From positions 41,745 through 105,744 of the forward strand of contig OMIN01000149.1 in the NCBI GenBank assembly GCA_900299145.1: 64,000 bases of DNA, written 5' to 3'. Of the stretch, positions 1 to 64,000 are shown one piece after another; within the stretch, counting starts at the first letter, position 1, and each line of letters starts with the position of its first letter. A model generated the notes under the pieces. It had not been told where the DNA came from and ran no database searches. It saw only the letters and a program-made list of their open reading frames with translations. Source of the stretch: Betaproteobacteria bacterium. Its GTDB lineage: Bacteria > Pseudomonadota > Gammaproteobacteria > Burkholderiales > SG8-41. The position numbers and the translations under genes were made by a program.

Positions 1-361
1 GGGGTGTGCGTATTACGGACGCCCGCTGAATGTGTATGGGGAAGGAAAGGCGGTAAGGGACTACATTTATGTTGACGACGTCATTGATGCCGTTTTTCTG
101 GCGGCGGCTCATTCAGGGTCGTCTGTCGTCAATATTTCCAGTGCTGTCGGCAGCAGTGTCATGGACATCGTACGTGCCGTAGAAGAAATTTCAGGACGGA
201 CTATCGTCAAGCGGTTTATTCCAGACCGTCCCGGCGATGTCGAAGTCAACGTACTGGACAATTGCAAGGCTAAACAACTATATGGTTGGAGCCCCAAAAC
301 CACGCTTAGGGAAGGCCTAAGAAAAACCTGGGAACATATCAGTCAGGGGCCGCCAGCGTAA
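1..361 (+). CDS. NAD-dependent epimerase/dehydratase, C-terminal part (5' end outside window)
   Basis: YGEGKAVRDYIYVDDV and RPGDV...WSPKTTLREGL match the C-terminus of extended SDR sugar epimerases; visibly lower GC than downstream genes. Confidence 0.85.
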   Translation, partial: GCAYYGRPLNVYGEGKAVRDYIYVDDVIDAVFLAAAHSGSSVVNISSAVGSSVMDIVRAVEEISGRTIVKRFIPDRPGDVEVNVLDNCKAKQLYGWSPKTTLREGLRKTWEHISQGPPA

Positions 362-417
362 CGGGGGCCAGCCGATAGCTATTGCCGACCTAGGCGAATT
401 TAGCAGCGATGATTCGC

Positions 418-558
418 TCAGCAGTAAAACATATTCGCGAAGCGCAGCAGCATCTCCGGGCTGAGATAACCGCGAAACGCCAGCACGCACAGTGCGGCCA
501 CAATCATTACCAGTAGTGCAAGGGTCAGCGCCCGGCGCGTTTGCGATAGTGGCATCAT
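418..558 (-). CDS. Small membrane protein, 46 aa (MMPLSQTRRALTLALLVMIVAALCVLAFRGYLSPEMLLRFANMFYC)
   Basis: Read by hand, below the ORF-track cutoff; basic N-terminus, one TM helix, terminal Cys, GAGAGG upstream. Confidence 0.6.
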   Translation of the reverse strand: MMPLSQTRRALTLALLVMIVAALCVLAFRGYLSPEMLLRFANMFYC

Positions 559-716
559 GGGGTGAGTAAGCCTCTCATGGTCATGATGATTATCCCATGG
601 CCGGCGCTACTGGCGCACCGCAAAATGAGGCGCATTTTGCGCCTGTGTCGTCCGGTAGTACAAGTTTCACCGGCCTGCACGCGAATCAAGCCCGGCAAGC
701 GGGCTTTTCGGTGCAC

Positions 717-733
717 TGCACAATCAATGTGCG
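717..733. promoter_or_regulatory. NtrC-like enhancer box TGCACAATCAATGTGCG
   Basis: GCAC-N7-GTGC spacing, about 100 bp upstream of a sigma54 promoter. Confidence 0.55.
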
Positions 734-780
734 AAACCACGCATTTTCGAGACGTGATGGTTGGCGGTTAGACCTATCCG

Positions 781-812
781 TAACTATCTGATTCATATAA
801 ATAAATAGAATT
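781..812 (+). promoter_or_regulatory. IHF-like site TAACTATCTGATTC plus A/T tract
   Basis: One mismatch from the reverse IHF consensus YAANNNNTTGATW; lies between the enhancer and the sigma54 promoter. Confidence 0.6.
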
Positions 813-833
813 TTCCGCCCGAGGGGGCGAAGG

Positions 834-848
834 TGGCACGTTGTTTGC
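834..848 (+). promoter_or_regulatory. Sigma54 (-24/-12) promoter TGGCACGTTGTTTGC
   Basis: Exact TGGCACG-N4-TTGC match, oriented toward the GntR operon. Confidence 0.8.
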
Positions 849-852
849 GATT

Positions 853-878
853 ACTTGTAGCAAGATGTTGATACAAGT
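853..878. promoter_or_regulatory. Inverted repeat ACTTGTA-N12-TACAAGT, probable GntR/HutC-family operator
   Basis: Perfect 7-bp arms spanning the predicted sigma54 start site, just upstream of a HutC-type regulator. Confidence 0.5.
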
Positions 879-894
879 GATACCCAGTGACACC

Positions 895-1794
895 GTGCCG
901 CCGTCAGCGGCATCGCGTTCTCGGGCGGTGCCCGTAGGCATTCCGCCGGCTTATGGTGCGCACGCTTCCAACAAGACGCAGCACGCATTGCAGGGCACGT
1001 TCAATCCCGCGTCGCCCATGCCCCTTTACTCGCAGATCCGCGAGTTGCTGCGCGCCCGCATCGCCGATGGTGAATTTGGCGTAGAGGGCAAAATGCCTTC
1101 CGAAAACGACATGGTGAAGGCATTTGGCGTCAGCCGCATCACCGTGCGTCAGGCTCTTAACGATCTGCAGAAGGAAGGGCTGGTTTTCAAGATTCATGGC
1201 AAGGGCACGTTTGCCGCGAAACCCAAGGCCGTGCAAAGCCTGATGCGTCTGGAAGGGTTCGGCGAGGCCATGTCCGCATCCGGCCATGAAACGTATTCGC
1301 GCGTAGTGGGGCATCGCGAATTACGGCCCGGCTGTCATGTCGCATCGCGCCTCGGTCTGGGCGCCGGCGAAAAAGCCGAGGTCATGGAAATACAGCGCAT
1401 CCGTTACCTTGACCAGAATCCCATCTCGCTGGACGTGACCTATTTACCGCTTGAGATAGGCCGCCGTTTGATCAAGGAAGACCTGCAACGTCGCGATATT
1501 TTTCTGATCCTTGAAAACGACTACGGCATTGCGCTCGACCGCGCGGAGTTGCGCGTGGACGCCATGCTGGCGGACGCGAAGCTTGCTGAAGCACTGGCTG
1601 TGCCGGAAGGGTCGCCGGTGCTGCGCATTGAACGCCTCACGCTGGCCGCCGGCGGCCAGCCGCTGGATTTTGAATATTTGTATTACCGGGGCGATGCCTT
1701 CCAATACTTCCTGATGGTGGGGCGCCGCAGCCATGCGAGCGGCACTGCCTCCGGTCAACTACCCAAAGGACTAGGCAGAGGAGCCAAAAAATGA
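895..1794 (+). CDS. GntR (HutC/UTRA) family transcriptional regulator; start uncertain (865-1018)
   Basis: PLYSQI...MPSE...FGVSRITVRQAL...GKGTF winged HTH plus C-terminal UTRA-like domain. Confidence 0.9.
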   Translation: MPPSAASRSRAVPVGIPPAYGAHASNKTQHALQGTFNPASPMPLYSQIRELLRARIADGEFGVEGKMPSENDMVKAFGVSRITVRQALNDLQKEGLVFKIHGKGTFAAKPKAVQSLMRLEGFGEAMSASGHETYSRVVGHRELRPGCHVASRLGLGAGEKAEVMEIQRIRYLDQNPISLDVTYLPLEIGRRLIKEDLQRRDIFLILENDYGIALDRAELRVDAMLADAKLAEALAVPEGSPVLRIERLTLAAGGQPLDFEYLYYRGDAFQYFLMVGRRSHASGTASGQLPKGLGRGAKK

Positions 1795-3521
1795 ATATCG
1801 TGGAAATGCAGACCGACGTGCTGGTGGTCGGCGGCGGCACTGCCGGGCCGATGGCGGCGGTCAAGGCCAAGGAGCGCAATCCCAAACTCAAAGTCATGTT
1901 GCTGGAAAAAGCCAACGTCAAGCGCAGCGGCGCCATTTCCATGGGCATGGACGGCCTGAATAACGCGGTGATTCCAGGCCACGCGACGCCCGAGCAATAC
2001 ACGCGGGAAATCACCGTCGCCAATGATGGCATCGTCAATCAAGCCACCGTCTACGCCTATGCCTCCAACAGCTTTAAGACGATTCAAGAGCTGGATCGCT
2101 GGGGTGTGAAGTTCGAGAAAGACGAAACCGGCGACTACGCGGTGCGCAAGGTGCATCACATCGGCACCTATGTGCTGCCGATGCCGGAAGGGCATCATAT
2201 GAAAAAGGTGCTCTACCGCCAACTCAAACGTGCCCGCGTGGATGTGACCAACCGCGTGGTGGCCACGCGTGTCCTGCTCGACAACAAGGGGCAGGTGGCG
2301 GGGCTGCTGGGCTTTGATTGCCGCTCGGGAGACTTTGTCGTGGTGCGCGCCAAAGCGGTAATTCTATGCTGCGGCGCGGCCGGGCGCATCGGCTTGCCCA
2401 CCTCGGGCTATCTTTTCGGCACTTACGAAAACCCCACCAACGCCGGTGACGGCTACAGCATGGCGTTTCACGCGGGCGCCGAGTTGTCCAATCTCGAGTG
2501 CTTCCAGATCAATCCGCTGATCAAGGATTACAACGGCCCGGCGTGCGCCTATGTCACGGGGCCATTTGGCGGCTATACCGCCAACGCCAAGGGCGACCGC
2601 TTCATCGAGTGCGATTACTGGAGCGGGCAGATGATGCAGGAGTTTTACAACGAACTGCAAAGTGGCAATGGCCCGGTATTTCTCAAGCTTGATCATCTGG
2701 CCGAGGAAACCATCCAGACCATCGAACATATTTTGCACACGAATGAACGGCCGAGCCGCGGCCGTTTTCATGCGGGGCGCGGTACCAACTACCGCAGCCG
2801 CATGATCGAAATGCACATTTCCGAAATTGGCTTTTGCAGCGGCCACAGCGCCTCTGGTGTTTATGTCAATGAAAAAGCGGAAACCACGGTGCCAGGGCTT
2901 TATGCGGCGGGAGATATGGCGAACGTGCCGCACAACTATATGCTGGGCGCGTTTACCTACGGCTGGTTTGCCGGTACGAATGCCGCTGACTATTGCGCGG
3001 AACATGAAGGCGGTGCGGTCGATCAAAGTCGCATCAATGCGGAAGTGCAGCGTGTGTCTGCGCCGCTGGCACGCAGCGGCGGGCTGCCGCCCAGCCAGGG
3101 GGAATACAAACTGCGGCGCATGGTCAACGACTATCTGCAACCGCCCAAGGCCACGCGCAAAATGCAGCTCGCACTGGAGCGGTTTGCCGAGATCCAAGAC
3201 GACATCAACCACCTCTGCGCTGAAAACCCGCATGAACTGATGCGGGCGATGGAAGTACAGGTAATCCACGACTGTGCCCGCATGGCGGCCAGCGCTTCGC
3301 TGTTCCGCGAGGAAAGCCGATGGGGGCTGTATCACAACCGGGTGGATTTCCCCACACGCAATGATGCCGAGTGGTTCACGCATTGCCATCTGCGCAAGGC
3401 GGGAGAAGACGGCATGGAGAGTTACAAGAAGCCCGTCGAGCCTTATCTGTTCCCGCTGGATGACGAAGAGAAGTCTGCTTATCAGCGCCTGCGCGTGGTA
3501 GCGCCCGCGCAATCGGCGTAA
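1791..3521 (+). CDS. FAD-dependent oxidoreductase, APS reductase alpha/AsfA-like (SdhA/FrdA superfamily)
   Basis: VVGGGTAG FAD motif, EKANVKRSGAISMG, GLYAAGD and REESRWG motifs; ATGA overlap with the regulator. Confidence 0.85.
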   Translation: MNIVEMQTDVLVVGGGTAGPMAAVKAKERNPKLKVMLLEKANVKRSGAISMGMDGLNNAVIPGHATPEQYTREITVANDGIVNQATVYAYASNSFKTIQELDRWGVKFEKDETGDYAVRKVHHIGTYVLPMPEGHHMKKVLYRQLKRARVDVTNRVVATRVLLDNKGQVAGLLGFDCRSGDFVVVRAKAVILCCGAAGRIGLPTSGYLFGTYENPTNAGDGYSMAFHAGAELSNLECFQINPLIKDYNGPACAYVTGPFGGYTANAKGDRFIECDYWSGQMMQEFYNELQSGNGPVFLKLDHLAEETIQTIEHILHTNERPSRGRFHAGRGTNYRSRMIEMHISEIGFCSGHSASGVYVNEKAETTVPGLYAAGDMANVPHNYMLGAFTYGWFAGTNAADYCAEHEGGAVDQSRINAEVQRVSAPLARSGGLPPSQGEYKLRRMVNDYLQPPKATRKMQLALERFAEIQDDINHLCAENPHELMRAMEVQVIHDCARMAASASLFREESRWGLYHNRVDFPTRNDAEWFTHCHLRKAGEDGMESYKKPVEPYLFPLDDEEKSAYQRLRVVAPAQSA

Positions 3522-3542
3522 CCCGGATACCAGGAGAAGACC

Positions 3543-3776
3543 ATGCCATTAGCCCTCAACCGCTCCAGTGTGCCGGTCACTGTAGACGCAGAAAAGTGCA
3601 TCGCCCATAAGGGCTGCACCGTGTGCGTGGATGTGTGTCCGCTGGACGTGCTTGCCATCGACATGTTGAAAGGCAAAGCGTACATGAAATTCGATGAATG
3701 CTGGTACTGCATGCCCTGCGAGCAGGATTGCCCGACGGGTGCAGTGCATGTCGATATCCCGTACTTGCTGCGCTGA
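3543..3776 (+). CDS. 2x[4Fe-4S] ferredoxin, AprB/AsfB-like
   Basis: CIAHKGCTVCVDVCP and CWYCMPCEQDCP motifs; AGGAG RBS. Confidence 0.9.
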   Translation: MPLALNRSSVPVTVDAEKCIAHKGCTVCVDVCPLDVLAIDMLKGKAYMKFDECWYCMPCEQDCPTGAVHVDIPYLLR

Positions 3777-3788
3777 CCGGGGCGATTG

Positions 3789-4751
3789 ATGAATACGACT
3801 GCCATGAATGCTGTGCCGCAAAGTTACCGCGAGCGTCTGGCCGATGCTGATGCCGAGGTACGGCGCATCGCGGTGATGGAGCTGCCCTACAGCGATGAGG
3901 ACGATTTCATTGAATTGGCGCTGGCGGCGCTGGCGGATGTTGCCGCGCCGGTACGCGCCGAAGCCGCCAAGGCGCTGGAGGGCATCGAAGAAGACGCGAT
4001 TGTTCAGGCGCTGGCCGAGGCCTTGCGCGATGCGGACAACAGCGTACGCGAGGCGGCAGCGTTGTCGCTGTCGGAACTCAAGGATCCGGCCATGAGCGCG
4101 CACGTGATTCCATACCTGTCGGATGCGGATGCGTTTACGCGCGCGGCAGCGTTTCGCGCGCTGCGTGAGCTGCGCGTGCCGGGGGTCTTCGATGCAGCGC
4201 TCGCGGCCTTGCAGGATGCCAGCGAGCGTGTGCGGCGCGAGGCGGTGGCCGTGCTGGGCTACCTCAAGAACCCCGCCGGGTTGGGCGAACTGACGCGCAT
4301 TGCCATGAACGATGCCGATTCGGAAGTGCGCCGGGCCGCAGTGGGAGCGTTGGGTTATGCCACGGGTGAACAGGTGGTACCGGCGCTGACGCACGCCCTG
4401 AAAGACGATTCGTGGCAGGTGCGCGAAGAAGCCGCAAGCACGTTGGGCAAAGTGAAACCGCGCGACGCCGTGGACAAGCTGATCGTGGCGATGACCGACA
4501 ACTATTGGCAGGTTCGCATACGCGCCATACGCAGTCTGGGCCGCATGAAGGCGCGTGAAGCGGTGGGAGCCATCGGCGAGGCATTGACACACACGGTGAG
4601 CAATGTGCGCAAGGAATCCGCCATCGCGCTGGGAGAAATCGGTGATGCCAAGGCGATACCCGCGCTTGAGAAAGCGCGCCTCGATACCGACCCGGATGTG
4701 CGCAAGCTGGCACAACTGGCGCTGGTCACCATCGCCGGCAAGGCGGCGTGA
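3789..4751 (+). CDS. HEAT repeat (PBS lyase-like) protein
   Basis: About nine D-x-x-x-x-VR-x-x-A-x-x-x-LG type repeats. Confidence 0.9.
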   Translation: MNTTAMNAVPQSYRERLADADAEVRRIAVMELPYSDEDDFIELALAALADVAAPVRAEAAKALEGIEEDAIVQALAEALRDADNSVREAAALSLSELKDPAMSAHVIPYLSDADAFTRAAAFRALRELRVPGVFDAALAALQDASERVRREAVAVLGYLKNPAGLGELTRIAMNDADSEVRRAAVGALGYATGEQVVPALTHALKDDSWQVREEAASTLGKVKPRDAVDKLIVAMTDNYWQVRIRAIRSLGRMKAREAVGAIGEALTHTVSNVRKESAIALGEIGDAKAIPALEKARLDTDPDVRKLAQLALVTIAGKAA

Positions 4752-4825
4752 GAGCTGATGTGGATTGGATATAAGTATCTGTTTTTATTGAATTTTTATG
4801 TAGTGACTTCAAGGAGATCGATATC

Positions 4826-6283
4826 ATGAAAGCGCCAGGCCGACTGTCTCACTACTGCCGTAATGTTGTGCATTGGTTGCAGCGTGGCGCGGCTGTCTGC
4901 GCGATTCTGGTACCCGTTGCTGGCACTGCGCAAACGATCGAAATCGGCATCGGCACGCAGAACACCACCACCAACACAGTGACTGGCGGCATCGTCATCA
5001 AGGAAATGAAGCTGCTTGAAAAACATTTGCCCAAGACCGGCAAATATCAAAACGCGAATTTCAAAATCGATTGGCAAAATTTCACGTCCGGCCCGCCGGT
5101 GACCAACGGCATGATGGCCAACCGTATCCATATCGGCATGATGGGCGATTACCCGCTGCTGGTGAATGGCGCGACGGGCCAGCAATCGAAGAACGAAACC
5201 CAGTTGGTGGCGATCATCGCTTACAACGCGCATGGCGCGGGCAACGGCCTGGTAGTGCACAAGGATTCGCCGTACTACGCGCTGGAGGATTTGAAAGGCA
5301 AGAATGTGTCGGTGCCGTTCGGCTCGGCAGCCCATGGCATGTTGCTGCAGGCGATGAAAACGCGGGGCTGGCCGGAAAACTTCTGGAACCTCGCCAATCA
5401 AAGCCCGGAAGTCGGTACCACCAACTTGCAGGAAAAGCGTCTGGACGGGCACGCCAATTTTGTGCCATTCGCCGAGTTGTTGCCGTATCGCGGTTTTGCA
5501 CGGAAGATTTTTGATGGCGCCGAGACCAAGGTGCCAACCTTTCACGGCGTGGTGGTACGCAAGGATTTTGCGGAACAACATCCTGAAATCGTGGTGGCGT
5601 ACATCAAGGCGCTGATGGAAGCCAACGACTGGGTGCGCAAAAATCCCAAGCTGGCCGCCGAGAAAATTGAGGAATGGACCAAGATCGAGAAGGAAGTCGC
5701 CTACGTATTTCTTGGGCCGGGCGGCATACACACGCTGGATCCGACCATCAAGCCCAAGTGGTTGGAAACGATCGGTATCGCAGCGGATGTGCTGCGCGGG
5801 TTGGGCCGTCTGAAAGAGTTCAACGTGCAGGCGTGGGTGAACGACAAATATGTAAAGCAGGCGTTCAAGGAGCGCGGCCTCGACTACGACAAGCAACTCT
5901 CGTCGCTGTCGAACTACGAAGTCACCGGCAAAGACCCGGTCTGCAACACCGTAATCACCAAGCCGCGCGATGGCGGCGAAATCTGGCTGGAAGGCAGCGA
6001 GATCGTGCCGTTCAGCTCGCAAGGCTGCACCTTGCTGGGCGCGCGCAAATATACGGGTGAAGGCAAAAAACTGCGCGCGGTCTACTTGTATGACCGAGGG
6101 CTGGGCATCAAGGTATTCGCCGACAAAGCGTTCTATGCCTTTAGCGACAAGGAAGGCAAACAGGCCGAAGCGGTGCCTTTTCTGCTGAAAAAGGACGCGC
6201 AAGCGCACGCCACCAAAATCGGCGGGCGTTTGCTTACTTACAACGAAGTATTGGGTACGTCCGTCACCACCGCAAGCCGCTGA
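4826..6283 (+). CDS. ABC transporter substrate-binding protein (NitT/TauT/SsuA family) with C-terminal NosL-like extension
   Basis: Signal peptide; WQNFTSGPP, GMMGDYP and DLKGKNVSVPFGSAAH motifs; extra ~120-aa domain starting DPVCN. Confidence 0.85.
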   Translation: MKAPGRLSHYCRNVVHWLQRGAAVCAILVPVAGTAQTIEIGIGTQNTTTNTVTGGIVIKEMKLLEKHLPKTGKYQNANFKIDWQNFTSGPPVTNGMMANRIHIGMMGDYPLLVNGATGQQSKNETQLVAIIAYNAHGAGNGLVVHKDSPYYALEDLKGKNVSVPFGSAAHGMLLQAMKTRGWPENFWNLANQSPEVGTTNLQEKRLDGHANFVPFAELLPYRGFARKIFDGAETKVPTFHGVVVRKDFAEQHPEIVVAYIKALMEANDWVRKNPKLAAEKIEEWTKIEKEVAYVFLGPGGIHTLDPTIKPKWLETIGIAADVLRGLGRLKEFNVQAWVNDKYVKQAFKERGLDYDKQLSSLSNYEVTGKDPVCNTVITKPRDGGEIWLEGSEIVPFSSQGCTLLGARKYTGEGKKLRAVYLYDRGLGIKVFADKAFYAFSDKEGKQAEAVPFLLKKDAQAHATKIGGRLLTYNEVLGTSVTTASR

Positions 6284-6303
6284 ATCATCGCAGGATAACC
6301 GTC

Positions 6304-7248
6304 ATGTACGCTGCAACCATGCCACCACCGGATTCAACTACCGCCACGGCTAAACCCTCTGCAACGATTATCGCATTGCAGGGGCACGCGGCCGGCGAGG
6401 CGGCTCAGGCCAGGCCAGAGCCGCGTCCCTCGGCGCCATTTGCAGACCGGGTGGCGAGGTGGTTGTCGCTGCACGGTCTTAGCCTGCTGTTGTGGAGTAT
6501 TTCGCTGGGCGCACTGTTTGCAGTTTGGTATTTCGGCACGAAGTATCGCGTGGATTTTTTCATCCGTTTTACCAACATTCCGACGCCCACCGAGGTGTTT
6601 GCCAAAATTCTCGAGGTCAACAAATCTGCAAAGTACATGGTCAACATCGGCATCAGCGTGCGACGTATTCTTTCCGGGTTTTGCATTGCGATAATCGTCG
6701 CGGTGCCGATGGGGCTGTTGATCGGACGCTACCGCGCGGCGCGGGATTTGCTGTTGCCGGCATGTGAAGTGCTGCGGCCTATACCCGCGATTGCTTGGGT
6801 GCCGATGTCCATTATGCTGTGGCCCAGCAACGAAATCAGCATTGTGTTTATTACGTTTCTGGGTTCGTTTTTCCCGATATTGCTGAACACGGTACACGGC
6901 GTCACTGCACTCGATCCGGTTCTGTTGCGCGCGGGGCGCTGTCTGGGGGCAAACGAGGCGCGCATGTTCTGGCATGTCATCTTGCCCGGCGCTTTGCCGC
7001 ATATTTTTACGGGACTGGCGGTGGGCATGGGTGTGGCGTGGGTGTCGCTGATCGCGGCGGAAATGATTTCCGGCCAGTTTGGCGTCGGTTACTTCACCTG
7101 GGAAGCCTATTCGCTCATCAGCTATGCCGAGATCGCATTGGGCATGATTACCATCGGCGTGCTGGGGCTGGCATGTAGCGGCCTGATTCGCATGCTGGGA
7201 AGGCTCGCCATGCCGTGGGAGGTATTTACAAACAGGGGTAACCGGTGA
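6304..7248 (+). CDS. ABC transporter permease (TauC/SsuC family)
   Basis: LRPIPAIAWVP, EAA-like loop, LIAAEM, multiple TM helices. Confidence 0.9.
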   Translation: MYAATMPPPDSTTATAKPSATIIALQGHAAGEAAQARPEPRPSAPFADRVARWLSLHGLSLLLWSISLGALFAVWYFGTKYRVDFFIRFTNIPTPTEVFAKILEVNKSAKYMVNIGISVRRILSGFCIAIIVAVPMGLLIGRYRAARDLLLPACEVLRPIPAIAWVPMSIMLWPSNEISIVFITFLGSFFPILLNTVHGVTALDPVLLRAGRCLGANEARMFWHVILPGALPHIFTGLAVGMGVAWVSLIAAEMISGQFGVGYFTWEAYSLISYAEIALGMITIGVLGLACSGLIRMLGRLAMPWEVFTNRGNR

Positions 7249-8111
7249 GCCCGATTGCCGACGCGAAGGGCCTGATTGAAATTGGCGATCTGGGCGTGAC
7301 ATTCGGCGCGAACGGGACCGCCGTGGAGGCCATCACCAGCGTGTCATTGACAGTAAAACCGGGCGAGTTTGTTTCGCTGATCGGCCCTTCAGGGTGCGGC
7401 AAGTCGACGCTGCTCAATATCGTTGCAGGCTTCGTTAAGCCGACGAGGGGAACAGTGAAGGTGGATGGCTTGCCCGTGTCGGGGCCAAGCGCCAACCGCG
7501 GCGTGGTGTTCCAGCAGTACTCGCTGTTTCCGTGGCTGAAGGTGCGGGAGAACGTCGAGTTTGGACTGCGCATGCAGGGCATGCCCAGCGGACAACGCGA
7601 AACCATGGCGCGCACGCTGTTGGGGCTGGCGGGCTTGCTGGCATTTGAAAATCATTACCCGGATCAATTGTCCGGTGGCATGAAGCAGCGCGTGGGCATC
7701 GTGCGCGCACTGGCGACCAGCCCGCAGGTGCTGCTGATGGATGAACCTTTCGGCGCGCTGGATGCGCAAACGCGCGTGGTGATGCAGGAAATCCTGACGA
7801 ATATGTGGCAGCAGTTCCGGCTGTCGGTGTTGTTCATCACCCACGATATCGAAGAATCGATATTTTTGTCGGATCGCGTGTTCGTGATGACCGCGAGGCC
7901 GGGCCGCATTAAAGCGGAAATCGCCGTGCCGTTGCCGCGCCCACGCACACCGGAGATGACGTCTTCGACGGAATTCATCGCCATGGTGCAGCAGCTGAAA
8001 TCGCTGATTCGAGAAGAGTCGCTGGCAGCCATGGGTTCTGAACTCAAAGAAGGCGGTTTGTCCGGTTTCAGCATGTCGGTTGGGCCCAGCGGCGTGGCGC
8101 AAGTGATATGA
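7245..8111 (+). CDS. ABC transporter ATP-binding protein (TauB/SsuB family)
   Basis: Walker A GPSGCGKS, LSGGM signature, LLMDEPFGALD. Confidence 0.92.
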   Translation: MSPIADAKGLIEIGDLGVTFGANGTAVEAITSVSLTVKPGEFVSLIGPSGCGKSTLLNIVAGFVKPTRGTVKVDGLPVSGPSANRGVVFQQYSLFPWLKVRENVEFGLRMQGMPSGQRETMARTLLGLAGLLAFENHYPDQLSGGMKQRVGIVRALATSPQVLLMDEPFGALDAQTRVVMQEILTNMWQQFRLSVLFITHDIEESIFLSDRVFVMTARPGRIKAEIAVPLPRPRTPEMTSSTEFIAMVQQLKSLIREESLAAMGSELKEGGLSGFSMSVGPSGVAQVI

Positions 8112-8419
8112 CAACGCTCGAGAGGGACTTCGAAAAGCCGCTGGCTCTGCGCGTCATGGGTTCGTCGGGGCGGTTGGAGATGGACTGGGCGGGTGGGCGC
8201 ACCACTGCCGTGACGCATGCGAAATTAAGAGAACAGTGCCGGTGCGCGGTCTGTGTAGCGCGGCGCCAGTGCGCGGGTAGCATCAACGTCCCGCCAGATG
8301 TTCGACTGACCGATGTAACGCCTTTTGGGCCCAATGCCGTGCGATTGACGTTTAGCGATGGCCATGGCCGCGGCATCTATCCGTTTGAATGGTTGCAAAC
8401 CCTCGCGACGGCTGGGTGA
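8108..8419 (+). CDS. DUF971 / GBBH-N-like metal-binding protein
   Basis: LREQCRCAVC...FSDGHGRGIYPFEWL pattern; ATGA overlap with the ATPase. Confidence 0.8.
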   Translation: MTTLERDFEKPLALRVMGSSGRLEMDWAGGRTTAVTHAKLREQCRCAVCVARRQCAGSINVPPDVRLTDVTPFGPNAVRLTFSDGHGRGIYPFEWLQTLATAG

Positions 8420-8503
8420 CCGCTGCAACAATGCGGGAGTTTGTTGAGCAACCACGCTTATTGGAAGATAATTACCAGTTTTCATCGGAAATTTTGAGGT
8501 AAC

Positions 8504-11500
8504 TTGATAGCACCTGTTGATACAAGACCTCAGGCGGGCCAGTATGAATCAGGGGAATTGGGATTTGGCATGCGTTTTGCCGATCTTTACGATTCCGCAG
8601 CGTTGGTGAAATTGGACGCGGCGTTCCTGACTTTCGTGGCGGCGCGCGATGGCGAACTACACCAGCGCTTGTTGACAGCGCGCCTGGCATCCACCGAACT
8701 GCCGGTTAAAGCCCAGTCCGAATTGTTGCTCGCCCTCACGTCCCACGTTGAGGCGTTCATCGCGGCGTTGTTTGGCATTGCATCCGAAGTGGGGGCACTG
8801 ACCGCACGTCATCTGGAATTGTCGCCGCTGTATTCCGTTAAGCGTCTTTTCGTGCAACGCAAGGCCGCGAACAAATATAAGGGGGCTGCCGCTGATGCCC
8901 TGGATGGCCCGGCGCTGGCTTCGCGGCTTGAGCGTTTGCTGGGCAATTCATTGACGGAACTGCTGTTCGCACAAAAAGTCAGTGAATGGCAAAAGGATGA
9001 AGCCGCTAACGCCGAAGCGCTGGATGTCGCGTTGCAGTATGCCGCGTGGGCCTTGCAAACCGAGGCAGGGCGCAAAAAGCATGCGGCGGGCGTGCTGTTC
9101 AAGGCGCCGCACAAGCTCGACGCGCAGCATCTGGTGCCCTCCGCAGTGGATGCCACGCCGGGTTACACGGTGCACACGTTTCCCGTGGAAAAACTGCGCC
9201 GCCGCGAGGGGTTCAAGCTCACGGATAAAGGCACTGATCTCACCGGCGCGCTGGACCACGCCAATTACTGCATCTGGTGCCACGAGCAGGGCAAGGATTC
9301 CTGCTCGAAGGGGCTTCTGGAAAAAGGCGCCAGCGGGCGTGGCGCAGCGTCATTCAAGAAAAGCGCATTTGGCGTGACGCTCGCGGGCTGCCCGCTGGAA
9401 GAAAAAATTTCCGAGTTTCACAAAGCCAAGACCGAGGGCTACGCCATTGGCGCGCTGGCGATCATCACCGTCGATAACCCGATGGCGGCGGCTACCGGGC
9501 ATCGCATCTGCAACGACTGCATGAAGGCATGCATTTACCAGAAGCAGGAGCCGGTCGATATCCCGCAGGCAGAAACGCGCACGCTGAAAGACGTGCTGGA
9601 ACTGCCGTGGGGCTTTGAGATTTACAGCTTGCTGACGCGCTGGAACCCGCTGAATTTGCGCAAGCCGTTGCCGCAAGCGCCCAGCGGCAAGCGTGTGCTG
9701 ATCGCGGGCATGGGCCCGGCGGGGTTTTCGCTGGCGCATTATTTGATGAACGACGGGCACACGGTGGTCGGCATCGACGGCCTGAAAATCGAGCCGTTGC
9801 CGGCGAAATTTTCGGGTGTCGAGGCCAATGGCACGCGCGTGCCATTCATGCCGATACGCGATGTACGCGAGCTTTACGAAAATCTCGATGAGCGCGTGAT
9901 GGCCGGCTTTGGCGGCGTGGCGGAATACGGCATCACCGTGCGCTGGGATAAAAATTTCTTAAAAATCATAAGGTTACTGCTGGAACGCCGGCGTGAATTC
10001 GCACTCTTTGGCGGCGTGCGTTTTGGCGGCACGATCACCGCCGATGACGCGTTTGCGATGGGCTTTGACCATGTGGCGCTCGCCATCGGGGCGGGCCGGC
10101 CGACGGTGCTGGATATGCCCAATGGCCTGGCGCGTGGCGTGCGCACCGCGTCGGATTTTTTGATGGCGTTGCAACTCACGGGGGCTGCGCGCACCGATTC
10201 GATCGCCAACATGCAATTGCGATTGCCGGTGGTGGTGGTGGGCGGCGGACTGACGGCCATCGACACCGCGACGGAGGCGCTGGCGTATTACCCGCTGCAA
10301 GTCGAGAAGCTGTTGTCGCGCTACGAAGCCATGGCGCGCGAACACGGCGAAATGGCGGCGCGGCTGGCGTGGAACGAGGAAGAGCGCCAGATCGGCGATG
10401 AGTTTCTTACCCATGCGCGTGCGTTACGCGAGGAGCGCGCGAAGGCCGCTGCGGAAAATCGCGCGCCACGCATTGTTGAATTGCTGCAGTCGTGGGGTGG
10501 CGCAACTATTGCGTATCGCAAGCGGCTGATCGACAGCCCGTCGTATACGCTCAATCACGAGGAAGTGCACAAGGCGCTGGAAGAGGGCATACGTTTTGCC
10601 GAGGGGCTGACGCCGGTGGCGGTGGAGATCGATGGTTTCGGCCACGCGAAGGCGCTCAAGGTGTCGGCCAAAAACAGCGAAGGTGTTGCGGGCGAGTTTG
10701 TCACGCCGGCACGTACGATTCTGATCGCAGCGGGCACGCAACCCAACACCGTGCTGGCGCGCGAAGACGCGGCGAACTTCAAACTGGATGGCCGCTATTT
10801 TCAGGCGATTGATGCGGCGGGCAATGCTACGGCTGCCGAGAAATCGATCTCAAAACCCAATGAAATCAAGGTGTTGCTGGCGAAGCGTGCGGATGGCCGC
10901 GCGATGAGTTATTTCGGCGATGTACATCCGTCGTTCTTTGGCAATGTGGTGAAAGCCATTGGCAGCGCGAAGCAGGGCCACCCGGTGGTGAGCGCCGCGC
11001 TGCAAGAGGTGCAACCAGCGTCAGACGCCAGTGATGCGGATTTCATCGCGGGACTCAACCGCGATTTGCGCGCCACGGTGCATGAAGTCAAGCGGCTGAC
11101 ACCGATGATCGTCGAAGTGGTGGTGCGCGCGCCGCTTGCCGCGCGGCAGTTTCAGCCGGGGCAGTTTTACCGGCTGCAGAATTTTGAAGCAGGCGCGATC
11201 CGCACCGAAGGCACGTTGCTTGGCATGGAAGGGCTTGCGCTCACTGGTGCCTGGGTGGATCGTGATCAGGGTTTGATTTCGACCATTGTGCTGGAAATGG
11301 GCGGCTCCAGCGATTTGTGCCTGCTGTTGAAGCCCGGCGAGCCGGTGATTCTGATGGGGCCGACGGGCACGCCAACGGAGATTCCAGCGAACGAAACCGT
11401 GGCACTGGTGGGTGGCGGGCTGGGCAACGCAGTGCTGTTTTCCATTGGGCAGGCGATGCGCAAGGCTGGCAGCAAGGTGTTGTATTTCGCTGGCTATAAG

Positions 11501-12055
11501 AAAATGGACGACCGCTACAAGATCGCGGAAATCGAGGCTGCGGCAGACGTGGTGGTGTGGTGCTGCGACGATGAGCCTGGCTTTACGCCGTCGCCCAACC
11601 GGCCGCAGGATAAAAGCTACGTTGGTAACATTGTGCAGTGCATGCACGCCTACGCGAGCGGCGCCATGGGGGCACAGCCGTTGCTGCTGCAGGACGCGGA
11701 TCGCATTATCGCAATTGGTTCGGATCGCATGATGGCGGCGGTGGCGCGCGCGCGGCATGAGTTGTTAAAACCCTTCGTGAAGCCGCATCATTTTGCGATT
11801 GGTTCGATCAACTCGCCGATGCAGTGCATGATGAAGGAAATCTGCGCGCAGTGTTTGCAGCCGCATGTCGATCCCGCGACGGGCAAGACGAGTTATGTGT
11901 TCTCGTGTTTTAATCAGGATCAGCCGCTGGATCAGGTGGACTGGAATGGCCTGAATCAGCGGCTGCGGCAGAATTCGGTACAGGAAAAATTGAGCGCCGA
12001 GTGGCTGGATTATTGCCTGATCAAATCGGGCGCGCGGGAGATGCAGCGGATTTGA
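8504..12055 (+). CDS. Fused GltD/NfnB-like and PyrK/NfnA-like Fe-S flavoprotein; start uncertain (alternative ATG at 8570)
   Basis: N-half: CIWCH..C, GCP, GHRICNDCMKAC, GMGPAG, GGGLTAID. C-half: PGQFYRL, MGPTG, GGGLG, MQCMMKEICAQC...FSC. Confidence 0.8.
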   Translation: MIAPVDTRPQAGQYESGELGFGMRFADLYDSAALVKLDAAFLTFVAARDGELHQRLLTARLASTELPVKAQSELLLALTSHVEAFIAALFGIASEVGALTARHLELSPLYSVKRLFVQRKAANKYKGAAADALDGPALASRLERLLGNSLTELLFAQKVSEWQKDEAANAEALDVALQYAAWALQTEAGRKKHAAGVLFKAPHKLDAQHLVPSAVDATPGYTVHTFPVEKLRRREGFKLTDKGTDLTGALDHANYCIWCHEQGKDSCSKGLLEKGASGRGAASFKKSAFGVTLAGCPLEEKISEFHKAKTEGYAIGALAIITVDNPMAAATGHRICNDCMKACIYQKQEPVDIPQAETRTLKDVLELPWGFEIYSLLTRWNPLNLRKPLPQAPSGKRVLIAGMGPAGFSLAHYLMNDGHTVVGIDGLKIEPLPAKFSGVEANGTRVPFMPIRDVRELYENLDERVMAGFGGVAEYGITVRWDKNFLKIIRLLLERRREFALFGGVRFGGTITADDAFAMGFDHVALAIGAGRPTVLDMPNGLARGVRTASDFLMALQLTGAARTDSIANMQLRLPVVVVGGGLTAIDTATEALAYYPLQVEKLLSRYEAMAREHGEMAARLAWNEEERQIGDEFLTHARALREERAKAAAENRAPRIVELLQSWGGATIAYRKRLIDSPSYTLNHEEVHKALEEGIRFAEGLTPVAVEIDGFGHAKALKVSAKNSEGVAGEFVTPARTILIAAGTQPNTVLAREDAANFKLDGRYFQAIDAAGNATAAEKSISKPNEIKVLLAKRADGRAMSYFGDVHPSFFGNVVKAIGSAKQGHPVVSAALQEVQPASDASDADFIAGLNRDLRATVHEVKRLTPMIVEVVVRAPLAARQFQPGQFYRLQNFEAGAIRTEGTLLGMEGLALTGAWVDRDQGLISTIVLEMGGSSDLCLLLKPGEPVILMGPTGTPTEIPANETVALVGGGLGNAVLFSIGQAMRKAGSKVLYFAGYKKMDDRYKIAEIEAAADVVVWCCDDEPGFTPSPNRPQDKSYVGNIVQCMHAYASGAMGAQPLLLQDADRIIAIGSDRMMAAVARARHELLKPFVKPHHFAIGSINSPMQCMMKEICAQCLQPHVDPATGKTSYVFSCFNQDQPLDQVDWNGLNQRLRQNSVQEKLSAEWLDYCLIKSGAREMQRI

Positions 12056-12122
12056 CAGTGCGCTCGCCGAGACATTGTAAGTATCTGTTTTTATTAAATA
12101 TTTTATTTCAGGGCGGCACGTC

Positions 12123-13211
12123 ATGAAACTCGGTTTTTTCACCATGCCCATCCATCCGCCAGAGCGTAACTACACGCAAACGCTGAAGGAGGATCGCGAG
12201 GCGATTTTGCTGGCGGATTCGTTGGGCTATAGCGACGCGTTTATCGGCGAGCACACCACCGACATTTGCGAAAACATTCCGTCGTGCTTGGCGTTCATCG
12301 CGAGTCTGGCGCATGGCACGAAGCAGATCAGGCTTGGCAGTGGCACGGTGAATTTGCCGAATAGTCATCCGGCGGCGGTGGCGGCGAACGTGGCGATGGT
12401 TGATCACATGCTTGAGGGGCGTTTTCTGTTCGGTATCGGGCCGGGCGGGCTGCGCTCCGATCAGGAAGTGTTCGGCAACATCAAGAACGACCGCACCAAA
12501 ATGTTTGTCGAGTCAATCGATCAGATACTCGGCATCTGGGCGGGCCAGCATCCGTATGATCTTAAAGGTGAATTCTGGAACATCACCACGCGCGAAACCA
12601 TGATTCCCGAAGTGGGGCAGGGCGTGATGTTAAAGCCCTATCAGCAGCCGCATCCGCCGATTGTGGTCACTGTGGTGGAGCCGTATTCCAAGGGTGTGAC
12701 GGCCGCCGCGCAGCGCGGCTGGAAGCCGATCTCAGCGAATTTTTTGCAGCCCAACTGGGTGAAGACGCATTTCGAGAGTTACGCCAAGGGCTGTGAGATT
12801 GCCGGTTTGCCGGCGAACCGTTCAGACTGGCGCGTGTGCAAAAGTATTTTTGTCGCGGATGACGATGCCACGGCGAAACGCTATGCCAAGACGCGCGAAG
12901 GTCCTTATGGCTTTTACTTCTGGAACCTGCTGACCAAGCGCAAGGCGCGGGGTGCGGCGAATATTTACAAGCCCGATCTGTCGATGCCCGACGAAGCGGT
13001 GACAGTGGAATTCGTGCTGGACACGCTGGTGATTGCCGGCGGTGTGGATTCGGTGGTGGAGCAAATTCTCAAGTTTCGCGAGACCACCGGCGACTTTGGC
13101 ACATTGCTGTATTGCGGGCACGATTGGGTGGAGCCGAAACTTGCGCGCCGTTCGATGGAATTGATGGCGACGCAGGTGATGCCGCGGGTGAATGCGGCGC
13201 TGGGGCAGTAA
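12123..13211 (+). CDS. LLM-class (luciferase-like) flavin-dependent oxidoreductase
   Basis: MKLGFF..P, ADSLGY..AFIGEH, IRLGSG, DHMLEGRF, PYQQPHPPI. Confidence 0.88.
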   Translation: MKLGFFTMPIHPPERNYTQTLKEDREAILLADSLGYSDAFIGEHTTDICENIPSCLAFIASLAHGTKQIRLGSGTVNLPNSHPAAVAANVAMVDHMLEGRFLFGIGPGGLRSDQEVFGNIKNDRTKMFVESIDQILGIWAGQHPYDLKGEFWNITTRETMIPEVGQGVMLKPYQQPHPPIVVTVVEPYSKGVTAAAQRGWKPISANFLQPNWVKTHFESYAKGCEIAGLPANRSDWRVCKSIFVADDDATAKRYAKTREGPYGFYFWNLLTKRKARGAANIYKPDLSMPDEAVTVEFVLDTLVIAGGVDSVVEQILKFRETTGDFGTLLYCGHDWVEPKLARRSMELMATQVMPRVNAALGQ

Positions 13212-13244
13212 CGTCTCGCCGTTCGTGAGGCCGTGCCGCGCGGC

Positions 13245-14786
13245 CTACGAAAAAAATCCGTGCAGGTACCAGCGCGCGTTGACGTCGCGCTCGCGGTATA
13301 TCCACAGCAGCGATTGCGCGCGATTGCGCGCGACAAAGTAATCGCGCGCGACATGCCGGCCGTCCCACCAGCCGGCTTCGATACGTTCGGGGCCGGCGAG
13401 TAACGACAGTGGGCTGCCGTCGCTGTCGCGCGGCGCCGCGCGGACGCCGGTGCTGCCGCCATCATCCGTATCCTTTGAGCCGCCGGTGTCCCGTAAAGGG
13501 CGTGGCGTGGTCAGCAGCCACAGCGGGCGGGCGGGGGTGTAGGTGGAATGGGTTGTGGCAGTTGAAGCGGATGGGGAAGATGGGGACGATGAGGCGGAAG
13601 TTGCCACGCCCGGCTGGCAGGTGCGCCAGGCACGCTCCGGGCGGTAATCGGCGTGCGGTGTCAGGCCGCAAATGGCCTGCGCGCCGAGCCGTGCATTGAG
13701 CCGTTCGACAAAGCGCGTCGCGTCGCTGGCCTCGTCCGTGCCGCCGGGCAAAAAAGCGAGATTACGTGAGGCGAGCGGCACCACCCGCCCCGACGCAATG
13801 GCGATTTCGACGGCGGCGCACGGCAGCTCGGTGCGATTGAGGCGTTCGCGCAACAGCGTGGTCAGGTGATCAAGCTCGCGGGTGGCGCTGGAAAGCTCCA
13901 GTGTGATGACCGTAACTATTTGTTTTTCATGAATAAATTCAAAGCGGGGGTGTTGCACGCCGTGGCCGCTGGAGGCGAGCCAGCCGCAGAGTTCGGCGAG
14001 CAGACGGCGCGCGGCGAAGAGCAGTGCCTCGGCATTGGCCACGGGTGCGGGTAGTTGCAGCGCAGCACACCAGGTTTGCGGAGCGACAAACGGCAGGCGC
14101 GGATCAGGGGCAAGGCCCAGCGCGTGATCCAGTTGTATAAGCAGACGCGGGCCGGCGCGGCGCGTAAGACCATCGCGCGGCAGACGCAGGCAATCGCCCA
14201 GCGTGTGCGCGCCGAAGCTTTGCAGCAGATGCTGGGTGGCGGTGTCTTCACACGCCATGGCGGTCGGGAGTTTTTCAAGCGCATGGCGCAGCGCGTCGTG
14301 GTGCTGCACGCGCACATTGACCCCCGCGCGTGCGAACCATGAAGCGGCGAGCGGCGTGGGCGCACAGGCGATGCTGGCACTAAAACCCAAGTCCGCTACG
14401 CCGCGCGCGATCTGCTGGTGCAGTTTGGCGAGACCACCGAAGAGTTTCAGCGAGCCTTCGATGTCGAGTAGCACGGTATCCAGCCCGGCCAGACTGACCA
14501 ATGAAGTGAATTGCAGCGACCATGCGGCGATGCGCGCCAGCGTGGTCTGTTCCCGGGCGCTGTCACGCACGAGGGTTTGCAGCCCGGCGGCCAGCGCGCA
14601 CGCCGCCGCCACACTCATGCCCGGCTGCACGCCGCGTGCCAGTGCCGGGCGGTTGGCGTCAACTATGACGGCGCTGGTTTCGGCGCTGGAAGCAACCGCC
14701 GCGGCCGCGGGTTGTGGCTGCAGCGGCGTGCCGCGCGTGAAAACTTCCAGCGGCAGATGGCGAAAATGCAGCGCAAGCCACAACAT
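13245..14786 (-). CDS. imuB: ImuB, inactive Y-family polymerase
   Basis: MLWLAL.F..LPLE start; GVQPGM, ERLNARLG, RPLWLL and GPERIEAGWWD...RDYF...WYLHG motifs. Confidence 0.9.
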   Translation of the reverse strand: MLWLALHFRHLPLEVFTRGTPLQPQPAAAAVASSAETSAVIVDANRPALARGVQPGMSVAAACALAAGLQTLVRDSAREQTTLARIAAWSLQFTSLVSLAGLDTVLLDIEGSLKLFGGLAKLHQQIARGVADLGFSASIACAPTPLAASWFARAGVNVRVQHHDALRHALEKLPTAMACEDTATQHLLQSFGAHTLGDCLRLPRDGLTRRAGPRLLIQLDHALGLAPDPRLPFVAPQTWCAALQLPAPVANAEALLFAARRLLAELCGWLASSGHGVQHPRFEFIHEKQIVTVITLELSSATRELDHLTTLLRERLNRTELPCAAVEIAIASGRVVPLASRNLAFLPGGTDEASDATRFVERLNARLGAQAICGLTPHADYRPERAWRTCQPGVATSASSSPSSPSASTATTHSTYTPARPLWLLTTPRPLRDTGGSKDTDDGGSTGVRAAPRDSDGSPLSLLAGPERIEAGWWDGRHVARDYFVARNRAQSLLWIYRERDVNARWYLHGFFS

Positions 14787-14843
14787 GGGGAGAGGAAGAA
14801 AAAGGCGGGCGGTTTCAAATCGGTGCGCGGATCAATGCACGAG

Positions 14844-15608
14844 TCAATGCACGTCAAAGGCAGAGGTGGAAACGTGAGATTCATACGTTTCATACACACC
14901 ATATGCGTTGGAATTGGCCTGTTCAAACCCGCCACGCTGCGCCATACCAGGGCGGCGCAGCAGGGTGTTATGCAAATCCAGCGCCACCGGCGCGGGCAGG
15001 CCGCCGCCACGCCGCTTGAGAATGCGCACCAGGGTGCTGCCGTCTTCGCGGCTGACGTGCAGCCGCAGTGCGGCCTGCGGGCAGGAGGCCGCACGCGAGG
15101 CACGAAACAGCATGGCCAGCACTTCGCGCCGTTCGGCGGCGTGCTGCAGACGGCGTAGTGCGTTATCAGAGATGCGTTCGCTGTTCTGATCCAGCCATAG
15201 CATGACGGTGCCGCAGTTGTCGGATTGCAGCGCCTGCTCGCATGCCCACAGTTGCTCGGCAAGGGTTTTCGGGCGTATTAGCATCAGGTGCGACAGTTTG
15301 ACGCCGTGCGCGGCGAGCGCGGGCGCGTAAGGCAGATAGGGCGGAGCGATCATCACCTGCCAGCGCTCGGCCTGTGTGAGGCGCGCGGCGGCGGGCATCA
15401 CCAGTTGCAGTTCGCCGATGCCGGGGCGTTCAACGTGAATTTCGGTGAGCACGCCGGTGGGCCAGCCGCCGCCGGGCAGATGCACGTCGAGTTCGGCAAA
15501 GCCGGTAGGCACGCTGGGGGTGGCGACCTGCGCGAAATCACTGCCGCGCCAGAGGTTGGGGTGGGCAGGGTGGCTTAGCGCATTGGCGAGAGCGGGTGAG
15601 GTATTCAT
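14844..15608 (-). CDS. imuA: ImuA, RecA/SulA-like translesion synthesis protein
   Basis: LWRG, TGFAELD..LPGGGWP, GIGEL.L, LRRLQ.AA, ILKRRGG. Confidence 0.9.
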   Translation of the reverse strand: MNTSPALANALSHPAHPNLWRGSDFAQVATPSVPTGFAELDVHLPGGGWPTGVLTEIHVERPGIGELQLVMPAAARLTQAERWQVMIAPPYLPYAPALAAHGVKLSHLMLIRPKTLAEQLWACEQALQSDNCGTVMLWLDQNSERISDNALRRLQHAAERREVLAMLFRASRAASCPQAALRLHVSREDGSTLVRILKRRGGGLPAPVALDLHNTLLRRPGMAQRGGFEQANSNAYGVYETYESHVSTSAFDVH

Positions 15609-15659
15609 CAGAATCATCGTAACGCTTGTCTGGAAGAGGCCGGTGATCTTAGTGGTCAA

Positions 15660-15719
15660 CCACGGATTACATGGAGGAACCGTGTGCGGGCATTTCTGCG
15701 TGTTTCACGTGTTCCGTGG
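15660..15719. repeat. Intergenic palindromic element CCACGGA...TCCGTGG
   Basis: Imperfect terminal inverted repeat with 9-nt subunits between lexA and imuA. Confidence 0.5.
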
Positions 15720-15729
15720 CCAATGGCTT

Positions 15730-16332
15730 TCAGTGCATGCCGCCATTGCGAATCACGCCCACCGCGATGCCCTCGATGGCGAAGGGTTCGCTGCGCGGGT
15801 TGACGATAATCGGCTCGAAATCGGGGTTGGCGGGCTGGAGTTCGATTAAATGCTTTTGGCGCTGCGCGCGTTTGACGGTGACTTCATCGGCAATGCGGGC
15901 GACAACGATTTGCCCGGACTGGAAATCCTGCGTGCGGTGCACCGCAAGCAGATCACCGTTGAGAATGCCGGCATCGCGCATGCTGTCGCCCTTGACCGTG
16001 AGCAGGTAGTCAGCATGCGGTTTGAACATGCGCGGATCGATGTTATAGTGGTTCTCGATGTTTTCAGTGGCGAGCAGCGGCGCGCCGGCAGCCACGCGCC
16101 CCACCAGCGGAATGCCCGACGGTTCCAAAATGCGTATGCCACGCGAAGCGCCAGGCAGCATTTCGATGGCGCCCTTGCGTTCGAGTGCGCGCAAATGGTC
16201 TTCGGCGGCGTTGGGCGATTTGAAACCCATGGCGCGGCAGATGTCGGCGCGCGTGGGCGGAAAGCCCGAAGTGGCGGTATGCTCGCGTATCAGGTGGAGG
16301 ATTTCTTTCTGGCGTGCGGTGAGCTCTTCCAT
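15730..16332 (-). CDS. lexA: LexA repressor (E. coli-type recognition helix)
   Basis: PPTRADI...[16 protein letters not shown] cleavage site, GDSM catalytic Ser, VTVK catalytic Lys. Confidence 0.96.
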
Positions 16333-16343
16333 GGTGGCGCCCC

Positions 16344-16399
16344 TTCTGGTGAGGTTCGGGTAATTCTGGTGAGGCTGGTGATCCCGGTGATCCCGGCAA
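16344..16399. repeat. Degenerate 9-mer tandem repeat (TTCTGGTGA/TCCCGGTGA) in the lexA leader
   Basis: About six units read directly. Confidence 0.55.
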
Positions 16400-16422
16400 A
16401 ACCTGCGTAAGTGAATATGTGA

Positions 16423-16438
16423 CTGATATTATATACAG
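16423..16438. promoter_or_regulatory. SOS box CTGATATTATATACAG
   Basis: CTG-N10-CAG with AT-rich core, 90 bp upstream of lexA. Confidence 0.88.
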
Positions 16439-16570
16439 CTTTCTGGCGGTGGCAAGTGCTGTTGGTGCATTGCTTGCAATTTGTTCTATAAGTATTTGTT
16501 TTTAAACAATATTTAAAATATGCTCATCCCGCACAAGGGTTAGCGGCCGGTTCTCATCTGGAGGAAAGAC

Positions 16571-17536
16571 ATGAAAACAAAAACTGTGATGCCCGTGTTG
16601 GCGGGCGCCTTGCTGCTGGCCAGCGGTATGGCGGCAGCGCAGCCATACCCCGTCAAACCAGTGCGGGTGATCGTGGTGTTTCCGGCGGGCGGCTCGACCG
16701 ACGTGGTGGCGCGCATGGCGTTTCAGAAAGTCGGCGATCAGCTCGGCCAGCAGTTTCAGATTGACAATCGCGCCGGCGCGGGCGGCACGCTGGGCGCAGC
16801 CATCGCGGCAAAAAGCCCGAACGACGGCTACACCCTGATGGTGTATTCAGCGTCGCTGGTCGCCAACGCGCATCTCTATAAAAAATTGCCGTACGATGCG
16901 CTGAAAGATTTCATCGGCATCACACCGGTGTCGCGGCTGGTGGGCATGCTGGCGGTGCACCCTTCGCTGCCCGTGCGCAACGCCAGAGACCTGATCGCGC
17001 TGGCCAAATCACGGCCCGGCGAACTGCGCTACGGCTCGGCGGGCGTGGGCGCCTATCAGCATCTGGCGGGCAGCCTTTTTGCCACCATGGCGGGCATCAA
17101 CGTGACGCATATTCCGTACAAGGGCGGCGCGCAGGCATCGGTGGCGGCGGCTTCCGGCGAAATCGAAATGCTGCTGACGCCGGTGGTCGAAGTGATAAAC
17201 AACATCCAGAGCGGCCGGCTGCGCCCCGTTGCGGTGTCGTCTGCCAAACGCATCACCCAGTTTCCCGACGTACCCGCGCTGGCGGAAAGCGTAAAAGGCT
17301 ATGAACTGGTGTCGTGGTTCGGCGCCTATGCCCCGGCAGGCACGCCGCGCCCGATTATCGATCGCCTCAACGCCGAACTCAAAAAAGCCGTGGCCGACCA
17401 GGAAGTTGCCGCCAAACTGTCGAGTCTGGTGCTCGACCCGATGCACATGAGTCCGGAAGACTTCGCGCGGCTGATGAAGGCGGATTACGACAAATATGAA
17501 AGTATTGTGCGGCAGTCGGGGGCGAAGATTGAGTGA
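16571..17536 (+). CDS. Bug/TctC-family tripartite tricarboxylate transporter binding protein
   Basis: YP.KPVRVIV.FPAGGSTD..AR, DGYTL, HIPYKGG; signal peptide. Confidence 0.92.
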   Translation: MKTKTVMPVLAGALLLASGMAAAQPYPVKPVRVIVVFPAGGSTDVVARMAFQKVGDQLGQQFQIDNRAGAGGTLGAAIAAKSPNDGYTLMVYSASLVANAHLYKKLPYDALKDFIGITPVSRLVGMLAVHPSLPVRNARDLIALAKSRPGELRYGSAGVGAYQHLAGSLFATMAGINVTHIPYKGGAQASVAAASGEIEMLLTPVVEVINNIQSGRLRPVAVSSAKRITQFPDVPALAESVKGYELVSWFGAYAPAGTPRPIIDRLNAELKKAVADQEVAAKLSSLVLDPMHMSPEDFARLMKADYDKYESIVRQSGAKIE

Positions 17537-17571
17537 GGAACGCGCCGTGCACGGGCTGTCGGGGTTGCGGC

Positions 17572-18072
17572 ATGAAGCAGCCCGTTGAATTCATTGCTTG
17601 CGCCCTGCTGGCAGGACTGGTGCTGCTCAGTATTTGCTCGCGCGCGAATGAATTTAAGCTGAACGAAGAACTACCCGAAGGTTCATTCAGAATATGCCGC
17701 GATGTGGCTGCGGCAGAAGTAATGCGCAATTTATCAACTTCGTTAATCAATGCTCGTAGATATCCAAAATCTTGGCAAGACCTTGTGCCAAATTACTGCC
17801 ACAATGGGCGTGTAACGTTAACGCTCTTGGAACTCGCCCCCATCCCGAAGGGCAAATCATGGAATTCTGCTTATTCACCCGATGGGAAAGAGTCCTGTGA
17901 CATTGTATACAAGGGCAGAAAAACTGTGACTCCTTGTGACGTGGTAGTGCAAGACGCAACTTATTATCGGGCACACGCAAAACTAGCTGATGGGACATTT
18001 GAAGTAATCGCGGAAATTTTCCCAACAAATATTTACCAGCAATACGCCGAGGCGCAAAAAAAGCGGGAGTAG
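17572..18072 (+). CDS. Hypothetical exported protein (orphan, low GC)
   Basis: 166-aa ORF with a hydrophobic signal-like N-terminus; AT-richer than neighbours; no recognised family. Confidence 0.55.
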   Translation: MKQPVEFIACALLAGLVLLSICSRANEFKLNEELPEGSFRICRDVAAAEVMRNLSTSLINARRYPKSWQDLVPNYCHNGRVTLTLLELAPIPKGKSWNSAYSPDGKESCDIVYKGRKTVTPCDVVVQDATYYRAHAKLADGTFEVIAEIFPTNIYQQYAEAQKKRE

Positions 18073-18137
18073 GGCGGAGCGGTTTAATTGCTCACGCGGA
18101 TGAGCGTTGCGGCTGGTGCGCGCAACGTGCGCCTTAC
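18069..18137. repeat. Degenerate GTAG-family REP doublet
   Basis: Starts GTAGGGCG, ends GCGCCTTAC; overlaps the stop codon of the orphan gene. Confidence 0.45.
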
Positions 18138-18319
18138 CGAGCGCCGCAATGTTCGTACGGAAACTCATTCGCGAAGCGGATTTGGGCGATTTGAATGTGT
18201 TGAACGTGCTTCACAATGCCCGCTTGCGCCGAAGTGAACCTCTCCAAAATGGGATTTTATAACTATCTGTTTTTTAATGACTTTTTTATTTCGAGGTCAT
18301 TCCAGATTCCGCAACCGTA

Positions 18320-18348
18320 TTGGACTTGAGGCAAATTTTTGTTATAGT
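18320..18348 (+). promoter_or_regulatory. Sigma70 promoter for the rimP operon (TTGGAC-17-TATAGT, extended -10)
   Basis: Spacing and TGn motif read directly. Confidence 0.55.
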
Positions 18349-18439
18349 TCATGGCTCTGCTACCTGTGGTGTTTCAAGGGCAGTAGAGGCTGGGATTAAA
18401 AAGCACCGGATTTTATAAGAATAAGCACGGCAGTTAACG

Positions 18440-18461
18440 ATGGGCGGTTCGCCCATTTTTT
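18440..18461 (+). terminator. rimP leader hairpin/attenuator ATGGGCG-GTT-CGCCCAT plus U tract
   Basis: Stem-loop and T run about 40 bp before rimP. Confidence 0.7.
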
Positions 18462-18503
18462 GTTTCTGGCGTTTGGCGCGTGGTCGGTAAGGTATTGATT
18501 TAA

Positions 18504-18941
18504 ATGGATTTATTGGTTCTACTGGAAACGACGCTGGCCGGCTTGGGATATGAGTTGGTGGATATGGAACGCTCGGGCAGGGGCGGTCTGATGAGAGTTT
18601 TCATAGACAAACCCGGCGGAGTGAACCTGGATGATTGCACGCTGGTGAGCAATCATCTGTCGCGGGTGTTGACGGTGGAAAATGTGCCGTATGAGCGGCT
18701 GGAGATTTCGTCGCCGGGGCTGGACAGGCCATTGAAAAAGGAGCGCGATTTTGTGCGCTTTGCGGGGCAGAAGGTGCGTGTGAAGTTGCGTGTGCCGCTG
18801 GAAGGGCAGCGTAATTTCGTGGGCGTGTTGCGGGAAACTCGTGCAGGTGCGGTGGTGCTGCAACTGGACGAGGGCGAGGGCAAGACGGTGACGTTTGATC
18901 TTGCCAATCTCGATAGGGCGCGGCTGGTTCCGGTGCTATAA
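18504..18941 (+). CDS. rimP: Ribosome maturation factor RimP
   Basis: [12 protein letters not shown] motif; operon position. Confidence 0.96.
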
Positions 18942-18976
18942 GCGCCGTCGGGTGATTCGAGGATTGGGAGTTTGGC

Positions 18977-20461
18977 ATGAGCAAGGAAATTCTGTTGTTG
19001 GTGGATGCGCTGGCGCGCGAGAAAAACGTCGATAAGGAAATTGTCTTCGGCGCGCTTGAGCTCGCGCTGGCTTCGGCCAGCAAGAAGAAGTTCAGCGAGG
19101 ACGTGGACATTCGCGCTTCGGTGCATCGCGAAACCGGCGAGTTTTCGTTCTTCCGCCGCTGGCTGGTGGTGCCCGACGCGGAAATCGAAACGCCTTCACG
19201 CGAATACAAACTGCACGAAGCGGTTGAGGAAAAGCCCGATTCGAAAATCGGCGATTACATCGAAGAGCCGCTGGAAGGTTTCGATCCGGGCCGCATCGGC
19301 GCGCAGACCGCCAAGCAGGTGATTTTGCAGCGCATTCGCGATGCCGAACGCGAGCAGATTCTCAACGACTTTTTGGCGCGCGGCGAACATCTGGTTACCG
19401 GCACCATCAAGCGCATGGAGCGCGGCAATGCCATTATCGAGTCCGGGCGGCTTGAGGCATTGCTGCCACGCGATCAGATGATTCCGAAGGAAAACCTGCG
19501 CGTGGGCGACCGCGTGCGCGCTCTGGTGTGGAAGGTGGAGCGCGCGATGCGCGGCCCGCAGTTGATTCTGTCGCGCACCGCGCCGGAATTCATTATCCGT
19601 TTGTTTGAGCTGGAAGTGCCGGAGCTCGAAGACGGCCTGATGGAAATCAAGGCGGCGGCGCGCGACCCTGGCCTGCGCGCAAAAATTGCGGTTCTGTCGA
19701 AGGATCGGCGCATCGACCCGATTGGCACCTGTGTCGGCATGCGCGGCTCGCGCGTGCAGGCGGTGACGGGCGAACTCGCGCAGGAGCGTGTCGATATCGT
19801 GCTGTGGAACGAAGACCCCGCGCAGTTCGTGGTGAGTGCGCTGGCGCCCGCCGAGGTCAGCAAAATCACGGTGGACGAAGAAAAGCGCACGATGGACATC
19901 GTGGTGGACGAGGAAAATCTCGCCCAGGCCATCGGCCGTGGCGGCCAGAACGTGCGGCTTGCCAGCGAACTGACCGGCTGGGAAATCAACATCATGAAGG
20001 AAGATGAGTGGAAGCAGAAATCCGAGGAAGAGTCCTCGAAAATCCGCGCCATTTTCATGGAAAAGCTCGATGTCGATGAGGAAGTCGCCGACATTCTGAT
20101 GGAAGAAGGTTTTTCGTCGCTCGAGGAAGTGGCTTATGTGTCCCGCGCGGAGATGCTGGAAATCGAGGCCTTCGATGAAGAAACCGTGGATGAATTGCGG
20201 TCGCGCGCGCGTAATGCGCTGCTGACGCTGGAAATCGCTTCCGAGGAAAAAGTCGAGCACGACATTGAAGATCTGATGAAGGTTGAATCCATGGATCGCG
20301 ATACCGCGAAGCTGCTTGCATCCAAGGGTATCGGCACGCAGGAAGCGCTGGCGGATTACGCCACCGATGATCTGGTGGAAGAAACCGGCATCGAGGCGGA
20401 GCGGGCCAGCGAACTCATCATGGCGGCACGCGCGCCGTGGTTCGCGGAATCGAACGCCTGA
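18977..20461 (+). CDS. nusA: Transcription factor NusA
   Basis: [36 protein letters not shown]. Confidence 0.98.
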
Positions 20462-20477
20462 TAGCCTATCGCTTGCA

Positions 20478-20511
20478 CAGACTGACCCAGACTGACCCAC
20501 ACCGACCGACG
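20478..20511. repeat. 10-mer tandem repeat CAGACTGACC between nusA and infB
   Basis: Two exact units plus a degenerate third. Confidence 0.5.
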
Positions 20512-20518
20512 AGATCGC

Positions 20519-23380
20519 ATGGCGCAACAGAACGTCACACAATTTGCCAAAGACCTGGGCGTGCCGCCGGCACAGCTCATTGAGCAGTTGCAGGCTGCGG
20601 GCGTGAAAAAAGCGTTCGCGGCGGAAACCGCCCTGACCGAAGGCGACAAGACGCAACTCCTTGATTTTCTTAAACAATCTCACGGGCAAAAAGAAGAGAA
20701 AAAGAAAATCACGCTGACCCGGCGGTCCACCACCGAGATCAAGAAGGCGGATGCGACTACTGGTAAGGCGCGCACAATTCAGGTTGAAGTGCGCAAGAAG
20801 CGCGTGCTGGTCAAGCGCGATGCGCCGGCTGTCGCCGAAGCGCCGGTCGCACCGGCGGTAGAAGAGGCGGCCGAAGTAGCTGCACAAGCTGCGCCGGTTG
20901 CACCAGTTGCACCGGTCGCACCCGAACCTCCTGCTATTGAAACACCGCAGCCCGTGGCAGAACCGGTGGTGGCAAAAGCGGCCGAGCCGCCACCCGTTGT
21001 CGAAACGCCGGTGGTGGCGGCGCCCGAACCGGCTGCGCCCCAGCCTGCTGCGGTTACGCAGCCAGCGCCTGCTGCCCCTCCCGCTCCTGCGGCTCCCGTT
21101 ACTGCTGCCACTCCGGCCACGCCTGAAGCGCCCGTTGTTCGCAGGACCGTACCCGGCCCGCGTCCGGTGCTGGATGCCAAACAAATCGCCATTCGCGAAG
21201 CCGAGGCCCGGCAACACGCCGCGTTGGCGCAGCGTCAGGCCGAGGAATTGCAGAAGAAGCAGGCGTTGGAGGCCGAGCGCAGGCGCAAGGCTGAACTGGC
21301 GGCTGCTGCTGCGGAGGCGGCAAAAAATGCCAAGGCTAATGAAGCCACGGCCAAAAAGCCCGAAGGTGGAGTGGCTGGTACCCTTCACAAACCCGCGATG
21401 CCTGCGGGCGAGAAGAAATCGCCCAAGAAGGCAGCAGCTCCCAAGGCTGCGCCCGGTGCATGGCGCGACGAAGGCGCGGCCAAGCGCCGCACCATCAAGA
21501 CGCGCGGCGACGCCACGGGCGGCACGGGAATTGGCGGCTGGCGTGATCGCAAAGCCAAGCACGGCTGGCACAAGGACGATGCTGAAGCGCAACACGCGTT
21601 TTCGGCGCCCACCGAACCGGTGGTGCGCGATGTCGTCGTGCCGGAAACCATTACCGTTGCCGATCTTGCGCACAAGATGTCGGTGAAGGCTGCCGAAGTA
21701 ATCAAGGCGCTCATGAAACTCGGCAGCATGGTCACGATCAATCAAGTGCTCGATCAGGACACCGCAATGATCGTGATCGAGGAAATGGGGCACAAGGCGG
21801 TGCGCGCCAAGCTTGACGACCCGGATGCGTTCCTCACCGAAGACCAGGCACCACATGCCGAAGCCGTGGCTGAAACACGCGCACCGGTGGTCACCGTGAT
21901 GGGCCACGTCGACCACGGCAAGACGTCACTGCTCGACAAGATTCGCAGCACCAAGGTGACGGTGGGCGAGGCGGGCGGCATTACCCAGCACATCGGCGCG
22001 TATCACGTAGAGACGGCCAAGGGCATGGTGACATTCCTTGATACACCGGGCCACGAGGCCTTTACCGCCATGCGTGCGCGCGGCTCGAAGGTCACTGATC
22101 TGGTGATTCTGGTGGTGGCGGCGGATGACGGTGTGATGCCGCAAACGCAGGAAGCCATCGCACATGCCAAGGCGGCCAAGGTGCCCCTGGTGGTGGCGTT
22201 GAACAAGATTGACAAACCGGAGGCCAACGCTGAACGCGTGATGCAGGATCTGGCGTCGCAAGAGGTCGTGCCGGAGCAATGGGGCGGCGATACGCAGTTC
22301 GTGCCGGTATCGGCGCGCACGGGCGAAGGGCTGGATGCCCTGCTCGACGCCGTGCTGTTGCAGGCAGAGGTGCTGGATCTGAAAGCGCCGAAAGAAGCGC
22401 CGGCCAAGGGTGTAGTGATCGAATCGCGGCTCGACAAAGGGCGTGGTCCGGTGGCCACGGTGCTGGTGCAATCGGGTACGTTAAAGCAGGGCGATGTCCT
22501 GCTCGCGGGCGCGGTGTTCGGGCGCGTGCGCGCGCTGGTGGACGAAGCGGGGGGCACGGTCAAGGAAGCCGGGCCGTCGATTCCAGTGGAAGTGCTGGGC
22601 TTGCAGGATGTGCCCGCGGCAGGTGCGGACGTGCTGGTGCTGGGCGATGAGCGCAAGGCGCGCGAAATCGCGCTGTTCCGCCAGGGCAAGTTCCGCGACG
22701 TTAAGCTCGCCAAGCAGCAGTCGGCCAAGCTGGAAAACATGTTCGACCAGATGGGCGAAGGCGAGAAAAAAATGCTCCAGCTCATCATCAAGGCCGACGT
22801 GCAGGGCTCGTACGAAGGCTTGTCTCATGCGCTGTCGAAACTCTCGACCGACGAGGTGAAGGTCAACATCGTGCATGCAGCGATTGGCGGCATTACCGAA
22901 TCGGACATCAACCTCGCGCTGGCATCCAAGGCGGTGGTGATCGGCTTTAACGTGCGTGCCGACGCGGCCGCGCGCAAGCTGGCAGAAAGTGGCGGCATCG
23001 ATATCCGCTACTACAACATCATTTACGAAGCGGTCGACGACGTAAAAGCCGCGCTGACTGGCATGCTGGCGCCGGAGCGCAAGGAAAATACGCTGGGCAC
23101 GGTCGAGGTGCGCGAAATTTTCCGCATCTCCAAGGTGGGCACGGTGGCGGGCTGTTTCGTCAGCGATGGCCTCGTGCGGCGCAATGCGCGTGTGCGCGTG
23201 CTGCGCGACAGCGTGGTGATTCACGAAGGCGAATTCGATTCCTTAAAGCGTTTCAAGGACGATGTGCGCGAAGTCAAATCGGGCTTTGAATGCGGCCTGT
23301 CGCTCAAGGGTTATAACGATCTGAAAGCCGGCGACCAGCTTGAAGTGTTTGAGGTGGTTGAAGTAGCGAGAACTCTTTAA
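20519..23380 (+). CDS. infB: Translation initiation factor IF-2
   Basis: [25 protein letters not shown]; Ala/Pro-rich linker. Confidence 0.99.
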
Positions 23381-23495
23381 CTATTTGTTTTTAAATAGTT
23401 TTTATTAATCGCCTTATTGCGGAATACGCTTAAAACACGGAAGATATCTTTGGTGAGTTTTTTCGCGTGTTTTGCGGTAAAGACGGTTTGCTGAC

Positions 23496-23882
23496 ATGCC
23501 CAAAGATTACCCCCGTGCCCGCCGCATCGCCGATCAAATCCAGCGTGAGTTATCGGAAATCATCCGGCTGGAACTGAAAGACCCGCGTGTCGGCATGATC
23601 ACGTTGACGGACGTGGAGGTGACGCCGGATTACTCACATGCCAAAGTGTTTTTTACACGGCTGGGAGACGAGGCGGATAACGGCAAAATCCTCAAGGCAT
23701 TGGAGCACGCGGGCGGATTTCTGCGTAGCGAGCTCGCTCACCGCATGCGGCTGCGCCTCGTGCCCGAACTGCATTTTGAATACGACGAGTCGGTGGCGCG
23801 CGGCGCGCGGCTGTCCAGTTTGATCGACGAGGCTGTGGGCGCAAAATCCGCAAAATCTGGCGCGAAGCCAGCGCTCAAGTAG
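23496..23882 (+). CDS. rbfA: Ribosome-binding factor A
   Basis: RIADQIQREL...KDPR, PELHFEYDES. Confidence 0.97.
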   Translation: MPKDYPRARRIADQIQRELSEIIRLELKDPRVGMITLTDVEVTPDYSHAKVFFTRLGDEADNGKILKALEHAGGFLRSELAHRMRLRLVPELHFEYDESVARGARLSSLIDEAVGAKSAKSGAKPALK

Positions 23883-23903
23883 GGCTCTATTGGTGGTTTC
23901 AGC

Positions 23904-24851
23904 GTGAGCAAGCCCCGGCGCAACTACCGCAGCGTCGATGGCGTGCTGCTGTTGGACAAGCCGCTGGGCATCAGCTCGCAGCAGGCGGTGAGCCGCGCGC
24001 GCCATCTGTTCAATGCCGCCAAGGCCGGCCACACCGGCACGCTCGATCCCGCCGCCGATGGCCTGCTGCCCGTGTGTTTTGGCGAAGCGACCAAGTTCAG
24101 CCATTTTTTGCTCGATGCTGACAAGACTTATGTGGCGACGGTGCGGCTGGGCGTGACCACTACGACGGGCGATGCCGAGGGGGACATTATTGCCAGCAAG
24201 CCACCGGTGACCGACCCGGTGTTGATCGCGCGGGCTGTTGAGAAATTTCGTGGCGACATTGTGCAAACGCCGCCCATGCACAGCGCCTTGAAGCACCAAG
24301 GCGTGCCACTCTACGAATACGCGCGCATGGGTGTCGATATCGAGCGCGCGCCCCGTAATGTCCGTATCCATGAATTGCAAGTATTTGATTTAATAGATAA
24401 TTTTTTTAAACTGCGGGTGCGCTGCAGTAAAGGCACCTACATCCGCGTCCTAGCGGAAGACATCGGCACGGCACTCGGCTGCGGCGCCAGCCTGTCCGCG
24501 CTGACGCGCACGGCGACTGGAGAGTTCGCACTCAATCATCCCTCGGTGTGCACGCTGGCGGCACTGCAGGACATGCCGGAAACCGAGCGCATGGTGCGAT
24601 TGCTACCGGTTGACACGCTGCTGCGTGGCTTGCCTGAACTGGAAGTCGGCGCAACCGAGGCGCAGCGCCTGCTGCTCGGCCAGAAACTCGCGTTGCGGCA
24701 GGCTCTTAATAGCGGTTATGCCCGCATTTACGGCCCGAACCGGCGATTTTTGGGGCTGGTGGAGGTGGGCGCGGGTGGGCGTACCGTGCCTTACCGCATG
24801 CTCGCGCAGCAATCGGCCAGCGGCCAGACCGGGCATGATGCAACGCAATGA
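23904..24851 (+). CDS. truB: tRNA pseudouridine(55) synthase
   Basis: LLLDKPLG, KAGHTGTLDP, CSKGTYIR. Confidence 0.97.
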   Translation: MSKPRRNYRSVDGVLLLDKPLGISSQQAVSRARHLFNAAKAGHTGTLDPAADGLLPVCFGEATKFSHFLLDADKTYVATVRLGVTTTTGDAEGDIIASKPPVTDPVLIARAVEKFRGDIVQTPPMHSALKHQGVPLYEYARMGVDIERAPRNVRIHELQVFDLIDNFFKLRVRCSKGTYIRVLAEDIGTALGCGASLSALTRTATGEFALNHPSVCTLAALQDMPETERMVRLLPVDTLLRGLPELEVGATEAQRLLLGQKLALRQALNSGYARIYGPNRRFLGLVEVGAGGRTVPYRMLAQQSASGQTGHDATQ

Positions 24852-24936
24852 AAAACTTGAAAAATTCCCCAATTTTCAGGTACAATACTGGGTTTTCCGA
24901 GCGAAGAAAATCTGGGGATATTGGAGATATTAAATT

Positions 24937-25206
24937 ATGGCGGTAACTACACAACAAAAGGCGCAAGTCGTCGCCGAATACCAGCGCAAGGCCGGTGACA
25001 CCGGGTCGCCCGAAGTGCAAATCGCGTTGCTGACCACGCGTATCACGGGCTTGACCGATCACTTCAAAGCGAACGTGAAGGATCATCACTCGCGCCGCGG
25101 CCTGTTGCGTATGGTGAGCCAGCGCCGCAAACTGCTGGATTATTTGAAGCGCAGCGATGCCAACAAATACAAGAACGTGATTGACCGCCTCGGGCTGCGC
25201 AAGTAA
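24937..25206 (+). CDS. rpsO: 30S ribosomal protein S15
   Basis: [23 protein letters not shown]. Confidence 0.99.
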
Positions 25207-25385
25207 CGCGCGTCCTAAGCCGTCAAAGTTATTCGCGAGCCCGTTGTTCAACAACCAATCGCCCGCCATGCCGGGAACCCGCTCAATTTCGTTGGCGCAT
25301 GCCGCCGCGCCTCTTGTTGCGGTTATGGGTGTGGCTGGTGCGGGTTTTGGCATCTTGGCCTCGGGGCGCCGCGCACGTTTGCAGT

Positions 25386-25415
25386 AAAAAAAGACCGCCG
25401 GTGGGCGGTCTTTTT
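25386..25415 (+). terminator. Intrinsic terminator downstream of rpsO
   Basis: AAAAAGACCGCC-GGTG-GGCGGTCTTTTT. Confidence 0.8.
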
Positions 25416-25481
25416 GTTTGCTGTTTCGATTGAAGAATTCAGAGTGAAAACCATAGTGATAATGAAAGCAGGGGATACGAA

Positions 25482-27587
25482 TTGAGTCACGTTAAAAAGT
25501 CGATCATGTGGGGGCGTCACCAGTTGACGCTGGAGACCGGTGAAATTGCGCGCCAGTCGGGCGGTGCGGTGATGGTGTCGATGGACGAAACCGTGGTGCT
25601 GGTTACTGCGGTGGCGCAACGCAAGGTGAAGGCCGGGCAGGATTTCTTCCCTCTTACCGTCGACTATCAGGAAAAGACTTACGCTGCGGGCAAAATTCCC
25701 GGCGGCTTTTTCCGCCGCGAAGGACGTCCTTCCGAGAAAGAAATTCTGACCTGCCGTTTGATCGACCGCCCGCTGCGGCCGCTGTTCCCGGACGGCTTTT
25801 ACAACGAAGTGCAGATCATCGCCACAGTGATGTCGTCGAACAGCGAAATCGACTCCGACATTCCCGCCATGATCGGCGCCTCGGCCGCGCTGGCGATTTC
25901 CGGCGTGCCGTTCCAGGGGCCGATCGGTGCCGCGCGCGTGGGCTATATGAACGGCGGCTACGTGCTGAATCCGACGCAGACCGAGCTCAAGACCACGCAA
26001 CTGGATTTGGTGGTTGCCGGAACGCAGCAGGCGGTATTGATGGTGGAATCCGAGGCGCAAGTGCTATCCGAGGACGTGATGCTGGGCGCAGTGGTGTTCG
26101 GCCACGAGCAGATGCAGGCCGTGATCAATCTTATCCACGAACTGGTGGAAGAAGCCGGCAAGCCCTTGTGGGACTGGGCGCCAGCGCCGAAAGACGAAGC
26201 GCTCACCGCGCGCATCACCGCGCTGGCCGAGAAGGATTTGAACGCCGCGTTCCAGATGAAGGAGAAGCAGGCGCGTTCGGCGGCCATTGACGACATCTGG
26301 AAGCGCGTACACACCGAAGTCGGCGTGGGCACGGAAGGCGGCCCCGATGCCAACGCGGTGGGCGAAATCTGCTTCGCGCTGGAATCGAAGATCGTGCGCG
26401 GGCAAATTCTGAATGGCGAGCCGCGCATCGATGGGCGCGACACACGCACCGTGCGCCCGATTACGATTCGCAACAGCGTGTTACCGCGTACGCATGGCTC
26501 GGCGCTGTTTACACGTGGCGAAACGCAGGCGCTGGTGGTGGCCACGCTGGGCACCGCGCGCGACGAACAGCGCGTGGATGCACTGATGGGCGAGTATTCC
26601 GACCGCTTCATGCTTCACTACAACATGCCGCCGTTCGCCACCGGCGAAACCGGCCGCGTGGGCACTCCCAAGCGGCGTGAAATTGGCCATGGACGGCTCG
26701 CCAAGCGTGCACTGTTGGCAGTGTTGCCCAAGCCCGAGGAATTTGCGTATTCGATCCGCGTCGTGTCCGAAATAACCGAATCGAACGGTTCGAGTTCGAT
26801 GGCCTCGGTGTGTGGCGGCTGTCTTGCGCTGATGGATGCCGGCGTGCCGTTGAAAGACCATGTCGCGGGTATCGCGATGGGCCTCATCAAGGAAGGCAAC
26901 CGCTTTGCCGTGTTGTCGGATATTCTGGGTGACGAAGATCACCTGGGCGACATGGATTTCAAGGTGGCCGGTACCGCGACGGGCATTACCGCGTTGCAAA
27001 TGGACATCAAGATCACCGGCATTACCAAGGAAATCATGCATGCCGCGCTGGTACAGGCGCGTGAAGGCCGGCTGCATATTCTCGAAAAAATGCGTGGTGC
27101 GATGCAGACGGCGCGCACCGATCTGTCGGCGTGGGCGCCGCGCATGATCACCTTCAAGATCAAGCCAGACAAGATTCGCGATGTGATCGGCAAGGGTGGC
27201 GCGGTAATCCGTGCGCTGACCGAGGAAACCGGCACCACCATCGACATTCAAGATGATGGCTCGGTGACCATCGCCTGCGTATCAGCCGAGGGTGGTGAGG
27301 CCGCGCGCAAACGCATCGAAGAAATCACGGCAGACGTCGAAGTCGGCAAGATTTATGACGGCACCGTGTTGAAGCTGCTGGATTTTGGTGCGATCGTCAG
27401 CGTGCTGCCGGGCCGCGATGGCCTGCTGCATATTTCGCAAATCGCCAACGAGCGCGTAAACGCAGTGGCTGATTATTTGAAGGAAGGTCAGGCCGTGCGC
27501 GTTAAAGTGCTGGAGGCTGACGAAAAAGGCCGCCTGCGCTTGTCAATGAAGGCGGCGGCGGCGGAAGCTGCGGCGCCAAGCGCGTGA
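25482..27587 (+). CDS. pnp: Polyribonucleotide nucleotidyltransferase (PNPase)
   Basis: [26 protein letters not shown] and S1 domains. Confidence 0.99.
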
Positions 27588-27614
27588 TGCACGTAGCGTA
27601 TCGCCTCACAGCAA

Positions 27615-27648
27615 AATAAAAAAGGCGGCTTTGGCCGCCTTTTTTATT
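27615..27648. terminator. Bidirectional terminator after pnp
   Basis: AATAAAAAAGGCGGC-TTTG-GCCGCCTTTTTTATT. Confidence 0.85.
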
Positions 27649-27766
27649 GAATCGCTCTAGCGAAGCGGAAAAGGGTTTCTCTATAAGTATTTGTTTTAAT
27701 TGGATATTTTATTTGACTTTGGCTGCGATGTAACTTTTGCCTTCAGCAGAATCTCGATCGAGTCGC

Positions 27767-27799
27767 AAAAAAGCCGCTCACATGGAGCGGCTTTTTTTT
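27767..27799. terminator. Second bidirectional terminator (dksA side)
   Basis: AAAAAAGCCGCTC...GAGCGGCTTTTTT. Confidence 0.8.
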
Positions 27800-27943
27800 G
27801 TTTCGACATAACGCGTACCTTAAAGGTTACGCCAGCACTAAAAACAGATCGTAAAAATTCGCATTTTGCGGCCTACTTTGAGTTTCGGCGCCACCTCAAG
27901 CTTCGGTAGCGGTAGCCCTTCACTGAAAACCAGTCGTGAAAAA

Positions 27944-28366
27944 TTACTTCGCGACTTGTCTTTCCCGTAATTCGTCCAGCGTTTTGCAGTCGATGCATAG
28001 CGTGGCAGTGGGCCGCGCTTCGAGACGCTTCAAGCCAATTTCTACGCCACACTTATCGCAATAACCGTAATCGCCACTGTCAATCAGCGCAATGGTGTCG
28101 TCGATTTTCTTGATCAGCTTGCGCTCGCGGTCGCGATTGCGCAACTCCAGTGACATGTCAGATTCCTGCGTTGCGCGATCATTGGGATCGGCGAAAATGG
28201 TCGCCTCGTCCTGCATGGTATGCACCGTGCGGTCAATGTCCTGACTCAAGCCGCGCTTTTGATCTTCCAGAATGGCGCGAAAATGCTCAAGCTGCCGGGG
28301 GTTCATGTATTCCTCTTTCCCCTTGGGCTTGTAGGCTGGAATCGCTTTGCTTTGTTCAGTCGCCAT
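27944..28366 (-). CDS. dksA: RNA polymerase-binding protein DksA
   Basis: EEYMN..QL.HF, ADPNDRATQE, C4 zinc finger CDKC...CIDC. Confidence 0.96.
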   Translation of the reverse strand: MATEQSKAIPAYKPKGKEEYMNPRQLEHFRAILEDQKRGLSQDIDRTVHTMQDEATIFADPNDRATQESDMSLELRNRDRERKLIKKIDDTIALIDSGDYGYCDKCGVEIGLKRLEARPTATLCIDCKTLDELRERQVAK

Positions 28367-28483
28367 GGCAGCTTTATACACCTCATTCACTCTCAAAAAA
28401 ACAACATTCCAACCACGTCAGTATATGGGGCGCGGGGGTTGAGTTTCAAGAACTTCCCGCCCAGCGCCGGTCAGCATTCTACA

Positions 28484-28512
28484 TTGACCAGAGGGGGCGC
28501 GGCGGGTATATT
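28484..28512 (+). promoter_or_regulatory. Sigma70 promoter for the tRNA pair (TTGACC-17-TATATT)
   Basis: Consensus-like hexamers about 50 bp upstream of tRNA-Arg. Confidence 0.65.
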
Positions 28513-28560
28513 ACGCCCCTTTTCGCCATTCGCAGTCCGCCGTGCCCGGCAAAAATTCGT

Positions 28561-28637
28561 GTGCCCGTAGCTCAACCGGATAGAGCACCGGCCTTCTAAG
28601 CCGGGGGTTGTGGGTTCGAGTCCCGCCGGGCGCGCCA
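28561..28637 (+). tRNA. tRNA-Arg (TCT)
   Basis: Cloverleaf; anticodon arm CCGGC-CTTCTAA-GCCGG, GGTTCGAG T loop, CCA end. Confidence 0.95.
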
Positions 28638-28769
28638 CCGGGTTTATTGTGTACTTTAGGTAATTGGCTGATTGGGGTTGGGTGTTTTGGTAGACGGTAG
28701 ATGGTATTTTGGTTTTTAGTAGTGGAGAAGTTTTTCCCAGTTTTCTTTTGTGGTTCTTGGTAGTTCTGC

Positions 28770-28846
28770 GGTGGCTGTAGCTCAGCTGGTAGAGTCCCGG
28801 ATTGTGATTCCGGTTGTCGTGGGTTCGAGTCCCATCAGCCACCCCA
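28770..28846 (+). tRNA. tRNA-His (GTG)
   Basis: G-1; anticodon arm CCGGA-TTGTGAT-TCCGG; T loop; CCA end. Confidence 0.95.
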
Positions 28847-29124
28847 TAAACCCCAGTTTTAATCGACATTTTTCCAGCAAGTTCGTACGCGCTGCTTAAT
28901 GCAGCTCGCTTGCTTGCGCGATGCGTCGCGGTGCTTTGCCCCATGGTCTTTGTACCTGCCGCGAACTGACTTTGTGTCGCCTTTGTGTCTTCTTGACGTT
29001 TCCTTCTTTTCGGCCTCGTGCCGACTTTGTGCTCTCGTCAAGCCTCCTTCCCATCTTTAAACCGAAAATTTGGTGTCGGCGGTATCATTGGGCGTTTGTT
29101 TATTGCCTAGGTTGGGAATAACCC

Positions 29125-30066
29125 GTGACCACGCTTTTTGTATCGCATCCTGACTGTCAGCTGCACGACATGGGCGACCATCATCCCGAGTGTCCGGCGC
29201 GCGTGGTTGCCTTGGAGCGACAGTTGGCGGCCAGCGGGATGATGGGCAGTCTCAAATGCCGAGAGGCTCCCAAGGCGACACGCGAACAACTAGAGCGCGT
29301 GCATGACGTCGGCTATCTCGATGCCATCGAAGATGCTTCCCCGGCACAGGGCTGGGTGCAACTGGATCCAGACACCGCAATGAATCCGCATTCGCTCAAT
29401 GCCGCGTTGCGTGGTGCGGGCGCGGCCGTACTGGCTACAGATGAAGTCATTGCGGGCCGTGCGATGAATGCATTCTGCAACGTGCGTCCGCCCGGACACC
29501 ATGCGCTGCGTGAACGTGCCATGGGTTTTTGTATTCTCAACAACGTCGCGGTGGCTGCGGCGCACGCACTGGAGCATCACGGGCTGGAACGTGTCGCGAT
29601 TATCGATTTTGACGTGCATCATGGCAACGGCACCGAGGAAATTTTCGCCGACGCGCGCTATGACGGCCGCGTGTTGATGGTATCGACGTTTCAGCATCCG
29701 TTTTATCCGTACAGCGGCACTGAGGGACGCTCGGAGCGCATGGTGAACATTCCGCTTGCCGCGCGCAGCGGTGGCGCGGCGTTTCGTTCCGCGGTCGACT
29801 CCTATTGGCTACCCGCACTTAACAATTTCAAACCGCAGATGCTGTTTATTTCGGCAGGTTTCGACGCGCATCGCGAAGATCAACTGGCGATGTTGGAATT
29901 CACCGAGGCGGATTACGCGTGGGTGACGGAAAAACTGATGGTCGTTGCCGCGACGCATGCCGAAGGACGCATCGTGTCAATGTTAGAGGGCGGTTATGCA
30001 TTGGGTGCGCTCGCGCGCAGCGCCGAAGCACATGTGCGCGCGTTGATGAACTCAGCACCTGCGTAG
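29125..30066 (+). CDS. Histone deacetylase family protein
   Basis: HPECPAR, RPPGHHA, IIDFDVHHGNGT, SAGFDAH, LEGGY. Confidence 0.93.
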   Translation: MTTLFVSHPDCQLHDMGDHHPECPARVVALERQLAASGMMGSLKCREAPKATREQLERVHDVGYLDAIEDASPAQGWVQLDPDTAMNPHSLNAALRGAGAAVLATDEVIAGRAMNAFCNVRPPGHHALRERAMGFCILNNVAVAAAHALEHHGLERVAIIDFDVHHGNGTEEIFADARYDGRVLMVSTFQHPFYPYSGTEGRSERMVNIPLAARSGGAAFRSAVDSYWLPALNNFKPQMLFISAGFDAHREDQLAMLEFTEADYAWVTEKLMVVAATHAEGRIVSMLEGGYALGALARSAEAHVRALMNSAPA

Positions 30067-30111
30067 GTGGGTAATTTTAACTATCTGTTTTTAAAGAGAA
30101 AAAATTAACCC

Positions 30112-32889
30112 ATGTCCACGGTGCTCGAAGTGGCAATCACCCAGCCGAGGCCACTTGCTTTCCGCTTGCCGGCGGTTGCGATATTTGCCCTGGGCTATGT
30201 CGGGCTGGTGCTGTTTGGGCAGTGGCTGTCGCTGAATCCGGGGCACTCATCGACTGTCGTGCTAACCAGCGGCCTGTATATGGCCGTACTGTTGAGCAGC
30301 GAAAGCAAGACTTGGCTTAAGTGGGCGGCCACAGTGTTCGTGACGGAATGCCTGATCGTGACGGGGCTGTTTAACGAAAGTGCGGTCGAAGCACTGTCCG
30401 ATGCTGCCAGCCACACTGCCGGCGCCTACGCTGGGGCACATCTGATACGTTTATGGCACGGGTTGCCTTTTCAAATCAATACCTTGCGCGATGTCGTCGT
30501 TTTCTCAGTGGGTACAGCACTACTGGGGCCGGCGGTCAGCATGGGCGTACATTTTTTGCTGGCGTCCGCGACGGGACATCATTTCTCGGGACTGGATTGG
30601 TTGTCTTATTGGACAGGTGACGCAGCTGGCGCCGTGGTGCTGGCTCCGTTGCTGCTGGCACTCCGCCAGCATGCCAGTGCGTGGCGCAACGTGACCCTCC
30701 TGAAGTGGATGGAAGCAGCGACTCTTTATTCCGCGCTGGCAATGGTGCTGCATATCCTGTTCACGCTGAAACTACCAACCATGTATCTGGCGCTGCCCCT
30801 GGTGCTTTGGGCTGCGGTGCGCTTGGGCATGCTGGGCACCACGCTGTTCATGTTCTTGCTGATGCTCTTCATGGTGCGTTACAACGCGCTGGGCTTGGGG
30901 CCTTATGGTGTGTTGACGATGGGCCGCTTGCTGATGGTGCAATCCTTTCTGGTCGTGACGGGCGTATCGGCACTGTGTCTGAGTGCAATCATTGTCCAAC
31001 CTCAGCAAGCGCAGCTGGCATTACGCCGCGCTCTCGACGAGCTCGAACACCGGGTTGCCCAGCGCACCGCGTCACTAGCCGAAAGTGAAAGGCGGCTGCG
31101 TGAAAGCAACGCACAATTCGCGGTGGCGCGCACGGCGGCGCGCATGATTATTATCGAATGGCACATTCCCACCGACACGGTAAAGTTTAGTGACGATCCT
31201 TCGTGGTTGCGTGGCCCGCCGCCGCCGGGCGGGAAATACCCGCTGTTTAAGTATCAGGTGCATCCCGAGGATCGTGCGAGGTTTCTGGAAACCCGCCAAC
31301 TGGCGATCGATACTCTACAGGGACGTACGTTGGACTACCGCGTGGTGCGAACCGACGGCATTGTGTTGTGGGTGCAATCCCACCAAACTCTGTTTGCCGG
31401 ACCGGACGGCAAAGCCGAGCGGCTGGTGTCTTCCACGCAGGACATCAGCGCGCGCAAGCAGATCGAAGCGTCGATGCGTGAATCGGAGCAACGGCTTCGG
31501 GCGTTGCTCGACGGCATTCCCGACCGAGCATGGCTGAAAGATGCGGACGGTCATTTTATTGCGGTCAATCGGGCGCAGGAACAAGGCTATGATCTACCGG
31601 CGGCCAAACTCATCGGCAAGACTATTTTCGATCTTCGCTCGCTCGAAGACGCCAAACGTGTCACCGCAGAAGACCGCATGGTCATGGGTAACGGCACGGC
31701 AATGACGTTTGAGCGTCGTCAGGTCGACGGTGATACCTGGGCGGAGATCACCAAGGTTCCCATTTTTGGTGCGGACGGCAAGCCGGTTGGGATTGCGGGC
31801 ACCTGGCGCGATATCACGGTGCGGAAGGCGGCGGAGCAGCGCGCGTTGCTGGAAAGTGAACAGCGCTACCGTACTCTGGTGAATGCAACATCTCAGGCGA
31901 TCTGGGTGCTGGATGCGGGTGGGCGGTTAAGCGCCATCATCAAATCGATTTCCGGAGATAATCTGGACTACCTTAAGGCGCGCAATTGGCTGGATCTTGT
32001 GCACACAGACGATCGTGAAGGTGCGGCAGCAGCGATGCAGACTGCCATAAGAACCAAATCAGCCTACGAACATGAACACCGCATTCTTGATCGGGAAGGC
32101 CGCACCTGAGACGTACTGGCGCGCGCAGTGCCGGTGTTCAACGCGGATGGGTCGGTGCGCGAATGGATAGGGACGTCGATGGATGTGTCGCGGCGCAAGG
32201 CGGCGGAGCGGGCTCTGCAGCAGGCCAATCAGACATTAAGGCGTCTTGCAGCCAGACGGGAGGCCGTGCGTGAAGAGGAGCGCGCGCGCATTGCACAGAA
32301 TCTGCATGATGGAGCGGGCCAGTCCATCAATCTGCTACGTCTGAAACTTGCGGCAATAGCGCGCCGCCCGGGCGACGAGGCACGCGCCGCACAGCTAGCC
32401 GAAGCCCAGGGCATAATCGACCAGATTAATCAGGAAATACGGTCTCTGGAGTTCGAGTTAAGCCCTCCTGTTCTGCGCCAACTGGGCTTGGTGCCTGCCA
32501 TTGGTTGGTTGGCCGAGGATATGCAAAGATCCTACGGTCTAGGGGTGGTGGTCAATGACGACGAGGAAGAAAAGCCGCTGGATCAGACCCTGCTTGCGTC
32601 AATGTTCCGCGCTGTACGGGAACTGTTGATTAATGTGGCAAAACATGCCAATGTAAATACCGCGCACGTGGATATTCAGCGCGCGGAGGGGAATATCCTG
32701 ATCACGGTCAGCGATATGGGAAGCGGATTTGACCTTGCCAAGCTGGACCGGCTTGAAACCACTGGTCTTGGTCTGGCGGGAGTTCGGGAGCGCACGGAAT
32801 TTGCTGGCGGCAGCTTGCACGTCAGCAGCGTACCGGGCGCAGGCACAACAGTTACCATTACCATGCCATTGAGCGAGAAGACATTATGA
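30112..32889 (+). pseudogene. MASE1-PAS-PAS-PAS-HisKA_3 sensor kinase interrupted by in-frame TGA at 32107-32109
   Basis: ORFs 30112-32109 and 32128-32889 are in the same frame and the PAS domain continues across the stop; EERARIAQNLHD H-box; GLGL G-box. Confidence 0.8.
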
Positions 32890-33530
32890 CGATACGAGTA
32901 GCCCTGGCCGATGACCACCGGATGTTGCTGGATGCGCTGATTGCCGTTTTGGCGCATGAACCGGATTTGCAGGTGGCAGGGGTGGCGGCTGATGGGCCCG
33001 CCACCCTGAAACTGGTCCAGGAGATCGAACCGGATGTGCTGGTGCTGGACATATCAATGCCCGGCATGAATGGTGTGGACGTGGCGCGGCAACTTCACAA
33101 GGAACATCCCAAGGTCAAAATCCTGGCGCTCTCGGCCTACCTCGACAAACGCTTTGTACAGGAAATGCTGAAGGCCGGCGCCATGGGCTACGTCACCAAG
33201 ACGGCAGCGCTGACGGATTTGCCGCGTGCCATACGCGCGGTGGCCGAAGGGCAGAACTTCCTTAGTTCGGAGATTACCGCTGCCGTAGTCAGCGAAATCG
33301 CGCCACAGGGAACTTCTGCAACGCCCCCATTGAGTGCCTTGAGCCCGCGCGAGCGAGAAGTCCTGCGGCTGGTTGCCGATGGCGTTCGCACAGCGGAAAT
33401 TGCCCGCCGCCTGGGGATAACCGAGGCAACCATTGAAGTGCACCGCCGCAATGTCATGCATAAACTGGAGCTGCGCACCGTGGCGCAGTTGACCAAGTAC
33501 GCGGTACGCGAGGGGTTGACCACGTTATAG
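32886..33530 (+). CDS. NarL/FixJ-family response regulator (REC + LuxR HTH)
   Basis: LADDH, LDISMPGMNG, LSPREREVL. Confidence 0.93.
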   Translation: MTIRVALADDHRMLLDALIAVLAHEPDLQVAGVAADGPATLKLVQEIEPDVLVLDISMPGMNGVDVARQLHKEHPKVKILALSAYLDKRFVQEMLKAGAMGYVTKTAALTDLPRAIRAVAEGQNFLSSEITAAVVSEIAPQGTSATPPLSALSPREREVLRLVADGVRTAEIARRLGITEATIEVHRRNVMHKLELRTVAQLTKYAVREGLTTL

Positions 33531-33660
33531 CGCTGTACCGCATATTTTGGGAACCGTCACACCGCGCGCCCGGCGTGACACGACCCTAGATGTACCGAAA
33601 AGTGAATAAATTTAAATACTTGGAAATTAGTGTGGCGTCGGCGAAAGCGGTCGTTGGACT

Positions 33661-35358
33661 ATGAGTACTTCTGTGCCAGCGATCTCAGATACGCGTGTCG
33701 GGCGTGAGCAACGGCGCCTTGCCGTGCAATATGAGGTTGCGCAAATTCTTGCGCAAAGCCAGGGCTTGCGCCAGGCGACGCAGGCGGTATTCAAAACCAT
33801 ATGCAGCCAAGAGGGCTTCGTGGCCGCTTCGTTGTGGAAGGTATCCAAGGACGCAGAGTTTTTGCAATATGTGGATTTTTGGACCGAAGACAATTCTGCT
33901 TTGGTTAACTTTGTTGCCGAGTCCTTGACGCTGCGAATTGCGCCGAACACGGGCTTGGCGGGGCGAGCGTGGGCGACCGGGCGGCCGGTGTGGATACCCG
34001 ATATCCGTGAGGTGCCCGATCTACCGCCTCCTGCGGTCAGGGCAGGCTTGCGTTCTGGCATGGCGTTTCCGGTAGCCGTGCAAGGCGAAGTTATGGCCGT
34101 CATGGTGTTCTGGAGTTTCAATCCGCGTGAGCAGGCGCGTGAAACACTTGAAATGTTTCATGCACTCGGCAATCAGCTAGGGCAGTACCTGGAGCGCCAG
34201 ATTCAGAGTGCCAAGGTATCGCGGCTGACGAGATTGCACGCGGCCGTGAGCGCGGCCAATACTGCGATTGCAGGCGCAACCAGCCGCCAGCAGTTTTTTC
34301 AGGATATTTGCCGTATCGCGGTAGATGATGGCAAATTCGCAATAGCTTGGATCGGCGAGTACGATGCCACCACCCTGGAAGTCAAGCCAGTTGCCTATGC
34401 CGGCGAGGAAGCAGAAATGCTGATGGGGGCGGGGGCGGCGACGGCAGATACGAACTTGCCACGCGGGCATTCGCTTGTAGGACGTGCCATACGTACGGGG
34501 CAAGTGGTCTATACGAACGATCTGTCTGCTGAGGCGAGTACGGGCGGCCCGCGCCCTGTGGAAGCCTTGAGGCGCGGTTACCATTCGCTACTGGTGACAC
34601 CCTTGTTCGAGGGAGACAAGGTGGCTGGCACCTTGTCGCTGTTTGCGAAAGAGGCGGATTTTTTTACTGCCGATGAAGTTGGATTGCTGAACGAACTGGC
34701 GCGGCATGTGTCAGTGGTTCTGGAACATCTGCCACGTGGCGCGGCGCCGGTATCACATGCTCTGCGGGACGCGCTGACCGGCGCCGCCACACGCGAATTG
34801 CTGGAGGAATTGCTGCGTCAAGCGGCGGCCCATGCGAGCCGCGACGAACACACAGTCGCAATTGCGGCAATCAAGCTGGCCAACCTGAACGCGATTTGCG
34901 ATAGGCTGGGCCGCCGGACGTGCGATGCCTTGCTGCAAACCGTTGCGATGCGCATTCAGAAGTGCATCCGTAAAACGGACACTCTGGCGCGCGTGTACGA
35001 TAGTGAATTTGCGTTGCTGTTGCCACTGAAGTCAGATGCCGCCATGGTTTCCCACGTAATGTCGCGTCTGAGAAGCAACGTTTTCGACCAGGACAGCCTA
35101 CGAGCATTGTTGTAGGGCGTATTGGACGATTTGCGTCGCCCATTGGCATTGGAAGGCATGGCGCTGAATATTGAGTTTGGCATGGGAGTCAGCATTTATC
35201 CGCGGGACGGCAGCGGGCTGGATCGGTTGTTACAGGCGGCCGCGCTGGCGGCGGCAGCGGCCTACGAGTCCAGCAGTGGACAATTCCAGTTTTATTCCGC
35301 CAAGATGGCCGGAGGTGAAGGCGCTTTGCGCGGGAGTGATTCGCCGCAGGTGGCTTAA
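33661..35358 (+). pseudogene. GAF-GAF-GGDEF (degenerate) protein interrupted by in-frame TAG at 35113-35115
   Basis: Two GAF-like regions; RDALTG...DTLARVYDSEF; the same-frame downstream ORF completes the domain (GVSIYPRDG). Confidence 0.72.
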
Positions 35359-35386
35359 GCACGTGGTACAGGCGACGTCTGCGGCT

Positions 35387-35758
35387 TCAGACTATCAGCA
35401 CCGCTGCCAACACCGCGCGGCCTTCGGCAAGCAAGATATTGTAGGTGCGGCAGGCGGCGGGGGTGGCCATCACTTCAATGCCAATTTGCGCTGCGGCAAA
35501 GTCGCGTAACAGCAAAGGTGGCGGAAATCGTTGCGATGCTCCCGTGCCTAGTATGACGATCTCCGGCTTAAGCTCCAGCAGATAGGCCAGGTGTGCTTCG
35601 CCCAATTCCGCGAAACCGTTGACGCGCCACGTGTCGTATACGGCGTTTGCCGTGATGGCCAGCGACTGTTCATAGCGCTGGCCATTCACCGCGACATAGC
35701 CTTCGCCGTGCCCGGTAAAGCGATTTTTGCCGTCCTCCGCCGCCAAATGCAATTTCAT
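35387..35758 (-). CDS. Mth938-like (DUF498) protein
   Basis: PEIVILGTG, EVMATPAACRTYNIL..EGR. Confidence 0.9.
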   Translation of the reverse strand: MKLHLAAEDGKNRFTGHGEGYVAVNGQRYEQSLAITANAVYDTWRVNGFAELGEAHLAYLLELKPEIVILGTGASQRFPPPLLLRDFAAAQIGIEVMATPAACRTYNILLAEGRAVLAAVLIV

Positions 35759-35875
35759 GAATATTCCAAAGCGTGTTACATAAGTTTTTGATTTGCTTGA
35801 ACTTCCTTGCTCGGCTAAAATTATACGCTGACATATCCCGTTAACTTATTGCTCACCGAATATCGAAGTCCGCGC

Positions 35876-37060
35876 ATGGAAGAGTTTCCCCGAATCAAAC
35901 GGCTGCCGCCTTATGTGTTTAACGTCACCGCCGAACTGAAGCAGGCGGCACGCCGGCGTGGCGAAGATGTTATCGACTTCAGCATGGGCAACCCCGACGG
36001 CCCCACGCCGCAGCACATCGTCGATAAACTGGTGGAAACCATCGCGCGCCCGGATACGCATGGATATTCGGTGTCGAAGGGGATTTTCCGCTTGCGCAAG
36101 GCCATCTGCAACTGGTACCAAACGCGCTACAACGTTGAGCTGGACCCCGATTACGAAGCCATTGTCACCATCGGCTCCAAGGAAGGCATCGCGCATCTTG
36201 CGCTCGCCACGCTGGAGCGTGGTGATGTGGTACTCACGCCCAACCCCAGCTATCCGATCCACATTTATGGCCCGGTGATTGCCGGCGCGGAAATCCGCCA
36301 CGTGCCCATGCATGCGGACGTGGATTTTTTCGATGAACTCGAAAAAGCCATCCGCAACGGTTATCCCAAGCCGAAAATGCTCATCGTCAATTTTCCCAGC
36401 AATCCAACTTCACAGTGCGTCGACTTGGCGTTCTTTGAGCGGCTGGTGGCGATTGCGCGCGAGCACAATATTTACGTCGTGCACGATCTGGCGTACGCCG
36501 ACATTGTGTTCGACGGCTATCGAGCGCCATCGATCCTCGAAGTGCCCGGCGCCAAGGAAATCGCTGTCGAGTTCTTCACCATGTCGAAGAGCTATAACAT
36601 GGCCGGCTGGCGCGTGGGTTACATGGTCGGCAACCGCGACCTCGTTTCCGCACTCGCGCGCATGAAGAGCTATCACGATTACGGCACGTTCACACCGATA
36701 CAAGTGGCGTCGATCATCGCGCTCGAAGGCCCGCAGGATTGCGTCGAAGAGGTGCGCCAAACCTACCAAAGCCGCCGCGACGTGTTATGCGCTGGCCTGC
36801 ATGCGGTAGGATGGAACGTGGAAATTCCCAAGGCGGCCATGTATGTGTGGGCACCAATCCCGGAGAAATACAAGAAAATGGGATCGCTTGAGTTTTCCAA
36901 GAAATTACTCGCCGATGCCAAGATCGCTGTCGCACCGGGCATCGGTTTCGGCCACTATGGCGATGGACACGTGCGTTTTGCAATGATTGAAAATGAAGCA
37001 CGGACAAGGCAAGCGTTACGTGGCATTAAAGAGATGTTCAGGAAGGATGGACTGCTATGA
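35876..37060 (+). CDS. alaC: Alanine transaminase (class I/II PLP aminotransferase)
   Basis: [32 protein letters not shown]; synteny with hom. Confidence 0.92.
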
Positions 37061-37218
37061 GTCCAGCGATACAGGGCTTCATTCCGGCGCAGGCTAACTT
37101 TTGCTTAGCAAAAGTTAAGTTCGACGGTACGTCGAACGACCGTAGCCAAAATGAAGCACGGACAAGACAGGCGTTACGTGGCATTAAAGAGATGTTCAGG
37201 AAAGACGGCCTGCTATGA
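36990..37218 (+). repeat. 71-bp direct repeat (36990-37060 and 37148-37218) flanking an 87-bp double-hairpin core
   Basis: 66/71 identical; core hairpins at 37095-37117 and 37119-37137. Confidence 0.92.
37057..37218 (+). CDS. 53-aa mini-ORF ending in a copy of the AlaC C-terminus, ATGA-coupled to alaC and hom
   Basis: [53 protein letters not shown]; translated by hand. Confidence 0.6.
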
Positions 37219-38528
37219 AACCCATCAATGTAGGCTTACTCGGCATCGGTACCGTCGGCGGCGGCACATTTACCGTGCTTGAACGCAACCGCGAGGAAAT
37301 CTCGCGTCGCGCAGGGCGCGATATTGTCATCACGGTGGTGGCCGACAAGGACATGAAGCGCGCCAATGAGGTGGTGAAAGGCCGCGCGAAAGTCATCGAT
37401 GATGCGATGGCGGTGGTGAACGATCCGTCCATCGACATTGTGGTTGAATTGATCGGTGGTACGGGAATTTCCAAGCAATTGATTTTAAAGGCAATTTCCA
37501 ACAAAAAACACGCGGTAACCGCGAACAAGGCGCTGCTTGCGCAGCACGGTAACGAGATTTTCGCGGCTGCACAAAAAGAAGGCGTGATGGTGGCGTTCGA
37601 GGCGGCGGTGGCGGGTGGTGTGCCAATTATCAAGTCGCTGCGCGAAGGTCTTGCGGCGAACCGTATTGAATGGATCGCAGGCATCATCAACGGCACCTCG
37701 AATTTCATTTTGTCGGAAATGCGCGACAAGGGCGCGAGCTTTGACGACGTGTTAAAGCAGGCGCAAAAACTCGGCTATGCCGAGGCTGACCCGACGTTTG
37801 ACATTGAAGGCGTCGATGCCGCGCATAAGCTGACCATTATGGCGGCCATCGGGTTTGGCATTCCGATGCAGTTTTCCGCAGCCTACACCGAAGGCATTTC
37901 AAAGCTCACGCGCGAAGACATTCAGTACGCGGAAGATTTGGGTTACCGCATCAAGCTGCTTGGCATTGCCAAGCGCAAGGCTGGCGGCATCGAACTACGT
38001 GTGCATCCGACGTTGATCCCGGAAAAGCGCCTGATCGCCAATGTCGAGGGCGTGATGAACGCGATACTGGTCAAGGGCGATGCCGTCGGGCAAACCATGT
38101 TCTATGGCGCGGGTGCGGGCGCGGAACCGACGGCTTCCGCAGTGGTGGCCGATTTGATCGACGTCGCGCGTACCATGACCGCCGATCCAGAACATCGCGT
38201 GCCGCATCTGGCGTTCCAGCCGGATCGGTTGTCCGACATCGCGATATTGCCGATGGGCGAAGTTGAAACCGCCTACTACCTGCGGCTGCGGGTGCAAGAC
38301 AAACCCGGCGTGCTGGCGGACATCACGCGCGTGCTGGCTGATCTTGGCATTTCCATCGATGCCATGGTACAAAAAGAGCCGAGCGAAGGCGAAGCACAGG
38401 CCGACATCATCATGCTCACGCACCGCACGGTGGAAAAAAGCGTTAACGCGGCGATTGCGAAAATCGAGGCGCTGCCGGTGGTGACAGGCAAGGTCACCCG
38501 CATCCGGCTGGAAGCGCTGGATAAGTAG
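37215..38528 (+). CDS. hom: Homoserine dehydrogenase with ACT domain
   Basis: GIGTVGGG, VTANKAL, EAAVAGGVP, GYAEADPTFD. Confidence 0.97.
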   Translation: MKPINVGLLGIGTVGGGTFTVLERNREEISRRAGRDIVITVVADKDMKRANEVVKGRAKVIDDAMAVVNDPSIDIVVELIGGTGISKQLILKAISNKKHAVTANKALLAQHGNEIFAAAQKEGVMVAFEAAVAGGVPIIKSLREGLAANRIEWIAGIINGTSNFILSEMRDKGASFDDVLKQAQKLGYAEADPTFDIEGVDAAHKLTIMAAIGFGIPMQFSAAYTEGISKLTREDIQYAEDLGYRIKLLGIAKRKAGGIELRVHPTLIPEKRLIANVEGVMNAILVKGDAVGQTMFYGAGAGAEPTASAVVADLIDVARTMTADPEHRVPHLAFQPDRLSDIAILPMGEVETAYYLRLRVQDKPGVLADITRVLADLGISIDAMVQKEPSEGEAQADIIMLTHRTVEKSVNAAIAKIEALPVVTGKVTRIRLEALDK

Positions 38529-38532
38529 GGCA

Positions 38533-38668
38533 GAGCAGTGAGCTGTTTAAGGTGAGCAGTAAACAGTGAGCATCGCCATCGACGCCGCCTCGGTCCCGAA
38601 TTTTGCCTTGTTGGGGCGGTTTACCAAGGCGAGCGGGTGCTGTTCACGGTCTACCATTTACTGTTCAC
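38533..38668. repeat. Inverted arrays of heptamer repeats (GAGCAGT ... ACTGTTC) between hom and thrC
   Basis: About six left units and four complementary right units. Confidence 0.6.
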
Positions 38669-38679
38669 GAGGCTAATTA

Positions 38680-40092
38680 GTGCGCTACATCAGTACTCGC
38701 GGCGGCATGAGTCCGCGCGGTTTTCGGGAAATCCTGCTGGAAGGCCTGGCCACCGACGGTGGATTGGCAATGCCGGAATCGTATCCTCGCTACGAGGCCC
38801 CTGATCTCGCACGCCTGCGCAAACTGAAATATCGCGATCTGGCGTTCGACATTCTGTCGCGTTACATCGACGATATTCCCGCCGCCGATCTCAAGCGGCT
38901 GATCGACGCCACATACACAGCGGAAGTGTTCGGTAGTGACGACATCACGCCGCTGAAGACGCTGGAGCCGGGTCTTCACATTCTGCAACTGTCGAATGGA
39001 CCGACGCTGGCGTTCAAGGATGTGGCGCTGCAACTGCTCGGCAACCTGTTTGAATATGTTCTCGCTGAGAACCACGGTGAATTAAACATACTCGGGGCCA
39101 CATCGGGTGATACGGGTTCCGCCGCCGAATATGCGATGCGCGGCAAGCGCGGCGTGCGCGTGTTCATGCTGTCGCCGCACGGCAAGATGAGTCCGTTTCA
39201 GACGGCACAGATGTACTCGCTGACCGATCCGAACATATTCAATATCGCGATCAAGGGCGTGTTTGATGACTGCCAGGATATTGTCAAACAGGTATCCAAC
39301 GATGCGGAATTCAAGCGTCGACATCACATTGGCACGGTGAATTCGATCAACTGGGCGCGCGTGGCGGCGCAGATCGTCTACTACTTCAAGGGCTACTTTG
39401 CCGCTACGACGCTCGACACGCAGCAGGTGTCATTCGCCGTGCCGTCGGGCAACTTCGGCAACATTCTCGCCGGACACATTGCGCGCATGATGGGTTTGCC
39501 GATCCGCAAGCTGATCCTCGCCACCAACGAAAACAACGTACTCGACGAATTTTTCCGCACCGGGCGTTACCGGCCGCGCGGTTCTTCGGAAGTGCATCAG
39601 ACGTCCAGCCCGTCGATGGATATCTCCAAGGCGTCGAATTTTGAGCGTTTTGTATTTGATCTTACCGGCCGTGACGCGGCGCTGCTGCGTACGCTGTGGC
39701 AGTCGGTCGACGGCGGCGGTGAATTCCGGCTGGCCGATACGCCGCTCCTGGGCAAAATGCCCGGCTTCGGCTTTTTGTCCGGCACGAGCACGCACGCCGA
39801 CCGCATCGCCACCATCCGCAGCGTGTATCAGCGTTATGGCGTGATGATCGACACGCACACGGCAGATGGCGTCAAGGTGGGGCTGGCGTGCCGCGAACCC
39901 GGCGTGCCGCTGATTTGCCTGGAAACCGCACAGCCGGTAAAGTTTGCCGAAGTTATCAAGGACGCACTGGGCCTCGAGCCGGAATGTCCCGCAAACTGCC
40001 GCGAACTCGCGCAGTTGCCGCAGCGGGCGGAGGTTATGGGGGCCGATGCCGCGGCGGTAAAACAGTATGTGCACGATCATTGTGTATCGTAA
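38680..40092 (+). CDS. thrC: Threonine synthase
   Basis: YISTRG, GPTLAFKD, ATSGDTGSA, NSINWAR, VPSGNFG. Confidence 0.97.
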   Translation: MRYISTRGGMSPRGFREILLEGLATDGGLAMPESYPRYEAPDLARLRKLKYRDLAFDILSRYIDDIPAADLKRLIDATYTAEVFGSDDITPLKTLEPGLHILQLSNGPTLAFKDVALQLLGNLFEYVLAENHGELNILGATSGDTGSAAEYAMRGKRGVRVFMLSPHGKMSPFQTAQMYSLTDPNIFNIAIKGVFDDCQDIVKQVSNDAEFKRRHHIGTVNSINWARVAAQIVYYFKGYFAATTLDTQQVSFAVPSGNFGNILAGHIARMMGLPIRKLILATNENNVLDEFFRTGRYRPRGSSEVHQTSSPSMDISKASNFERFVFDLTGRDAALLRTLWQSVDGGGEFRLADTPLLGKMPGFGFLSGTSTHADRIATIRSVYQRYGVMIDTHTADGVKVGLACREPGVPLICLETAQPVKFAEVIKDALGLEPECPANCRELAQLPQRAEVMGADAAAVKQYVHDHCVS

Positions 40093-40198
40093 AATTATTA
40101 AAATAAATCAAATGTTTACGATAATATTCCGCACTTGATAACGCGCCTCGATGTCCGGTCTACTCTGTAACTTCTAACGCCAAGCTCTGCCTCCGCCC

Positions 40199-43100
40199 AT
40201 GCACGCGATGCTTTTACGACAGTTGCGCCGGGCATTGAAGGCGGCTTCTCCTGCCGAGGCCGAAAGCCTGTTGCAGGAATTATTTGCACTGTCGGCAAGT
40301 CGTGATTTGAACGCCCGACAGGTGCAAGCGCTATCAGGTTTGCGCGATGTGCTGGCACAGGTCGACGAAAGTTACCGCCAGTTTGACCGCGCGCAGGAAT
40401 TACGCCTGCGAAGTCTTACCATCAGTTCGGCGGAGCTGATGGAAGCGAATCGTCGGCTGCGCGATGAGGCGGAACAGCAACGTTCGCTGGTCGATTCCAT
40501 GCGCGCAACCGCCAATCACTTGCTGTCGGCGGCGGGGCGCGAGCCGATACCCGCTGGCGAAACGTCGGTGCAACGCGTTGCGCAACAGATGGAGCAACTG
40601 ATCACGGAAAGCGAAGTGGCGCGCGCGCGTATCGTCGAAAACGAAGCGCGATTTCGTGAGCTGACCAGCCTGTCGTCGGACTGGTATTGGGAGCAGGATG
40701 CCCAATTGCGCTTTACGCAAATGTCGCAGGGCATCACAGCTCTGACCGGTCGCGCGCCGGAGTCTTTTATAGGCCTGACATCGGAGGAGGCCTTTGGCGG
40801 CGATCCCGGGCAGGCCGGATGGGACACGCAAGAGGCGCTGCTGCGCCACATGAGAGCCGGCGAATCGTTTCGTGATTTTGAAGTGTGTTTTACGCCCCAG
40901 GGGCAAGAGGCGATATACGTCAGCCTCAGTGGCGAGCCAGTGCCTGACGCCAACGGAAACTTCGGCGGTTATCGCGGCGTGGCAAGGAACATTACCGCGC
41001 AAAAGCGTGCGGAAAATCACTTGCAGGTAGCCTTGCATCTGACGGATACCCTGATCGAAACCATACCCATGCCAGTATCGATCAAGGATCGTGAACACCG
41101 GTTCGTTCGGGTAAACACCGCCTATGAGCGGGAATTCGGGGTGCGGCGCGTTGACGCATTGGGACGCACGGCCGTCGAGGTACTGAATGATCCCACGCGC
41201 GGCGGGCACGAGGCGGAGAATGCTCTACTGCGCAATCCTGGCATTCATTCCTACACGCGTCTGCGCAGGACGAGCACCGGGGAAAGTATTATGTCATCAC
41301 CAAGGCAACGGTGCTCGATGATGGCGGTGCAGTGACAGGGTTTATCACCACGCATGCTGACGTAACGGAACTGAAGCTCGCCGAACAGCGGCTGGACGCG
41401 CAGTTGCAGTTGACCAACGTGATTCTGGAAACTTCGCCAGAACCGATGATGGTGAAAAACGGGGCACGTGAAATTACCTACGTCAATGCCGCGTATGAAA
41501 AGCTGTTTGAGATTAAGCGCAATGACGTGCTGGCGCTGCAAATGCGGCGGCATTCCTCCGAGACCATGCAGAATATCGAGCGCATAGAATTGGAGTTGCT
41601 CGAGCACCCCGGTACGCGTCAGTTTGAACATGTACTGCCAGCCAGCAGCGGCCGTGCCGTTCACTGCATTATTACGAAATCGACATTTCGTGACCGCACA
41701 GGCGGCATTGGCGGCATCATCACTACCTACACGGATATCACGAGTCTGAAGGCGGCCGAGCTGGCCAAGGCTGAGCAATTGCGATTGACCAGCACCTTTC
41801 TGGATGCTTCGCCCACGCCCACGGTTATCAAGGACAAAAACCTCATTCTGAGGCGATGTAACTCCGCATACGAAAAAATGTTTGGTGTGCGGCGAGAGGA
41901 TGTCCTCAACCTGCCCATGAGCGGGCATCGTTCGCAGTTCGCAGAGGAAGTGCTCTCCATTGAACGCGGGCTACTGGCGCGGCCAGGAACGCACCGCGTG
42001 GAGCGAAGCATTCGCGTTCAAGGCAGGCCCGACGTACATTGCGTGATTGAAAAATCCACTTACTTCAATAACGACGGTGAGGTGGAAGGTATCATCACCA
42101 CGTTTACTGATATTACAGAGCTTAAGCAGACCGAAAACCACTTGCGAGAAGCCAAAATCGCCGCGGAACAGGCCATGCACGTGCGCTCGCAGTTTTTGGC
42201 GAATATGAGCCACGAAATTCGCACGCCGATGAACGGCGTGCTCGGCATGGCGGACGTATTGGCCGGTACGCCACTCTCAGCCGACCAGCGCGAATATCTC
42301 GACACCATCCGCAATTCTGGCCAAAGCCTGCTGAAAATCGTCAATGATATTTTAGACTTCTCCAAAATTGAGGCCGGCAAGGTTGATCTGGAGCAGATTG
42401 ACTTTGACTTGCGTTCGCGCATCGACTCGGTGATGCAGCTGTTTGCGGCATCTGCGCGGGAAAAGCGCCTGGAAATGGAGAGTGCTTATGCCGACGACGT
42501 GCCGCTACGCGTGATCGGCGATCCCGTGCGCATTTCGCAGATTCTGTCCAATCTCGTAGCCAACGCCATCAAATTTACCGAGGCGGGCCGGGTGTCGCTA
42601 TACGTCAGTGTGCATGCGCGCGCGGGCGATGACCTGATGCTGCGCTTTGACGTGCGCGACACTGGCATTGGCATATCCGCTGATGCGGTGGAGCGGATAT
42701 TTGATCCGTTTTCACAGGAGGACGCGAGTACCACGCGCCGGTTTGGGGGCACCGGGTTGGGGCTGACCATTTCACGACAATTAGCAGGACTGATGGGTGG
42801 CGAGTTGTCGGTGGCAAGCACGCAAGGTAGCGGTAGTGTTTTCAGTTTTACCGCCAAATTGAAGGCCGGCGGAGAGACAACGGATCGCGAACCAGCGGAT
42901 TCGCCGGATGCGCAAATAGCCAGCGCACGGCACGCTGGCCCAGCCACGCTGCAAGTCTTGTTGGCCGAAGATAACACCATCAATCAAATCGTTGCCAGCG
43001 CCATACTGAAAAAGCTGGCATGTTCGGTCACTCTGGCAAAAAATGGTCAGGAAGCGGTCGATGCGACGCGCACGGGGCACTTCGACCTGATTCTGATGGA

Positions 43101-43323
43101 CTGCCATATGCCAGTGATGGATGGATTTGCGGCGACGGCCGCCATACGCGAGCTGGAAAATCAGGGACAACCGCGTCACGTCATTGTGGCGCAAACCGCC
43201 AACGCCATGGAGGGCGACCGCGAAACCTGCCTCGCCGCAGGGATGGACGACTATTTGTCCAAACCGGTGAGCAGTGAGGCCATCGCTGGCGTTCTAAAAC
43301 GCTGGGTGCCTGCGAAATCCTGA
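40199..43323 (+). pseudogene. Multi-PAS hybrid histidine kinase (HisKA-HATPase-REC) split by a frameshift near 41288
   Basis: The PAS domain continues as YVITKATVLD in the frame of ORF 41311-43323; FLANMSHEIRTPMNG, GGTGLGL, LMDCHMP. Confidence 0.78.
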
Positions 43324-43358
43324 ATGTAAGCGCATTGTCTGGTAATCAAACCACCGGT

Positions 43359-44192
43359 TTACGCCGCAAAGCGCATCGACAAATCTACAGCTTTTATGTC
43401 CTTGGTCAGCGAGCCGATGGAAATGCGGTCGACGCCGGTTTCCGCAATTTCGCGCACATTGGCGAGCGTAATGCCGCCAGAGGCTTCGAGCTTTGCACGG
43501 CCCGCCGTGCGTTTCACGGCTTCGCGCATTTGAGCGATGCTCATGTTGTCGAGCAGAATCATCGTGGCGCCAGCATTGAGTGCTTCATCGAGCTGCGCGA
43601 AGTTTTCGACTTCAATCTGGATCCACACGCCCGCCGGCGCGGTGCGCTGGGCTTCGGCCATCACGGCGCTCACGCCGCCTGCGGCCGCAATGTGATTCTC
43701 CTTGATCACTATGGCATCGTAGAGGCCCATGCGGTGGTTCATGCCACCGCCGGTTCTGACCGCATATTTTTGCGCCACGCGCAGGCCGGGCAGCGTTTTG
43801 CGGATATCGAGTATCGCCGCGCGGGTGCCCGCCACGGCGTCGACGTACTGGCGAGTGGCCGTGGCGACTGCCGACAGGGTTTGCAGAAAATTCAGCGCTG
43901 TGCGCTCGCCGGTCAGCAAGGCGCGGGAGTCGCCCTGTAGAGTGCACAGCACCGTGCCTGGAGTCACCTTTTCGCCTTCGTTGACCTTCCAGTCAAGGCG
44001 CACATGCTCATCCAGCGCGCGAAATACCGCATCAAACCAAGGCCGGCCGGCAATGGTGGCGGCGTCCCGGCAGATCACCGTGGCATGCGCCTCGCGCCCG
44101 GCGGGCGTGAGCTGCGCCGTCAGGTCACCAGCACCCACATCCTCGGCCAGCGCTGCCGCCACGTTGCGTTCGATTTCAGATGCGATATCCAT
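43359..44192 (-). CDS. nadC: Nicotinate-nucleotide pyrophosphorylase (carboxylating)
   Basis: ALAED...[28 protein letters not shown]. Confidence 0.96.
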
Positions 44193-44252
44193 GAATTTGC
44201 TCTATATTCGTTACGCTTGCGCTGGCGGCGGCACGGGCCGGCGGCCAGCAAT

Positions 44253-44290
44253 GCGTGTTATACGTGTTATGCGTGTAAATGCGTATCAAT
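44253..44290. repeat. 9-mer tandem repeat (GCGTGTTAT-like) in a divergent promoter region
   Basis: GCGTGTTAT ACGTGTTAT GCGTGTAAAT GCGTATCAAT. Confidence 0.5.
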
Positions 44291-44348
44291 TTACATTAAT
44301 GGGCCAAGATCTCCCAGCGGCGATTTTAGCAGGGCAACGGAGGTGTCA

Positions 44349-45848
44349 ATGAGCGGCATGGTCGGCGTAATTTCCTATGGCCTGGGCACAATTCTGGGAC
44401 TGGCGTTCGTGATTTGGCTGATTGGCGCGATTGTTCACGACGTCACGCAAAAAAAGCACACGGTGCTGCGCAACTACCCGGTCATTGGCCGGCTGCGTTT
44501 TTTCTTCGAAAATCTCGGCGAATATTTCCGCCAGTATTTTTTCGCCGGCGACCGCGACGAAATGCCGTTTAACCGTGCAACGCGAGGCTGGGTTTACAAG
44601 GAAGCGAAAAACGAAGGCGGCATCATCGGCTTCGGTTCCACCAATGATCTGCGCGAGCCGGGCAATATCATTTTCGTCAATCACCCGTATCCCGTGCTGG
44701 AGGAAGACCGCCTGCCCACGCCGTCGCTGCTGATTGGCGAAGGTTATTGCCAGCATCCATTTGAGGCGCGCTCGATAGTCAACATCAGCGGCATGAGTTT
44801 CGGCGCGATTTCTGAACCGGCGGTGCGAGCGTTGTCCATGGGCGCGGCTGACGCCGGCTGCTGGATGGATACCGGCGAGGGCGGGCTTGCGCCGTACCAC
44901 CTCGAGGGAAAATGCGATGTCATCATGCAAATGGGCACGGCCAAGTACGGCATGCGTGACCACGAGGGCAATTTCTCGCCTGAGAAGGTGAGGGAACTTG
45001 CCAAGTCGGTGAAGGCATTCGAGATTAAGCTATCGCAGGGTGCGAAGCCGGGCAAGGGCGGCGTGCTGCCCGGCGGCAAGGTTACCGAGGAAATTGCGCG
45101 TATCCGGGGCATTCCGGTGGGCGAAGATTCGATCAGCCCGAACCGCCATCGCGATATTGCCAACGTCAACGATCTGCTGGACAAAATTGCCTATTTGCGC
45201 GATCTCACCGGGCGGCCAGTGGGTGTCAAAACCGCCATCGGCGGTTGGGAGTTCACCAACGAATTATGTGATGCAATTCTGCGGCGTGGGCGTGAATATG
45301 CGCCGGATTTTCTCGCCATTGACGGCGGCGAGGGCGGCAGCGGTGCCGCGCCGCAGACCCTGTTCGATCACGTGGCACTGCCGATAGCCGAAGCGTTGCC
45401 GCGCGTGGTGGATTCGTTGATACAGGCCGATCTGAAATCGCGCATCCGTGTCATCGCCTCGGGTAAGCTGGTGACTTCGGCGCGCGCCTCATGGGCGTTG
45501 TGCGTGGGGGCGGATTTCATCAACACCGCGCGTGGGTTCATGTTTGCGCTGGGTTGCATACAGGCGTTGCGCTGCCATCAAAACACTTGCCCGACAGGCG
45601 TTACCACGCACAACAAGCGCCTGCAGCGCGGGATGGTGGTCGAAGAAAAATACCTGCGCGTCGCGAACTACGCCAAAAACATGAACAAGGAAATTGACAT
45701 GATCGCGCACTCGTGCGGCCTGAAACACGCGCGCGAATTCAAACGGGAGCACGTGCGCATCGTGCAAACGGCCAACCAGAGCATTGCGCTCAACATGCTG
45801 CATCCGTATCCCGCTGTCGGTTCACGCGGGCCGGCGCGTGCGGCTTGA
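44349..45848 (+). CDS. FMN-binding glutamate synthase family protein (stand-alone FMN/[3Fe-4S] domain with TM anchor)
   Basis: NISGMSFGA, DTGEGG, EIKLSQGAKPG.GG, CIQALRCHQNTCPTG; no amidotransferase domain. Confidence 0.9.
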   Translation: MSGMVGVISYGLGTILGLAFVIWLIGAIVHDVTQKKHTVLRNYPVIGRLRFFFENLGEYFRQYFFAGDRDEMPFNRATRGWVYKEAKNEGGIIGFGSTNDLREPGNIIFVNHPYPVLEEDRLPTPSLLIGEGYCQHPFEARSIVNISGMSFGAISEPAVRALSMGAADAGCWMDTGEGGLAPYHLEGKCDVIMQMGTAKYGMRDHEGNFSPEKVRELAKSVKAFEIKLSQGAKPGKGGVLPGGKVTEEIARIRGIPVGEDSISPNRHRDIANVNDLLDKIAYLRDLTGRPVGVKTAIGGWEFTNELCDAILRRGREYAPDFLAIDGGEGGSGAAPQTLFDHVALPIAEALPRVVDSLIQADLKSRIRVIASGKLVTSARASWALCVGADFINTARGFMFALGCIQALRCHQNTCPTGVTTHNKRLQRGMVVEEKYLRVANYAKNMNKEIDMIAHSCGLKHAREFKREHVRIVQTANQSIALNMLHPYPAVGSRGPARAA

Positions 45849-45872
45849 TCTGAATAGGAGGCTATAAAAAAT

Positions 45873-47108
45873 ATGAATAAAAACAAATACTTAAATTGTT
45901 CCCTTGATGTATCGCGGCGGAATTTTCTGACGCGAGTGGCCGCCACTGGCGCGGCACTCAGTGCCGGGAAAGTGCTGGCGCAGGAAGCGCCAAAACCGCC
46001 CGCTGATCCAGCCGGCACGGTCGCCAACAGCACGGTGATGGGCGAAAAACATGCGGGCATGGTGGTGCATTCGGAACGCCCGCTGACGGCCAGTGTGCCG
46101 GCCGAGTTGCATCACTTTGCGGCCACGCCCAACGATCGCATGTTCGTGCGCAACAACCTGCTCACGCCGGACATCGACGCCGCCCAACACCGCTTGACCG
46201 TGAAAGGTTCGGTGCACAAGGAAGTGTCGTTTTCGCTGGACGAGTTGCGCAAAAATTTTCCGGTGGTGCGTACGCAAGCCATGCTGGAATGCGCGGGCGC
46301 AGGGCGCACGGGCTTCGTGCCGCGCCCCAGCGGCACGCCATGGTCCGTGACGGGCGGCATGGGGTGTCCGGTGTGGAACGGCGTGCGGTTGCGCGATGTA
46401 CTCCGCGCGGCGGGTGTGCAGAACCACGCGGGTTACGTGGCAGGGCAGGGCGGCGATTTTGGCGTGATCGCCACTGCCGCGCCGGTGATTCGCTCGATAC
46501 CGCTCGACAAGGCGATGGAGCCGCACACGCTGGTGGTGTTCGGTATGAACGACGGTCCGCTGCCGAAAATTCACGGCCATCCGCTGCGGCTGCTCGTGCC
46601 GGGTTGGGCGGGCAGTGCATCAACCAAATGGCTGCACACGCTGACCGTGCTCGACGCGCCGTTCAAGGGAACGTATATGGACACCAGCTACCGGATACCC
46701 CGCGATGCGGTGAAGCCCGGCGAAAAAATGCCGCCGGATGCGCTGGTCACCGAAGCATGGCCGGTGAAATCGATGATTACCTATCCCGCGCAGAATGCCG
46801 TGTTCAAACTTGGCCAATCGGTGCTGGTCGAAGGCCGCGCCTGGGTGGGTGAGGGCGCCATTGCCAAAGTCGAGTTGTCATTCGACGAAGGCGTGACGTG
46901 GCAGACCGCGCAGATTAACAGCGCCACCGATAAATACGCCTGGCGCATTTTCAGCGTGGAATTCAAACCCGCGAAGCCGGGCTTTACCACGGCGCTGGCG
47001 CGCGCCACCGATGATCGTGGCAATACGCAGCCGATGGCAGCCAAGTGGAACCCGCTGGGTTACTTCTGGAACGGCGTGCATCGCGTTGGCTTTGTGGTCG
47101 AAGCATGA
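45873..47108 (+). CDS. Tat-exported sulfite oxidase-family molybdoenzyme (SorA/SorT/SoxC-like)
   Basis: SRRNFL twin-arginine signal, FVRNN, MLECAG Mo-ligating Cys, HGHPLRLLVPGW, KWL. Confidence 0.88.
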   Translation: MNKNKYLNCSLDVSRRNFLTRVAATGAALSAGKVLAQEAPKPPADPAGTVANSTVMGEKHAGMVVHSERPLTASVPAELHHFAATPNDRMFVRNNLLTPDIDAAQHRLTVKGSVHKEVSFSLDELRKNFPVVRTQAMLECAGAGRTGFVPRPSGTPWSVTGGMGCPVWNGVRLRDVLRAAGVQNHAGYVAGQGGDFGVIATAAPVIRSIPLDKAMEPHTLVVFGMNDGPLPKIHGHPLRLLVPGWAGSASTKWLHTLTVLDAPFKGTYMDTSYRIPRDAVKPGEKMPPDALVTEAWPVKSMITYPAQNAVFKLGQSVLVEGRAWVGEGAIAKVELSFDEGVTWQTAQINSATDKYAWRIFSVEFKPAKPGFTTALARATDDRGNTQPMAAKWNPLGYFWNGVHRVGFVVEA

Positions 47109-47713
47109 TCGTGAGACGCGCGAGGCGAGGCGCGAGGTGCATGCTTGCCGGGGTGTTGTTGTTTCTGGGCAGTACTGTGATAGCGCTGGCGCAGGATGAC
47201 CCCGTGCCGCCCAAGACGCTCACGCCCGGCAAGGGCGTTGAACTCACCACCGCGCGATGCGTGATTTGCCACGACGCCACGCACATCACGCGCACCAAGC
47301 TCTCGCGTGGCGAATGGGAATTCAACATCAAGAACATGATCGAGCGCGGTGCGCCCATTGCACCGAACGAAATCGCGCCTATCCTTGAGTATCTGGCGAC
47401 TTATTACAACCGGGATGCTGCGGCGCCGGCGCCAGTGCCGGCTGCAACAGCAAGTGCGGGTGATCCGGTCACAGGTCTGCTAACCACCCACGCCTGCACG
47501 GCCTGTCACCAAACCGACAAACGGGTGGTGGGGCCATCGTTCCGGGAAGTGGCCGCGAAATATGCGGGCAACAGCAGCGCGGCGGCCATGCTGGCCGGCA
47601 AGATCAGGCAGGGCGGCAGCGGTGTATGGGGCGCCGCGCCCATGCCGCCCAATGCCGGCGTGCCGGACGCGGATGTGCGGCGGCTTGTGGACTGGATACT
47701 GGGGCAGAAATAG
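47105..47713 (+). CDS. Diheme cytochrome c (SorB-like plus c551-like domains)
   Basis: CVICH and CTACH motifs; VGPSF..VA.KY...GVWG..PMPP; ATGA overlap. Confidence 0.85.
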   Translation: MIVRRARRGARCMLAGVLLFLGSTVIALAQDDPVPPKTLTPGKGVELTTARCVICHDATHITRTKLSRGEWEFNIKNMIERGAPIAPNEIAPILEYLATYYNRDAAAPAPVPAATASAGDPVTGLLTTHACTACHQTDKRVVGPSFREVAAKYAGNSSAAAMLAGKIRQGGSGVWGAAPMPPNAGVPDADVRRLVDWILGQK

Positions 47714-47756
47714 ACGCGCGCAGCGAAGGGGCCTGAGCAGCTGACACACGTCGGGC

Positions 47757-48725
47757 CTAATCGAGTTTGACGCCTAACGCACGAAACAGCTTGCCGATAG
47801 TTTCAAAATCGGCTTTCATGCGCGCCGTCAGCTCATCGGGCGGGCGGTGCGCCGGGTCCAGGGTCTGGGCGGCGAGTTTCGCGCCGACATCGGCATCTTT
47901 CGTGGCCTTGCCAGTTTCGGCGTTCAGCCGGTCAATAATCGGCCGTGGCGTTCCCGCGCCCGCGAACACGCTCACCCAGGTCGACGATTCGTAGCCGGGA
48001 ATGGTATCGGCAATCGTCGGTACTTCCGGCAACTGCGCTACGCGCTCGGTGGTGGTGACGCCCAGCGCGCGCACGCGATTGGATTTGATGTGCGAGATCA
48101 ATTCGCTGATGGCCGCCACCTGAGTTTGCGTCTCGCCGGACACCAGGGCGATAACCGCCGGACCGCCGCCCTTGAACGGCACATGAGTCATGCGGATGCC
48201 TGCGCGTGATTCAAACAACACGCCGTTCATATGCGTAAAACTGCCGACACCGGAATGCCCGTGCAGTAATTCGCCGGGGCGTTGTTTTGCCAGCGCAATG
48301 AATTCCTTCACCGACTTCACCGGCAGCGCCGGATGTACGGTCAGCACGCTCACCACCCGCGCCATAGGGCTGACGCCCGTGAAATCGCGCAACGCGTCGT
48401 ACGGCAGCTTGTTGTAGAGATGCGCATTGGCCACATGCGACGCGACGGTCTGAATCAGCAGCGTATAGCCGTCGGGTTTGCTTTGCGCCACCAGTGCAGT
48501 GCCGATGGTGCCACCCGCGCCGGGGCGGTTTTCAATAATGAACGACTGCCCCAAATATTCTGACAGCTTGGGCATGACGATGCGCGCGGCAATATCGTTG
48601 GCGCCAGCCGGCGGAAAGGGCACGATCACGCGCACGATTTTGGCAGGGTAGGCTTGCGGCCACGCTGCAGTCGAAGCGCAAAGCAGTACGGCGTAACCGG
48701 CGGCGGACCATCGGGTAGTATTCAT
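47757..48725 (-). CDS. Bug/TctC-family binding protein
   Basis: YPAKIVRVIVPFPPAGAND, DGYTL, HVPFKGG; AGGAG RBS. Confidence 0.92.
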   Translation of the reverse strand: MNTTRWSAAGYAVLLCASTAAWPQAYPAKIVRVIVPFPPAGANDIAARIVMPKLSEYLGQSFIIENRPGAGGTIGTALVAQSKPDGYTLLIQTVASHVANAHLYNKLPYDALRDFTGVSPMARVVSVLTVHPALPVKSVKEFIALAKQRPGELLHGHSGVGSFTHMNGVLFESRAGIRMTHVPFKGGGPAVIALVSGETQTQVAAISELISHIKSNRVRALGVTTTERVAQLPEVPTIADTIPGYESSTWVSVFAGAGTPRPIIDRLNAETGKATKDADVGAKLAAQTLDPAHRPPDELTARMKADFETIGKLFRALGVKLD

Positions 48726-48771
48726 GGAATTTTCTCCTCCTGTTGATTTTTTTGCAGACTGCGGCGTTGGG

Positions 48772-49695
48772 CTACAACTCCCGCGCCTGAAATGTATTGC
48801 ACTGGCTGATTTGTCCGCTGTCCAGCCCGCGGCGGAACCAGCGCACGCGCTGTTGTGACGTGCCGTGGGTAAACGATTCCGGTGTGACGTAGCCGCGCGC
48901 CTGCTGCTGCAGCCGGTCATCGCCGATGGCGGTGGCGGCGGTCATCGCGGCTTCCACGTCGCCGCCCTCAAGAATATGCCGCGTGCGGTTGGCGTGATGC
49001 GCCCAGATGCCGGCCAGGCAATCGGCCTGCAATTCCATGCGCACCGAAAGCTTGTTGTATTCCGCTTCGGATACGCGTCGGCGTTGCGCGTCGACCTTGT
49101 CGGCTATACCCAACAAATTCTGCACATGGTGGCCAACTTCGTGCGCGATCACATAGGCGCGGGCGAATTCGCCGGGGGCCTGAAAGCGCCGCTGCAGATC
49201 GTCGAAGAACGACAGATCGATGTAAACCTTCTGATCGCCGGGGCAATAAAACGGCCCCATGGCGGCCTCCGCCCGGCCGCAGGCGGATTGCACCGCGCCG
49301 CGAAACAGCACCAGCTTGGGCAGTTGGTATTGCTTGCCGTTTTGAGTGAACAGCCCTGTCCAGGTGTCTTCGGTATCGGCCAGCACCACGGAAACAAATT
49401 TCGCCATCTGATCACCCTGCGCTGGGCGTTGCGCGGGGGCTTGTGACGATTGACGCGATTGCGGTGAGCGTTGTGATTGTTGCGAAACCTGCGGTGCATC
49501 GCCGCCGCCGCCGAGCAGCCCCAACACCATCGAAGGATCAACGCCCAGAAACATCGCCACCACGGCAATCAGGATGACGCCGATGCCACCCTTCGCCATG
49601 CCGCCGCCCATCACGCCGCCACCGCCGCCTCCGCCGCCCGATTCGCCACGCCGGTCTTCGACGTTATCGCTTTCCCTGCCGCCTTCCCACTTCAT
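48772..49695 (-). CDS. Neutral zinc metallopeptidase (YpfJ-like)
   Basis: RESDNVEDRRG, GPFYCP.D, AHEVGHH, ELQADC, FTHGTS. Confidence 0.92.
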   Translation of the reverse strand: MKWEGGRESDNVEDRRGESGGGGGGGGVMGGGMAKGGIGVILIAVVAMFLGVDPSMVLGLLGGGGDAPQVSQQSQRSPQSRQSSQAPAQRPAQGDQMAKFVSVVLADTEDTWTGLFTQNGKQYQLPKLVLFRGAVQSACGRAEAAMGPFYCPGDQKVYIDLSFFDDLQRRFQAPGEFARAYVIAHEVGHHVQNLLGIADKVDAQRRRVSEAEYNKLSVRMELQADCLAGIWAHHANRTRHILEGGDVEAAMTAATAIGDDRLQQQARGYVTPESFTHGTSQQRVRWFRRGLDSGQISQCNTFQAREL

Positions 49696-49787
49696 GGAGG
49701 TCTCCCGGAATTGCTTTCACGGCATTATGGCAAAGTTTGCCGTGCCCCGCCGGTTTGCCGGCCCGGCGCTACCCGGCTTCAACTCGG

Positions 49788-50918
49788 CTATTGCCGCCAC
49801 ACCAGCGCGCTGACAGCGGCGAGGTTCAGCGCATTGACCCAGAACACCGGCGATGCGCCGAGCGTGGAGCCCAGCGCGCCGCAGGCCACCGGAATTACCA
49901 CGCGCGCAATGTTGTTGGCAGTAAGCCGCATCCCGGTGACTTCGCCGGCGCGGCCCGGTGGCGCGCGGTTGTAGCCGAGCATCATCGACAGCGGCTGGCC
50001 GCAACCCAGGCCCAGCCCCAACACGAAGGCGATGGTCATCATGTAAGCCAGATTCACCGACAGCGGAAACACCGCGAACGCACACGCGGCGAGTATCAGG
50101 CATGCGAACATCACGCGTTCGGCGCGCCAGTGTTGCAGCAGTAGCGGCATGGCAAAGCGTGTGACAAAACCAGCCACCGCAAATACGCCAAGGATGAAGC
50201 CGATCAGCGTGGCGGAAAAATTCAGCGAGTGCGCATACACCGGCAGGTAAAACGCGAACAGATCATTACTTGCGACGATCAGCCCGCTGATGATGACCAC
50301 GCTGCGCACCTGCGGCAGACGCAGCAGCGCCAGTGCGCCGGAGGGCGCGGTGCTGGCTGCCTCGGTCGCTTTTTTTCCGCCGGCATGGCGAAAGCGCTTG
50401 CCCATGGACAGGCCGATGATGGGTGGAATCATGAACAGCGCCAGCATCACAAACGCGCCGCGATAACCCACGTTATCAATCGCCAAGCCCACCGACACCG
50501 GGCCGACAAAAGCCGATATGGAATAACCTATTGATAATATTGAGAAATTTTTGGCGCGATCGGCCTCTGTACCGAGCCCGCCGGTGAGCGTCTGAATCGC
50601 AACGTTAAAAAACATGAAGCCCGCGCCGGTAACGACGGCAATGACAAATAGCGAGGCAAGCCCCGACGTAAACACGCCGATCAGCATGCCGGCACACACC
50701 ACGCATGCGCCGCTGATCAGCGGCCAGCGCGCACCGTGGCGGTCCGCAACGCGGCCGGAATAAACGCCCATTACCAGCGGCGCCGACGCATAAAACGCCG
50801 CCAGCCAGCCGATGGTGGTTTGGCTTGCCCCCAGTTGCAGGGCGTAGAGCGACACCGCGATTTTGCTGCCGATGTAACACGCGTGCGCGGCCACGCAGTA
50901 ACTGACGATAAGAAGCAT
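49788..50918 (-). CDS. MFS transporter
   Basis: GRVADRHG motif A; about 12 hydrophobic segments. Confidence 0.88.
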   Translation of the reverse strand: MLLIVSYCVAAHACYIGSKIAVSLYALQLGASQTTIGWLAAFYASAPLVMGVYSGRVADRHGARWPLISGACVVCAGMLIGVFTSGLASLFVIAVVTGAGFMFFNVAIQTLTGGLGTEADRAKNFSILSIGYSISAFVGPVSVGLAIDNVGYRGAFVMLALFMIPPIIGLSMGKRFRHAGGKKATEAASTAPSGALALLRLPQVRSVVIISGLIVASNDLFAFYLPVYAHSLNFSATLIGFILGVFAVAGFVTRFAMPLLLQHWRAERVMFACLILAACAFAVFPLSVNLAYMMTIAFVLGLGLGCGQPLSMMLGYNRAPPGRAGEVTGMRLTANNIARVVIPVACGALGSTLGASPVFWVNALNLAAVSALVWRQ

Positions 50919-51063
50919 GCGGCTGAGGATACCGCACGTATGCGAGAGTTCGCACACTTGAGGCAGAGGGCTGACTGGCGGCCCTCTGCTATACTGAATT
51001 TGAAGCTGTCTGGATGATGAAATTTTATTCGGGTGAATAACTGAATGACCACTCAGGCTCGCA

Positions 51064-51164
51064 GTTCGTGCTTCGACTTCGGGCAAAAACGCCCTACGCT
51101 CGGCACGAACGGCTAATTTTTCCCGTTCGTCCTGAGCGTAGCGTAGCGAAGTCGAAGGATGAAC
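51064..51164. repeat. Inverted doublet of a CCGTTCG-type palindromic repeat (REPIN-like)
   Basis: CTTCGACTTCG...CTACGCTC.GCACGAACGG, spacer, CCGTTCGTCCTGAGCGTAG...CGAAGTCGAAG. Confidence 0.75.
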
Positions 51165-51211
51165 GTCACTACCTTGTATGAATTTAAGTATTTGTTTTAA
51201 AAGGGATATTT

Positions 51212-52413
51212 ATGAAACAACTCAAACTTCCGGCCGTCTTCATGCGCGGCGGCACCAGCAATGCCATCGTGTTCCGCCAGCAGGATTTGCCGCGTGACCG
51301 CGCCGCGTGGGATGAAATTTTTCTCGCCGCCATCGGCAGCCCCGACCCATATGGCCGGCAACTGGACGGCATGGGCGGTGGCGTGTCGTCGGTGTCCAAG
51401 GTTTGCGTGGTGGGGCCGCCCACGCGCCCGGACGCGACATCGACTACACCTTCGCGCAGGTTCAGGTGAAAAAGGCCGAGGTGGATTACAGCGCCAACTG
51501 CGGCAATATGTCCTCCGCCATGGGGCCGTTCGCGGTGGACGAGGGCATTTTCAAGGTCGGTGCGGGTAGCAAAGAAGCCGTGGTGCGCATCCACAATACC
51601 AATACCAAAAAAATCATTCAAGCACGCTTCAACATGGACGAGGGCCTGTCCGAAGTTGATGGCGATCTGGCGATACCCGGCGTGTCGGGCACCGGCTCGC
51701 CGGTACGGCTGGAGTTTCTGCAACCCGGCGGCGCCAGCACCGGCAAGCTGCTGCCCACCGGCAATGTCAGCGACGTGCTCGATGTCCCCGGCGTCGGCAA
51801 GCTCACCGTCAGCATGGTGGATGCTGCCAACGCAACGGTGTTCGTGCGTGCGGCTGACCTGGGCCTGACCGGCATTGAAATGCCCGACGCACTGGAAGCC
51901 AACACCGCCATCATGCAAAAACTCGCCGCCATCCGCGCGCAAGCAGCAGTGGCCATGGGCATCACCAAAACGGCGGAAGAAGCGCTGAAAAAAGGCGGCA
52001 CGCCCTTCGTCGGATTTATCGCCGGCCCGCAGGATGCGGTCACGCTCACCGGCGACAAGCTGAACGAAAACGACATCGACCTCACCGCGCGCATGCTTTC
52101 CAACGGCCAGCCGCATCGCGCGCTGCCATTGACGGTGACGCTGTGCACGGCTGTTGCTGCGCGTATTGAAGGTTCGGTGGTGCATGCGGCTACGCGTGCA
52201 GTGAGTGATAAGAACGCGCCGATTCGCATCGCCATGCCGTCCGGTATTTTGACGGTAGCGGCGGACGTGAAGCTCAAGGACGGCCAATGGCACGCCGAGC
52301 AGGGCGCGTTTTACCGCACGCAGCGGCGATTGTTTGAGGGCTATGTTTATGTGCGGGCTTCGCAGGTGCCGAGGTTGGTGGCGGCTACTCGGGGGAAGTT
52401 GAAGGCGGCGTAG
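51212..52413 (+). pseudogene. prpF: PrpF/AcnD-accessory family isomerase with a 1-bp frameshift near 51436
   Basis: FMRGGTS and QLDGMGGG..S.SK in one frame; DIDYTFAQV and NCGNM in the next. Confidence 0.8.
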
Positions 52414-52503
52414 TGCGAGCCGAATGCAAGATGGGTGTGAAATTGTGGGGTGGGCACGCCACGCTTTGCCCCGCCCAGCACTTGCCATTCTGAAATAGCC
52501 GAG

Positions 52504-52968
52504 ATGCCTACCCTGAGTGGACCTGACGGTTGGCTCGAACTCGATGTCGTCGGGTATCAGTTTGCGTCTGTAGCCAACGATGGGTGGGATTCCGAGTGGC
52601 TTCAAGTTTCGGGTCGTGCGCAATGTTCGCGTGGGCAGTGGAAGTTTTATGATCCTTGCCTTACCACGTTCGAGCTGGAGCGCCTCGCGTCGTGGCTCCG
52701 TAATTTGCCTGCTGGCGGTCCAGATCGAGAGATCGGATTCACTGAGCCAAATTTGCGTTTTGAGCATGTCGAGGAGGTAGCGGGGGACGTGCTATACATA
52801 TATTTGTCGCAGGAAGCCTCCCCGCCATGGGCAACCGATGACGAACGATTTGGAGATGGGTATGCGTTGCACATACCATTTTTTTCAATCAATTTCTCAG
52901 ATGTCGCAGATGCTGTAACGAGTCTATGCAAGAAATACCCAATGAGAGCTAACCGAGATGGCTGCTAA
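52504..52968 (+). CDS. Hypothetical protein resembling WapI-type immunity proteins (low GC)
   Basis: LEL.VVGYQF, D.EWL, DPCL...EL..LA.WL, FTEPNL.F pattern; recognised from memory only. Confidence 0.55.
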   Translation: MPTLSGPDGWLELDVVGYQFASVANDGWDSEWLQVSGRAQCSRGQWKFYDPCLTTFELERLASWLRNLPAGGPDREIGFTEPNLRFEHVEEVAGDVLYIYLSQEASPPWATDDERFGDGYALHIPFFSINFSDVADAVTSLCKKYPMRANRDGC

Positions 52969-52983
52969 ATCACAATAGAATCC

Positions 52984-53073
52984 GTAGGGCGCATTAACCG
53001 AAGGGCAATGCGCCGTATGTGGTGCGTCGTGCAAGGCATGCGGCGCAATGCGCTTCGCTTATTGACGCCCTAC
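52984..53073. repeat. GTAG-family REP doublet (REPIN)
   Basis: GTAGGGCGCATTA...AATGCGCCG, spacer, CGGCGCAAT...TATTGACGCCCTAC. Confidence 0.8.
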
Positions 53074-53126
53074 AAATTGCGTTGTGATGGTTGCGAAGTT
53101 TGGGTTGTCACGAACGAGCCACGCCC

Positions 53127-55433
53127 ATGAACACCCCCCAATTTGAAATCAACGGCGCGAACGTAACGCGACTGGAAGATCATCGCCTGCTGACCGGCCA
53201 GGGGCAATTCGCGGCGGATTGGCGCTTGCCGGGGCAACTGTATGGCCATTTCCTGCGGGCGGACCGGGCGCACGCACGCATCGTTAAGCTGAATGTGGCG
53301 AAGGCGCGGGCGTATCCCGGCGTGCATGCGGTGTTGACCGGCGAGGACGCCGTGCGCGCGGGCTGTGTGCAGCCGGTAAGTTTTTTCAATTTTCCCGGCA
53401 AGCATGGCGCAAAACCCTTGGTGCCGCAGTGGCCGGTGCTGGCGCACTGCAAGGTGCGCTTTGCGGGTGAACCCGTGGCCTTTGTGGTGGCGGAAACTGA
53501 ACACGCCGCGCAAGATGCCTGTGCGCGGATTGAAGTCGCATACGCGGATCTGCCGTGCGCCGTGACGGCTGAAGCCGCGCTTGCGCCATCGGCCGCGACG
53601 CTGCACGACGGCATTGCGGGGAATCTGGCGTTCGAGTGCGAAGCAGGCGATGCCGCCGCCACTGAGGCGGCGTTCGCGCGGGCGGCGCATGTGTCGCGGC
53701 TTTATCTCACCAGCACGCGGGTGGTGCCCAGCCCGATGGAGCCCCGCGCCTGTCTCGCCGCTTTTGATGCCGCGACGGACACTTACACGGTGCACGCCTG
53801 CATTCAGGGCGCCAACATGCTGCGCATGCAGCTGGCGGGCTACATGCGGGTGCCGGAATCGAAGATCAGGGTTGTCGCGCGGGACGTAGGCGGCGGCTTT
53901 GGCTGCCGCAGCATGGGCTATCCGGAATATTGCGCGGCGATGCTGGCGGCGCGCGCCACGGGGCGGCCGGTGAAGTGGATTTCCACGCGCACGGAAGCCT
54001 TTCTCGCCGACAACCACGGGCGCGGCAGCGTGGTGCAGGGTGAACTCGCGCTGGATGCGCAGGGCAAATTTCTCGCGATGCGGCTGGACTGGATTGCCGA
54101 GGTTGGCGCGTATATGACACCACCGGCGGCGGTGGCGACGATACGCAATCCGATGGTGAGCTTTACCGGCGCGTATCGCATCCCGGCGCTGCATGGCCGT
54201 TGGCGCGTGGCGATGACCAATGCCGCGCCGATCGGCAATTATCGCGGTGCGGGGCGGCCCGACATTGCTTATGTGGTCGAGCGGCTGATGCAGCAGGCGG
54301 CAGTGGAAACGGGCGTTGATCCGGTGGCGTTGCGGCGCAGGAACTACATTCCCGCCGAGGCGTTCCCATACAAAACGCCCACCGGGTCGGTGTACGAAAA
54401 CGCCGACTTTGCAGGCTTGATGGACAAGGCGCTGGCGGCGGCGGATTGGGATGGTTTTCCCGCGCGGCAGGCCGAATCTTCCAAAGCCGGCAAGCTGCGC
54501 GGGCGCGGCATGGCGACTGTGATCGAGACCACCAACGCCGGCGCGCAGCCGAAAGATCAGGTCGCGTTGCAGGTGCAGGGCGACGGGCGCGTCATTGTGC
54601 ACACCGTGTCGCACGCGCAGGGGCAGGGGCACGAAACCACGCTCGCCATGCTGGTGGCGCGCGCGCTGCAAATTCCCACCGAGCGTGTCGTTGTGCGTCA
54701 GGGGCTGAATGAGCCGGCGCTGCTCGGCAACCACACTGGCGGTTCGCGCAACACCGTGGGCGTGGGCACGGTGTGCCATCTCACGGCGTTAAAGCTGATT
54801 GACCAGGGCAAGGCGCGCGTGGCCGAAGCGTGGGGCGTGGAGCCGTCGCAGGTAGCTTATGCCCGCGGCGCGTTCACCTGCAAAGAACCCAATAAAAACC
54901 GAGCCTTACAGGAACTGGCCGGTAACGGCATGTTCGAGACCATCGGCGAGGGTGCATTCGGCGCGACGTTTCCCAACGATTGCCATGTGGCCGAGGTTGA
55001 AGTCGATCCCGAGACCGGGCAGGTGACAGTGATGTCGTACGTCACCGCTGATGACTTTGGCGTGATTGTCAACGACACGATAGTCGAAGGCCAGTTGCAC
55101 GGCGCGGTGTTGCAAGGCGCCGGGCAGGTGTTCGGTGAAGTCGCGCATTATGATTCCGCCAGCGGGCAAATGCTGACCGCCAGTTTCATGGATTACTACC
55201 TGCCGCGCGCCGGGCTGATTCGCGACATCAACATGAATCACCATGCCACGCCGTCGCGCGTGAGCCCGCTTGGCGTCAAAGGCATGGGCGAGGCGGGGCT
55301 CACCGGCGCGTTGCCCGCGCTGACCAACGCCGTGCTGGATGCGTTGCGTGGCGTTGGCATCACGCATCTGAACATGCCGCTCACGCCCGCGAAAATCTGG
55401 AGTGCGATTCAGGCGGCGCGGTTGCGCGGGTGA
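53127..55433 (+). CDS. Xanthine dehydrogenase family Mo-binding subunit (CoxL form II-like)
   Basis: RLEDHRLLTG, DVGGGFG, NYRGAGRP, GQGHET, GVKGMGE. Confidence 0.9.
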   Translation: MNTPQFEINGANVTRLEDHRLLTGQGQFAADWRLPGQLYGHFLRADRAHARIVKLNVAKARAYPGVHAVLTGEDAVRAGCVQPVSFFNFPGKHGAKPLVPQWPVLAHCKVRFAGEPVAFVVAETEHAAQDACARIEVAYADLPCAVTAEAALAPSAATLHDGIAGNLAFECEAGDAAATEAAFARAAHVSRLYLTSTRVVPSPMEPRACLAAFDAATDTYTVHACIQGANMLRMQLAGYMRVPESKIRVVARDVGGGFGCRSMGYPEYCAAMLAARATGRPVKWISTRTEAFLADNHGRGSVVQGELALDAQGKFLAMRLDWIAEVGAYMTPPAAVATIRNPMVSFTGAYRIPALHGRWRVAMTNAAPIGNYRGAGRPDIAYVVERLMQQAAVETGVDPVALRRRNYIPAEAFPYKTPTGSVYENADFAGLMDKALAAADWDGFPARQAESSKAGKLRGRGMATVIETTNAGAQPKDQVALQVQGDGRVIVHTVSHAQGQGHETTLAMLVARALQIPTERVVVRQGLNEPALLGNHTGGSRNTVGVGTVCHLTALKLIDQGKARVAEAWGVEPSQVAYARGAFTCKEPNKNRALQELAGNGMFETIGEGAFGATFPNDCHVAEVEVDPETGQVTVMSYVTADDFGVIVNDTIVEGQLHGAVLQGAGQVFGEVAHYDSASGQMLTASFMDYYLPRAGLIRDINMNHHATPSRVSPLGVKGMGEAGLTGALPALTNAVLDALRGVGITHLNMPLTPAKIWSAIQAARLRG

Positions 55434-55491
55434 ATGCGGGTAGCTGCGAAGTTAAGGTGGGGAAAGTAAAAAAATGAATAAAAACAAATAC

Positions 55492-56487
55492 TTATAAGGT
55501 ATTGGCGCAATCGACTACTACCGTCCCATTCTTGGGGCGATATTCAACGGCCTCGTGCGCGCCTGCCGTGTTGGCTAGCGGAAAAACCGACGACACGCTG
55601 TGCACCATGCCACCTTCGTGCAGCCACGCGACGATGTCGTTTTGCGCCCGTTTGCGCGCTGCGTGTGGTGCGTTGTTTAGCAGCACGGCGTGGATCGACA
55701 GATTTTTGCGCATGAGTTCCGGCGCGGTGATCGTGGGCGTGGGGTTGCCCTTGGTGACGTAGTAGGCGATGGAGCCGTTCACCGCCAGCAGTGGCAGAGT
55801 GGTGGCGAGATTGCCGCCGAAATCGACGTCGACGACGTGATGCACACCGGCGTTTCCTGTGATTGCACGTACACGCTCAATCACATTTTCAGTTTTGTAG
55901 TTGATCACATGAGCCGCGCCACCGGCTTGGGCGTGCACAGCTTTTTCATCCGAACTGACGGTGGCGATAACCCTGGCGCCAAAGCGCTTGCTCCATTGCA
56001 CGGCGTAGTGCCCCACCGCACCCGCGCCGCCGGTGACGAGCACGGTCTTGCCTTGTAAATCTCCACCGAGTGATACGCAGCGGTGTGCGGTCATGCAGGG
56101 GATGCCGAGGCAGGCGCCTTCGTTAAAGCCGGTGTTGTCCGGCAGCGCCGAAACCAGATCAACGTTGAGTGCAATGGTTTCCGCCGCTGTGCCCAGCAGG
56201 CGCCCGCCGCGCTGGCCGTTGTACAACCACACGCGTTTGTTGAGCCACGCAGGGTCTACACCCGCGCCGATTTGATCCACCACTCCCGCGCCGTCGCTGT
56301 TGGGGATGATAAGCGGGCCTTCCATGGCATACGTACGGCCGACGGTGCGGTTGGTATCGGCGGGGTTCACCGCGGATGCGTGCAGGCGCACGCGCACTTC
56401 GCCGGCGCCAGCGTGTGGCGTGGGCTGCTCGCCAAATTGCATGACATCGGCGGGCTTGCCCTGACGGGGGTACCAGGCGGCTTTCAA
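55492..56487 (-). CDS. NADPH:quinone reductase (zeta-crystallin/MDR family)
   Basis: AVNP.D, IPNSDGAG, VLVTGGAGAVG. Confidence 0.9.
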   Translation of the reverse strand: MKAAWYPRQGKPADVMQFGEQPTPHAGAGEVRVRLHASAVNPADTNRTVGRTYAMEGPLIIPNSDGAGVVDQIGAGVDPAWLNKRVWLYNGQRGGRLLGTAAETIALNVDLVSALPDNTGFNEGACLGIPCMTAHRCVSLGGDLQGKTVLVTGGAGAVGHYAVQWSKRFGARVIATVSSDEKAVHAQAGGAAHVINYKTENVIERVRAITGNAGVHHVVDVDFGGNLATTLPLLAVNGSIAYYVTKGNPTPTITAPELMRKNLSIHAVLLNNAPHAARKRAQNDIVAWLHEGGMVHSVSSVFPLANTAGAHEAVEYRPKNGTVVVDCANTL

Positions 56488-56604
56488 AGGGGGTCCTTTT
56501 CAATTTCGTGATTGCTTACGTGAGCAGTTTAGCACCGGCATTAACCCGGTTTTCGCGTGCACATGGCACAATCGCCAGCATCCACTTATTCGTGAGGCGT
56601 AGCA

Positions 56605-57882
56605 ATGGAACTCAACCGACTGTCGATAGCCGAAGTGTCCGCGCGCATGAACGCCGGTACACTTACCAGCGTGCAACTGACTGAGGCGTGTCTTGCGCGG
56701 GTCAACGCGCGCGAGCCGGAGGTGCGTGCGTGGGTGCACATTGATCCCGCCGAAGTACTGGCGCAGGCGCGAGCGTGTGACGCCACGCCCAGGTGCAGCG
56801 CGCTGCACGGCATCCCCGTGGGTATCAAGGACATTATCGACGTCGCGGGCCTGCCCGCCGAATACGGCTCGCCGATTTACGCAGGCAACCGCGCGGTGTC
56901 CGATGCGGCGTGCGTGTCGGCGTTGCGCAAGGCGGGCGCGATCATCATGGGCAAGACGGTGACCACCGAATTCGCCATGCGTCACCCGAACAAAACGCGC
57001 AACCCGCACAATCCGGCGCACACGCCGGGCGGCTCGTCGAGCGGCTCGGCGGCAGGCGTGGCCGATGGCATGATGCCGCTTGCCTTGGGCACGCAAACCG
57101 GCGGCTCGGTGCTGCGGCCCGCCTCGTATTGCGGCGTGGTGGGCTTCAAGCCGACATTTTGTGTAATCAACCGCGCGGGGGTGAAGCCGAACGGGGAATC
57201 GCTGGATACAGTGGGGCTGTTCACGCGTAGCGTGGAAGATGCGCGGCTGGCCTTCCCGGTGGTAACGGAATGCGCTGCGCCTGCGCCGATGGCGATTGCC
57301 AATCCGCGCATCGGATTTTGCCGCACGCCGCAATGGGCCGCGGCGCAGCCGGAAACCGTGGCGGCCATTGAAGCGGCTGCCGCAGCGCTCGCTCGCGCAG
57401 GGGCGCAGGTCAATGAATACGCGTTGCCCTCCGCCTTCGACGCGCTGGCCAAAGCCCATGGCGTAATCAATGACTACGAAGCCTGCCGCGCATTGAGCCA
57501 CGAAATACGCACGGCGCGCGACAGGATCAGCGCGACCGTGCAATCGCGCATCGAGAGTATGGCGGCGCACACACTGGACGATTATTTGCGTGCGCGGCGC
57601 ATCGTCACGGATTGCCAGTTGCTGTTGCGCGATGTGTTCAACCATTTCGATTCGCTGTTGGTACCCAGCGCGCCGGGTGAAGCGCCGTTGACGCTGAACA
57701 GCACCGGAGAACCCACATTCAATGCGATCTGGACGGCGCTGCATGTGCCGGCGATCACCTTGCCGGCGGGCACGGGGCCGTCAGGGTTGCCGGTGGGCGT
57801 GCAGTTGGTGGGTGCTCTGGGCGCGGACTACGCGTTGCTGGCATGCGCGGCCTGGGTGGAAAGCCGGTTGCATTACGCGTGA
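56605..57882 (+). CDS. Amidase signature family protein
   Basis: GIKDII, PGGSSSGSAA, GTQTGGS. Confidence 0.92.
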   Translation: MELNRLSIAEVSARMNAGTLTSVQLTEACLARVNAREPEVRAWVHIDPAEVLAQARACDATPRCSALHGIPVGIKDIIDVAGLPAEYGSPIYAGNRAVSDAACVSALRKAGAIIMGKTVTTEFAMRHPNKTRNPHNPAHTPGGSSSGSAAGVADGMMPLALGTQTGGSVLRPASYCGVVGFKPTFCVINRAGVKPNGESLDTVGLFTRSVEDARLAFPVVTECAAPAPMAIANPRIGFCRTPQWAAAQPETVAAIEAAAAALARAGAQVNEYALPSAFDALAKAHGVINDYEACRALSHEIRTARDRISATVQSRIESMAAHTLDDYLRARRIVTDCQLLLRDVFNHFDSLLVPSAPGEAPLTLNSTGEPTFNAIWTALHVPAITLPAGTGPSGLPVGVQLVGALGADYALLACAAWVESRLHYA

Positions 57883-57897
57883 CTGCCGCGCGGGAAG

Positions 57898-58095
57898 TCA
57901 ATTCAACGCAAGCTTCACCAGCAGTTTTAACACGGCAATCACCACGCAGCCGGCGATGAGCGCGCCGATCACCGCCTGTTTCATCGAAATTTTGACGCCG
58001 TCGCGCTCCCACGTGCCTTTCTTGCCGATCATGCACAACGCCCAGAACATCGTCGCGGCCACCTGACCGAAAGAGGCTTTTTTTTCAGCCGTCAT
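57898..58095 (-). CDS. Small membrane protein (DUF2970-like)
   Basis: ASF.QVAATMFWA..MIG...ERD plus a TM helix; ATGA overlap with the upstream gene. Confidence 0.65.
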   Translation of the reverse strand: MTAEKKASFGQVAATMFWALCMIGKKGTWERDGVKISMKQAVIGALIAGCVVIAVLKLLVKLALN

Positions 58096-60734
58096 GTCTG
58101 GCGGGCGGGCCGGCGCCGCACGGCGGCGATGATTTTGTTCAGCCTTTCGCGTGACAGTTCATCCGGCCGCGCGCTGGAGGCCGCGTCGAGCATCCAGCGC
58201 TCGATATCAGCCGGCGAGGCAGTGGTGTTCTGGCGGCCTTCCATGGCATTTTTGAGCGCGAGAATTTTCAGACGCTGGCGTGCGGCAAGAAAATTCTCCG
58301 GACTGTCGATGCTGCAGGCCACTTCAAGATTGAGCAGAACATCTTCGAGGGATTCACCCTTTTTGCCGGGTTTGCCATCGTTGCTGCCGGTAAACCGCGC
58401 GTCCATGCGCGTTTTCCACGCGGCGGGTAACTGGCTGATGGCGTTCCAGCGCTCTTCCAGCGCTGCAGTCTGCTCCGCGCCAATGCCGGAAGCCTCGCGC
58501 TCGGCGCAAATGTTAAGCGCGTCAAGCAACGCGTCGTAGCGTGCCTGTTCGGCGTGCCGCGCAAGTTCACCGACACGCCTGGATGCAGCTTCGCGAGCTG
58601 CACGATATCGGGCATCGATCTTGGCTGCCAGCGCACGCGGCGCTTCAGGTGCGGCGCGCCATTGGCTTTCGGCTTCCTGCAGACCACGCTTGATGTCCTG
58701 TGAGCTGCTGGCGGCGGCGAGCGCGCTGACGACATCGATAATCGCGTTACGTGCCTTGAGTTTTTCGTTGATCTCGGCTTCGGCGGCGGTGCGCGCGGCG
58801 TCACGTGCCGTAAAGATAGCATCGGTGGCGGTTTTGAAGGTCGTCCACAGCGCGTTTTCGTCGCGGCGCGGCAGCGGCATGGTCTTGGCGACACTTTGCC
58901 ATTGCGACTGAATTTTTTTCACCTTGTCGATGACGTCGCGCCCCTGCGCTGACGGCAACAATTCCTGCATGGTTTTTATGAGCGCATCGCGTTTGCCGCG
59001 CGCTTCATCATGCGCGGCCTTGATCGGGCCTTCCAAAGCCTGCACTGCGGCGGCGTAGCGCGTGGTGATGGCGTTGTCGCCTTTTTGCGCGCGGCGCGGC
59101 ACTGTGTGTTCCACAGGCCCGAGTTTGCGCCAGGCCATTTGCGCTTCTTCAAGGGCGTGGCCAACCGCGCGCCAGTCGGGCTTAGTGGCCGGGGCAGGGG
59201 ATGGAGTGCCTTCCGCGGCAGCGGGGAAAAACTTCGCTGCGGCCTGCGTCAGCGTTTGCACGATCTGTTCGCGTTTGGCGAGGTTTTCGCTGCGTTCGGC
59301 CTTGAGCTTTTCCAGATGCGCGCCGACGGGTGCGTACGCTTTCTTCAGCGCACCGTCAAAATTGAGCCACATCACCTGATTGGAGGCTGCGCCCAGTTTG
59401 TCGAGTTCCTTCCATCGCTCGCGCAATTTGTCGATGGCGTCCGCATGTGCCTTGACCGATACCTTGCCCGTGGCGGCTTCGGCCAGCGCCTGTGCTTCGG
59501 CCACCACCTGTTCGCGGCTTTGCCGGCCGCCCCAGCGTTGCCAATCGTGCAGCCGGCGCTGCTCGGCGCGCAGGACTTCGATGCGCTGGTGCAGTGTGGC
59601 ATTGACGGCGCCGCGTTTCAACGCGGTGTCGATCACCGCCAGCAATCGCGTTAAATCGCCGACATGACCGGCGGTGTGCGCGGCTTCTGCGGCTTCGACA
59701 TCGCGTTCGATGGCCTGCACGCGCTGTTTGTTCTGCTCGCGGCGTCGCTCGCGTTCCTCGGCGCTCAATGCCGCCTGTTCCATTTCCCTTTCTTCGGTGA
59801 CGGCATTGCGCCACTCGGCAAATCGCGCCGCTAGCGTGCTATGCCATTCGCTGCCAATGGTTTCGGCCATTTCCGGAAAGGCACGCCACTGTTCGGTCAA
59901 CTGCTTTTCCAGCGCTTCCTCGCGCCGGACTTCGCCCTCGGGCTGATTGGCAACCGGCAGGGTCAGCAAAAACGCCGCGCGCTGCGTGACGCTGGAAGCC
60001 ACCGCCAGCAACCGGTTGGCGGTATCCACGCGCGTGGCGCAGCGGGAGTCGGCGGCGTCCGGGTTGGCTTGCACGTGTTCGAGCAGTGTCAGCGCCAGCG
60101 GCTCGGCGATGGCAGGTGGCGATTCGCCCGAGGCTATGCCGGGCAACGCACCCTGCAGCCGCGCCATGGCGTCGTCGATGGCGGGTAGCCAGCGCGTGAC
60201 AGCCTGCACATGCTCGCCCCGCGCACGCACTTTGACGCCGAGCTGTTCGCTCAACGCCGCGAATTCGTTGCGCAGTGCTTCGTCAACAAGATTGGCGTCC
60301 AGCGCCGCCCACGCCCGGTCGAGGTCCACCACGCGGTTGACGGCCGCCGATTCCTGATCCAGCAGGGCGTGCGCGCTGGCAATCAGTGCTTGCGCTTCTT
60401 CAGTGGTGACGCGTTTGCCGTGGGTGTTTTCCCAGCGCGATTTCGCGGCGCGGTATAGGCGCTTATCGTGCTCGCGAAAATCATGCATGGCTTGCCTGAG
60501 CGAGGCTTCCTGCGCAAGTGCTTCGATGGCAGCAAGTTTTAACGGCACGACGGGCGCGTCATGCGCGAGTTGCAACAGCGCGACATCGTCACCCGCGCCG
60601 GCGGCCACGGCAATGCGGTCATGCCAGGCCTGCTGGTCTTCGGGCGACAGCGCGGGGGCGGCTGGAACGGGCTGTGGCGCAGCTGTTGCTGCGGTTTCGC
60701 CACTGCCCTCTTTTCTGAAAATATTTTCGAACAC
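58092..60734 (-). CDS. DUF349-like helical repeat protein
   Basis: Repeats such as LRERWKELD, WRKLGPV, IQSQWQ...PR..E..LW..F. Confidence 0.8.
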   Translation of the reverse strand: MFENIFRKEGSGETAATAAPQPVPAAPALSPEDQQAWHDRIAVAAGAGDDVALLQLAHDAPVVPLKLAAIEALAQEASLRQAMHDFREHDKRLYRAAKSRWENTHGKRVTTEEAQALIASAHALLDQESAAVNRVVDLDRAWAALDANLVDEALRNEFAALSEQLGVKVRARGEHVQAVTRWLPAIDDAMARLQGALPGIASGESPPAIAEPLALTLLEHVQANPDAADSRCATRVDTANRLLAVASSVTQRAAFLLTLPVANQPEGEVRREEALEKQLTEQWRAFPEMAETIGSEWHSTLAARFAEWRNAVTEEREMEQAALSAEERERRREQNKQRVQAIERDVEAAEAAHTAGHVGDLTRLLAVIDTALKRGAVNATLHQRIEVLRAEQRRLHDWQRWGGRQSREQVVAEAQALAEAATGKVSVKAHADAIDKLRERWKELDKLGAASNQVMWLNFDGALKKAYAPVGAHLEKLKAERSENLAKREQIVQTLTQAAAKFFPAAAEGTPSPAPATKPDWRAVGHALEEAQMAWRKLGPVEHTVPRRAQKGDNAITTRYAAAVQALEGPIKAAHDEARGKRDALIKTMQELLPSAQGRDVIDKVKKIQSQWQSVAKTMPLPRRDENALWTTFKTATDAIFTARDAARTAAEAEINEKLKARNAIIDVVSALAAASSSQDIKRGLQEAESQWRAAPEAPRALAAKIDARYRAAREAASRRVGELARHAEQARYDALLDALNICAEREASGIGAEQTAALEERWNAISQLPAAWKTRMDARFTGSNDGKPGKKGESLEDVLLNLEVACSIDSPENFLAARQRLKILALKNAMEGRQNTTASPADIERWMLDAASSARPDELSRERLNKIIAAVRRRPARQT

Positions 60735-60807
60735 GGTACGAGCATCCAGAAGAAATTCAGGCTACATTGTGACACTGAAAGAACAGCCTGACCTGCGAGA
60801 ATTGAAT

Positions 60808-61029
60808 GTGAACGCGATTGTAATTGAGCCGGGCTGCTACCGGCACTACAAAGGCAACGATTACGAAGTCATCGGCATGGCGCGGCATTCGGAGACGCTG
60901 GAGCCGATGGTGGTCTATCGCGCGCTGTACGGCGAGGGCGGGCTGTGGGTGCGGCCTGCTGGCATGTTCGCGGAATCAGTGACGGTTGACGGACGCACCG
61001 TATCCCGATTCGCACGGGTGCCGCCATGA
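60808..61029 (+). CDS. DUF1653 domain protein
   Basis: PG.YRHYKG..YEV...ARHSET.E.MVVYRALYG..GLWVRP..MF. Confidence 0.88.
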   Translation: MNAIVIEPGCYRHYKGNDYEVIGMARHSETLEPMVVYRALYGEGGLWVRPAGMFAESVTVDGRTVSRFARVPP

Positions 61030-61919
61030 GTACCACAAGTATCAACTGGTTTCCCGGCCATATGGCGGTGGCGGTTGCCAAGGCAAAGGAAGCGACTGCG
61101 GACAACGACGTGATCATCGAAGTGCTGGACGCACGCTGTCCGATGGCAAGTTCCAACCCGCTGGTTGATTCCCTGCGCCTGCACCGGCAGCGGCCCTGTC
61201 TCAAGGTGCTCAACAAGGCGGATCTCGCCGATGCCACTGTGACCACGGCGTGGCTGGGTTATTTCAATGCGCAGAAAAACGTGAAGGCGATAGCGTTGTC
61301 CTGCAAAAAGCCGGGCGACGCGGCGAAGGTGCTGGCGGCGGCAAAAAAGCTAGCGCCACATCGCAGTGACGCCTTCAAGCCGCTGCGCATGATGATCATG
61401 GGCGTGCCCAACGTGGGCAAGTCGACGTTGATCAATGCGCTGCTCAAGCGCCGCGCGGCGAAGGTTGGCGACGAACCGGCGGTGACCAAGGTGCTGGCGC
61501 GTTACGACTTGTCGCCGGAAGCGAGCCTGACTGATACGCCGGGCCTGATGTGGCCGCGCATCGACGTCGAGGCCGACGGGCTGATGCTGGCCGCGAGCCA
61601 CACCATCGGCGTGCGTGCGTATCACGAAAGTGAAGTGGCGGTGTTTTTGGGGGAGATTTTGCTGGCGCGATATCCTCGCGCGTTGGCCGGACGCTATGGC
61701 ACCCAGGCCGTTGTCACGGATGGCGCAGGCGTGGTGGAGGCCGTGGCGGCACGGCGCGGATACCGCCTGAAGGGGGCGGGCTTTGATCTTGAAAAAGCGG
61801 CAATCACGTTGCTTAATGATTATCGCAGCGGCGCGCTGGGAAAGGTGAGTCTGGAGACGCCAGGAAACGCGCCGCGTCTGAGAGCGGCCCATACGTTGAC
61901 AGAAGAAAAACTTAATTAA
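61026..61919 (+). CDS. ylqF: Ribosome biogenesis GTPase RbgA/YlqF
   Basis: INWFPGHM, EVLDAR.P, NKAD, GVPNVGKS, DTPG (circularly permuted GTPase). Confidence 0.93.
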   Translation: MSTTSINWFPGHMAVAVAKAKEATADNDVIIEVLDARCPMASSNPLVDSLRLHRQRPCLKVLNKADLADATVTTAWLGYFNAQKNVKAIALSCKKPGDAAKVLAAAKKLAPHRSDAFKPLRMMIMGVPNVGKSTLINALLKRRAAKVGDEPAVTKVLARYDLSPEASLTDTPGLMWPRIDVEADGLMLAASHTIGVRAYHESEVAVFLGEILLARYPRALAGRYGTQAVVTDGAGVVEAVAARRGYRLKGAGFDLEKAAITLLNDYRSGALGKVSLETPGNAPRLRAAHTLTEEKLN

Positions 61920-61935
61920 AACAGATACTTACTGT

Positions 61936-61970
61936 AAAACAAAAGCCCCGCGCAAATTTCGCACGGGGCT
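61936..61970 (-). terminator. Intrinsic terminator for the glycine-zipper gene
   Basis: Minus strand AGCCCCGTGC-GAAATTT-GCGCGGGGCT followed by TTTGTTTT. Confidence 0.7.
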
Positions 61971-62005
61971 GCCGGATTGGGCGTCTGGAAGGGTGGCTTG
62001 GTTGC

Positions 62006-62917
62006 TTAGTTGTATTGCAGCCGCCCCTCAATAATGCGCACACGCTCGCCCGCGCGGAACGCGGGTTCAGTGTCGTACGGAAACACGCGGGTCGAGCCGT
62101 CTTCCATGCGCACCACCACTTCATAGCGGCGGCCGGAACTGGTGCGACGCTCAATCTGGTGTCCGGCATACGCGCCGCCGGCGACGCCCGCGACAGTGGC
62201 GACCGTGCGACCCGTGCCGCGGCCCACCTGATTGCCCAGCAAACCGCCGGCCACTCCACCGATCACCGCACCCAAACCACTGGCTTCGCCAGCGACCGAT
62301 TGCACGACGACGTTTTCCACTGTACCGCAATTGCCGCACTGCGCAGGCGACTGCTGCGTTACCACGGCGGGCGGATAAGGCGTGGCTGCAGGCGCGGTCA
62401 CGGGCGCCGGCACGGCACTGCCGGGCGGCGGCGAAGGATAGGCGGGCGCTTGTGTGACGGGCGCGGGGTAAGTGGATTGAACGGGCGTGGTCGCGGCGGG
62501 GTACGACAGCACGCTCGGCTGCGTATTATTCGCGGCTGCACCAGCAGCGGGCATGCCAGCGGGCGCGGGATCAAAGGGCGCAGCCGACGGAGGCGTTTGC
62601 CGAGTAGATTGCACTTGAGCGACTTGCTGGGGGGCGACGGTGGCGGCCGCTGCGGTCTGAATTTGCTCAGGTTGTCCCGTGCCAGCAGGGCTGGTCTGGG
62701 CGGTTTCCTTGTTAAGTGAAACTTTCATGGGCTCGGCGGCGGGTGCAGAGACCGGCTTTACCGCCGGGGCGCGTGCTTTTTCCGCCACCTTGCTGAACTC
62801 ATCCGCGCCTGCGTCATAGTCCATCGCCATGCCGAAGACCGCGGCAACAGCTGCCACGCCAGCCACGGCGGCTATGGTTCCCAAGGAACTGGATTTGGTG
62901 GTGGTTTCGTCAGCCAT
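62006..62917 (-). CDS. Glycine zipper 2TM (SlyB-like) protein with Pro/Ala-rich linker
   Basis: C.NCG.V, GAVIGGVAGGLLGNQVG.G.GR..ATVAG, YEVVVRMEDG; AGGAG RBS. Confidence 0.85.
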   Translation of the reverse strand: MADETTTKSSSLGTIAAVAGVAAVAAVFGMAMDYDAGADEFSKVAEKARAPAVKPVSAPAAEPMKVSLNKETAQTSPAGTGQPEQIQTAAAATVAPQQVAQVQSTRQTPPSAAPFDPAPAGMPAAGAAANNTQPSVLSYPAATTPVQSTYPAPVTQAPAYPSPPPGSAVPAPVTAPAATPYPPAVVTQQSPAQCGNCGTVENVVVQSVAGEASGLGAVIGGVAGGLLGNQVGRGTGRTVATVAGVAGGAYAGHQIERRTSSGRRYEVVVRMEDGSTRVFPYDTEPAFRAGERVRIIEGRLQYN

Positions 62918-63076
62918 TTGGTTTCTCCTTGGACGGCAGCGGGCTACTGATCCCCGGCGCCGCAATCCCCGGTGCCGCGCGTTACTTTCCAAACGTGAGC
63001 ATAGCACGACTGCCGCTCGTCGCGTGCGAAAATTATTTAATTAAAACAGATACTTATGTTGTGGCATGGCAATGGG

Positions 63077-64000
63077 TCAGGTTTGCAGTTCGGCGCGGCC
63101 GCGGAACAGTTCAAGTGCTTCGGGATTGGCAAGCGCCTCGCGATTTTTCACTGGCCGGCCATGCACAATGTTGCGCACTGCAAGTTCGACAATTTTGCCG
63201 CTGCGGGTGCGCGGGATGTCGGCGACCTGAAGCACTTTATCGGGCACGTGGCGTGGCGTGGTGTTTTCACGGATGTGTTGCTTGATTTTATTGATTAGTG
63301 CCTCGTCAAGTGTCAGCTCATCGCGCAGCCGCACGAACAGAATCACACGCACATCGCTGGGTTGTTGTGGCGGCCAATCCTGCCCGATGGCAATGCTCTC
63401 GACGACTTCTTCGAGTTTTTCAACCTGCCGGTAAATTTCGGCCGTGCCGATGCGCACGCCGCCGGGATTCAGCACCGCGTCGGAGCGGCCATAGATGACA
63501 AGCCCGCCATGTTCGGTGTATTCGAGATAATCGCCGTGGCACCACACGTTCGGGTAACGGTCGAAATACGCTGCGTGATATTTTGCGCCATCAGCATCGT
63601 TCCAGAAACCCAGCGGCATCGACGGAAATGGCGCTGTGCACACCAGCTCGCCTTTTTCGCGTTGCAGTGAGCGGCCATCCTCGTCGAATACTTCCACTTT
63701 CATGCCGAGGCCTGGCGACTGAATTTCTCCACGCCATACCGGTGCGTTCGGATTGCCCAATGCAAAGCACGACACGATGTCGGTGCCGCCGGATATCGAG
63801 GCGACGTGTAACTCACGCTTGATGTTGCGGTAGATGTAGTCGAAGCCCTCCGGCGCGAGTGGCGAGCCGGTGGAGAGCAGGGCTTTCAGATGCGGCAGCT
63901 TGTGCGACACCGCGGGTTCCAGATTGAGTTTGGCGATGGCGTCAATGTATTTCGCGGCGGTGCCAAAAATAGTGATGTTTTCGGCTTCGGCGTAATCCCA
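63077..64000 (-). CDS. Acetoacetyl-CoA synthetase, C-terminal part (5' end outside window)
   Basis: [48 protein letters not shown]. Confidence 0.92.

Follow-up and report, generated by a model that had tools for sequence, protein, structure and literature searches.

What does an AsfAB-type "desulfonation" cluster do when its promoter appears to answer to nitrogen? The question is raised by a window of 64,000 nucleotides from a Betaproteobacteria bacterium, in which one co-oriented cluster spans positions 657-13211 (Table 1). A preliminary description of this DNA had listed eight co-oriented genes with three 4-bp stop/start overlaps. All eight are confirmed, and the gene coordinates place the overlaps at 1791, 7245 and 8108; it had missed that the cluster runs on through a large Fe-S flavoprotein gene and a luciferase-like (LLM) oxidoreductase gene. 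The start of the GntR/UTRA regulator is uncertain, with in-frame candidates at GTG 931, TTG 988 and ATG 1018; asfA is preceded by such a regulator in 77 of 80 loci. The LLM gene, syntenic in relatives G001 and G002 only, may close the unit. Its product reached none of the equivalog models and had no match to the SsuD model TIGR03565 (E<=1e-10), in line with the earlier statement that SsuD is not encoded nearby, although a luciferase-like gene does lie downstream.

Table 1 Regulatory elements and genes of the cluster, in window coordinates.
Feature	Position	Strand	Support or remark
Upstream copy of GntR-type operator half-site AGTACAAGT	657-665	+	~175 bp before -24 element
Enhancer (UAS), NtrC core GCAC-N7-GTGC	718-732	.	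~117 bp upstream of promoter
IHF-like site in AT-rich spacer	781-793	-	8/9 specified positions of YAANNNNTTGATW, taken here to be the IHF consensus
Sigma54 -24/-12 promoter, TGGCAC-N5-TTGC	834-848	+	pattern match, conservation
Candidate GntR/HutC-type repressor operator	853-878	.	perfect 7-bp inverted repeat, arms 853-859 / 872-878
GntR/UTRA regulator	931-1794 (ORF 841-1794)	+	PF00392 71 bits, PF07702 122 bits
AsfA-like FAD flavoprotein (AprA / PAPS-reductase-like)	1791-3521	+	NF006131 1093 bits, cut-off 587
AsfB, 8-Cys 2x[4Fe-4S] ferredoxin, C-W-Y-C motif	3543-3776	+	Fer4 family matches
HEAT-repeat protein	3786-4751	+	PF13646 183 bits
Periplasmic substrate-binding protein, TauA/SsuA-like	4826-6283	+	TIGR01728 124 bits
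ABC permease, NitT/TauT type	6304-7248	+	PF00528
ABC ATPase	7245-8111	+	PF00005
DUF971 small protein (GBBH-like N-terminal, Cys3-His)	8108-8419	+	PF06155 71 bits
1183-aa GltD-like + PyrK-like Fe-S flavoprotein	8504-12055	+	NF005128, PF07992, PF14691
Luciferase-like (LLM) oxidoreductase	12123-13211	+	PF00296 144 bits

Clusters of this family are of two types. Type I, that of the window, combines an NtrC-type site with an electron-donor gene of its own, and its binding and HEAT proteins are sulfur-replete. Type II, found in Pseudomonas and Burkholderiaceae, is without the site, lies among sulfur-scavenging genes and encodes sulfur-depleted proteins. AsfA of the window is 73-94% identical to the proteins of 80 loci, which include those of Pseudomonas and Burkholderia.

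The enzyme is AprA/PAPS-reductase-like, as had been described, and not an APS reductase. AsfA passed the cut-off of the family NF006131, and its best solved relative is the PAPS reductase alpha subunit 8a8o_A (218-262 bits). Its weak matches to aprA (TIGR02061, 172 bits, cut-off 642), sdhA/frdA (163 bits) and nadB (112 bits) might suggest an ordinary APS reductase, fumarate reductase or L-aspartate oxidase operon. These scores lie far below the cut-offs, however, AsfB scored 38 bits with aprB, whose cut-off is 136, and an ABC importer is part of the cluster. Among the 50 window ORFs there are no sat, qmo or dsr genes, as claimed earlier, and no membrane-anchor genes, so that an ordinary enzyme of this kind is scarcely credible. 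AsfAB shares with the PAPS reductase of Methanothermococcus thermolithotrophicus (8a8o) and with AprAB an alpha (FAD) and a beta (two [4Fe-4S]) subunit, the EKA..RSGA motif, the equivalent of Asn74 and the Trp of the C-W-x-C ferredoxin motif; the eight Cys and Trp54 of AsfB are invariant in 38 sequences. In contrast, identity is only ~35-40%, ATP sulfurylase and APS kinase are absent from the context, an importer is coupled to the enzyme, and an invariant His-rich insertion takes the place of the nucleotide-binding loop. Arg265, Trp234 and Tyr95 of AprA, which we take to be its catalytic residues, align with Leu243, Tyr212 and Glu73 of AsfA. Because these residues are changed and the loop is replaced, an FAD-N5-sulfite mechanism is not assured.

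The HEAT-repeat protein had been suggested to be a maturation factor, a role that now appears unlikely. The curated family NF010374 consists of fused flavoprotein-HEAT proteins; its N-terminal part matches AsfA and positions 654-895 of 898 match the HEAT protein. Since such a fused family exists, the HEAT protein is more likely a subunit, probably the partner of AsfA. In the DUF971 protein, C44, C46, C49 and H86 do not vary among 25 sequences. The 1183-aa protein (NF005128, 791 bits, below the cut-off of 1072) is, judging from its sequence, likely an NAD(P)H-driven electron donor. Its gene is syntenic in seven Type I loci from the clade of the window and also, at 42-44% identity, in the second Type I clade, but adjoins none of the 57 Type II loci. 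Relatives have further donor genes: G002 has FdxA and G028 an FNR-like gene. Membrane genes of the TauE/SafE and PF03601 families border two Type I loci, and in a Sulfuriferula locus a TauE/SafE gene is the immediate upstream neighbour of the cluster. The APS-reductase-like PAPS reductase is described as reductive, supplied with low-potential electrons and releasing sulfite (PMC10322725). Kinship with PAPS reductase and AprA, the donor genes and the TauE/SafE neighbour would all be consistent with a reductive, sulfite-releasing chemistry in the present system.

The enhancer, IHF-like site and sigma54 promoter were read directly and compared with aligned relatives; the layout given in the preliminary description is real and conserved. 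The candidate operator overlaps the expected transcription start, and a related palindrome of CTTGTCATGACAAG type is found ahead of the GntR gene both in loci that have sigma54 and in loci that do not. An exact IHF consensus stands, by eye, at the same place in relatives G013, G002 and G015. In the window alone the upstream motifs do not exceed chance: the sigma54 pattern has one match against 0.54 expected, GCAC-N7-GTGC five against 3.69 and the TACAAGT operator half-site (657-665) one against 0.35. Genome-wide, 21 exact sigma54 matches compare with 4-34 for scrambled control patterns, and sigma70-like matches are likewise at chance level. Such counts are what would be expected if the motifs were chance matches and the operon were driven by an unrecognised sigma70 promoter. 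Conservation argues otherwise. In an alignment of nine orthologous upstream regions with a mean column identity of 61%, the columns of TACAAGT, GCAC/GTGC, TGGCAC/TTGC and the operator are invariant in 9/9 relatives, while flanking sequence diverges; within the operator, the right arm and its flanks are invariant. The motifs are convincing because of this invariance and because they recur in distant lineages, where the enhancer core of Type I operons precedes the -24 GG by 104-106 or 115-117 bp, two distances that differ by one helical turn. The comparison among homologs that had been suggested earlier thus came out in favour of the sigma54/NtrC sites. Furthermore, in a decaying copy (G012), with three in-frame TGA codons in the asfA frame, the -12 GC was lost too. 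Chance is therefore a very improbable explanation.

In the set of 80 named loci, 6/6 Type I loci with upstream sequence have the NtrC-core site and 0/72 others do. An evenly drawn sample of the order contains asfA in 23 of 401 genomes; 12 of these loci have sigma54 and the core site, four have sigma54 only, four have neither and three are not judgeable, which gives a sigma54 promoter in 16 of the 20 determinable loci. In Methylomonas the cluster's sigma54 promoter carries a different upstream repeat, and such genes are absent from the main text of an NtrC regulon paper on a Methylomonas strain.

The genome has rpoN and four enhancer-binding proteins: NtrC (TIGR01818, 695 bits, cut-off 559), a PilR-like protein encoded beside a PilS-type kinase, a flagellar one encoded inside the fliE-fliJ/flagellin cluster, and a PEP-CTERM type encoded beside a PEP-CTERM ATPase. 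Since only these four were found, NtrC is by elimination the only plausible activator, in agreement with the earlier proposal; as the assembly is a draft (158 contigs, 99.7% complete), another could have been missed. NtrC orthologs (58-73% identity) occur in four of the five other Type I genomes, and an ortholog of the flagellar protein in none of them. Other sigma54 promoters of this genome, namely those of glnA, allophanate hydrolase and a nitrate-type ABC operon, have the same core site upstream. The -24 GG/-12 GC elements, the core enhancer ~100-120 bp upstream and the IHF-like AT-rich spacer resemble glnAp2-like NtrC/sigma54 promoters and match the layout of the glnA and allophanate hydrolase promoters of the same genome. 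The locus differs in its single enhancer site with inner positions off consensus, and in the GntR-type operator over the start site with a second half-site upstream. The enhancer reads GCACAA...TGTGC here and GCACC.../...GGTGC at the glnA and amtB sites of the same genome; this weaker match and the single site count against NtrC, whose binding at 718-732 we infer. The single metatranscriptome with the locus contributed few contigs of low depth; as one of these lies upstream of the promoter, DNA carry-over is possible.

Nitrogen control, as proposed from the sigma54/NtrC layout, is supported by these sequence features, but sigma54 alone is no nitrogen signature. SfnR is a sulfur-linked sigma54 activator, and in genus g131 Type II operons are sigma54-driven, encode sulfur-depleted proteins and lack the NtrC-type site. 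These two facts speak for the rival reading of the locus as a classical sulfur-scavenging AsfAB, aiding an oxygenase on aromatic sulfonates, with sigma54 fired by an activator of the SfnR kind. Published genetic work ties asfA to the use of arylsulfonates as a sulfur source, describes it as required for aromatic sulfonate use and sees AsfAB as electron supplier to an oxygenase (PMC4267179); for Pseudomonas putida S-313, LysR/sulfate-starvation control of the asf cluster is described. With asfRABC of that strain, and with asfA as a marker of soil Burkholderiales, the locus shares the NF006131 flavoprotein family (73-78% AsfA identity to Pseudomonas, Burkholderia, Cupriavidus and Variovorax-type loci), an 8-Cys ferredoxin, an SsuA/TauA-type ABC importer, a HEAT protein and DUF971; the LLM gene downstream also speaks for the classical role. 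In contrast, the HEAT gene here precedes the transporter genes, a dedicated 1183-aa donor gene is present, and the sigma54 promoter is joined to an enhancer with an NtrC core that g131 promoters lack. No SfnR-like activator is among the four enhancer-binding proteins, nor is any of these encoded near sulfur genes.

Protein composition bears on the same point. Cys+Met content is 2.85% in Type I and 0.90% in Type II binding proteins, 2.07% and 0.34% in HEAT proteins, and 5.56% and 5.21% in AsfA, a pattern repeated in an independent set. The neighbours of Type II clusters include tauD, tauB, NtaA/DmoA monooxygenases, an encapsulin with cysteine desulfurase, and cysE, whereas sulfur-scavenging genes were not seen beside the cluster in the window. 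The sulfur-replete binding and HEAT proteins, the former with an invariant Cys pair kept, and the gene neighbours fit the earlier suggestion that something other than sulfur is scavenged; a classical sulfur role is unlikely.

The binding protein combines a TauA/SsuA-like domain with a C-terminal extension of ~190 aa and carries the Cys373/Cys401 pair. Its best solved relative is TauA 6ssy, and it scores 69 bits with TauA, 53 with SsuA and 30 with NrtA. The transporter family is that of TauABC and SsuABC, and the Ser-Gly and Gly backbone positions with which TauA holds the sulfonate are conserved; the extra domain and an invariant Asp108 beside the oxyanion Gly set the protein apart. Because the amine-binding Glu106, Thr132 and Asp205 of TauA align with Asn140, Ala168 and His240, it is not taurine-specific. 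The permease matches the SaoP, NtrB, TauC and SsuC models and the ATPase those of SaoA and TauB, each below cut-off. An NtrC-controlled system might instead act on a sulfur-free N oxyanion or similar compound, AsfAB reducing an N-X bond: nitrate, nitrite and cyanate are also among the substrates of the transporter family (NtrB and NtrCD model matches), other NtrC-type promoters of the genome drive NrtA-like transporters, and the sulfate-binding Arg of AprA is absent from AsfA, with the substrate loop remodelled. We consider this improbable, to about the same degree as the classical sulfur role, given the retained sulfonate-binding backbone, the ranking of TauA and SsuA above NrtA, and the TauE/SafE and PF03601 genes beside two Type I loci. 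Moreover, the binding protein hardly differs at its predicted ligand-pocket positions from the Type II binding proteins, which come from operons of the sulfur-starvation type.

We thus favour, with a confidence somewhat above even, the reading of the locus as a Type I member of the AsfAB family, controlled by NtrC, that imports and reductively splits a nitrogen-bearing X-SO3 compound. Transcription would start from the sigma54 promoter, activated by NtrC ~117 bp upstream with the help of an IHF-type bend, and a GntR/HutC-type repressor on the start-site operator would block it until an inducer arrives; expression would therefore need both nitrogen limitation and substrate. The ABC importer, through the sulfonate-binding backbone of its binding protein, would take up the compound. 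Electrons may pass from NAD(P)H through the 1183-aa protein, FdxA ferredoxin (in relatives) and the AsfB clusters to the FAD of AsfA, the AsfAB pair working with its HEAT partner and the Zn-type DUF971 protein. The products would presumably be sulfite, to be exported or oxidised, and a nitrogen-bearing remainder from which nitrogen is assimilated; which way the electrons run, that sulfite is set free and what the substrate is, perhaps sulfamate or another N,S compound, are inferred. The widespread AsfAB "desulfonation" cluster has a variant apparently induced by nitrogen hunger rather than sulfur hunger, and this nitrogen-type switch hints at a substrate that carries both nitrogen and sulfur.

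The window (G+C 60%) belongs to contig C149 of a 5.5-Mb draft genome in 158 contigs, and the features of its asf cluster are listed in the table. The preliminary description had proposed an operon at 717..8419 with three 4-bp gene overlaps. The named genes and all three overlaps are present; the end at 8419 had to be given up, since the genes for a 1183-aa protein and a luciferase-like oxidoreductase continue the cluster, within which no convincing terminator was found. For the regulator gene, GTG 931 or TTG 988 is as likely a start as ATG 1018, because protein-level conservation in relatives reaches about 10 residues upstream of 1018; a further candidate start, TTG 841, lies inside the promoter. 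The NCBIfam names SaoA, SaoP and SaoX are among the cluster's matches, all of them below their cut-offs.

Features of the asf cluster and its upstream region (window positions)
Feature	Position	Strand	Remark
Core site GCAC-N7-GTGC, NtrC-type enhancer	718-732
Sigma54 element TGGCAC-N5-TTGC	834-848
Putative operator	853-878
GntR regulator with UTRA domain	841-1794 (ORF)	+	Pfam domains GntR HTH and UTRA
AsfA flavoprotein, 576 aa	1791-3521	+
AsfB ferredoxin, 77 aa	3543-3776	+
HEAT-repeat protein	3786-4751	+
Periplasmic binding protein (SBP), 485 aa	4826-6283	+
Permease	6304-7248	+
ATPase	7245-8111	+
DUF971 protein	8108-8419	+
1183-aa protein, GltD-like FAD/Fe-S module and PyrK-like module	8504-12055	+	85 bp after 8419
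Luciferase-like oxidoreductase	12123-13211	+

The strand switches after the cluster to lexA, a 271-aa ORF lacking family hits and an ImpB/MucB-family (imuB-like) gene (13245-16332, minus strand), probably an SOS mutagenesis cassette. On the other side, a small hydrophobic protein of 46 aa is encoded divergently to the asf promoter region (ORF 418-558, minus strand). In relatives the DNA around the start of this ORF is conserved, and the stretch between the ORF and the enhancer contains a TACAAGT half-site. Farther away, at 44004-47713, genes follow one another for a PF01645 protein (a conserved glutamate-synthase domain), a SorA-like sulfite dehydrogenase scoring below the model cut-off, and a cytochrome c. 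This group, 36 kb from the asf cluster, is a possible sulfite sink.

The comparison uses the 80 best of at least 582 related loci, which came from a scan of one genome per species. In these 80, AsfA is 73-94% identical to that of the window, and the hosts include Pseudomonas, Paraburkholderia, Burkholderia, Cupriavidus, Herbaspirillum, Acinetobacter, Methylomonas and Sulfuriferula. A protein search at E<=1e-100 gave more than 6391 AsfA relatives under the generic name fumarate reductase/succinate dehydrogenase flavoprotein. The loci have in common a single cluster in which AsfA is accompanied by the ferredoxin, a GntR regulator, an SsuA-type ABC importer, the HEAT protein and the DUF971 protein, 12 of the 80 being without the transporter. 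The window cluster is thus a member of the AsfAB-type family, which is already known. In two reviews (PMC4267179, PMC2864759), AsfAB is presented as a reductase/ferredoxin pair controlled by sulfate starvation, and asfA as the marker for the desulfurisation of aromatic sulfonates in Variovorax, Polaromonas, Acidovorax, Cupriavidus, Burkholderia and Pseudomonas; on genetic evidence, the former also describes asfA as required for the use of aromatic sulfonates as sulfur source (PMC4267179). The asf genes of P. putida S-313 reportedly have a LysR regulator and sulfate-starvation control, whereas the window has a sigma54 promoter with an NtrC-type site and proteins that are not depleted in sulfur. 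To our knowledge, the reaction of AsfAB has never been defined. What is new here is the regulation and the organisation of the cluster; the AsfAB system itself is known, though biochemically undefined. No literature linking asfA to NtrC, RpoN or nitrogen limitation was found, in a search that cannot exclude such a paper.

By gene order, the best 80 loci comprise 57 of Type II (AsfAB-SBP-permease-ATPase-HEAT-DUF971), 12 without a transporter, eight of Type I (AsfAB-HEAT-SBP-permease-ATPase-DUF971, the order of the window) and three that are odd or cut. Type I SBPs share 63-90% identity with that of the window, Type II SBPs about 40%. The gene for the 1183-aa protein accompanies Type I clusters in two clades and adjoins none of the 57 Type II loci. 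Further electron-donor genes occur at other Type I loci. In genome G002 an FdxA-type ferredoxin gene (PF11953 and Fer4; L034:5202-5528) stands between the HEAT and SBP genes, as it does in other relatives; the window has no such gene at this position, only a 75-bp gap. The Type I locus of G028 carries an FNR-like gene 3' of the DUF971 gene. An AsfA tree, built by a quick method with SH-aLRT support only and with the G028 row on a long branch, places the Type I loci in three basal groups and most Type II loci in one well-supported clade of 66 rows.

The neighbouring genes differ as well. Type II clusters lie beside genes for taurine dioxygenase, tauB, NtaA/DmoA-family monooxygenases and SfnB-like and SsuA-like proteins, and also beside those for a family 2A encapsulin with cysteine desulfurase, cysE, D-cysteine desulfhydrase and a MetQ-like protein; none of these genes was found at the window or at the other Type I loci. 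The encapsulin shell and cysteine desulfurase cargo genes adjoin the Type II clusters of a Paraburkholderia and a Cupriavidus locus (L045 and L078), and in L045 a serine O-acetyltransferase gene is adjacent too. A Type I locus of Sulfuriferula has a TauE/SafE gene directly upstream, and G028 has an upstream gene for a membrane protein of PF03601, presumably a 'TauZ-like' family.

The preliminary description named four elements upstream of the cluster: an NtrC-type enhancer, an IHF-like site, a sigma54 promoter and an inverted repeat over the start site. All four are present, at a frequency expected by chance in a single window, and the motifs were therefore judged by their conservation. Aligned upstream regions of nine orthologs, of which seven belong to the genus, one to a fragmentary genome and one to another family, have a mean column identity of 61% and 41 invariant columns, which fall at TACAAGT (about -175), at GCAC and GTGC of the core site, at TGGCAC and TTGC of the sigma54 element and at the operator over the start site. 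The sigma54 and NtrC sites are thus conserved across the nine regions, and they recur in other loci. In a tenth copy (L013, genome G012) the asfA frame contains three TGA codons and the -12 element is TTGT in place of TTGC, with the enhancer core still present; the operon there looks like a decaying copy.

Among the 80 named loci, the core site precedes the first gene in all six Type I loci with sequence available upstream, and in none of the 72 others. The same six have the sigma54 element, with a -12 GTGC variant, recognised by eye, in L041; outside Type I the element was seen at the Methylomonas locus counted as odd and, as a doubtful case, at L116 of Type II. Of 401 genomes drawn evenly from the order, 23 carried asfA at E<=1e-150; these gave 12 loci with sigma54 element and core site, four with the sigma54 element only, four with neither and three that could not be judged, hence a sigma54 element in 16 of 20 determinable loci, counts in which some genomes are the same as or close to those of the 80-locus set and relatives are not independent. 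The core site is 115-117 bp from the -24 GG in the window's clade and 104-106 bp elsewhere, one helical turn apart, with L132 (138 bp) as an exception.

The four loci with a sigma54 element only are that of G028, where a palindrome abuts the promoter, and those of three genomes of one genus, g131. The g131 loci (L139, L140 and L150) combine Type II order, a clear sigma54 promoter (TTGGCACGG-N3-TTGCAAT) free of an NtrC core site, and strongly sulfur-depleted SBP and HEAT proteins, and are candidates for control by a sulfur-responsive sigma54 activator. The published SfnR system is reportedly also a case of sulfur-linked sigma54 control. Since both the g131 operons and the SfnR system are sulfur-linked, a sigma54 promoter alone is no signature of nitrogen control. 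In Methylomonas methanica (L103), the asf-like cluster includes a sulfotransferase gene and follows arylsulfotransferase and sulfatase genes; upstream of its sigma54 promoter, an inverted repeat TTGGCA...TGCCAA takes the place of the NtrC core.

The window's genome encodes rpoN and four proteins with a sigma54-interaction domain (E<=1e-20), none of them on the contig of the window. One is NtrC by its equivalog model (695 bits, cut-off 559); the others adjoin a PilS-type kinase, lie between a flagellin gene and fliE-fliJ, or adjoin the ATPase of a PEP-CTERM system, and these neighbours assign them to pili, flagella and PEP-CTERM. NtrC is thus the only metabolic activator found among the four candidates in the draft genome. 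Sigma54 matches across the genome were sorted by open-frame filters and family scans. The core site was found before sigma54-type promoters of glnA (two sites 31 bp apart), of allophanate hydrolase and of a nitrate-type ABC operon, and NtrC-like half-sites before an NrtA-like gene and amtB; no NtrC-like site was found at the pilin promoter. The site of the window, GCACAA-N3-ATGTGC, is a single copy and matches the consensus less well than the glnA sites. On contig C151 of genome G000 (L030), an NtrC core site lies 178 bp upstream of a sigma54 promoter that is followed by genes for an NtrB-type permease, a binding protein of the SsuA family and a 119-aa protein lacking family hits. Four of five other Type I genomes encode full-length NtrC orthologs (58-73% identity); in the remaining one, a 2.6-Mb bin, the locus has no upstream sequence. 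An ortholog of the flagellar activator was found in none of the five. The main text of a paper on the Methylomonas NtrC regulon mentions no GntR regulator, sulfonate, sulfatase or flavoprotein (PMC12799797).

The one public RNA run found to contain the locus, a metatranscriptome matching 7% of the sampled words, yielded seven short perfect or near-perfect contigs on 1-13400 at a depth of 2-4, a set that includes 534-749, upstream of the promoter, and does not show transcription. Three other public runs gave mostly fragments of relatives with 90-95% likeness.

All loci inspected have a palindrome of the CTTGTCAT(A/G)ACAAG type between promoter and regulator gene. At the start site it is conserved whether or not a locus has a sigma54 element. 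As the palindrome precedes the regulator's own gene throughout, the GntR/UTRA protein most likely autoregulates and senses the substrate, with the palindrome as its putative operator. In Type I clusters this operator would cover the expected sigma54 start site, so that promoter and repressor would form an AND gate of nitrogen limitation and inducer.

Proteins of the sulfur-starvation response are poor in Cys and Met. The Cys and Met content of the SBP is 2.85% in Type I (n=12) and 0.90% in Type II (n=56), that of the HEAT protein 2.07% (n=12) and 0.34% (n=53), differences for which Mann-Whitney p values overstate the case because relatives are not independent; for AsfA the two types differ just 1.07-fold. 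The invariant Cys373/Cys401 pair of Type I SBPs is replaced in all 56 Type II SBPs. In an independent set, six loci with sigma54 element and core site have 2.0-2.9% Cys and Met in the SBP and 1.6-2.3% in the HEAT protein, against 0.9% and 0.0% in the three g131 loci, which have the sigma54 element without the core site, and 1.1% and 0.0-0.7% in three loci without a sigma54 element. Side-chain nitrogen content, lower in Type I proteins, was set aside as evidence, being confounded by genome G+C. Composition, neighbouring genes and ligand pocket are three promoter-independent lines that separate Type I from Type II. Promoter type and protein composition argue, indirectly, against sulfate-starvation control of the kind reported for P. 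putida S-313. The interpretation in the preliminary description is supported in part. Its proposed NtrC control agrees with the comparison of relatives, by which the prediction that the window's lineage would run AsfAB from an NtrC/sigma54 promoter gated by a putative substrate-sensing repressor is well supported.

AsfA passes the NCBIfam model NF006131 (PRK08275; 1093.2 bits, cut-off 587) and fails those for aprA (TIGR02061; 172.5 against 641.75) and NF005331 (295 against 557), as well as the sdhA/frdA and nadB models by wide margins; AsfB fails the aprB model (TIGR02060; 38.3 against 135.65). Among solved structures, AsfA comes closest to an alpha subunit, that of the APS-reductase-like PAPS reductase from Methanothermococcus thermolithotrophicus (8a8o), and next to Archaeoglobus AprA. 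The report on the former describes an alpha2beta2 FAD/[4Fe-4S] enzyme assayed with reduced viologen, proposes that FAD N5 attacks the sulfur, and assigns Lys120, Arg121 and Ser122 to the loop that binds the 3'-phosphate (PMC10322725). These three residues are not kept in AsfA, which has a His-rich insertion in the aligned stretch. The AprA-like features noted at the outset, the EKA..RSGA stretch of AsfA and the Trp-containing ferredoxin motif of AsfB (C-W-Y-C, beside eight invariant Cys), were both recovered, and the equivalent of AprA Asn74 is also kept. In contrast, AprA Tyr95, Trp234 and Arg265 correspond to Glu73, Tyr212 and Leu243 in AsfA, and the Glu141/Gln145 loop gives way to the inserted His-rich loop. 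These AprA positions are presumably APS-binding and catalytic residues. The nucleotide-binding loop common to AprA and PAPS reductase is thus replaced in AsfA by an invariant His-rich insertion. As the preliminary description had held for ATP sulfurylase, Dsr and Qmo/AprM, no sat, dsr or qmo/aprM gene was found among the scanned ORFs of the 64-kb window. The replaced loop, the changed residues and the failed models indicate that AsfAB has an APS/PAPS-reductase-like architecture, yet is not an APS/PAPS reductase, and that its substrate is not a nucleotide.

The curated family NF010374 consists of fused flavoprotein-HEAT proteins; it is matched by the HEAT protein of the cluster in its C-terminal third and by AsfA in its N-terminal part. 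This fusion argues for a HEAT protein that would be a physical partner of AsfA rather than the maturation factor initially suggested. The DUF971 protein retains the Cys3-His set of its family.

The ligand pocket of the SBP was mapped on TauA by sequence alignment, with residues taken from PMC6906117 and an inferred 21-residue offset between chain and published numbering. The SBP keeps the backbone Ser-Gly and Gly by which TauA holds the sulfonate, and Glu106, Thr132 and Asp205, which bind the amine in TauA, correspond to Asn140, Ala168 and His240. Taurine was rejected as ligand on this mapping, the acidic amine-binding residues of TauA not being conserved. Type I and Type II share the commonest residue at 12 of 15 mapped positions; ten were called fully invariant, including Asp108 beside the oxyanion Gly, which is Asp in 12 of 12 Type I and 54 of 56 Type II proteins and Glu in the other two. 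With pocket residues so nearly alike, the ligand of the two SBP types is probably identical or closely similar, and it is not taurine.

If the same pocket serves sulfur starvation in one branch and nitrogen starvation in another, a substrate containing both elements is attractive. Sulfamate, the example first put forward, would suit the chemistry of an S(VI) centre like that of APS, with nitrogen in the leaving group. An imported X-SO3 compound would be cleaved reductively by AsfAB with release of sulfite, the electrons coming from the 1183-aa protein. Homology, the donor genes and exporter genes beside two loci suggest such a release, and the altered active-site residues of AsfA weaken the suggestion. 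We put forward, as a tentative and rather unlikely proposal, that one transporter-enzyme module would respond to sulfur starvation in Pseudomonas and Burkholderiaceae and, through NtrC/sigma54, to nitrogen starvation in freshwater and chemolithotrophic Burkholderiales, with an almost unchanged pocket; that its substrate would contain nitrogen and sulfur, as do sulfamate and other N-sulfonated or amino-sulfonate compounds; and that AsfAB would be a new APS-reductase-like enzyme cleaving an N-S (or C-S) bond to sulfite and ammonia or an amine.

Soil and rhizosphere studies use asfA as a marker gene for 'sulfonate desulfurisation'. If a large asfA branch runs on nitrogen limitation in place of sulfur limitation, asfA counts would no longer simply equal sulfur mobilisation. 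The variant cluster offers a concrete route to the long-missing AsfAB reaction, and the two wirings together, if true, would narrow the search for the substrate to compounds with nitrogen and sulfur. Positions 600-4800 of the window occur almost whole in metagenomes of 11 studies of freshwater, lake water, drinking water, estuary and aquatic samples, among which three runs may be the source of the assembly. Given this occurrence, the asf system could matter for the turnover of dissolved organic nitrogen and sulfur in these waters.

Follow-up and report, generated by a model that had tools for sequence, protein, structure and literature searches.

A near-invariant IHF-type element repeated about 1,520 times in a betaproteobacterial genome, and its possible maintenance by natural transformation

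Results

Anatomy and genomic distribution of the element

The window, a stretch of 64,000 nucleotides of betaproteobacterial DNA, is populated by an AT-rich element of about 37 bp that occurs in about 1,520 copies in the 5.5-Mb, 60% GC host genome, or about one per 3.5 kb. Its anatomy is that predicted for a complete, near-optimal IHF-type bending site. Our best reading, a tentative one, is that natural transformation may have kept such a site numerous and uniform, and the element might thus serve as a novel type of ‘self’ tag in gene exchange.

The 14-mer at the core of the element has 13 exact copies in the window versus none expected, with no matches in 100 dinucleotide-preserving shuffles, and 721 exact copies genome-wide. 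An earlier note on this DNA had given the coordinates and strands of all 13 correctly, together with TGATT variants at 781, 18488, 24378, 35781 and 40105, weak ones at 8469 and 33609, and longer identities of 21 bp (45873/55474) and 20 bp (61912/63037). The genome-wide count that it had proposed as a check gave 1,520 copies at a profile score of at least 20, against 72 for the reversed profile. In the window, a profile scan listing scores of at least 15 found 16 copies scoring at least 20 and four weak ones. These copies and associated features are as follows (core positions in brackets).

772..809 (781-794), plus: element, TGATTC variant TAACTATCTGATTC, score 23.2
833-848: sigma-54-like TGGCACGTTGTTTGCG, 45 nt downstream of the copy at 772..809
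4763..4800 (4772-4785), plus: element, score 51.6; tandem spacer flanked by HEAT-repeat and sulfonate-binding-protein genes
8460..8497 (8469-8482), plus: weak copy, score 15.3
12069..12106 (12078-12091), plus: element, score 55.1; tandem spacer
13245-14786, minus: imuB-like IMS-family ORF, containing the copy at 13913
13904..13941 (13913-13926), plus: element, score 37.9; within the imuB-like gene, antisense
16480..16517 (16489-16502), plus: element, score 48.0; divergent spacer flanked by lexA and a TctC-family gene
18251..18288 (18260-18273), plus: element, score 41.0; upstream of rimP-nusA
18488..18501, plus: weak TGATTT variant TAAGGTATTGATTT directly before the rimP start; absent from the window list at scores of at least 15
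23369..23406 (23378-23391), plus: element, score 44.8; supplies the TAA stop of infB
24369..24406 (24378-24391), plus: element CAAGTATTTGATTT in truB, score 39.4; overlays codons QVFDLIDNFF
27675..27712 (27684-27697), plus: element, score 52.4; convergent spacer between pnp and dksA
30069..30106 (30078-30091), plus: element, score 36.3; tandem spacer
33594..33631 (33609-33622), minus: weak copy, score 15.9
35772..35809 (35781-35794), plus: weak TGATTT variant TAAGTTTTTGATTT, score 16.7
40090..40127 (40105-40118), minus: element, TGATTT variant TAAACATTTGATTT, score 34.1; after the threonine synthase gene
45865..45902 (45880-45893), minus: element, score 52.2; overlaps the first codons of a SorA-like gene on the opposite strand
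First codons ATGAATAAAAACAAATACTTA (MNKNKYL) of the SorA-like TAT-signal protein: overlapped by the copy at 45880
51176..51213 (51185-51198), plus: element, score 42.9; divergent spacer flanked by MFS and PrpF genes
54880..54917 (54895-54908), minus: weak copy, score 16.1; within a molybdopterin oxidoreductase gene
55466..55503 (55481-55494), minus: element, score 52.3; its TAA (55494-55492) is the stop of a quinone-oxidoreductase-type gene
55492-56487, minus: zinc-dehydrogenase/quinone-oxidoreductase-type gene, stop TAA at 55494-55492
61026-61919, plus: YlqF GTPase gene, with its TAA stop in the flank of the copy at 61918
61903..61940 (61918-61931), minus: element, score 47.3; the YlqF GTPase gene terminates (TAA) in its AT-rich flank
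63028..63065 (63043-63056), minus: element, score 47.3; tandem spacer on the minus strand

The conserved block spans positions -9 to +28 of the logo, with no conserved sequence beyond it. Among the 1,520 copies, the top base reaches a frequency of 0.97-1.00 at core positions 1, 2, 8, 9, 11, 12 and 13, and 0.93 at position 0. Position 7 is a Y (T 0.64, C 0.30) and position 10 a W (T 0.75, A 0.25), while the top bases of the four less constrained positions (N4) reach merely 0.59-0.89. The second A/T tract that had been noticed one helical turn away is a feature of the whole family, seen as T runs at +10..+14 and +21..+26 of the logo. No terminal inverted repeats, palindrome or hairpin were found in the element.

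The majority of copies (1,158 of 1,520, or 76%) lie between called genes, and just 136 lie deep inside genes. The latter are regular members of the array, with a neighbour-to-neighbour span of 6.7 kb compared with 6.5 kb for intergenic copies. The gene contexts described previously hold for the copies within the imuB-like gene, truB and the signal-peptide start, as well as for the two stop codons at infB and the quinone-oxidoreductase-type gene. The use of tandem, divergent and convergent spacers alike extends to the whole genome: of the 550 exact intergenic copies, 180 are co-oriented with the genes of tandem spacers and 184 opposed to them, 79 are in divergent and 107 in convergent spacers, and all spacer types are occupied roughly in proportion to their numbers. 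A proposed check on strand bias, made here against GC skew, revealed none (559 versus 605). These data confirm the earlier view of a genome-wide signal and not a regulon. The spacing, also proposed for examination, is more even than chance: the coefficient of variation of the gaps is 0.63, compared with 0.78-0.87 under random choice of spacers (three models, 200 draws, lowest value of any draw 0.73).

Conservation and dialects in related genomes

Element copies occupy identical orthologous places in sister species that are merely 70-86% identical. Of the 12 sister-genome loci reaching the spot of the 18260 copy, 11 (all except G014) have it at that site and in that orientation. The copy at the infB stop (23378) recurs at its position in about 10 of 18 sister loci, and one copy between dprA and topA is common to two genera. 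Similar weak hits (12.6-15.8) to the variant at the rimP start (18488) occur in four sister loci. The orthologous truB position, singled out earlier for comparison, carries the copy across an 18-row alignment without a gap, and thus the element was overlaid on the codons by substitution. These codons track the species dialect, being QVFDL in G000 and G011 and QLIDL in G006, G020 and G005. Each species has its own variant of the element: the G000 dialect is TAAGTATTTGTTTT, G011 has TGATTT in 809 of 881 copies, and G006 has the common form TAACTAATTGATTT with TGATTT in 745 of 1,063 copies. Five genera of a single family are populated by the element. The named element-bearing genomes are all uncultured MAGs, and the source of the window is an uncultured freshwater bacterium.

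Resemblance to IHF sites and the HU/IHF proteins

Read on the opposite strand, the element consists of an A tract, 8 bp, WA(A/T)CAR (WAWCAR), N4 and TTA, and it matches the published IHF consensus, WATCARNNNNTTR preceded by an A tract (PMC9519438, the portion consulted). The rarer TGATTT variants are perfect WATCARNNNNTTR matches with the A tract on the correct side, 8 bp away, and the most conserved positions among the 1,520 copies are the IHF consensus (contact) positions; the resemblance is stronger than had been claimed. The accompanying remark that IHF sites are normally degenerate identifies the key anomaly and still stands.

The lineage of the window encodes IhfA and IhfB, which are clear orthologues of E. 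coli IHF (E-values 2.4e-38 and 3.1e-32 to chains A and B of 1IHF), and HU was not found there; all genomes of the genus have solely the IhfA and IhfB types. Since IHF is the sole HU/IHF-family protein encoded, it very probably binds the element. Within the family, at least three HU/IHF-family hits were observed in one of the 50 element-rich genomes and in 48 of the 71 element-poor ones. The third gene is HU in G022 and G023, whose sequences were read, and G021 has two hits only, HU and IhfA. Of the 19 element-rich genomes for which an IhfB sequence was available, 18 have SGDRV in the IhfB arm and G011 has SGDPV; the arm reads SGEKV in G014 and three outgroup genera, and TGEKV in G031. At the base of the IhfA arm, outgroups carry D or E, and members of the window's genus carry I, L, M or Q.

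Competence genes and natural knockouts

ComEC and DprA are present in all 20 element-rich genomes of the window's genus, and ComEA was found in all three genomes searched (G000, G006 and G011). Among 121 family genomes, both ComEC and DprA were unfound in just three (G014, G129 and G055). Within the five element-rich genera, dprA and comEC are both missing solely in G014 and G129, where dprA is cleanly absent from its conserved place (LysM-type gene / topA), and each of the two has the lowest element density of its own genus. G014 is the sole element-free member of the window's genus, with no exact copies and 87 relaxed ones versus 41 in the control, whereas G129 has 33 per Mb versus 54-105 in the 20 other genomes of its element-rich genus. 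In a 233-kb sample of G129, the preferred N4 (STAW) is kept in 2 of 16 relaxed copies, compared with 25 of 44 in G045 (Fisher p 0.003) and 16 of 38 in G135 (Fisher p 0.057). G129 still has 33-69 copies per Mb in which the A/T-tract layout is complete; this persistence of much of the array without dprA is as selection for IHF binding would predict.

The knockout argument comprises two events only, and a general lifestyle change could account for the loss of both the element and the competence genes in G014 and G129. These are the smallest genomes of their genera, and in G014 the base composition is shifted (pnp GC3 0.49 versus 0.62-0.79) and the branch is long. It is also possible that G014 never carried the element (AU p 0.064 on its placement). 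A potential counterexample is G114 (91% complete), where ComEC was not found though the element count is high at 344. Competence genes also occur in nearly all element-poor genera and are therefore not sufficient for the element. A single candidate receptor family emerged, the ComP_DUS-type pilins, and element-free relatives have it just as often (35 of 41 genomes).

Discussion

The copy number, near-invariance, dialects and codon overwriting of the element appear best explained by molecular drive through transformation, a process already suggested for Haemophilus and Neisseria uptake sequences. DNA fragments with a good copy would be preferentially taken up or recombined, with IHF itself or another receptor as the putative reader of the tag, and poor copies would therefore be supplanted by good ones in the population via homologous recombination. 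Loss of the competence genes would then thin the array and erode its uniformity. The uptake-like option of the earlier note has gained support from the dialects, the substitution overlay, the even spacing and the fading in two lineages without dprA and comEC. The signal itself is confirmed, and both that option and IHF bending sites are candidate causes of its abundance. A plain uptake model leaves the identity of the tag as an IHF site unexplained.

The main alternative, which we consider somewhat less likely, is that the array is purely architectural and transformation plays no part. HU would have been lost, leaving IHF as the sole bender of its family, and strong sites would be selected at regular intervals, folding the GC-rich chromosome, pinning supercoils or bounding topological domains. 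This would fit the full IHF anatomy and IhfA/IhfB orthology, the scarcity of genomes with three HU/IHF hits among the element-rich ones, the arm residues that differ between the element-rich genus and outgroups, and an even spacing shared by deep-in-gene copies. It would also fit the many full-layout copies in G129, and HU-less G031 from another family, with 163 hits versus 47 in the control and the same N4 preference. In simulations, as described in the consulted portion of PMC9519438, IHF pins plectonemes and splits DNA into domains. However, G000, G006 and G011 share the IhfA arm and nearly share the IhfB arm, yet their dialects differ at N4 and position 10. The inspection of the arms that had been suggested thus indicates that changes in IHF do not track the dialects. 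Moreover, independent selection on 1,500 sites predicts no species-wide uniformity at weakly contacted positions and fails to predict that the two genomes lacking dprA and comEC are the poorest of their genera; genus g5 is element-poor despite having at most two HU/IHF hits in 7 of its 9 genomes. The dialects, set against IHF arms that vary little, could instead imply another sequence-specific reader with a species-shifting preference, for instance a nucleoid protein particular to the lineage or an uptake receptor unrelated to IHF, the IHF likeness reflecting only shared A/T-rich bendability, and N4 is indeed more constrained than in the textbook IHF consensus. We consider this improbable, as strong, degenerate (Y, W) and weak positions each line up with their counterparts in that consensus, the A tract is on the right side at the right distance, ordinary IHF-like sites of another family (G031) have the same N4 preference, and no candidate protein was found.

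Many near-identical, dispersed and mainly intergenic copies might also suggest a small non-autonomous mobile element (MITE- or REP-like) spread by insertion. This is very improbable given the absence of terminal inverted repeats, palindrome and conservation outside -9..+28, and the dprA-topA copy common to two genera; the orthologous placement across species and the truB copy, which replaces codons with zero length change in 18 rows, largely refute it. Equally hard to credit is a promoter, terminator or operator of one regulon, even though many window copies lie 35-120 nt upstream of start codons. The random orientation to flanking genes (180 versus 184) refutes a single-regulon signal, convergent spacers make up 708 of 4,568 spacers yet hold 107 of the 550 exact intergenic copies, there is no hairpin, and the flanking genes in the window have unrelated functions.

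Comparison with known systems

HIP1 of cyanobacteria is a hyper-abundant short word of unknown function, lineage-conserved and written into genes, according to the part of PMC5861425 consulted. The element is likewise a hyper-abundant word conserved across a lineage and written into genes, whereas HIP1 is an 8-bp GC palindrome without resemblance to a protein-bending site. We know of no link between HIP1 and competence genes. RIP/BIME-type REP elements of E. coli carry an IHF site and also form a dispersed, repeated, mainly extragenic family of near-identical IHF sites. In contrast to these, the element lacks flanking REP palindromes or a hairpin, is about ten times more numerous, and lies in genes by substitution with no sign of transposase-mediated spread.

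With high-affinity IHF sites (WATCARNNNNTTR preceded by an A tract, e.g. lambda H') the element shares the core consensus, including degenerate R and W at the same positions, the side of the A tract, a conserved length of about 35-37 bp, and the presence of IhfA and IhfB with conserved arms. It differs in that the commonest form in the window's genome has A for T at the third position of WATCAR and in its constrained N4 (STAT in 940 of 1,393 copies). Ordinary IHF sites are degenerate and scattered, whereas the element is near-invariant, regular and species-uniform, at about 1,500 copies per genome.

In the Pasteurellaceae uptake sequences (USS), two helically phased A/T tracts come after a core, a layout similar to that of the element. 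The USS and the Neisseriaceae sequences (DUS) have a far larger in-gene share than 136 of 1,520 copies, and to our knowledge no uptake sequence is an IHF-type site. The element also differs in being AT-rich in a 60% GC genome and mainly intergenic, in its about three times lower density, and in its different, uncultured betaproteobacterial host family. Nevertheless, it shares with USS and DUS the near-invariant copies that number in the hundreds to thousands and occur in either orientation, the spacing that is more even than chance, the conserved orthologous sites, the writing into genes by substitution and the association with transformation genes (for DUS, in the parts of PMC3630211 and PMC2397512 consulted). 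Lineage-specific dialects are a further likeness, including two that are one A/T transversion apart in one genome, as in the DUS of Simonsiella (PMC3630211, same part).

Copy number, anatomy and gene context of the element

The earlier note listed 13 exact copies of a 14-mer, and all 13 matches to TAASTATYTGTTTT in the 64-kb window (G+C 57-64%) were recovered on the same strands and at the same coordinates; none of 100 dinucleotide-preserving shuffles of the window gave any match. The additional details held as well: the TGATT variants, the weak copies and the identities of 21 bp and 20 bp were recovered, copies lie within truB and within an imuB-like gene of the IMS family, one copy covers the initial codons of a SorA-like gene, and the element's TAA terminates both infB and a zinc-dehydrogenase/quinone-oxidoreductase-type gene. 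The proposal that the signal is genome-wide was also confirmed. In the whole assembly of the window's genome (G000; 158 contigs, 5,508,723 bases), the exact core occurs 721 times (348 forward and 373 reverse). Alignment of these copies shows conservation between about -9 and +28 of the core, and none outside this block. A weak A/T-rich stretch opens the block and is followed by the 14-mer (positions 0-13) and then TATTGAATTTTTTT, with T runs in the logo at +10 to +14 and +21 to +26. Using a profile of this block with a score of at least 20, we identified 1,520 copies in G000 versus 72 for the reversed profile. The core, searched in four forms, had no match in the literature covered by the search.

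Placement of 1,520 element copies in G000 relative to genes (our own crude gene caller: 4,726 genes, 86% coding, over-extended starts)
Between genes: 1,158 of 1,520
Within 150 nt of an over-extended start: 210 of 1,520
Within 40 nt of a stop: 16 of 1,520
Deep in genes: 136 of 1,520

For 52 G000 copies, the co-oriented gene upstream terminates at the element's own TAA. This number forms a sharp spike relative to neighbouring offsets, and suggests a pressure to squeeze the element into very short spacers.

Two of the copy-bearing loci in the window were noted in addition. A 527-aa ORF without a family match (51184-52767, minus strand) ends in the element's TAA and overlaps the PrpF gene (51403-52413) on the opposite strand; this ORF is likely to be spurious, a shadow of the GC-rich DNA. 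The imuB-like gene belongs to a cassette (13245-16332, minus strand) that also includes lexA and a 271-aa ORF in the imuA position with no Pfam match. The dnaE2 gene is absent directly downstream of this cassette, the next gene being a luciferase-like monooxygenase gene on the other strand.

Spacing, orientation and inheritance in place

Successive G000 copies are separated on average by 3.47 kb, and the coefficient of variation (CV) of these gaps is 0.63. Uniform random positions correspond to a CV of 1.0, and random draws of the same number of intergenic spacers gave 0.78-0.87, depending on weighting; in none of the three null models did any of 200 draws fall below 0.73. Gaps shorter than 1 kb make up 4.8% of the total (10-15% expected), and gaps longer than 8 kb make up 3.7% (5.8-6.9% expected). 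Of two properties that the earlier note had suggested checking, regular spacing is therefore present, whereas strand bias relative to the local GC skew is not (559 versus 605 copies in G000). We also considered that the copies deep in genes might be fillers of unusually long gaps. The median span between the two neighbours of such a copy is 6.7 kb, compared with 6.5 kb for intergenic copies, which identifies them as ordinary members of the array. The longest element-free stretches in G000 cover 12-23 kb (for example, C31:36661-59998). Several of them have a G+C content of 0.54-0.58 versus 0.60 for the genome, and these long stretches may be recently acquired islands.

The orientation of exact copies relative to genes is random, with 180 co-oriented and 184 opposed copies in tandem spacers of G000. 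Convergent and divergent spacers contain 107 and 79 copies, respectively, which approximately reflects how common these spacer types are. Thus every spacer type is occupied, in agreement with the original view that the element does not define a regulon, and the random orientation rules out a promoter or terminator role.

The nusA-infB-rbfA-truB-rpsO-pnp region was compared among 18 sister genomes (70-86% DNA identity). The copy upstream of rimP is conserved in position and orientation in 11 of the 12 sister loci that reach this spot, and the copy at the infB stop is present in about 10 of 18. The truB copy scores at least 25 in five sister loci and has weaker forms in four more. In the 18-row truB alignment, the region of the element is gap-free, so that the element directly overlays codons at the orthologous position, a comparison also suggested in the earlier note. 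The element-bearing species have CAAGTATTTGATTTAATAGATAATTTTTTT or close variants at this position, and the relatives G001 and G015 have ordinary GC-rich codons over an equal length. The TruB protein shifts together with the DNA, from LQVFDLIDNFFKL to LQLVAMADAYITL. From this gap-free overlay and the orthologous copies in sister loci we infer that the element is inherited in place and was written by substitution. Its appearance without insertion largely rules out a mobile element of the REP/BIME or MITE type. The logo has no symmetry, no palindromic units or terminal inverted repeats were found, nothing is conserved beyond the block, and the 18 rows show no insertion polymorphism, with no change in length in truB whether a copy is there or not.

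Correspondence to an IHF-type site

In a published account, the IHF consensus is given as WATCARNNNNTTR, located on one side of the site, and the strongest sites are described as carrying an upstream A tract and being recognized via indirect readout (PMC9519438). The reverse complement of the core reads AAA(A/T)CA(A/G)-N4-TTA, where N4 denotes the four less constrained bases at core positions 3-6. The element as a whole, read on the opposite strand, consists of an A tract, 8 bp, AA(A/T)CA(A/G), four bases and TTA. Its main variant matches WATCARNNNNTTR at eight of nine specified positions, while the TGATTT variant matches at all nine and is a perfect consensus site.

Base conservation along the core in 1,520 G000 copies
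Positions 1, 2, 8, 9, 11, 12 and 13: top-base frequency 0.97-1.00
Position 0: top-base frequency 0.93
Position 7: Y (T 0.64, C 0.30)
Position 10: W (T 0.75, A 0.25)
Positions 3-6 (N4): top-base frequency 0.59-0.89

According to these frequencies, the element and the IHF consensus agree as to which positions are strong, degenerate and weak, the sole departure being position 10, where T is commoner than the canonical A. The T run at +21 to +26 (top-base frequency 0.57-0.90) lies 8 bp off the core on the correct (WATCAR) side; in the lambda H' site, the A tract is located at exactly 8 bp from the core. The likeness to IHF sites noticed at the outset therefore extends position by position through the core, and includes the A tract.

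Both IHF subunits are encoded in G000, where ihfA adjoins pheT and ihfB adjoins rpsA. Judging from their matches to chains A and B of 1IHF (E-values 2.4e-38 and 3.1e-32, respectively), IhfA and IhfB are clearly orthologues of the E. coli subunits. The DNA-binding arms, which the earlier note had recommended for inspection, are intact, with the tips RPGRNPKTGE in IhfA and GRNPKSGD in IhfB. On sequence grounds, there is good support for classing the element with IHF-type bend sites, and we consider the predicted binding of IHF to it quite probable.

Sigma-54 context served as an independent check of IHF function. Of 76 sigma-54 promoter candidates, 13 are preceded by a copy whose centre lies 15-90 nt upstream, versus 5.1 expected from the intergenic density; a reversed decoy motif gave a comparable excess (4 versus 1.8). 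A near-consensus sigma-54 -24/-12 motif, TGGCACGTTGTTTGCG, occupies 833-848 of the window. This motif follows the copy at 781 by 45 nt and precedes a gene for a GntR/UTRA regulator, an unusual target for a sigma-54 promoter, and may have arisen by chance.

Distribution and dialects

The exact G000 pattern was found in 19 of the 20 other genomes of the window's genus (g1), with 13-565 copies per genome, and was missing from one. Relaxation of N4 (pattern TAANNNNTTGWTTT) raised the numbers in these 19 genomes to 341-1,193, with controls of at most 19. In the remaining one, G014, the relaxed pattern occurs 87 times versus 41 for the control. The counts were near control levels in 19 of 20 genomes from other genera, the exception being G031. 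We extended the relaxed search to 121 family genomes representing 13 genera.

Genera strongly enriched in the relaxed pattern
g1: 20 of 21 genomes, count 341-1,193
g25: 1 genome, count 776 versus 13 in the control
g26: 21 of 21 genomes, count 86-403
g27: 7 of 7 genomes, count 45-179
g22: 1 genome, count 144 versus 3 in the control

No enrichment in the relaxed pattern was detected in the remaining eight of the 13 genera. One copy between dprA and topA is common to g1 and g26, and G045, a member of g26, carries the element as TAAGTATTTGATTTTATTGAT; the element is therefore older than both genera. Named records with a 22-base form of the element are all uncultured betaproteobacterial MAGs, except for a few single matches elsewhere.

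The element exists in species-specific variants, or dialects. The TGATTT variant accounts for 25% of copies in G000, for 809 of 881 in G011 (dialect TAAGTATTTGATTT) and for 745 of 1,063 in G006 (mostly TAACTAATTGATTT), and is present in at most 50 copies in each of twelve other species. Orthologous truB copies track the dialect of their species, GTAT giving QVFDL and CTAA giving QLIDL. Changes in IHF are not an obvious cause of the dialects, since the IhfA arms of G000, G006 and G011 are identical and their IhfB arms nearly so. A covariation of the arms with the T/A dialect was considered and rejected, as neither the IhfA arm base (I versus L/M/Q) nor the IhfB arm residues gave a clean match in this comparison, which is confounded by kinship; for example, G020 has I at the arm base, yet few A-variant copies.

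The exceptional G031, an HU-less 2.6-Mb genome of another family, is mildly enriched in the IHF-like pattern (163 versus 47 in the control; 143 versus 24 with the relaxed pattern). The preferred N4 (G/C, T, A, T/A) is prominent among its IHF-like sites too, and part of this preference may therefore belong to IHF itself. The enrichment could reflect an independent small-scale case or a natural IHF optimum in the order.

Absence of HU

Only two genes of the HU/IHF family are present in the 99.7%-complete G000. Among the 26 genomes in which these sequences were read, all members of g1 have IhfA and IhfB types only (two yielded just one subunit), G014 has an additional divergent IhfB-like paralogue, and true HU is present in the outgroups G021, G022 and G023. 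Across the 121 genomes of the family, which were surveyed mostly by hit counts and scores, at least three HU/IHF hits were found in 1 of 50 element-rich versus 48 of 71 element-poor genomes (the latter including G043, an unpublished genome). By these counts, all five element-rich genera appear to be without HU, a state that is unusual for Betaproteobacteria. The absence of HU is not sufficient for the element, because seven of nine genomes of another genus, g5, have at most two hits, yet this genus is element-poor. The replacements of SGEKV by SGDRV in IhfB and of D/E by I/L/M/Q at the IhfA arm base coincide with the element-rich part of g1, and represent a single evolutionary event.

Competence genes and natural knockouts

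ComEC and DprA were detected in all 20 element-rich g1 genomes, and ComEA in all three tested (G000, G006 and G011). A type IV minor-pilin cluster is present as well. In G006, there are two full-length ComEC genes (C11 and C39), the contamination estimate for this genome being 2%. Neither ComEC nor DprA was found in G014 (97% complete), the sole element-free member of g1. Its dprA gene is cleanly gone from the conserved slot between a LysM-type gene and topA, and comEC is gone from its syntenic neighbourhood. Both proteins were unfound in only three of 121 family genomes, namely G014, G129 and G055, the last being an 86%-complete member of an element-poor genus. Thus G014 and G129 are the only such genomes of the element clade, and each is the poorest in copies of its own genus. 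G129 (genus g26, 94% complete) has 86 copies in its 2.6 Mb (33 per Mb), compared with 54-105 per Mb in the other 20 genomes of g26, and its dprA is deleted between the LysM-type gene and topA, where G045 and G114 retain it. The preferred N4 was observed in 2 of 16 relaxed copies of G129 (a 233-kb sample), versus 25 of 44 in G045 (Fisher p = 0.003) and 16 of 38 (p = 0.057) in G135, another g26 genome, which is small and competence-positive.

Two independent losses of transformation genes within the element clade therefore coincide with the poorest arrays, a contrast that comprises just two events and may be confounded, G014 and G129 being the smallest genomes of their genera and G014 differing in base composition and branch length too. 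In G129, the full A/T-tract layout is still present in many copies. Gene trees disagree on the place of G014 in the genus, and it may therefore never have had the element: its position is not resolved in the PNPase protein tree, it is nested with G005 and G006 in the pnp DNA tree (99.9/98) and placed elsewhere, with weak support, in the nusA DNA tree, and a basal position was not rejected by the AU test (p = 0.064). A search for a decayed remnant in front of rimP in G014 gave a best profile score of 5.8, which is indistinguishable from chance. The pnp GC3 of G014 is 0.49 compared with 0.62-0.79 for its genus, and the branch leading to this genome is longer by a factor of 5-7; if G+C fell once transformation was lost, this would be in keeping with a recombination-linked GC bias.

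Several less complete genomes depart from this pattern or echo it. G114 (91% complete) has a high element count although ComEC was unfound, and is a possible counterexample; G041 (76% complete) is still element-rich with DprA unfound; and G084 (72% complete), where ComEC was unfound, is the poorest of g27. In the element-poor, HU-less G024 of genus g5 (100% complete), the ComEA model TIGR00426 gave no match; if true, an absence of ComEA in g5 would be a third competence defect accompanying the absence of the element. The specific DUS receptor in Neisseriaceae is ComP. A pilin of the PF16732 (ComP_DUS) family is present (60.7 bits), as it is in 35 of 41 relatives, and is uninformative, because element-free genomes have it equally.

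Origin of the array and comparison with known uptake sequences

The copy number, regularity and uniformity of the element could be explained by a transformation-linked molecular drive of the uptake-sequence kind. We tentatively favour this reading; it would cover the even spacing, the dialects, the way copies overlie genes, and G014 and G129 as natural knockouts, and by itself it would leave the IHF-site nature of the tag without explanation. We rank it above a purely architectural array of IHF sites in an HU-less lineage, which accounts for the IHF anatomy and the HU pattern but leaves the dialects and the knockouts without account, and which we regard as rather unlikely. A combination of the two fits all observations, though we hold it to be unlikely as well: an IHF bend might gate DNA uptake in a lineage where the only bending protein is sequence-specific. 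A sharp U-turn, either imposed by IHF or allowed by the IHF-type sequence, may let long duplex DNA into the uptake pore, so that fragments with strong IHF sites would enter preferentially, and a site for a nucleoid protein would in this way turn into a self-recognition tag spread by molecular drive.

Such gated uptake, if true, would account together for the IHF-site nature of the tag, for the apparent lack of HU in all five element-rich genera, and for the thinning of the array, in both numbers and uniformity, once dprA and comEC are gone. It would also make up a third family of uptake sequences, one with a different mechanism. To our knowledge, sequence-specific DNA uptake tags are confined to two families of bacteria, and it is still unclear by what means the tag of Haemophilus is read. 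The importance of a third family would lie in its hosts, which are abundant uncultured freshwater betaproteobacteria, and in its basis, the site of a well-understood bending protein; it would offer a concrete and testable model of tag recognition and tag origin. If the array is instead purely architectural, it would be the first case of near-identical IHF sites placed regularly every 3.5 kb in a bacterium, which bears on nucleoid organisation in the absence of HU. Either way, the element can serve as a metagenome marker for the clade, and annotators should be aware that its AT-rich stretches reshape proteins such as TruB.

Returning to the favoured drive reading, the element shares many features with USS and DUS, the uptake sequences of Pasteurellaceae and Neisseriaceae, respectively: abundant near-invariant copies in both orientations, even spacing, origin by substitution and co-occurrence with the transformation machinery. 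Loss of transformation genes also goes with a poor array in G014 and G129, an association of two events with possible confounding and with G114 as a possible counterexample. Dialects are described as a hallmark of neisserial DUS, with two dialects one A/T transversion apart within one genome (PMC3630211), and lineage-specific dialects are likewise observed for the element across g1 species and G045.

Follow-up and report, generated by a model that had tools for sequence, protein, structure and literature searches.

Genes and features at the aminotransferase–hom junction

The window, a 64,000-nucleotide stretch of betaproteobacterial DNA, carries on its plus strand a class I/II aminotransferase gene (35849..37060; Pfam Aminotran_1_2, E=2.8e-62), followed by hom (37215..38528), which encodes a homoserine dehydrogenase with an ACT domain, and by the next gene on the same strand, thrC (38680..40092), encoding threonine synthase; hom and thrC were likewise assigned from their open reading frames and Pfam matches. 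The name alaC for the aminotransferase gene is the label given in a preliminary description of this DNA and is putative. The last 71 nt of the gene, its true 3' end (copy 1, D1/T1, 36990..37060), recur on the same strand at a spacing of 158 nt as a displaced tail (copy 2, D2/T2, 37148..37218), which retains the native ATGA junction with hom. As that description had stated, the two copies form a direct repeat (66 of 71 positions identical), with only 87 nt between them. Copy 1 begins at GAAAAT, read in the frame GAA-AAT, and contains the Shine-Dalgarno-like AGGAAGGA of hom together with the ATGA, the duplicated segment (D) extending from the A-run through this overlap. The five differences between the copies (G>A, A>G, G>A, T>C and A>C) are all synonymous, again as first described, with no nonsynonymous change among 22 codons (locus row L045); if single changes fell at random in this set of codons, 23% would be synonymous, which gives p=0.0007 for five out of five.

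The first part of the intervening DNA (37061..37080, plus strand) consists of a junction filler together with the beginning of the duplicated segment in inverted orientation. Here GCTTCATT (37076-37083), which continues into the left arm of the element, is reverse-complementary to AATGAAGC in the tail, and positions 37145-37157 pair with 37076-37088 (inverted repeat I7); in relatives the sequence is GGGCTTCATTT. The element proper (E; 71 nt, 37081..37151, plus strand) was delimited by family alignment, covariation and an RNA fold that predicts a three-way junction. It is composed, in this order, of the left arm ATTCCGGCGCAGGC, hairpin 1, a single A, hairpin 2, the right arm GACCGTAGCC and AAAA, the last being common to the element and copy 2. 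Both hairpins previously noted in the 87-nt core were recovered: hairpin 1 (37095-37117) has the form TAAC-stem-loop-stem-GTTA with 11-nt arms (37095-37105 and 37107-37117) that are 100% complementary, and hairpin 2 (37119-37137) has eight pairs and a GTA loop. The order of parts at the locus is then gene, D1 with its stop codon, filler with the short inverted start of D, E, D2 and hom. The same insert occupies the same junction in three other species of the genus.

A mini-ORF of 53 codons (37057..37218, plus strand) spans the whole insert. Its ATG is the duplicated start codon of hom, lying in an ATGA overlap with the aminotransferase stop codon, and the frame runs through the element and then through tail copy 2 to a stop codon within the ATGA overlap with hom, so that the ORF list agrees with the reported reading frame joining the two genes with an ATGA at each junction.

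Other members of the element family

The insert belongs to a family of small palindromic elements that is dispersed and widespread in Betaproteobacteria. Family members are 53-77 nt long and have terminal inverted arms enclosing one or two hairpins with GNA loops: a left arm (A/G)TT(T/G)CGGCG-N-AGGC, hairpin 1 (TAAC, a variable 6-bp stem, a GNA loop and GTTA), an optional GC-rich hairpin 2 also with a GNA loop, and a right arm GGCCG-N-AGCCA(A/C)AA. The arms pair with each other with compensatory changes, giving a three-way junction. In 26 gap-free copies of 61 nt, 90.7% of cells were paired, as against at most 45.8% when the partners were slid, and double-sided changes numbered 39 versus 12.3 in shuffles, a value reached by none of 500 shuffles; compensatory change was found at seven pairs of this alignment.

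In a sample ascertained by the strict hairpin-1 motif, 55 of 401 genomes of the order were positive, representing 34 of 167 genera, with 142 hits compared with seven for the reversed control (a tally that takes in one unpublished genome, G050, with one hit, and is the only result to draw on it). Within the genus the motif occurs in nine of 21 genomes, and positive genomes contain 1-12 hits each. Among public species genomes at least 120 stretches were retrieved, almost all of them labelled Betaproteobacteria. A BLAST search for further copies of the core, as had been proposed, returned a single copy of the 87-nt sequence from its own 5.5-Mb genome, whereas a profile search gave three hits, this insert and two further members of the family. 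Six identical copies in genome G049 are not independent insertions, being carried within a larger repeat of 207-273 bp whose ends differ from those of E and which merely contains E. Given the low copy numbers, both of motif hits per genome and of profile hits here, the activity of the family may be old.

Insertion sites, target duplications and empty sites

A flanking direct duplication of 20-200 nt was present in 61 of 136 instances, absent from 72 and unusable in three. The starting point of the duplication is the A-run at the right end of the element, and the target, GA(A/C)AA, is identical to the element's 3' end. Unrelated genes with such a duplication include mraY, sucD, dnaJ, ftsW, argF, ccmE, smpB and cysH, as well as alaC again in another family. 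Further copies are intergenic, sit at the 5' ends of genes or beside a tRNA, or are in frame within genes, among them recG and one resembling hsdM; copies in frame within long ORFs numbered seven (L074, L076, L116, L139, L168, L194 and L200). The dispersal over many unrelated genes bears out the proposal of a small non-autonomous mobile element, but not the idea that stop/start overlaps are its target. Surviving copies are enriched near gene ends because duplication there rebuilds the gene.

Empty sites were found at the alaC–hom junction in 12 insert-free members of the genus, each with exactly one D and a single tail with its ATGA. At recG, nine empty sites can be compared with two filled ones, which differ by a duplication of about 7 nt and an in-frame gain of 63 nt. 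The inverted copy of the start of the duplication is anchored at position 1 of D and, in 25 of 48 loci, scored better than all 50 shuffles. Neither a repeated misassembly of one locus nor empty sites mismatching the single D were found. In this lineage, E inserted at the GAAAAT with which the last 71 nt of the aminotransferase gene begin, with a long target-site duplication; the element is mobile, and its target duplications vary in length. The earlier proposal that insertion duplicates the 3' end of the upstream gene and leaves both junctions able to couple translation was corroborated. In a local tree of the aminotransferase and hom flanks, the four insert-bearing species were not grouped, so that a single origin would require repeated precise loss or lateral spread; the tree is poorly resolved and too weak to date the insertion or to separate these two.

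Reading frame and a putative relay of translation to hom

The family keeps a reading frame relative to its targets. Of 24 tail targets, 23 have the A-run in the frame GAA-AAx, versus 46-53% expected, and in 31 of 41 loci the tail copy continues the frame of hairpin 1. The spacing between hairpin 1 and the A-run is frame-keeping in 85 of 127 copies (18 nt in 36 copies, 24 nt in 34 and 20 nt in none). At the alaC–hom junction the mini-ORF is open in all four insert-carrying species, starting with ATG or GTG, and in one of them (G015) the tail copy has an in-frame deletion of 33 nt that leaves the ATGA in place. Because copy 1 carries the start region of hom and E is stop-free in the target-phase frame, the mini-ORF would arise automatically; the frame is open partly by construction, and openness alone is weak evidence. 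A complete mini-ORF was present in 10 of the 12 loci whose downstream gene starts at most 15 nt from the stop codon of the tail copy and in 10 of the 26 others (Fisher p=0.015), counts that include orthologous loci and are not independent; it is therefore missing from two coupled loci and also present at ten without a tightly coupled downstream gene.

It is reasonable to suppose that D1 brings with it the ribosome-binding region and start codon of hom, and that ribosomes translating the mini-ORF would melt the hairpins, terminate at the native ATGA and re-initiate on hom. The mini-ORF would be kept open for this reason, and the insertion would be non-polar for hom-thrC. No terminator-like site was detected on the plus strand within the insert. 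Translational bypass of the insert was considered and rejected, since the tail is conserved in each of its two copies and an ordinary stop codon closes copy 1. The layout resembles termination–reinitiation coupling in that the mini-ORF has an ATGA at each of its two junctions (in one species GTGA), like the native junction of insert-free relatives; it differs from plain ATGA coupling in that a relay ORF of foreign origin would lie between the two genes, a role that we infer. The mini-ORF is best read as a by-product apparently kept open to relay ribosomes to hom. Taken together, we consider it probable that the locus reflects insertion of a member of a mobile family with a long target duplication, accompanied by a putative ribosome relay and by a putative target-primed mode of insertion.

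Alternative explanations for the insert and its synonymous divergence

The synonymous-only divergence of copy 2 is not peculiar to this locus. Over all loci, codon differences between tail copies were 113 synonymous versus 38 nonsynonymous, and at loci where hairpin 1 and the tail copy lie in different frames they were 27 versus 13, so that the bias need not come from translation. This favours recombination or gene conversion as its cause, with protein-level selection as the other candidate. It is a serious possibility, although the less probable one, that copy 2 is repeatedly overwritten, by conversion from copy 1 or by recombination with the insert-free alleles of related strains, and that the mini-ORF is an untranslated, unneeded and neutral by-product. 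The out-of-phase loci with the same bias have no start codon leading into the tail copy, and one locus (L104) has nine synonymous differences against one. The rare TTA leucine codon is shared by both copies here where relatives have valine, which argues for conversion between the copies; in G004, copy 2 is nearest to the functional tail of an insert-free species (62/71) and not to its own copy 1, and insert-free alleles predominate in the genus. Nearest-neighbour identities of tails and flanks are suggestive of recombination and indecisive. A neutral by-product, however, fits poorly with the enrichment of complete mini-ORFs at tightly coupled genes and with the G015 deletion, which is in frame and preserves the ATGA. 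In ftsW loci the tail copy is one base shorter at its start than copy 1, which places the short element type in frame with the remaining tail, and the element family is itself frame-keeping.

The pairing of the insert might instead reflect a cis-acting RNA structure in the aminotransferase–hom–thrC transcript, such as a processing site, a stabiliser or a regulator of hom-thrC, whose function preserves the hairpins. Both hairpins are indeed maintained in the four species with the alaC insert, by compensatory changes that also alter encoded residues, the RNA fold predicts a three-way junction with z=-2.46, and the insert is covered by a contig from an RNA library. We regard this as unlikely, for the structure is conserved in the same way at unrelated genes and in intergenic DNA, and its conservation is thus a property of the family. 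An Rfam scan of positions 36500-37700 gave no match other than a chance miRNA hit (E=3.6). GNA triloops and mini-hairpins of the GCGAAGC type are typical of stable single-stranded DNA hairpins, which also speaks against an RNA function. A leader peptide of the thr type was rejected as well: the encoded peptide shows no enrichment in threonine or isoleucine, which argues against a thr-type attenuator.

Selection for a peptide mimicking the AlaC C-terminus, raised as an alternative in the preliminary description, is very improbable. Copy 2 does encode the same 22 residues as copy 1 here, and also does so in G004 despite 16 synonymous differences, but the G015 peptide lacks 11 codons of the tail copy and is altered in the remainder. 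The element-encoded residues vary (FDGTSN, AGGTPG, TGGTPV and AGGTPA) in a manner that preserves base pairs, so that hairpin 2 exchanges amino acids and retains its pairing. The same architecture is moreover found with unrelated gene tails, and the mini-ORF product has no Pfam family match.

A duplicated gene end with slightly different copies could also be the scar of a site-specific integrative element at the 3' end of the aminotransferase gene (an attL/attR remnant with a replacement end) or the VR/TR pair of a diversity-generating retroelement. This is hardly credible, as the same small element is found in many different target genes, the copies are just 87 nt apart, and the five differences are not adenine-specific.

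The presence of 158 contigs in the assembly and of five differences between the repeat copies would be compatible with a chimera of two strains, a concern raised at the outset. Three independent DNA runs, each from a different study (36715-37192 in X5, 37013-37200 in X7 and 37036-37500 in X8), and one RNA run (37036-37490 in X10) yielded contigs that bridge copy 1, the core and copy 2 with no differences. Two of the bridging contigs extend into hom, and the RNA-library contig, which could originate from DNA carry-over, comprises the insert and 275 nt of hom; contig breaks fall within the repeat, so that the whole 801 nt is in no single contig. With the insert present as well in the assemblies of three other species, a chimera can practically be dismissed.

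Comparison with known repeat families

Rickettsia palindromic elements (RPE) are small palindromic repeats located in frame inside protein-coding genes and translated with them, and the part of the source that was covered reports no long target duplication, inverted target copy or rebuilding of gene ends (PMC10969869). The seven copies in frame inside long ORFs and the maintenance of one stop-free frame are RPE-like features of the present family, which is set apart by its taxon, by its length of 53-77 nt against about 100-150 bp and apparently by its sequence. REP and BIME sequences are described, in the covered portion of the literature, as short GC-rich palindromes near gene ends that sometimes supply or overlap stop codons (PMC3733652), with more than 100 REPs per genome (PMC2817692). 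One copy of the present family (L137) likewise supplies the stop codon of the gene upstream. Unlike REPs and BIMEs, however, the family does not reach large copy numbers, and it has paired terminal arms, a three-way junction and long flanking duplications. Its right arm reads CCG-N-AGCC with N being T, G, A or C; the position at which REPs conserve a GTAG or CGTC head beside the palindrome is thus variable here (G-N-A-G), with GTAG as one of the variants, located on the 3' side of the hairpins. It differs from RAYT-associated REPs, as a Y1 transposase was found in one of five high-copy genomes and was flanked by no element within about 1.5 kb. The element family is apparently new to the literature: in agreement with the earlier remark that no named system has this layout, our search, which covered the main texts of articles, retrieved no account of this element, nor of small bacterial repeats that make long target duplications.

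The family also shares features with several other kinds of element. Bacterial MITEs, such as Correia, ERIC and others, are non-autonomous, have terminal inverted repeats, are co-transcribed with their neighbours and are occasionally intragenic. Paired inverted terminal arms, small size and the absence of transposase coding capacity are common ground. MITEs make short target duplications of fixed length, whereas the duplications observed here range from about 7 to 200 nt and start at a site identical to the element end. No parent insertion sequence with matching ends was encountered, the single larger repeat observed being that of G049. Integrative elements at gene ends (tRNA, tmRNA and dusA-type islands) leave the interrupted gene intact by means of a second copy of its end, as happens here. 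Those islands rely on a site-specific integrase and a single target gene; in the present family, one tiny element has many targets and the end is copied from the target itself. A likeness of hairpin 1 to integron attC or Xer/dif sites was rejected, the inner arms being freely variable and the site too short. Only the AAC...GTT base of the 23-25-nt hairpin resembles attC, which is defined by R''/L''...L'/R' boxes over at least 57 nt next to cassettes and an integrase, and the present copies lie at the ends of housekeeping genes. Palindromic elements derived from IS200/IS605 make no target duplication and have a Y1 partner, unlike the present family.

A possible mode of insertion

A search for a mobilising enzyme in five high-copy genomes found none that was consistently present: the Y1 transposase (PF01797) occurs in one and a reverse transcriptase (PF00078) in two, one complete genome has neither, and no element copies lie within about 1.5 kb of those genes. 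The footprint points to target-primed insertion as the putative mechanism. A nicked A-rich site would pair with the A-rich 3' end of the element and prime synthesis on an element template of RNA or single-stranded DNA; the new strand might then snap back on the arm pairing and copy a few target bases, giving the inverted copy, and the variable length of the duplication would follow from a second nick placed at varying distance.

Eukaryotic LINE and SINE elements, which insert by target-primed reverse transcription, have A-rich 3' ends that correspond to A-rich targets; their target duplications are variable and sometimes long, and sequence at the 5' junction is rearranged or inverted. The present element shares the A-rich 3' end at an A-rich target and the variable duplication. 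It differs in being bacterial, tiny and without poly-A, in that its inverted piece is target DNA and not element DNA, and in the inconsistent presence of a reverse transcriptase, an RNA intermediate being hypothetical. No bacterial counterpart of this insertion signature was found in the portion of the literature covered by our search. A full bacterial counterpart of SINEs would consist of a tiny structured template, either RNA or single-stranded DNA, that is copied by target priming into A-rich nicks, with a snap-back inverted copy and a second nick producing duplications of 7-200 nt, and with an evolved stop-free, frame-keeping sequence that makes insertions in coding regions and coupled operons read-through and non-polar; as a complete scheme this is speculative and rather improbable.

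Implications

If the family is undescribed, as the searches suggest, a widespread small mobile element is added to those of the Betaproteobacteria, among which are genera common in fresh water, groundwater and wastewater. The footprint that it leaves on insertion does not resemble those of known bacterial transposons: it combines long and variable target duplications with a palindromic extension from target DNA, and this points to an unrecognised insertion mechanism. The family accounts for short "hypothetical" ORFs and duplicated gene tails that gene-prediction programs will annotate at operon junctions, and for 20-residue inserts in conserved proteins, and its direct repeats are expected to cause contig breaks and precise deletions. 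The aminotransferase–hom locus provides a simple test of whether a relay ORF renders an insertion in a translationally coupled operon harmless.

The aminotransferase-hom junction

The 403-codon gene of a class I/II aminotransferase (35849-37060), named alaC in the preliminary description, is followed in the window by the homoserine dehydrogenase gene hom (37215-38528) and then by the threonine synthase gene. The 3' end of the aminotransferase gene (copy 1, 36990-37060) is present a second time at a spacing of 158 nt (copy 2, 37148-37218) as a 71-nt direct repeat with 66 identical positions, and copy 2 ends in an ATGA that overlaps the hom start. All five differing codons are synonymous (p=0.0007, given 23% synonymous among random single changes in these codons). 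Two perfect hairpins lie within the 87 nt separating the copies, and a frame of 53 codons (the mini-ORF, 37057..37218) runs from an ATG overlapping the aminotransferase stop to the hom ATGA. The preliminary description had reported the repeat, its synonymous differences, the hairpins and the ORF with both overlaps, and every element of that observation was confirmed. The insert is not an assembly artefact: contigs from three DNA runs of three studies and from one metatranscriptome run extend from copy 1 across the core into copy 2 with no differences, two of these contigs also reach hom, and contig breaks fall within the 71-nt repeat, as expected. The contig from the RNA library, which is the sole expression-side record for the mini-ORF, may represent DNA carry-over.

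In a search of 40 related genomes, the insert occupied the identical position in three more species of the genus (G004, G015 and G001), and empty junctions, for which the preliminary description had suggested looking, were found in 12 species of the genus and three of other genera, with a single tail and an ATGA joining both genes. The four carriers are not grouped in a local tree, which is poorly resolved. The mini-ORF is open in all four, starting at ATGA (GTGA in G001) and ending at the hom ATGA; the G015 tail copy carries an in-frame deletion of 33 nt and further changes, with the ATGA kept, and the part of the G001 tail copy that reads N was left out of the comparison. Both hairpins show compensatory changes among the carriers. 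Hairpin 2, which is GTTCGACG/CGTCGAAC in the window and GACCGGCG/CGCCGGTC in G015, contains a G-T pair in G001 and a single mismatch in G004, and its changes lead to different amino acids in the encoded stretch (FDGTSN, AGGTPG, TGGTPV, AGGTPA). At this junction base pairing is preserved and the peptide is not.

A family of palindromic elements

Two extra hairpin-1 matches in one relative prompted a motif search, which detected the motif in 9 of 21 genomes of the genus. A strict motif (GCTAAC, 13-nt hairpin interior, GTTA, no mismatch) gave 142 hits against 7 with the reversed control and was present in 55 of the 401 genomes sampled from the order, belonging to 34 of 167 genera, a tally that takes in one unpublished genome (G050). 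Public species genomes contain at least 120 stretches, almost all labelled Betaproteobacteria, and among those listed are Sulfuritalea, Thiobacillus, Gallionella, Sideroxydans, Casimicrobiaceae, Rhodocyclaceae, Curvibacter, Paucibacter, Roseateles and others. A profile search of the genome under study added two members, at C149:20517-20583 (E=1.5e-8) and C98:43704-43768 (E=0.005).

As defined from 107 extracted copies, the element consists of a left arm, (A/G)TT(T/G)CGGCG-N-AGGC; hairpin 1, whose TAAC/GTTA base is invariant, whose 6-bp stem covaries freely and whose loop is GNA; an A(G); an optional GC-rich hairpin 2 also with a GNA loop; and a right arm, GGCCG-N-AGCCA(A/C)AA. In 26 gap-free 61-nt copies these parts form a three-way junction, with 90.7% of cells pairing versus at most 45.8% with slid partners, and with 39 double-sided changes versus 12.3 in shuffles, a value reached by none of 500. 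Thermodynamic folding gives the same junction for the window element (37081..37151). Rfam contains no match for it.

The commonest hairpin-1 stem, GTGAGCG/CGCGAAC, carries tandem G.A/A.G mismatches (alignment A1 and the order-wide motif list), nearly all loops are G-N-A, and G-N-A is found in both arms, facing each other. Tandem G.A/A.G and GNA motifs are known from very stable single-stranded DNA hairpins, a hint that the active form of the element may be single-stranded DNA.

The C149 member (locus L005, C149:20389-20640, minus strand) lies about 21 kb before the window start, directly upstream of an intact tRNA-Ser(GGA) gene. Ahead of it lies a 43-nt copy of the 5' half of this tRNA up to the anticodon loop (39/43 identical), and the sequence past it begins AAAGCGT, resembling the anticodon loop, so that the locus resembles a pair of tRNA gene copies of which one was hit in the anticodon loop and the other is intact. 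The C98 member (minus strand) is diverged and has a direct repeat of about 40 nt on either side (ACTTCGG.GAT.CG.CGGTGGTTGAT.GG). A separate repeat of 207-273 bp, with inverted ends GGAAACGCTGAA/TTCAGCGTTTCC and six near-identical copies (L230-L235) on contig C1 of genome G049, contains one element copy; in three of the six, a second, short-type element is nested as a 66-nt insertion.

Insertion footprint

A flanking direct duplication of 20-200 nt accompanies 61 of 136 instances; 72 have none and three were unusable. The start of the downstream copy coincides with the A-run at the right end of the element, and that of the upstream copy with GAAAA(T/C/G), or with GACAA(T/G) where the element ends in ACAA. 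The duplicated segments are unrelated gene ends, including mraY (before murD), ftsW (before murG), argF, ccmE, dnaJ, sucD, smpB, cysH and the same aminotransferase in another family, and in some loci gene 5' ends. The first 10-21 nt of the segment often recur in inverted orientation next to the left arm (GCTTCATT in the window); the score of this inverted copy is reached by none of 50 shuffles in 25 of 48 loci, and the inverted copy is closer to the upstream than to the downstream duplication copy in 31 loci versus 5. Simple insertions also exist, as in recG, where two genomes have gained 63 nt in frame, with about 7 nt duplicated, and the site is empty in nine relatives.

Across these loci, recG included, duplication length is therefore very variable and the duplication start matches the element's 3' end. 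We know of no bacterial transposase family that makes such variable duplications at a site matching its own 3' end, and the footprint resembles target-primed insertion of eukaryotic LINEs and SINEs. We propose that the element is copied at the target site by target priming and that the new strand snaps back when the arms pair. Among five high-copy genomes, a Y1 transposase was found in only one and a reverse transcriptase in only two, and no element copy adjoins either gene.

At G107:C1:1226805-1227443 (L075) and on G219:C35, G280:C34 and G009:C45, the element and a duplicated gene tail are repeated together in tandem. Such arrays are expected if unequal recombination or repeated insertion is driven by the direct repeats at the flanks. 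The G107 array has four strict-motif units with a 144-nt period and a fifth 144 nt beyond, its tail ending in NGQPVEFGQPLFVIG and a stop.

Divergence between the copies and the possible role of the mini-ORF

Synonymous-biased divergence between the copies is a general pattern, with 113 synonymous and 38 nonsynonymous codon differences in 28 in-phase tail loci, 27 and 13 in nine out-of-phase loci, and 16 and none in G004. For the aminotransferase-hom junction, the preliminary description had attributed the synonymous-only divergence either to protein-level selection on both copies or to recombination with another allele. Because the bias persists in loci without a start codon leading into the tail copy, and because both copies in the genome under study have a rare TTA codon where relatives encode Val, we think that gene conversion and recombination with insert-free alleles are no less likely to be the cause than translation-level selection; the proposed selected peptide mimicking the AlaC tail is unlikely.

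One frame of the element is stop-free (..SA(K/Q)AN....(K)VK..GRSQN). In 23 of 24 tail targets the A-run has the phase GAA-AAx, which accounts for 46-53% of GAAAA sites in long ORFs of the genome under study, and 31 of 41 tail loci have hairpin 1 and the tail copy in the same frame. Hairpin 1 and the A-run are separated by a frame-preserving distance in 85 of 127 copies, with peaks at 18 and 24 nt and none at 20 nt; this spacing may in part reflect a founder effect of two subfamilies. Given in addition seven in-frame copies inside long ORFs, the family is compatible with translation. At L137 (a Gallionella sp. record), the left arm of the element at about 5994 provides the stop of the upstream gene (GCGTAGGC, read ..TAG), and the duplicated tail past the element retains the -4 overlap with the gene that follows.

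Since copy 1 holds the Shine-Dalgarno-like AGGAAGGA and the ATG of hom, the mini-ORF start is a duplicate of the hom initiation region; from there the frame passes through the element, continues in the native frame of the tail copy and terminates at the original ATGA. The simplest function would be a relay, in which translation of the mini-ORF would melt the hairpins and bring terminating ribosomes to hom. In favor of a relay, frame and both overlaps are kept in 4/4 species, even with the G015 deletion, and the ftsW tail copy starts one base shorter than its copy 1, which puts the short element type in frame with the rest of the tail. A complete mini-ORF is also found in 10 of 12 loci with a downstream start at most 15 nt from the tail-copy stop versus 10 of 26 others (p=0.015), counts that include orthologous, non-independent loci. 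Against it, the openness of the mini-ORF follows partly from its construction.

Relationship to known elements

The element has features in common with REP elements, MITEs and Rickettsia palindromic elements and lacks defining features of the first two. It differs from REP in copy number and RAYT, and from MITEs in having no fixed short duplication; Rickettsia palindromic elements, compared by their features, are likewise compatible with translation. A literature search of article full texts found no published description. We file the element as a small palindromic mobile element with an unusual insertion footprint.
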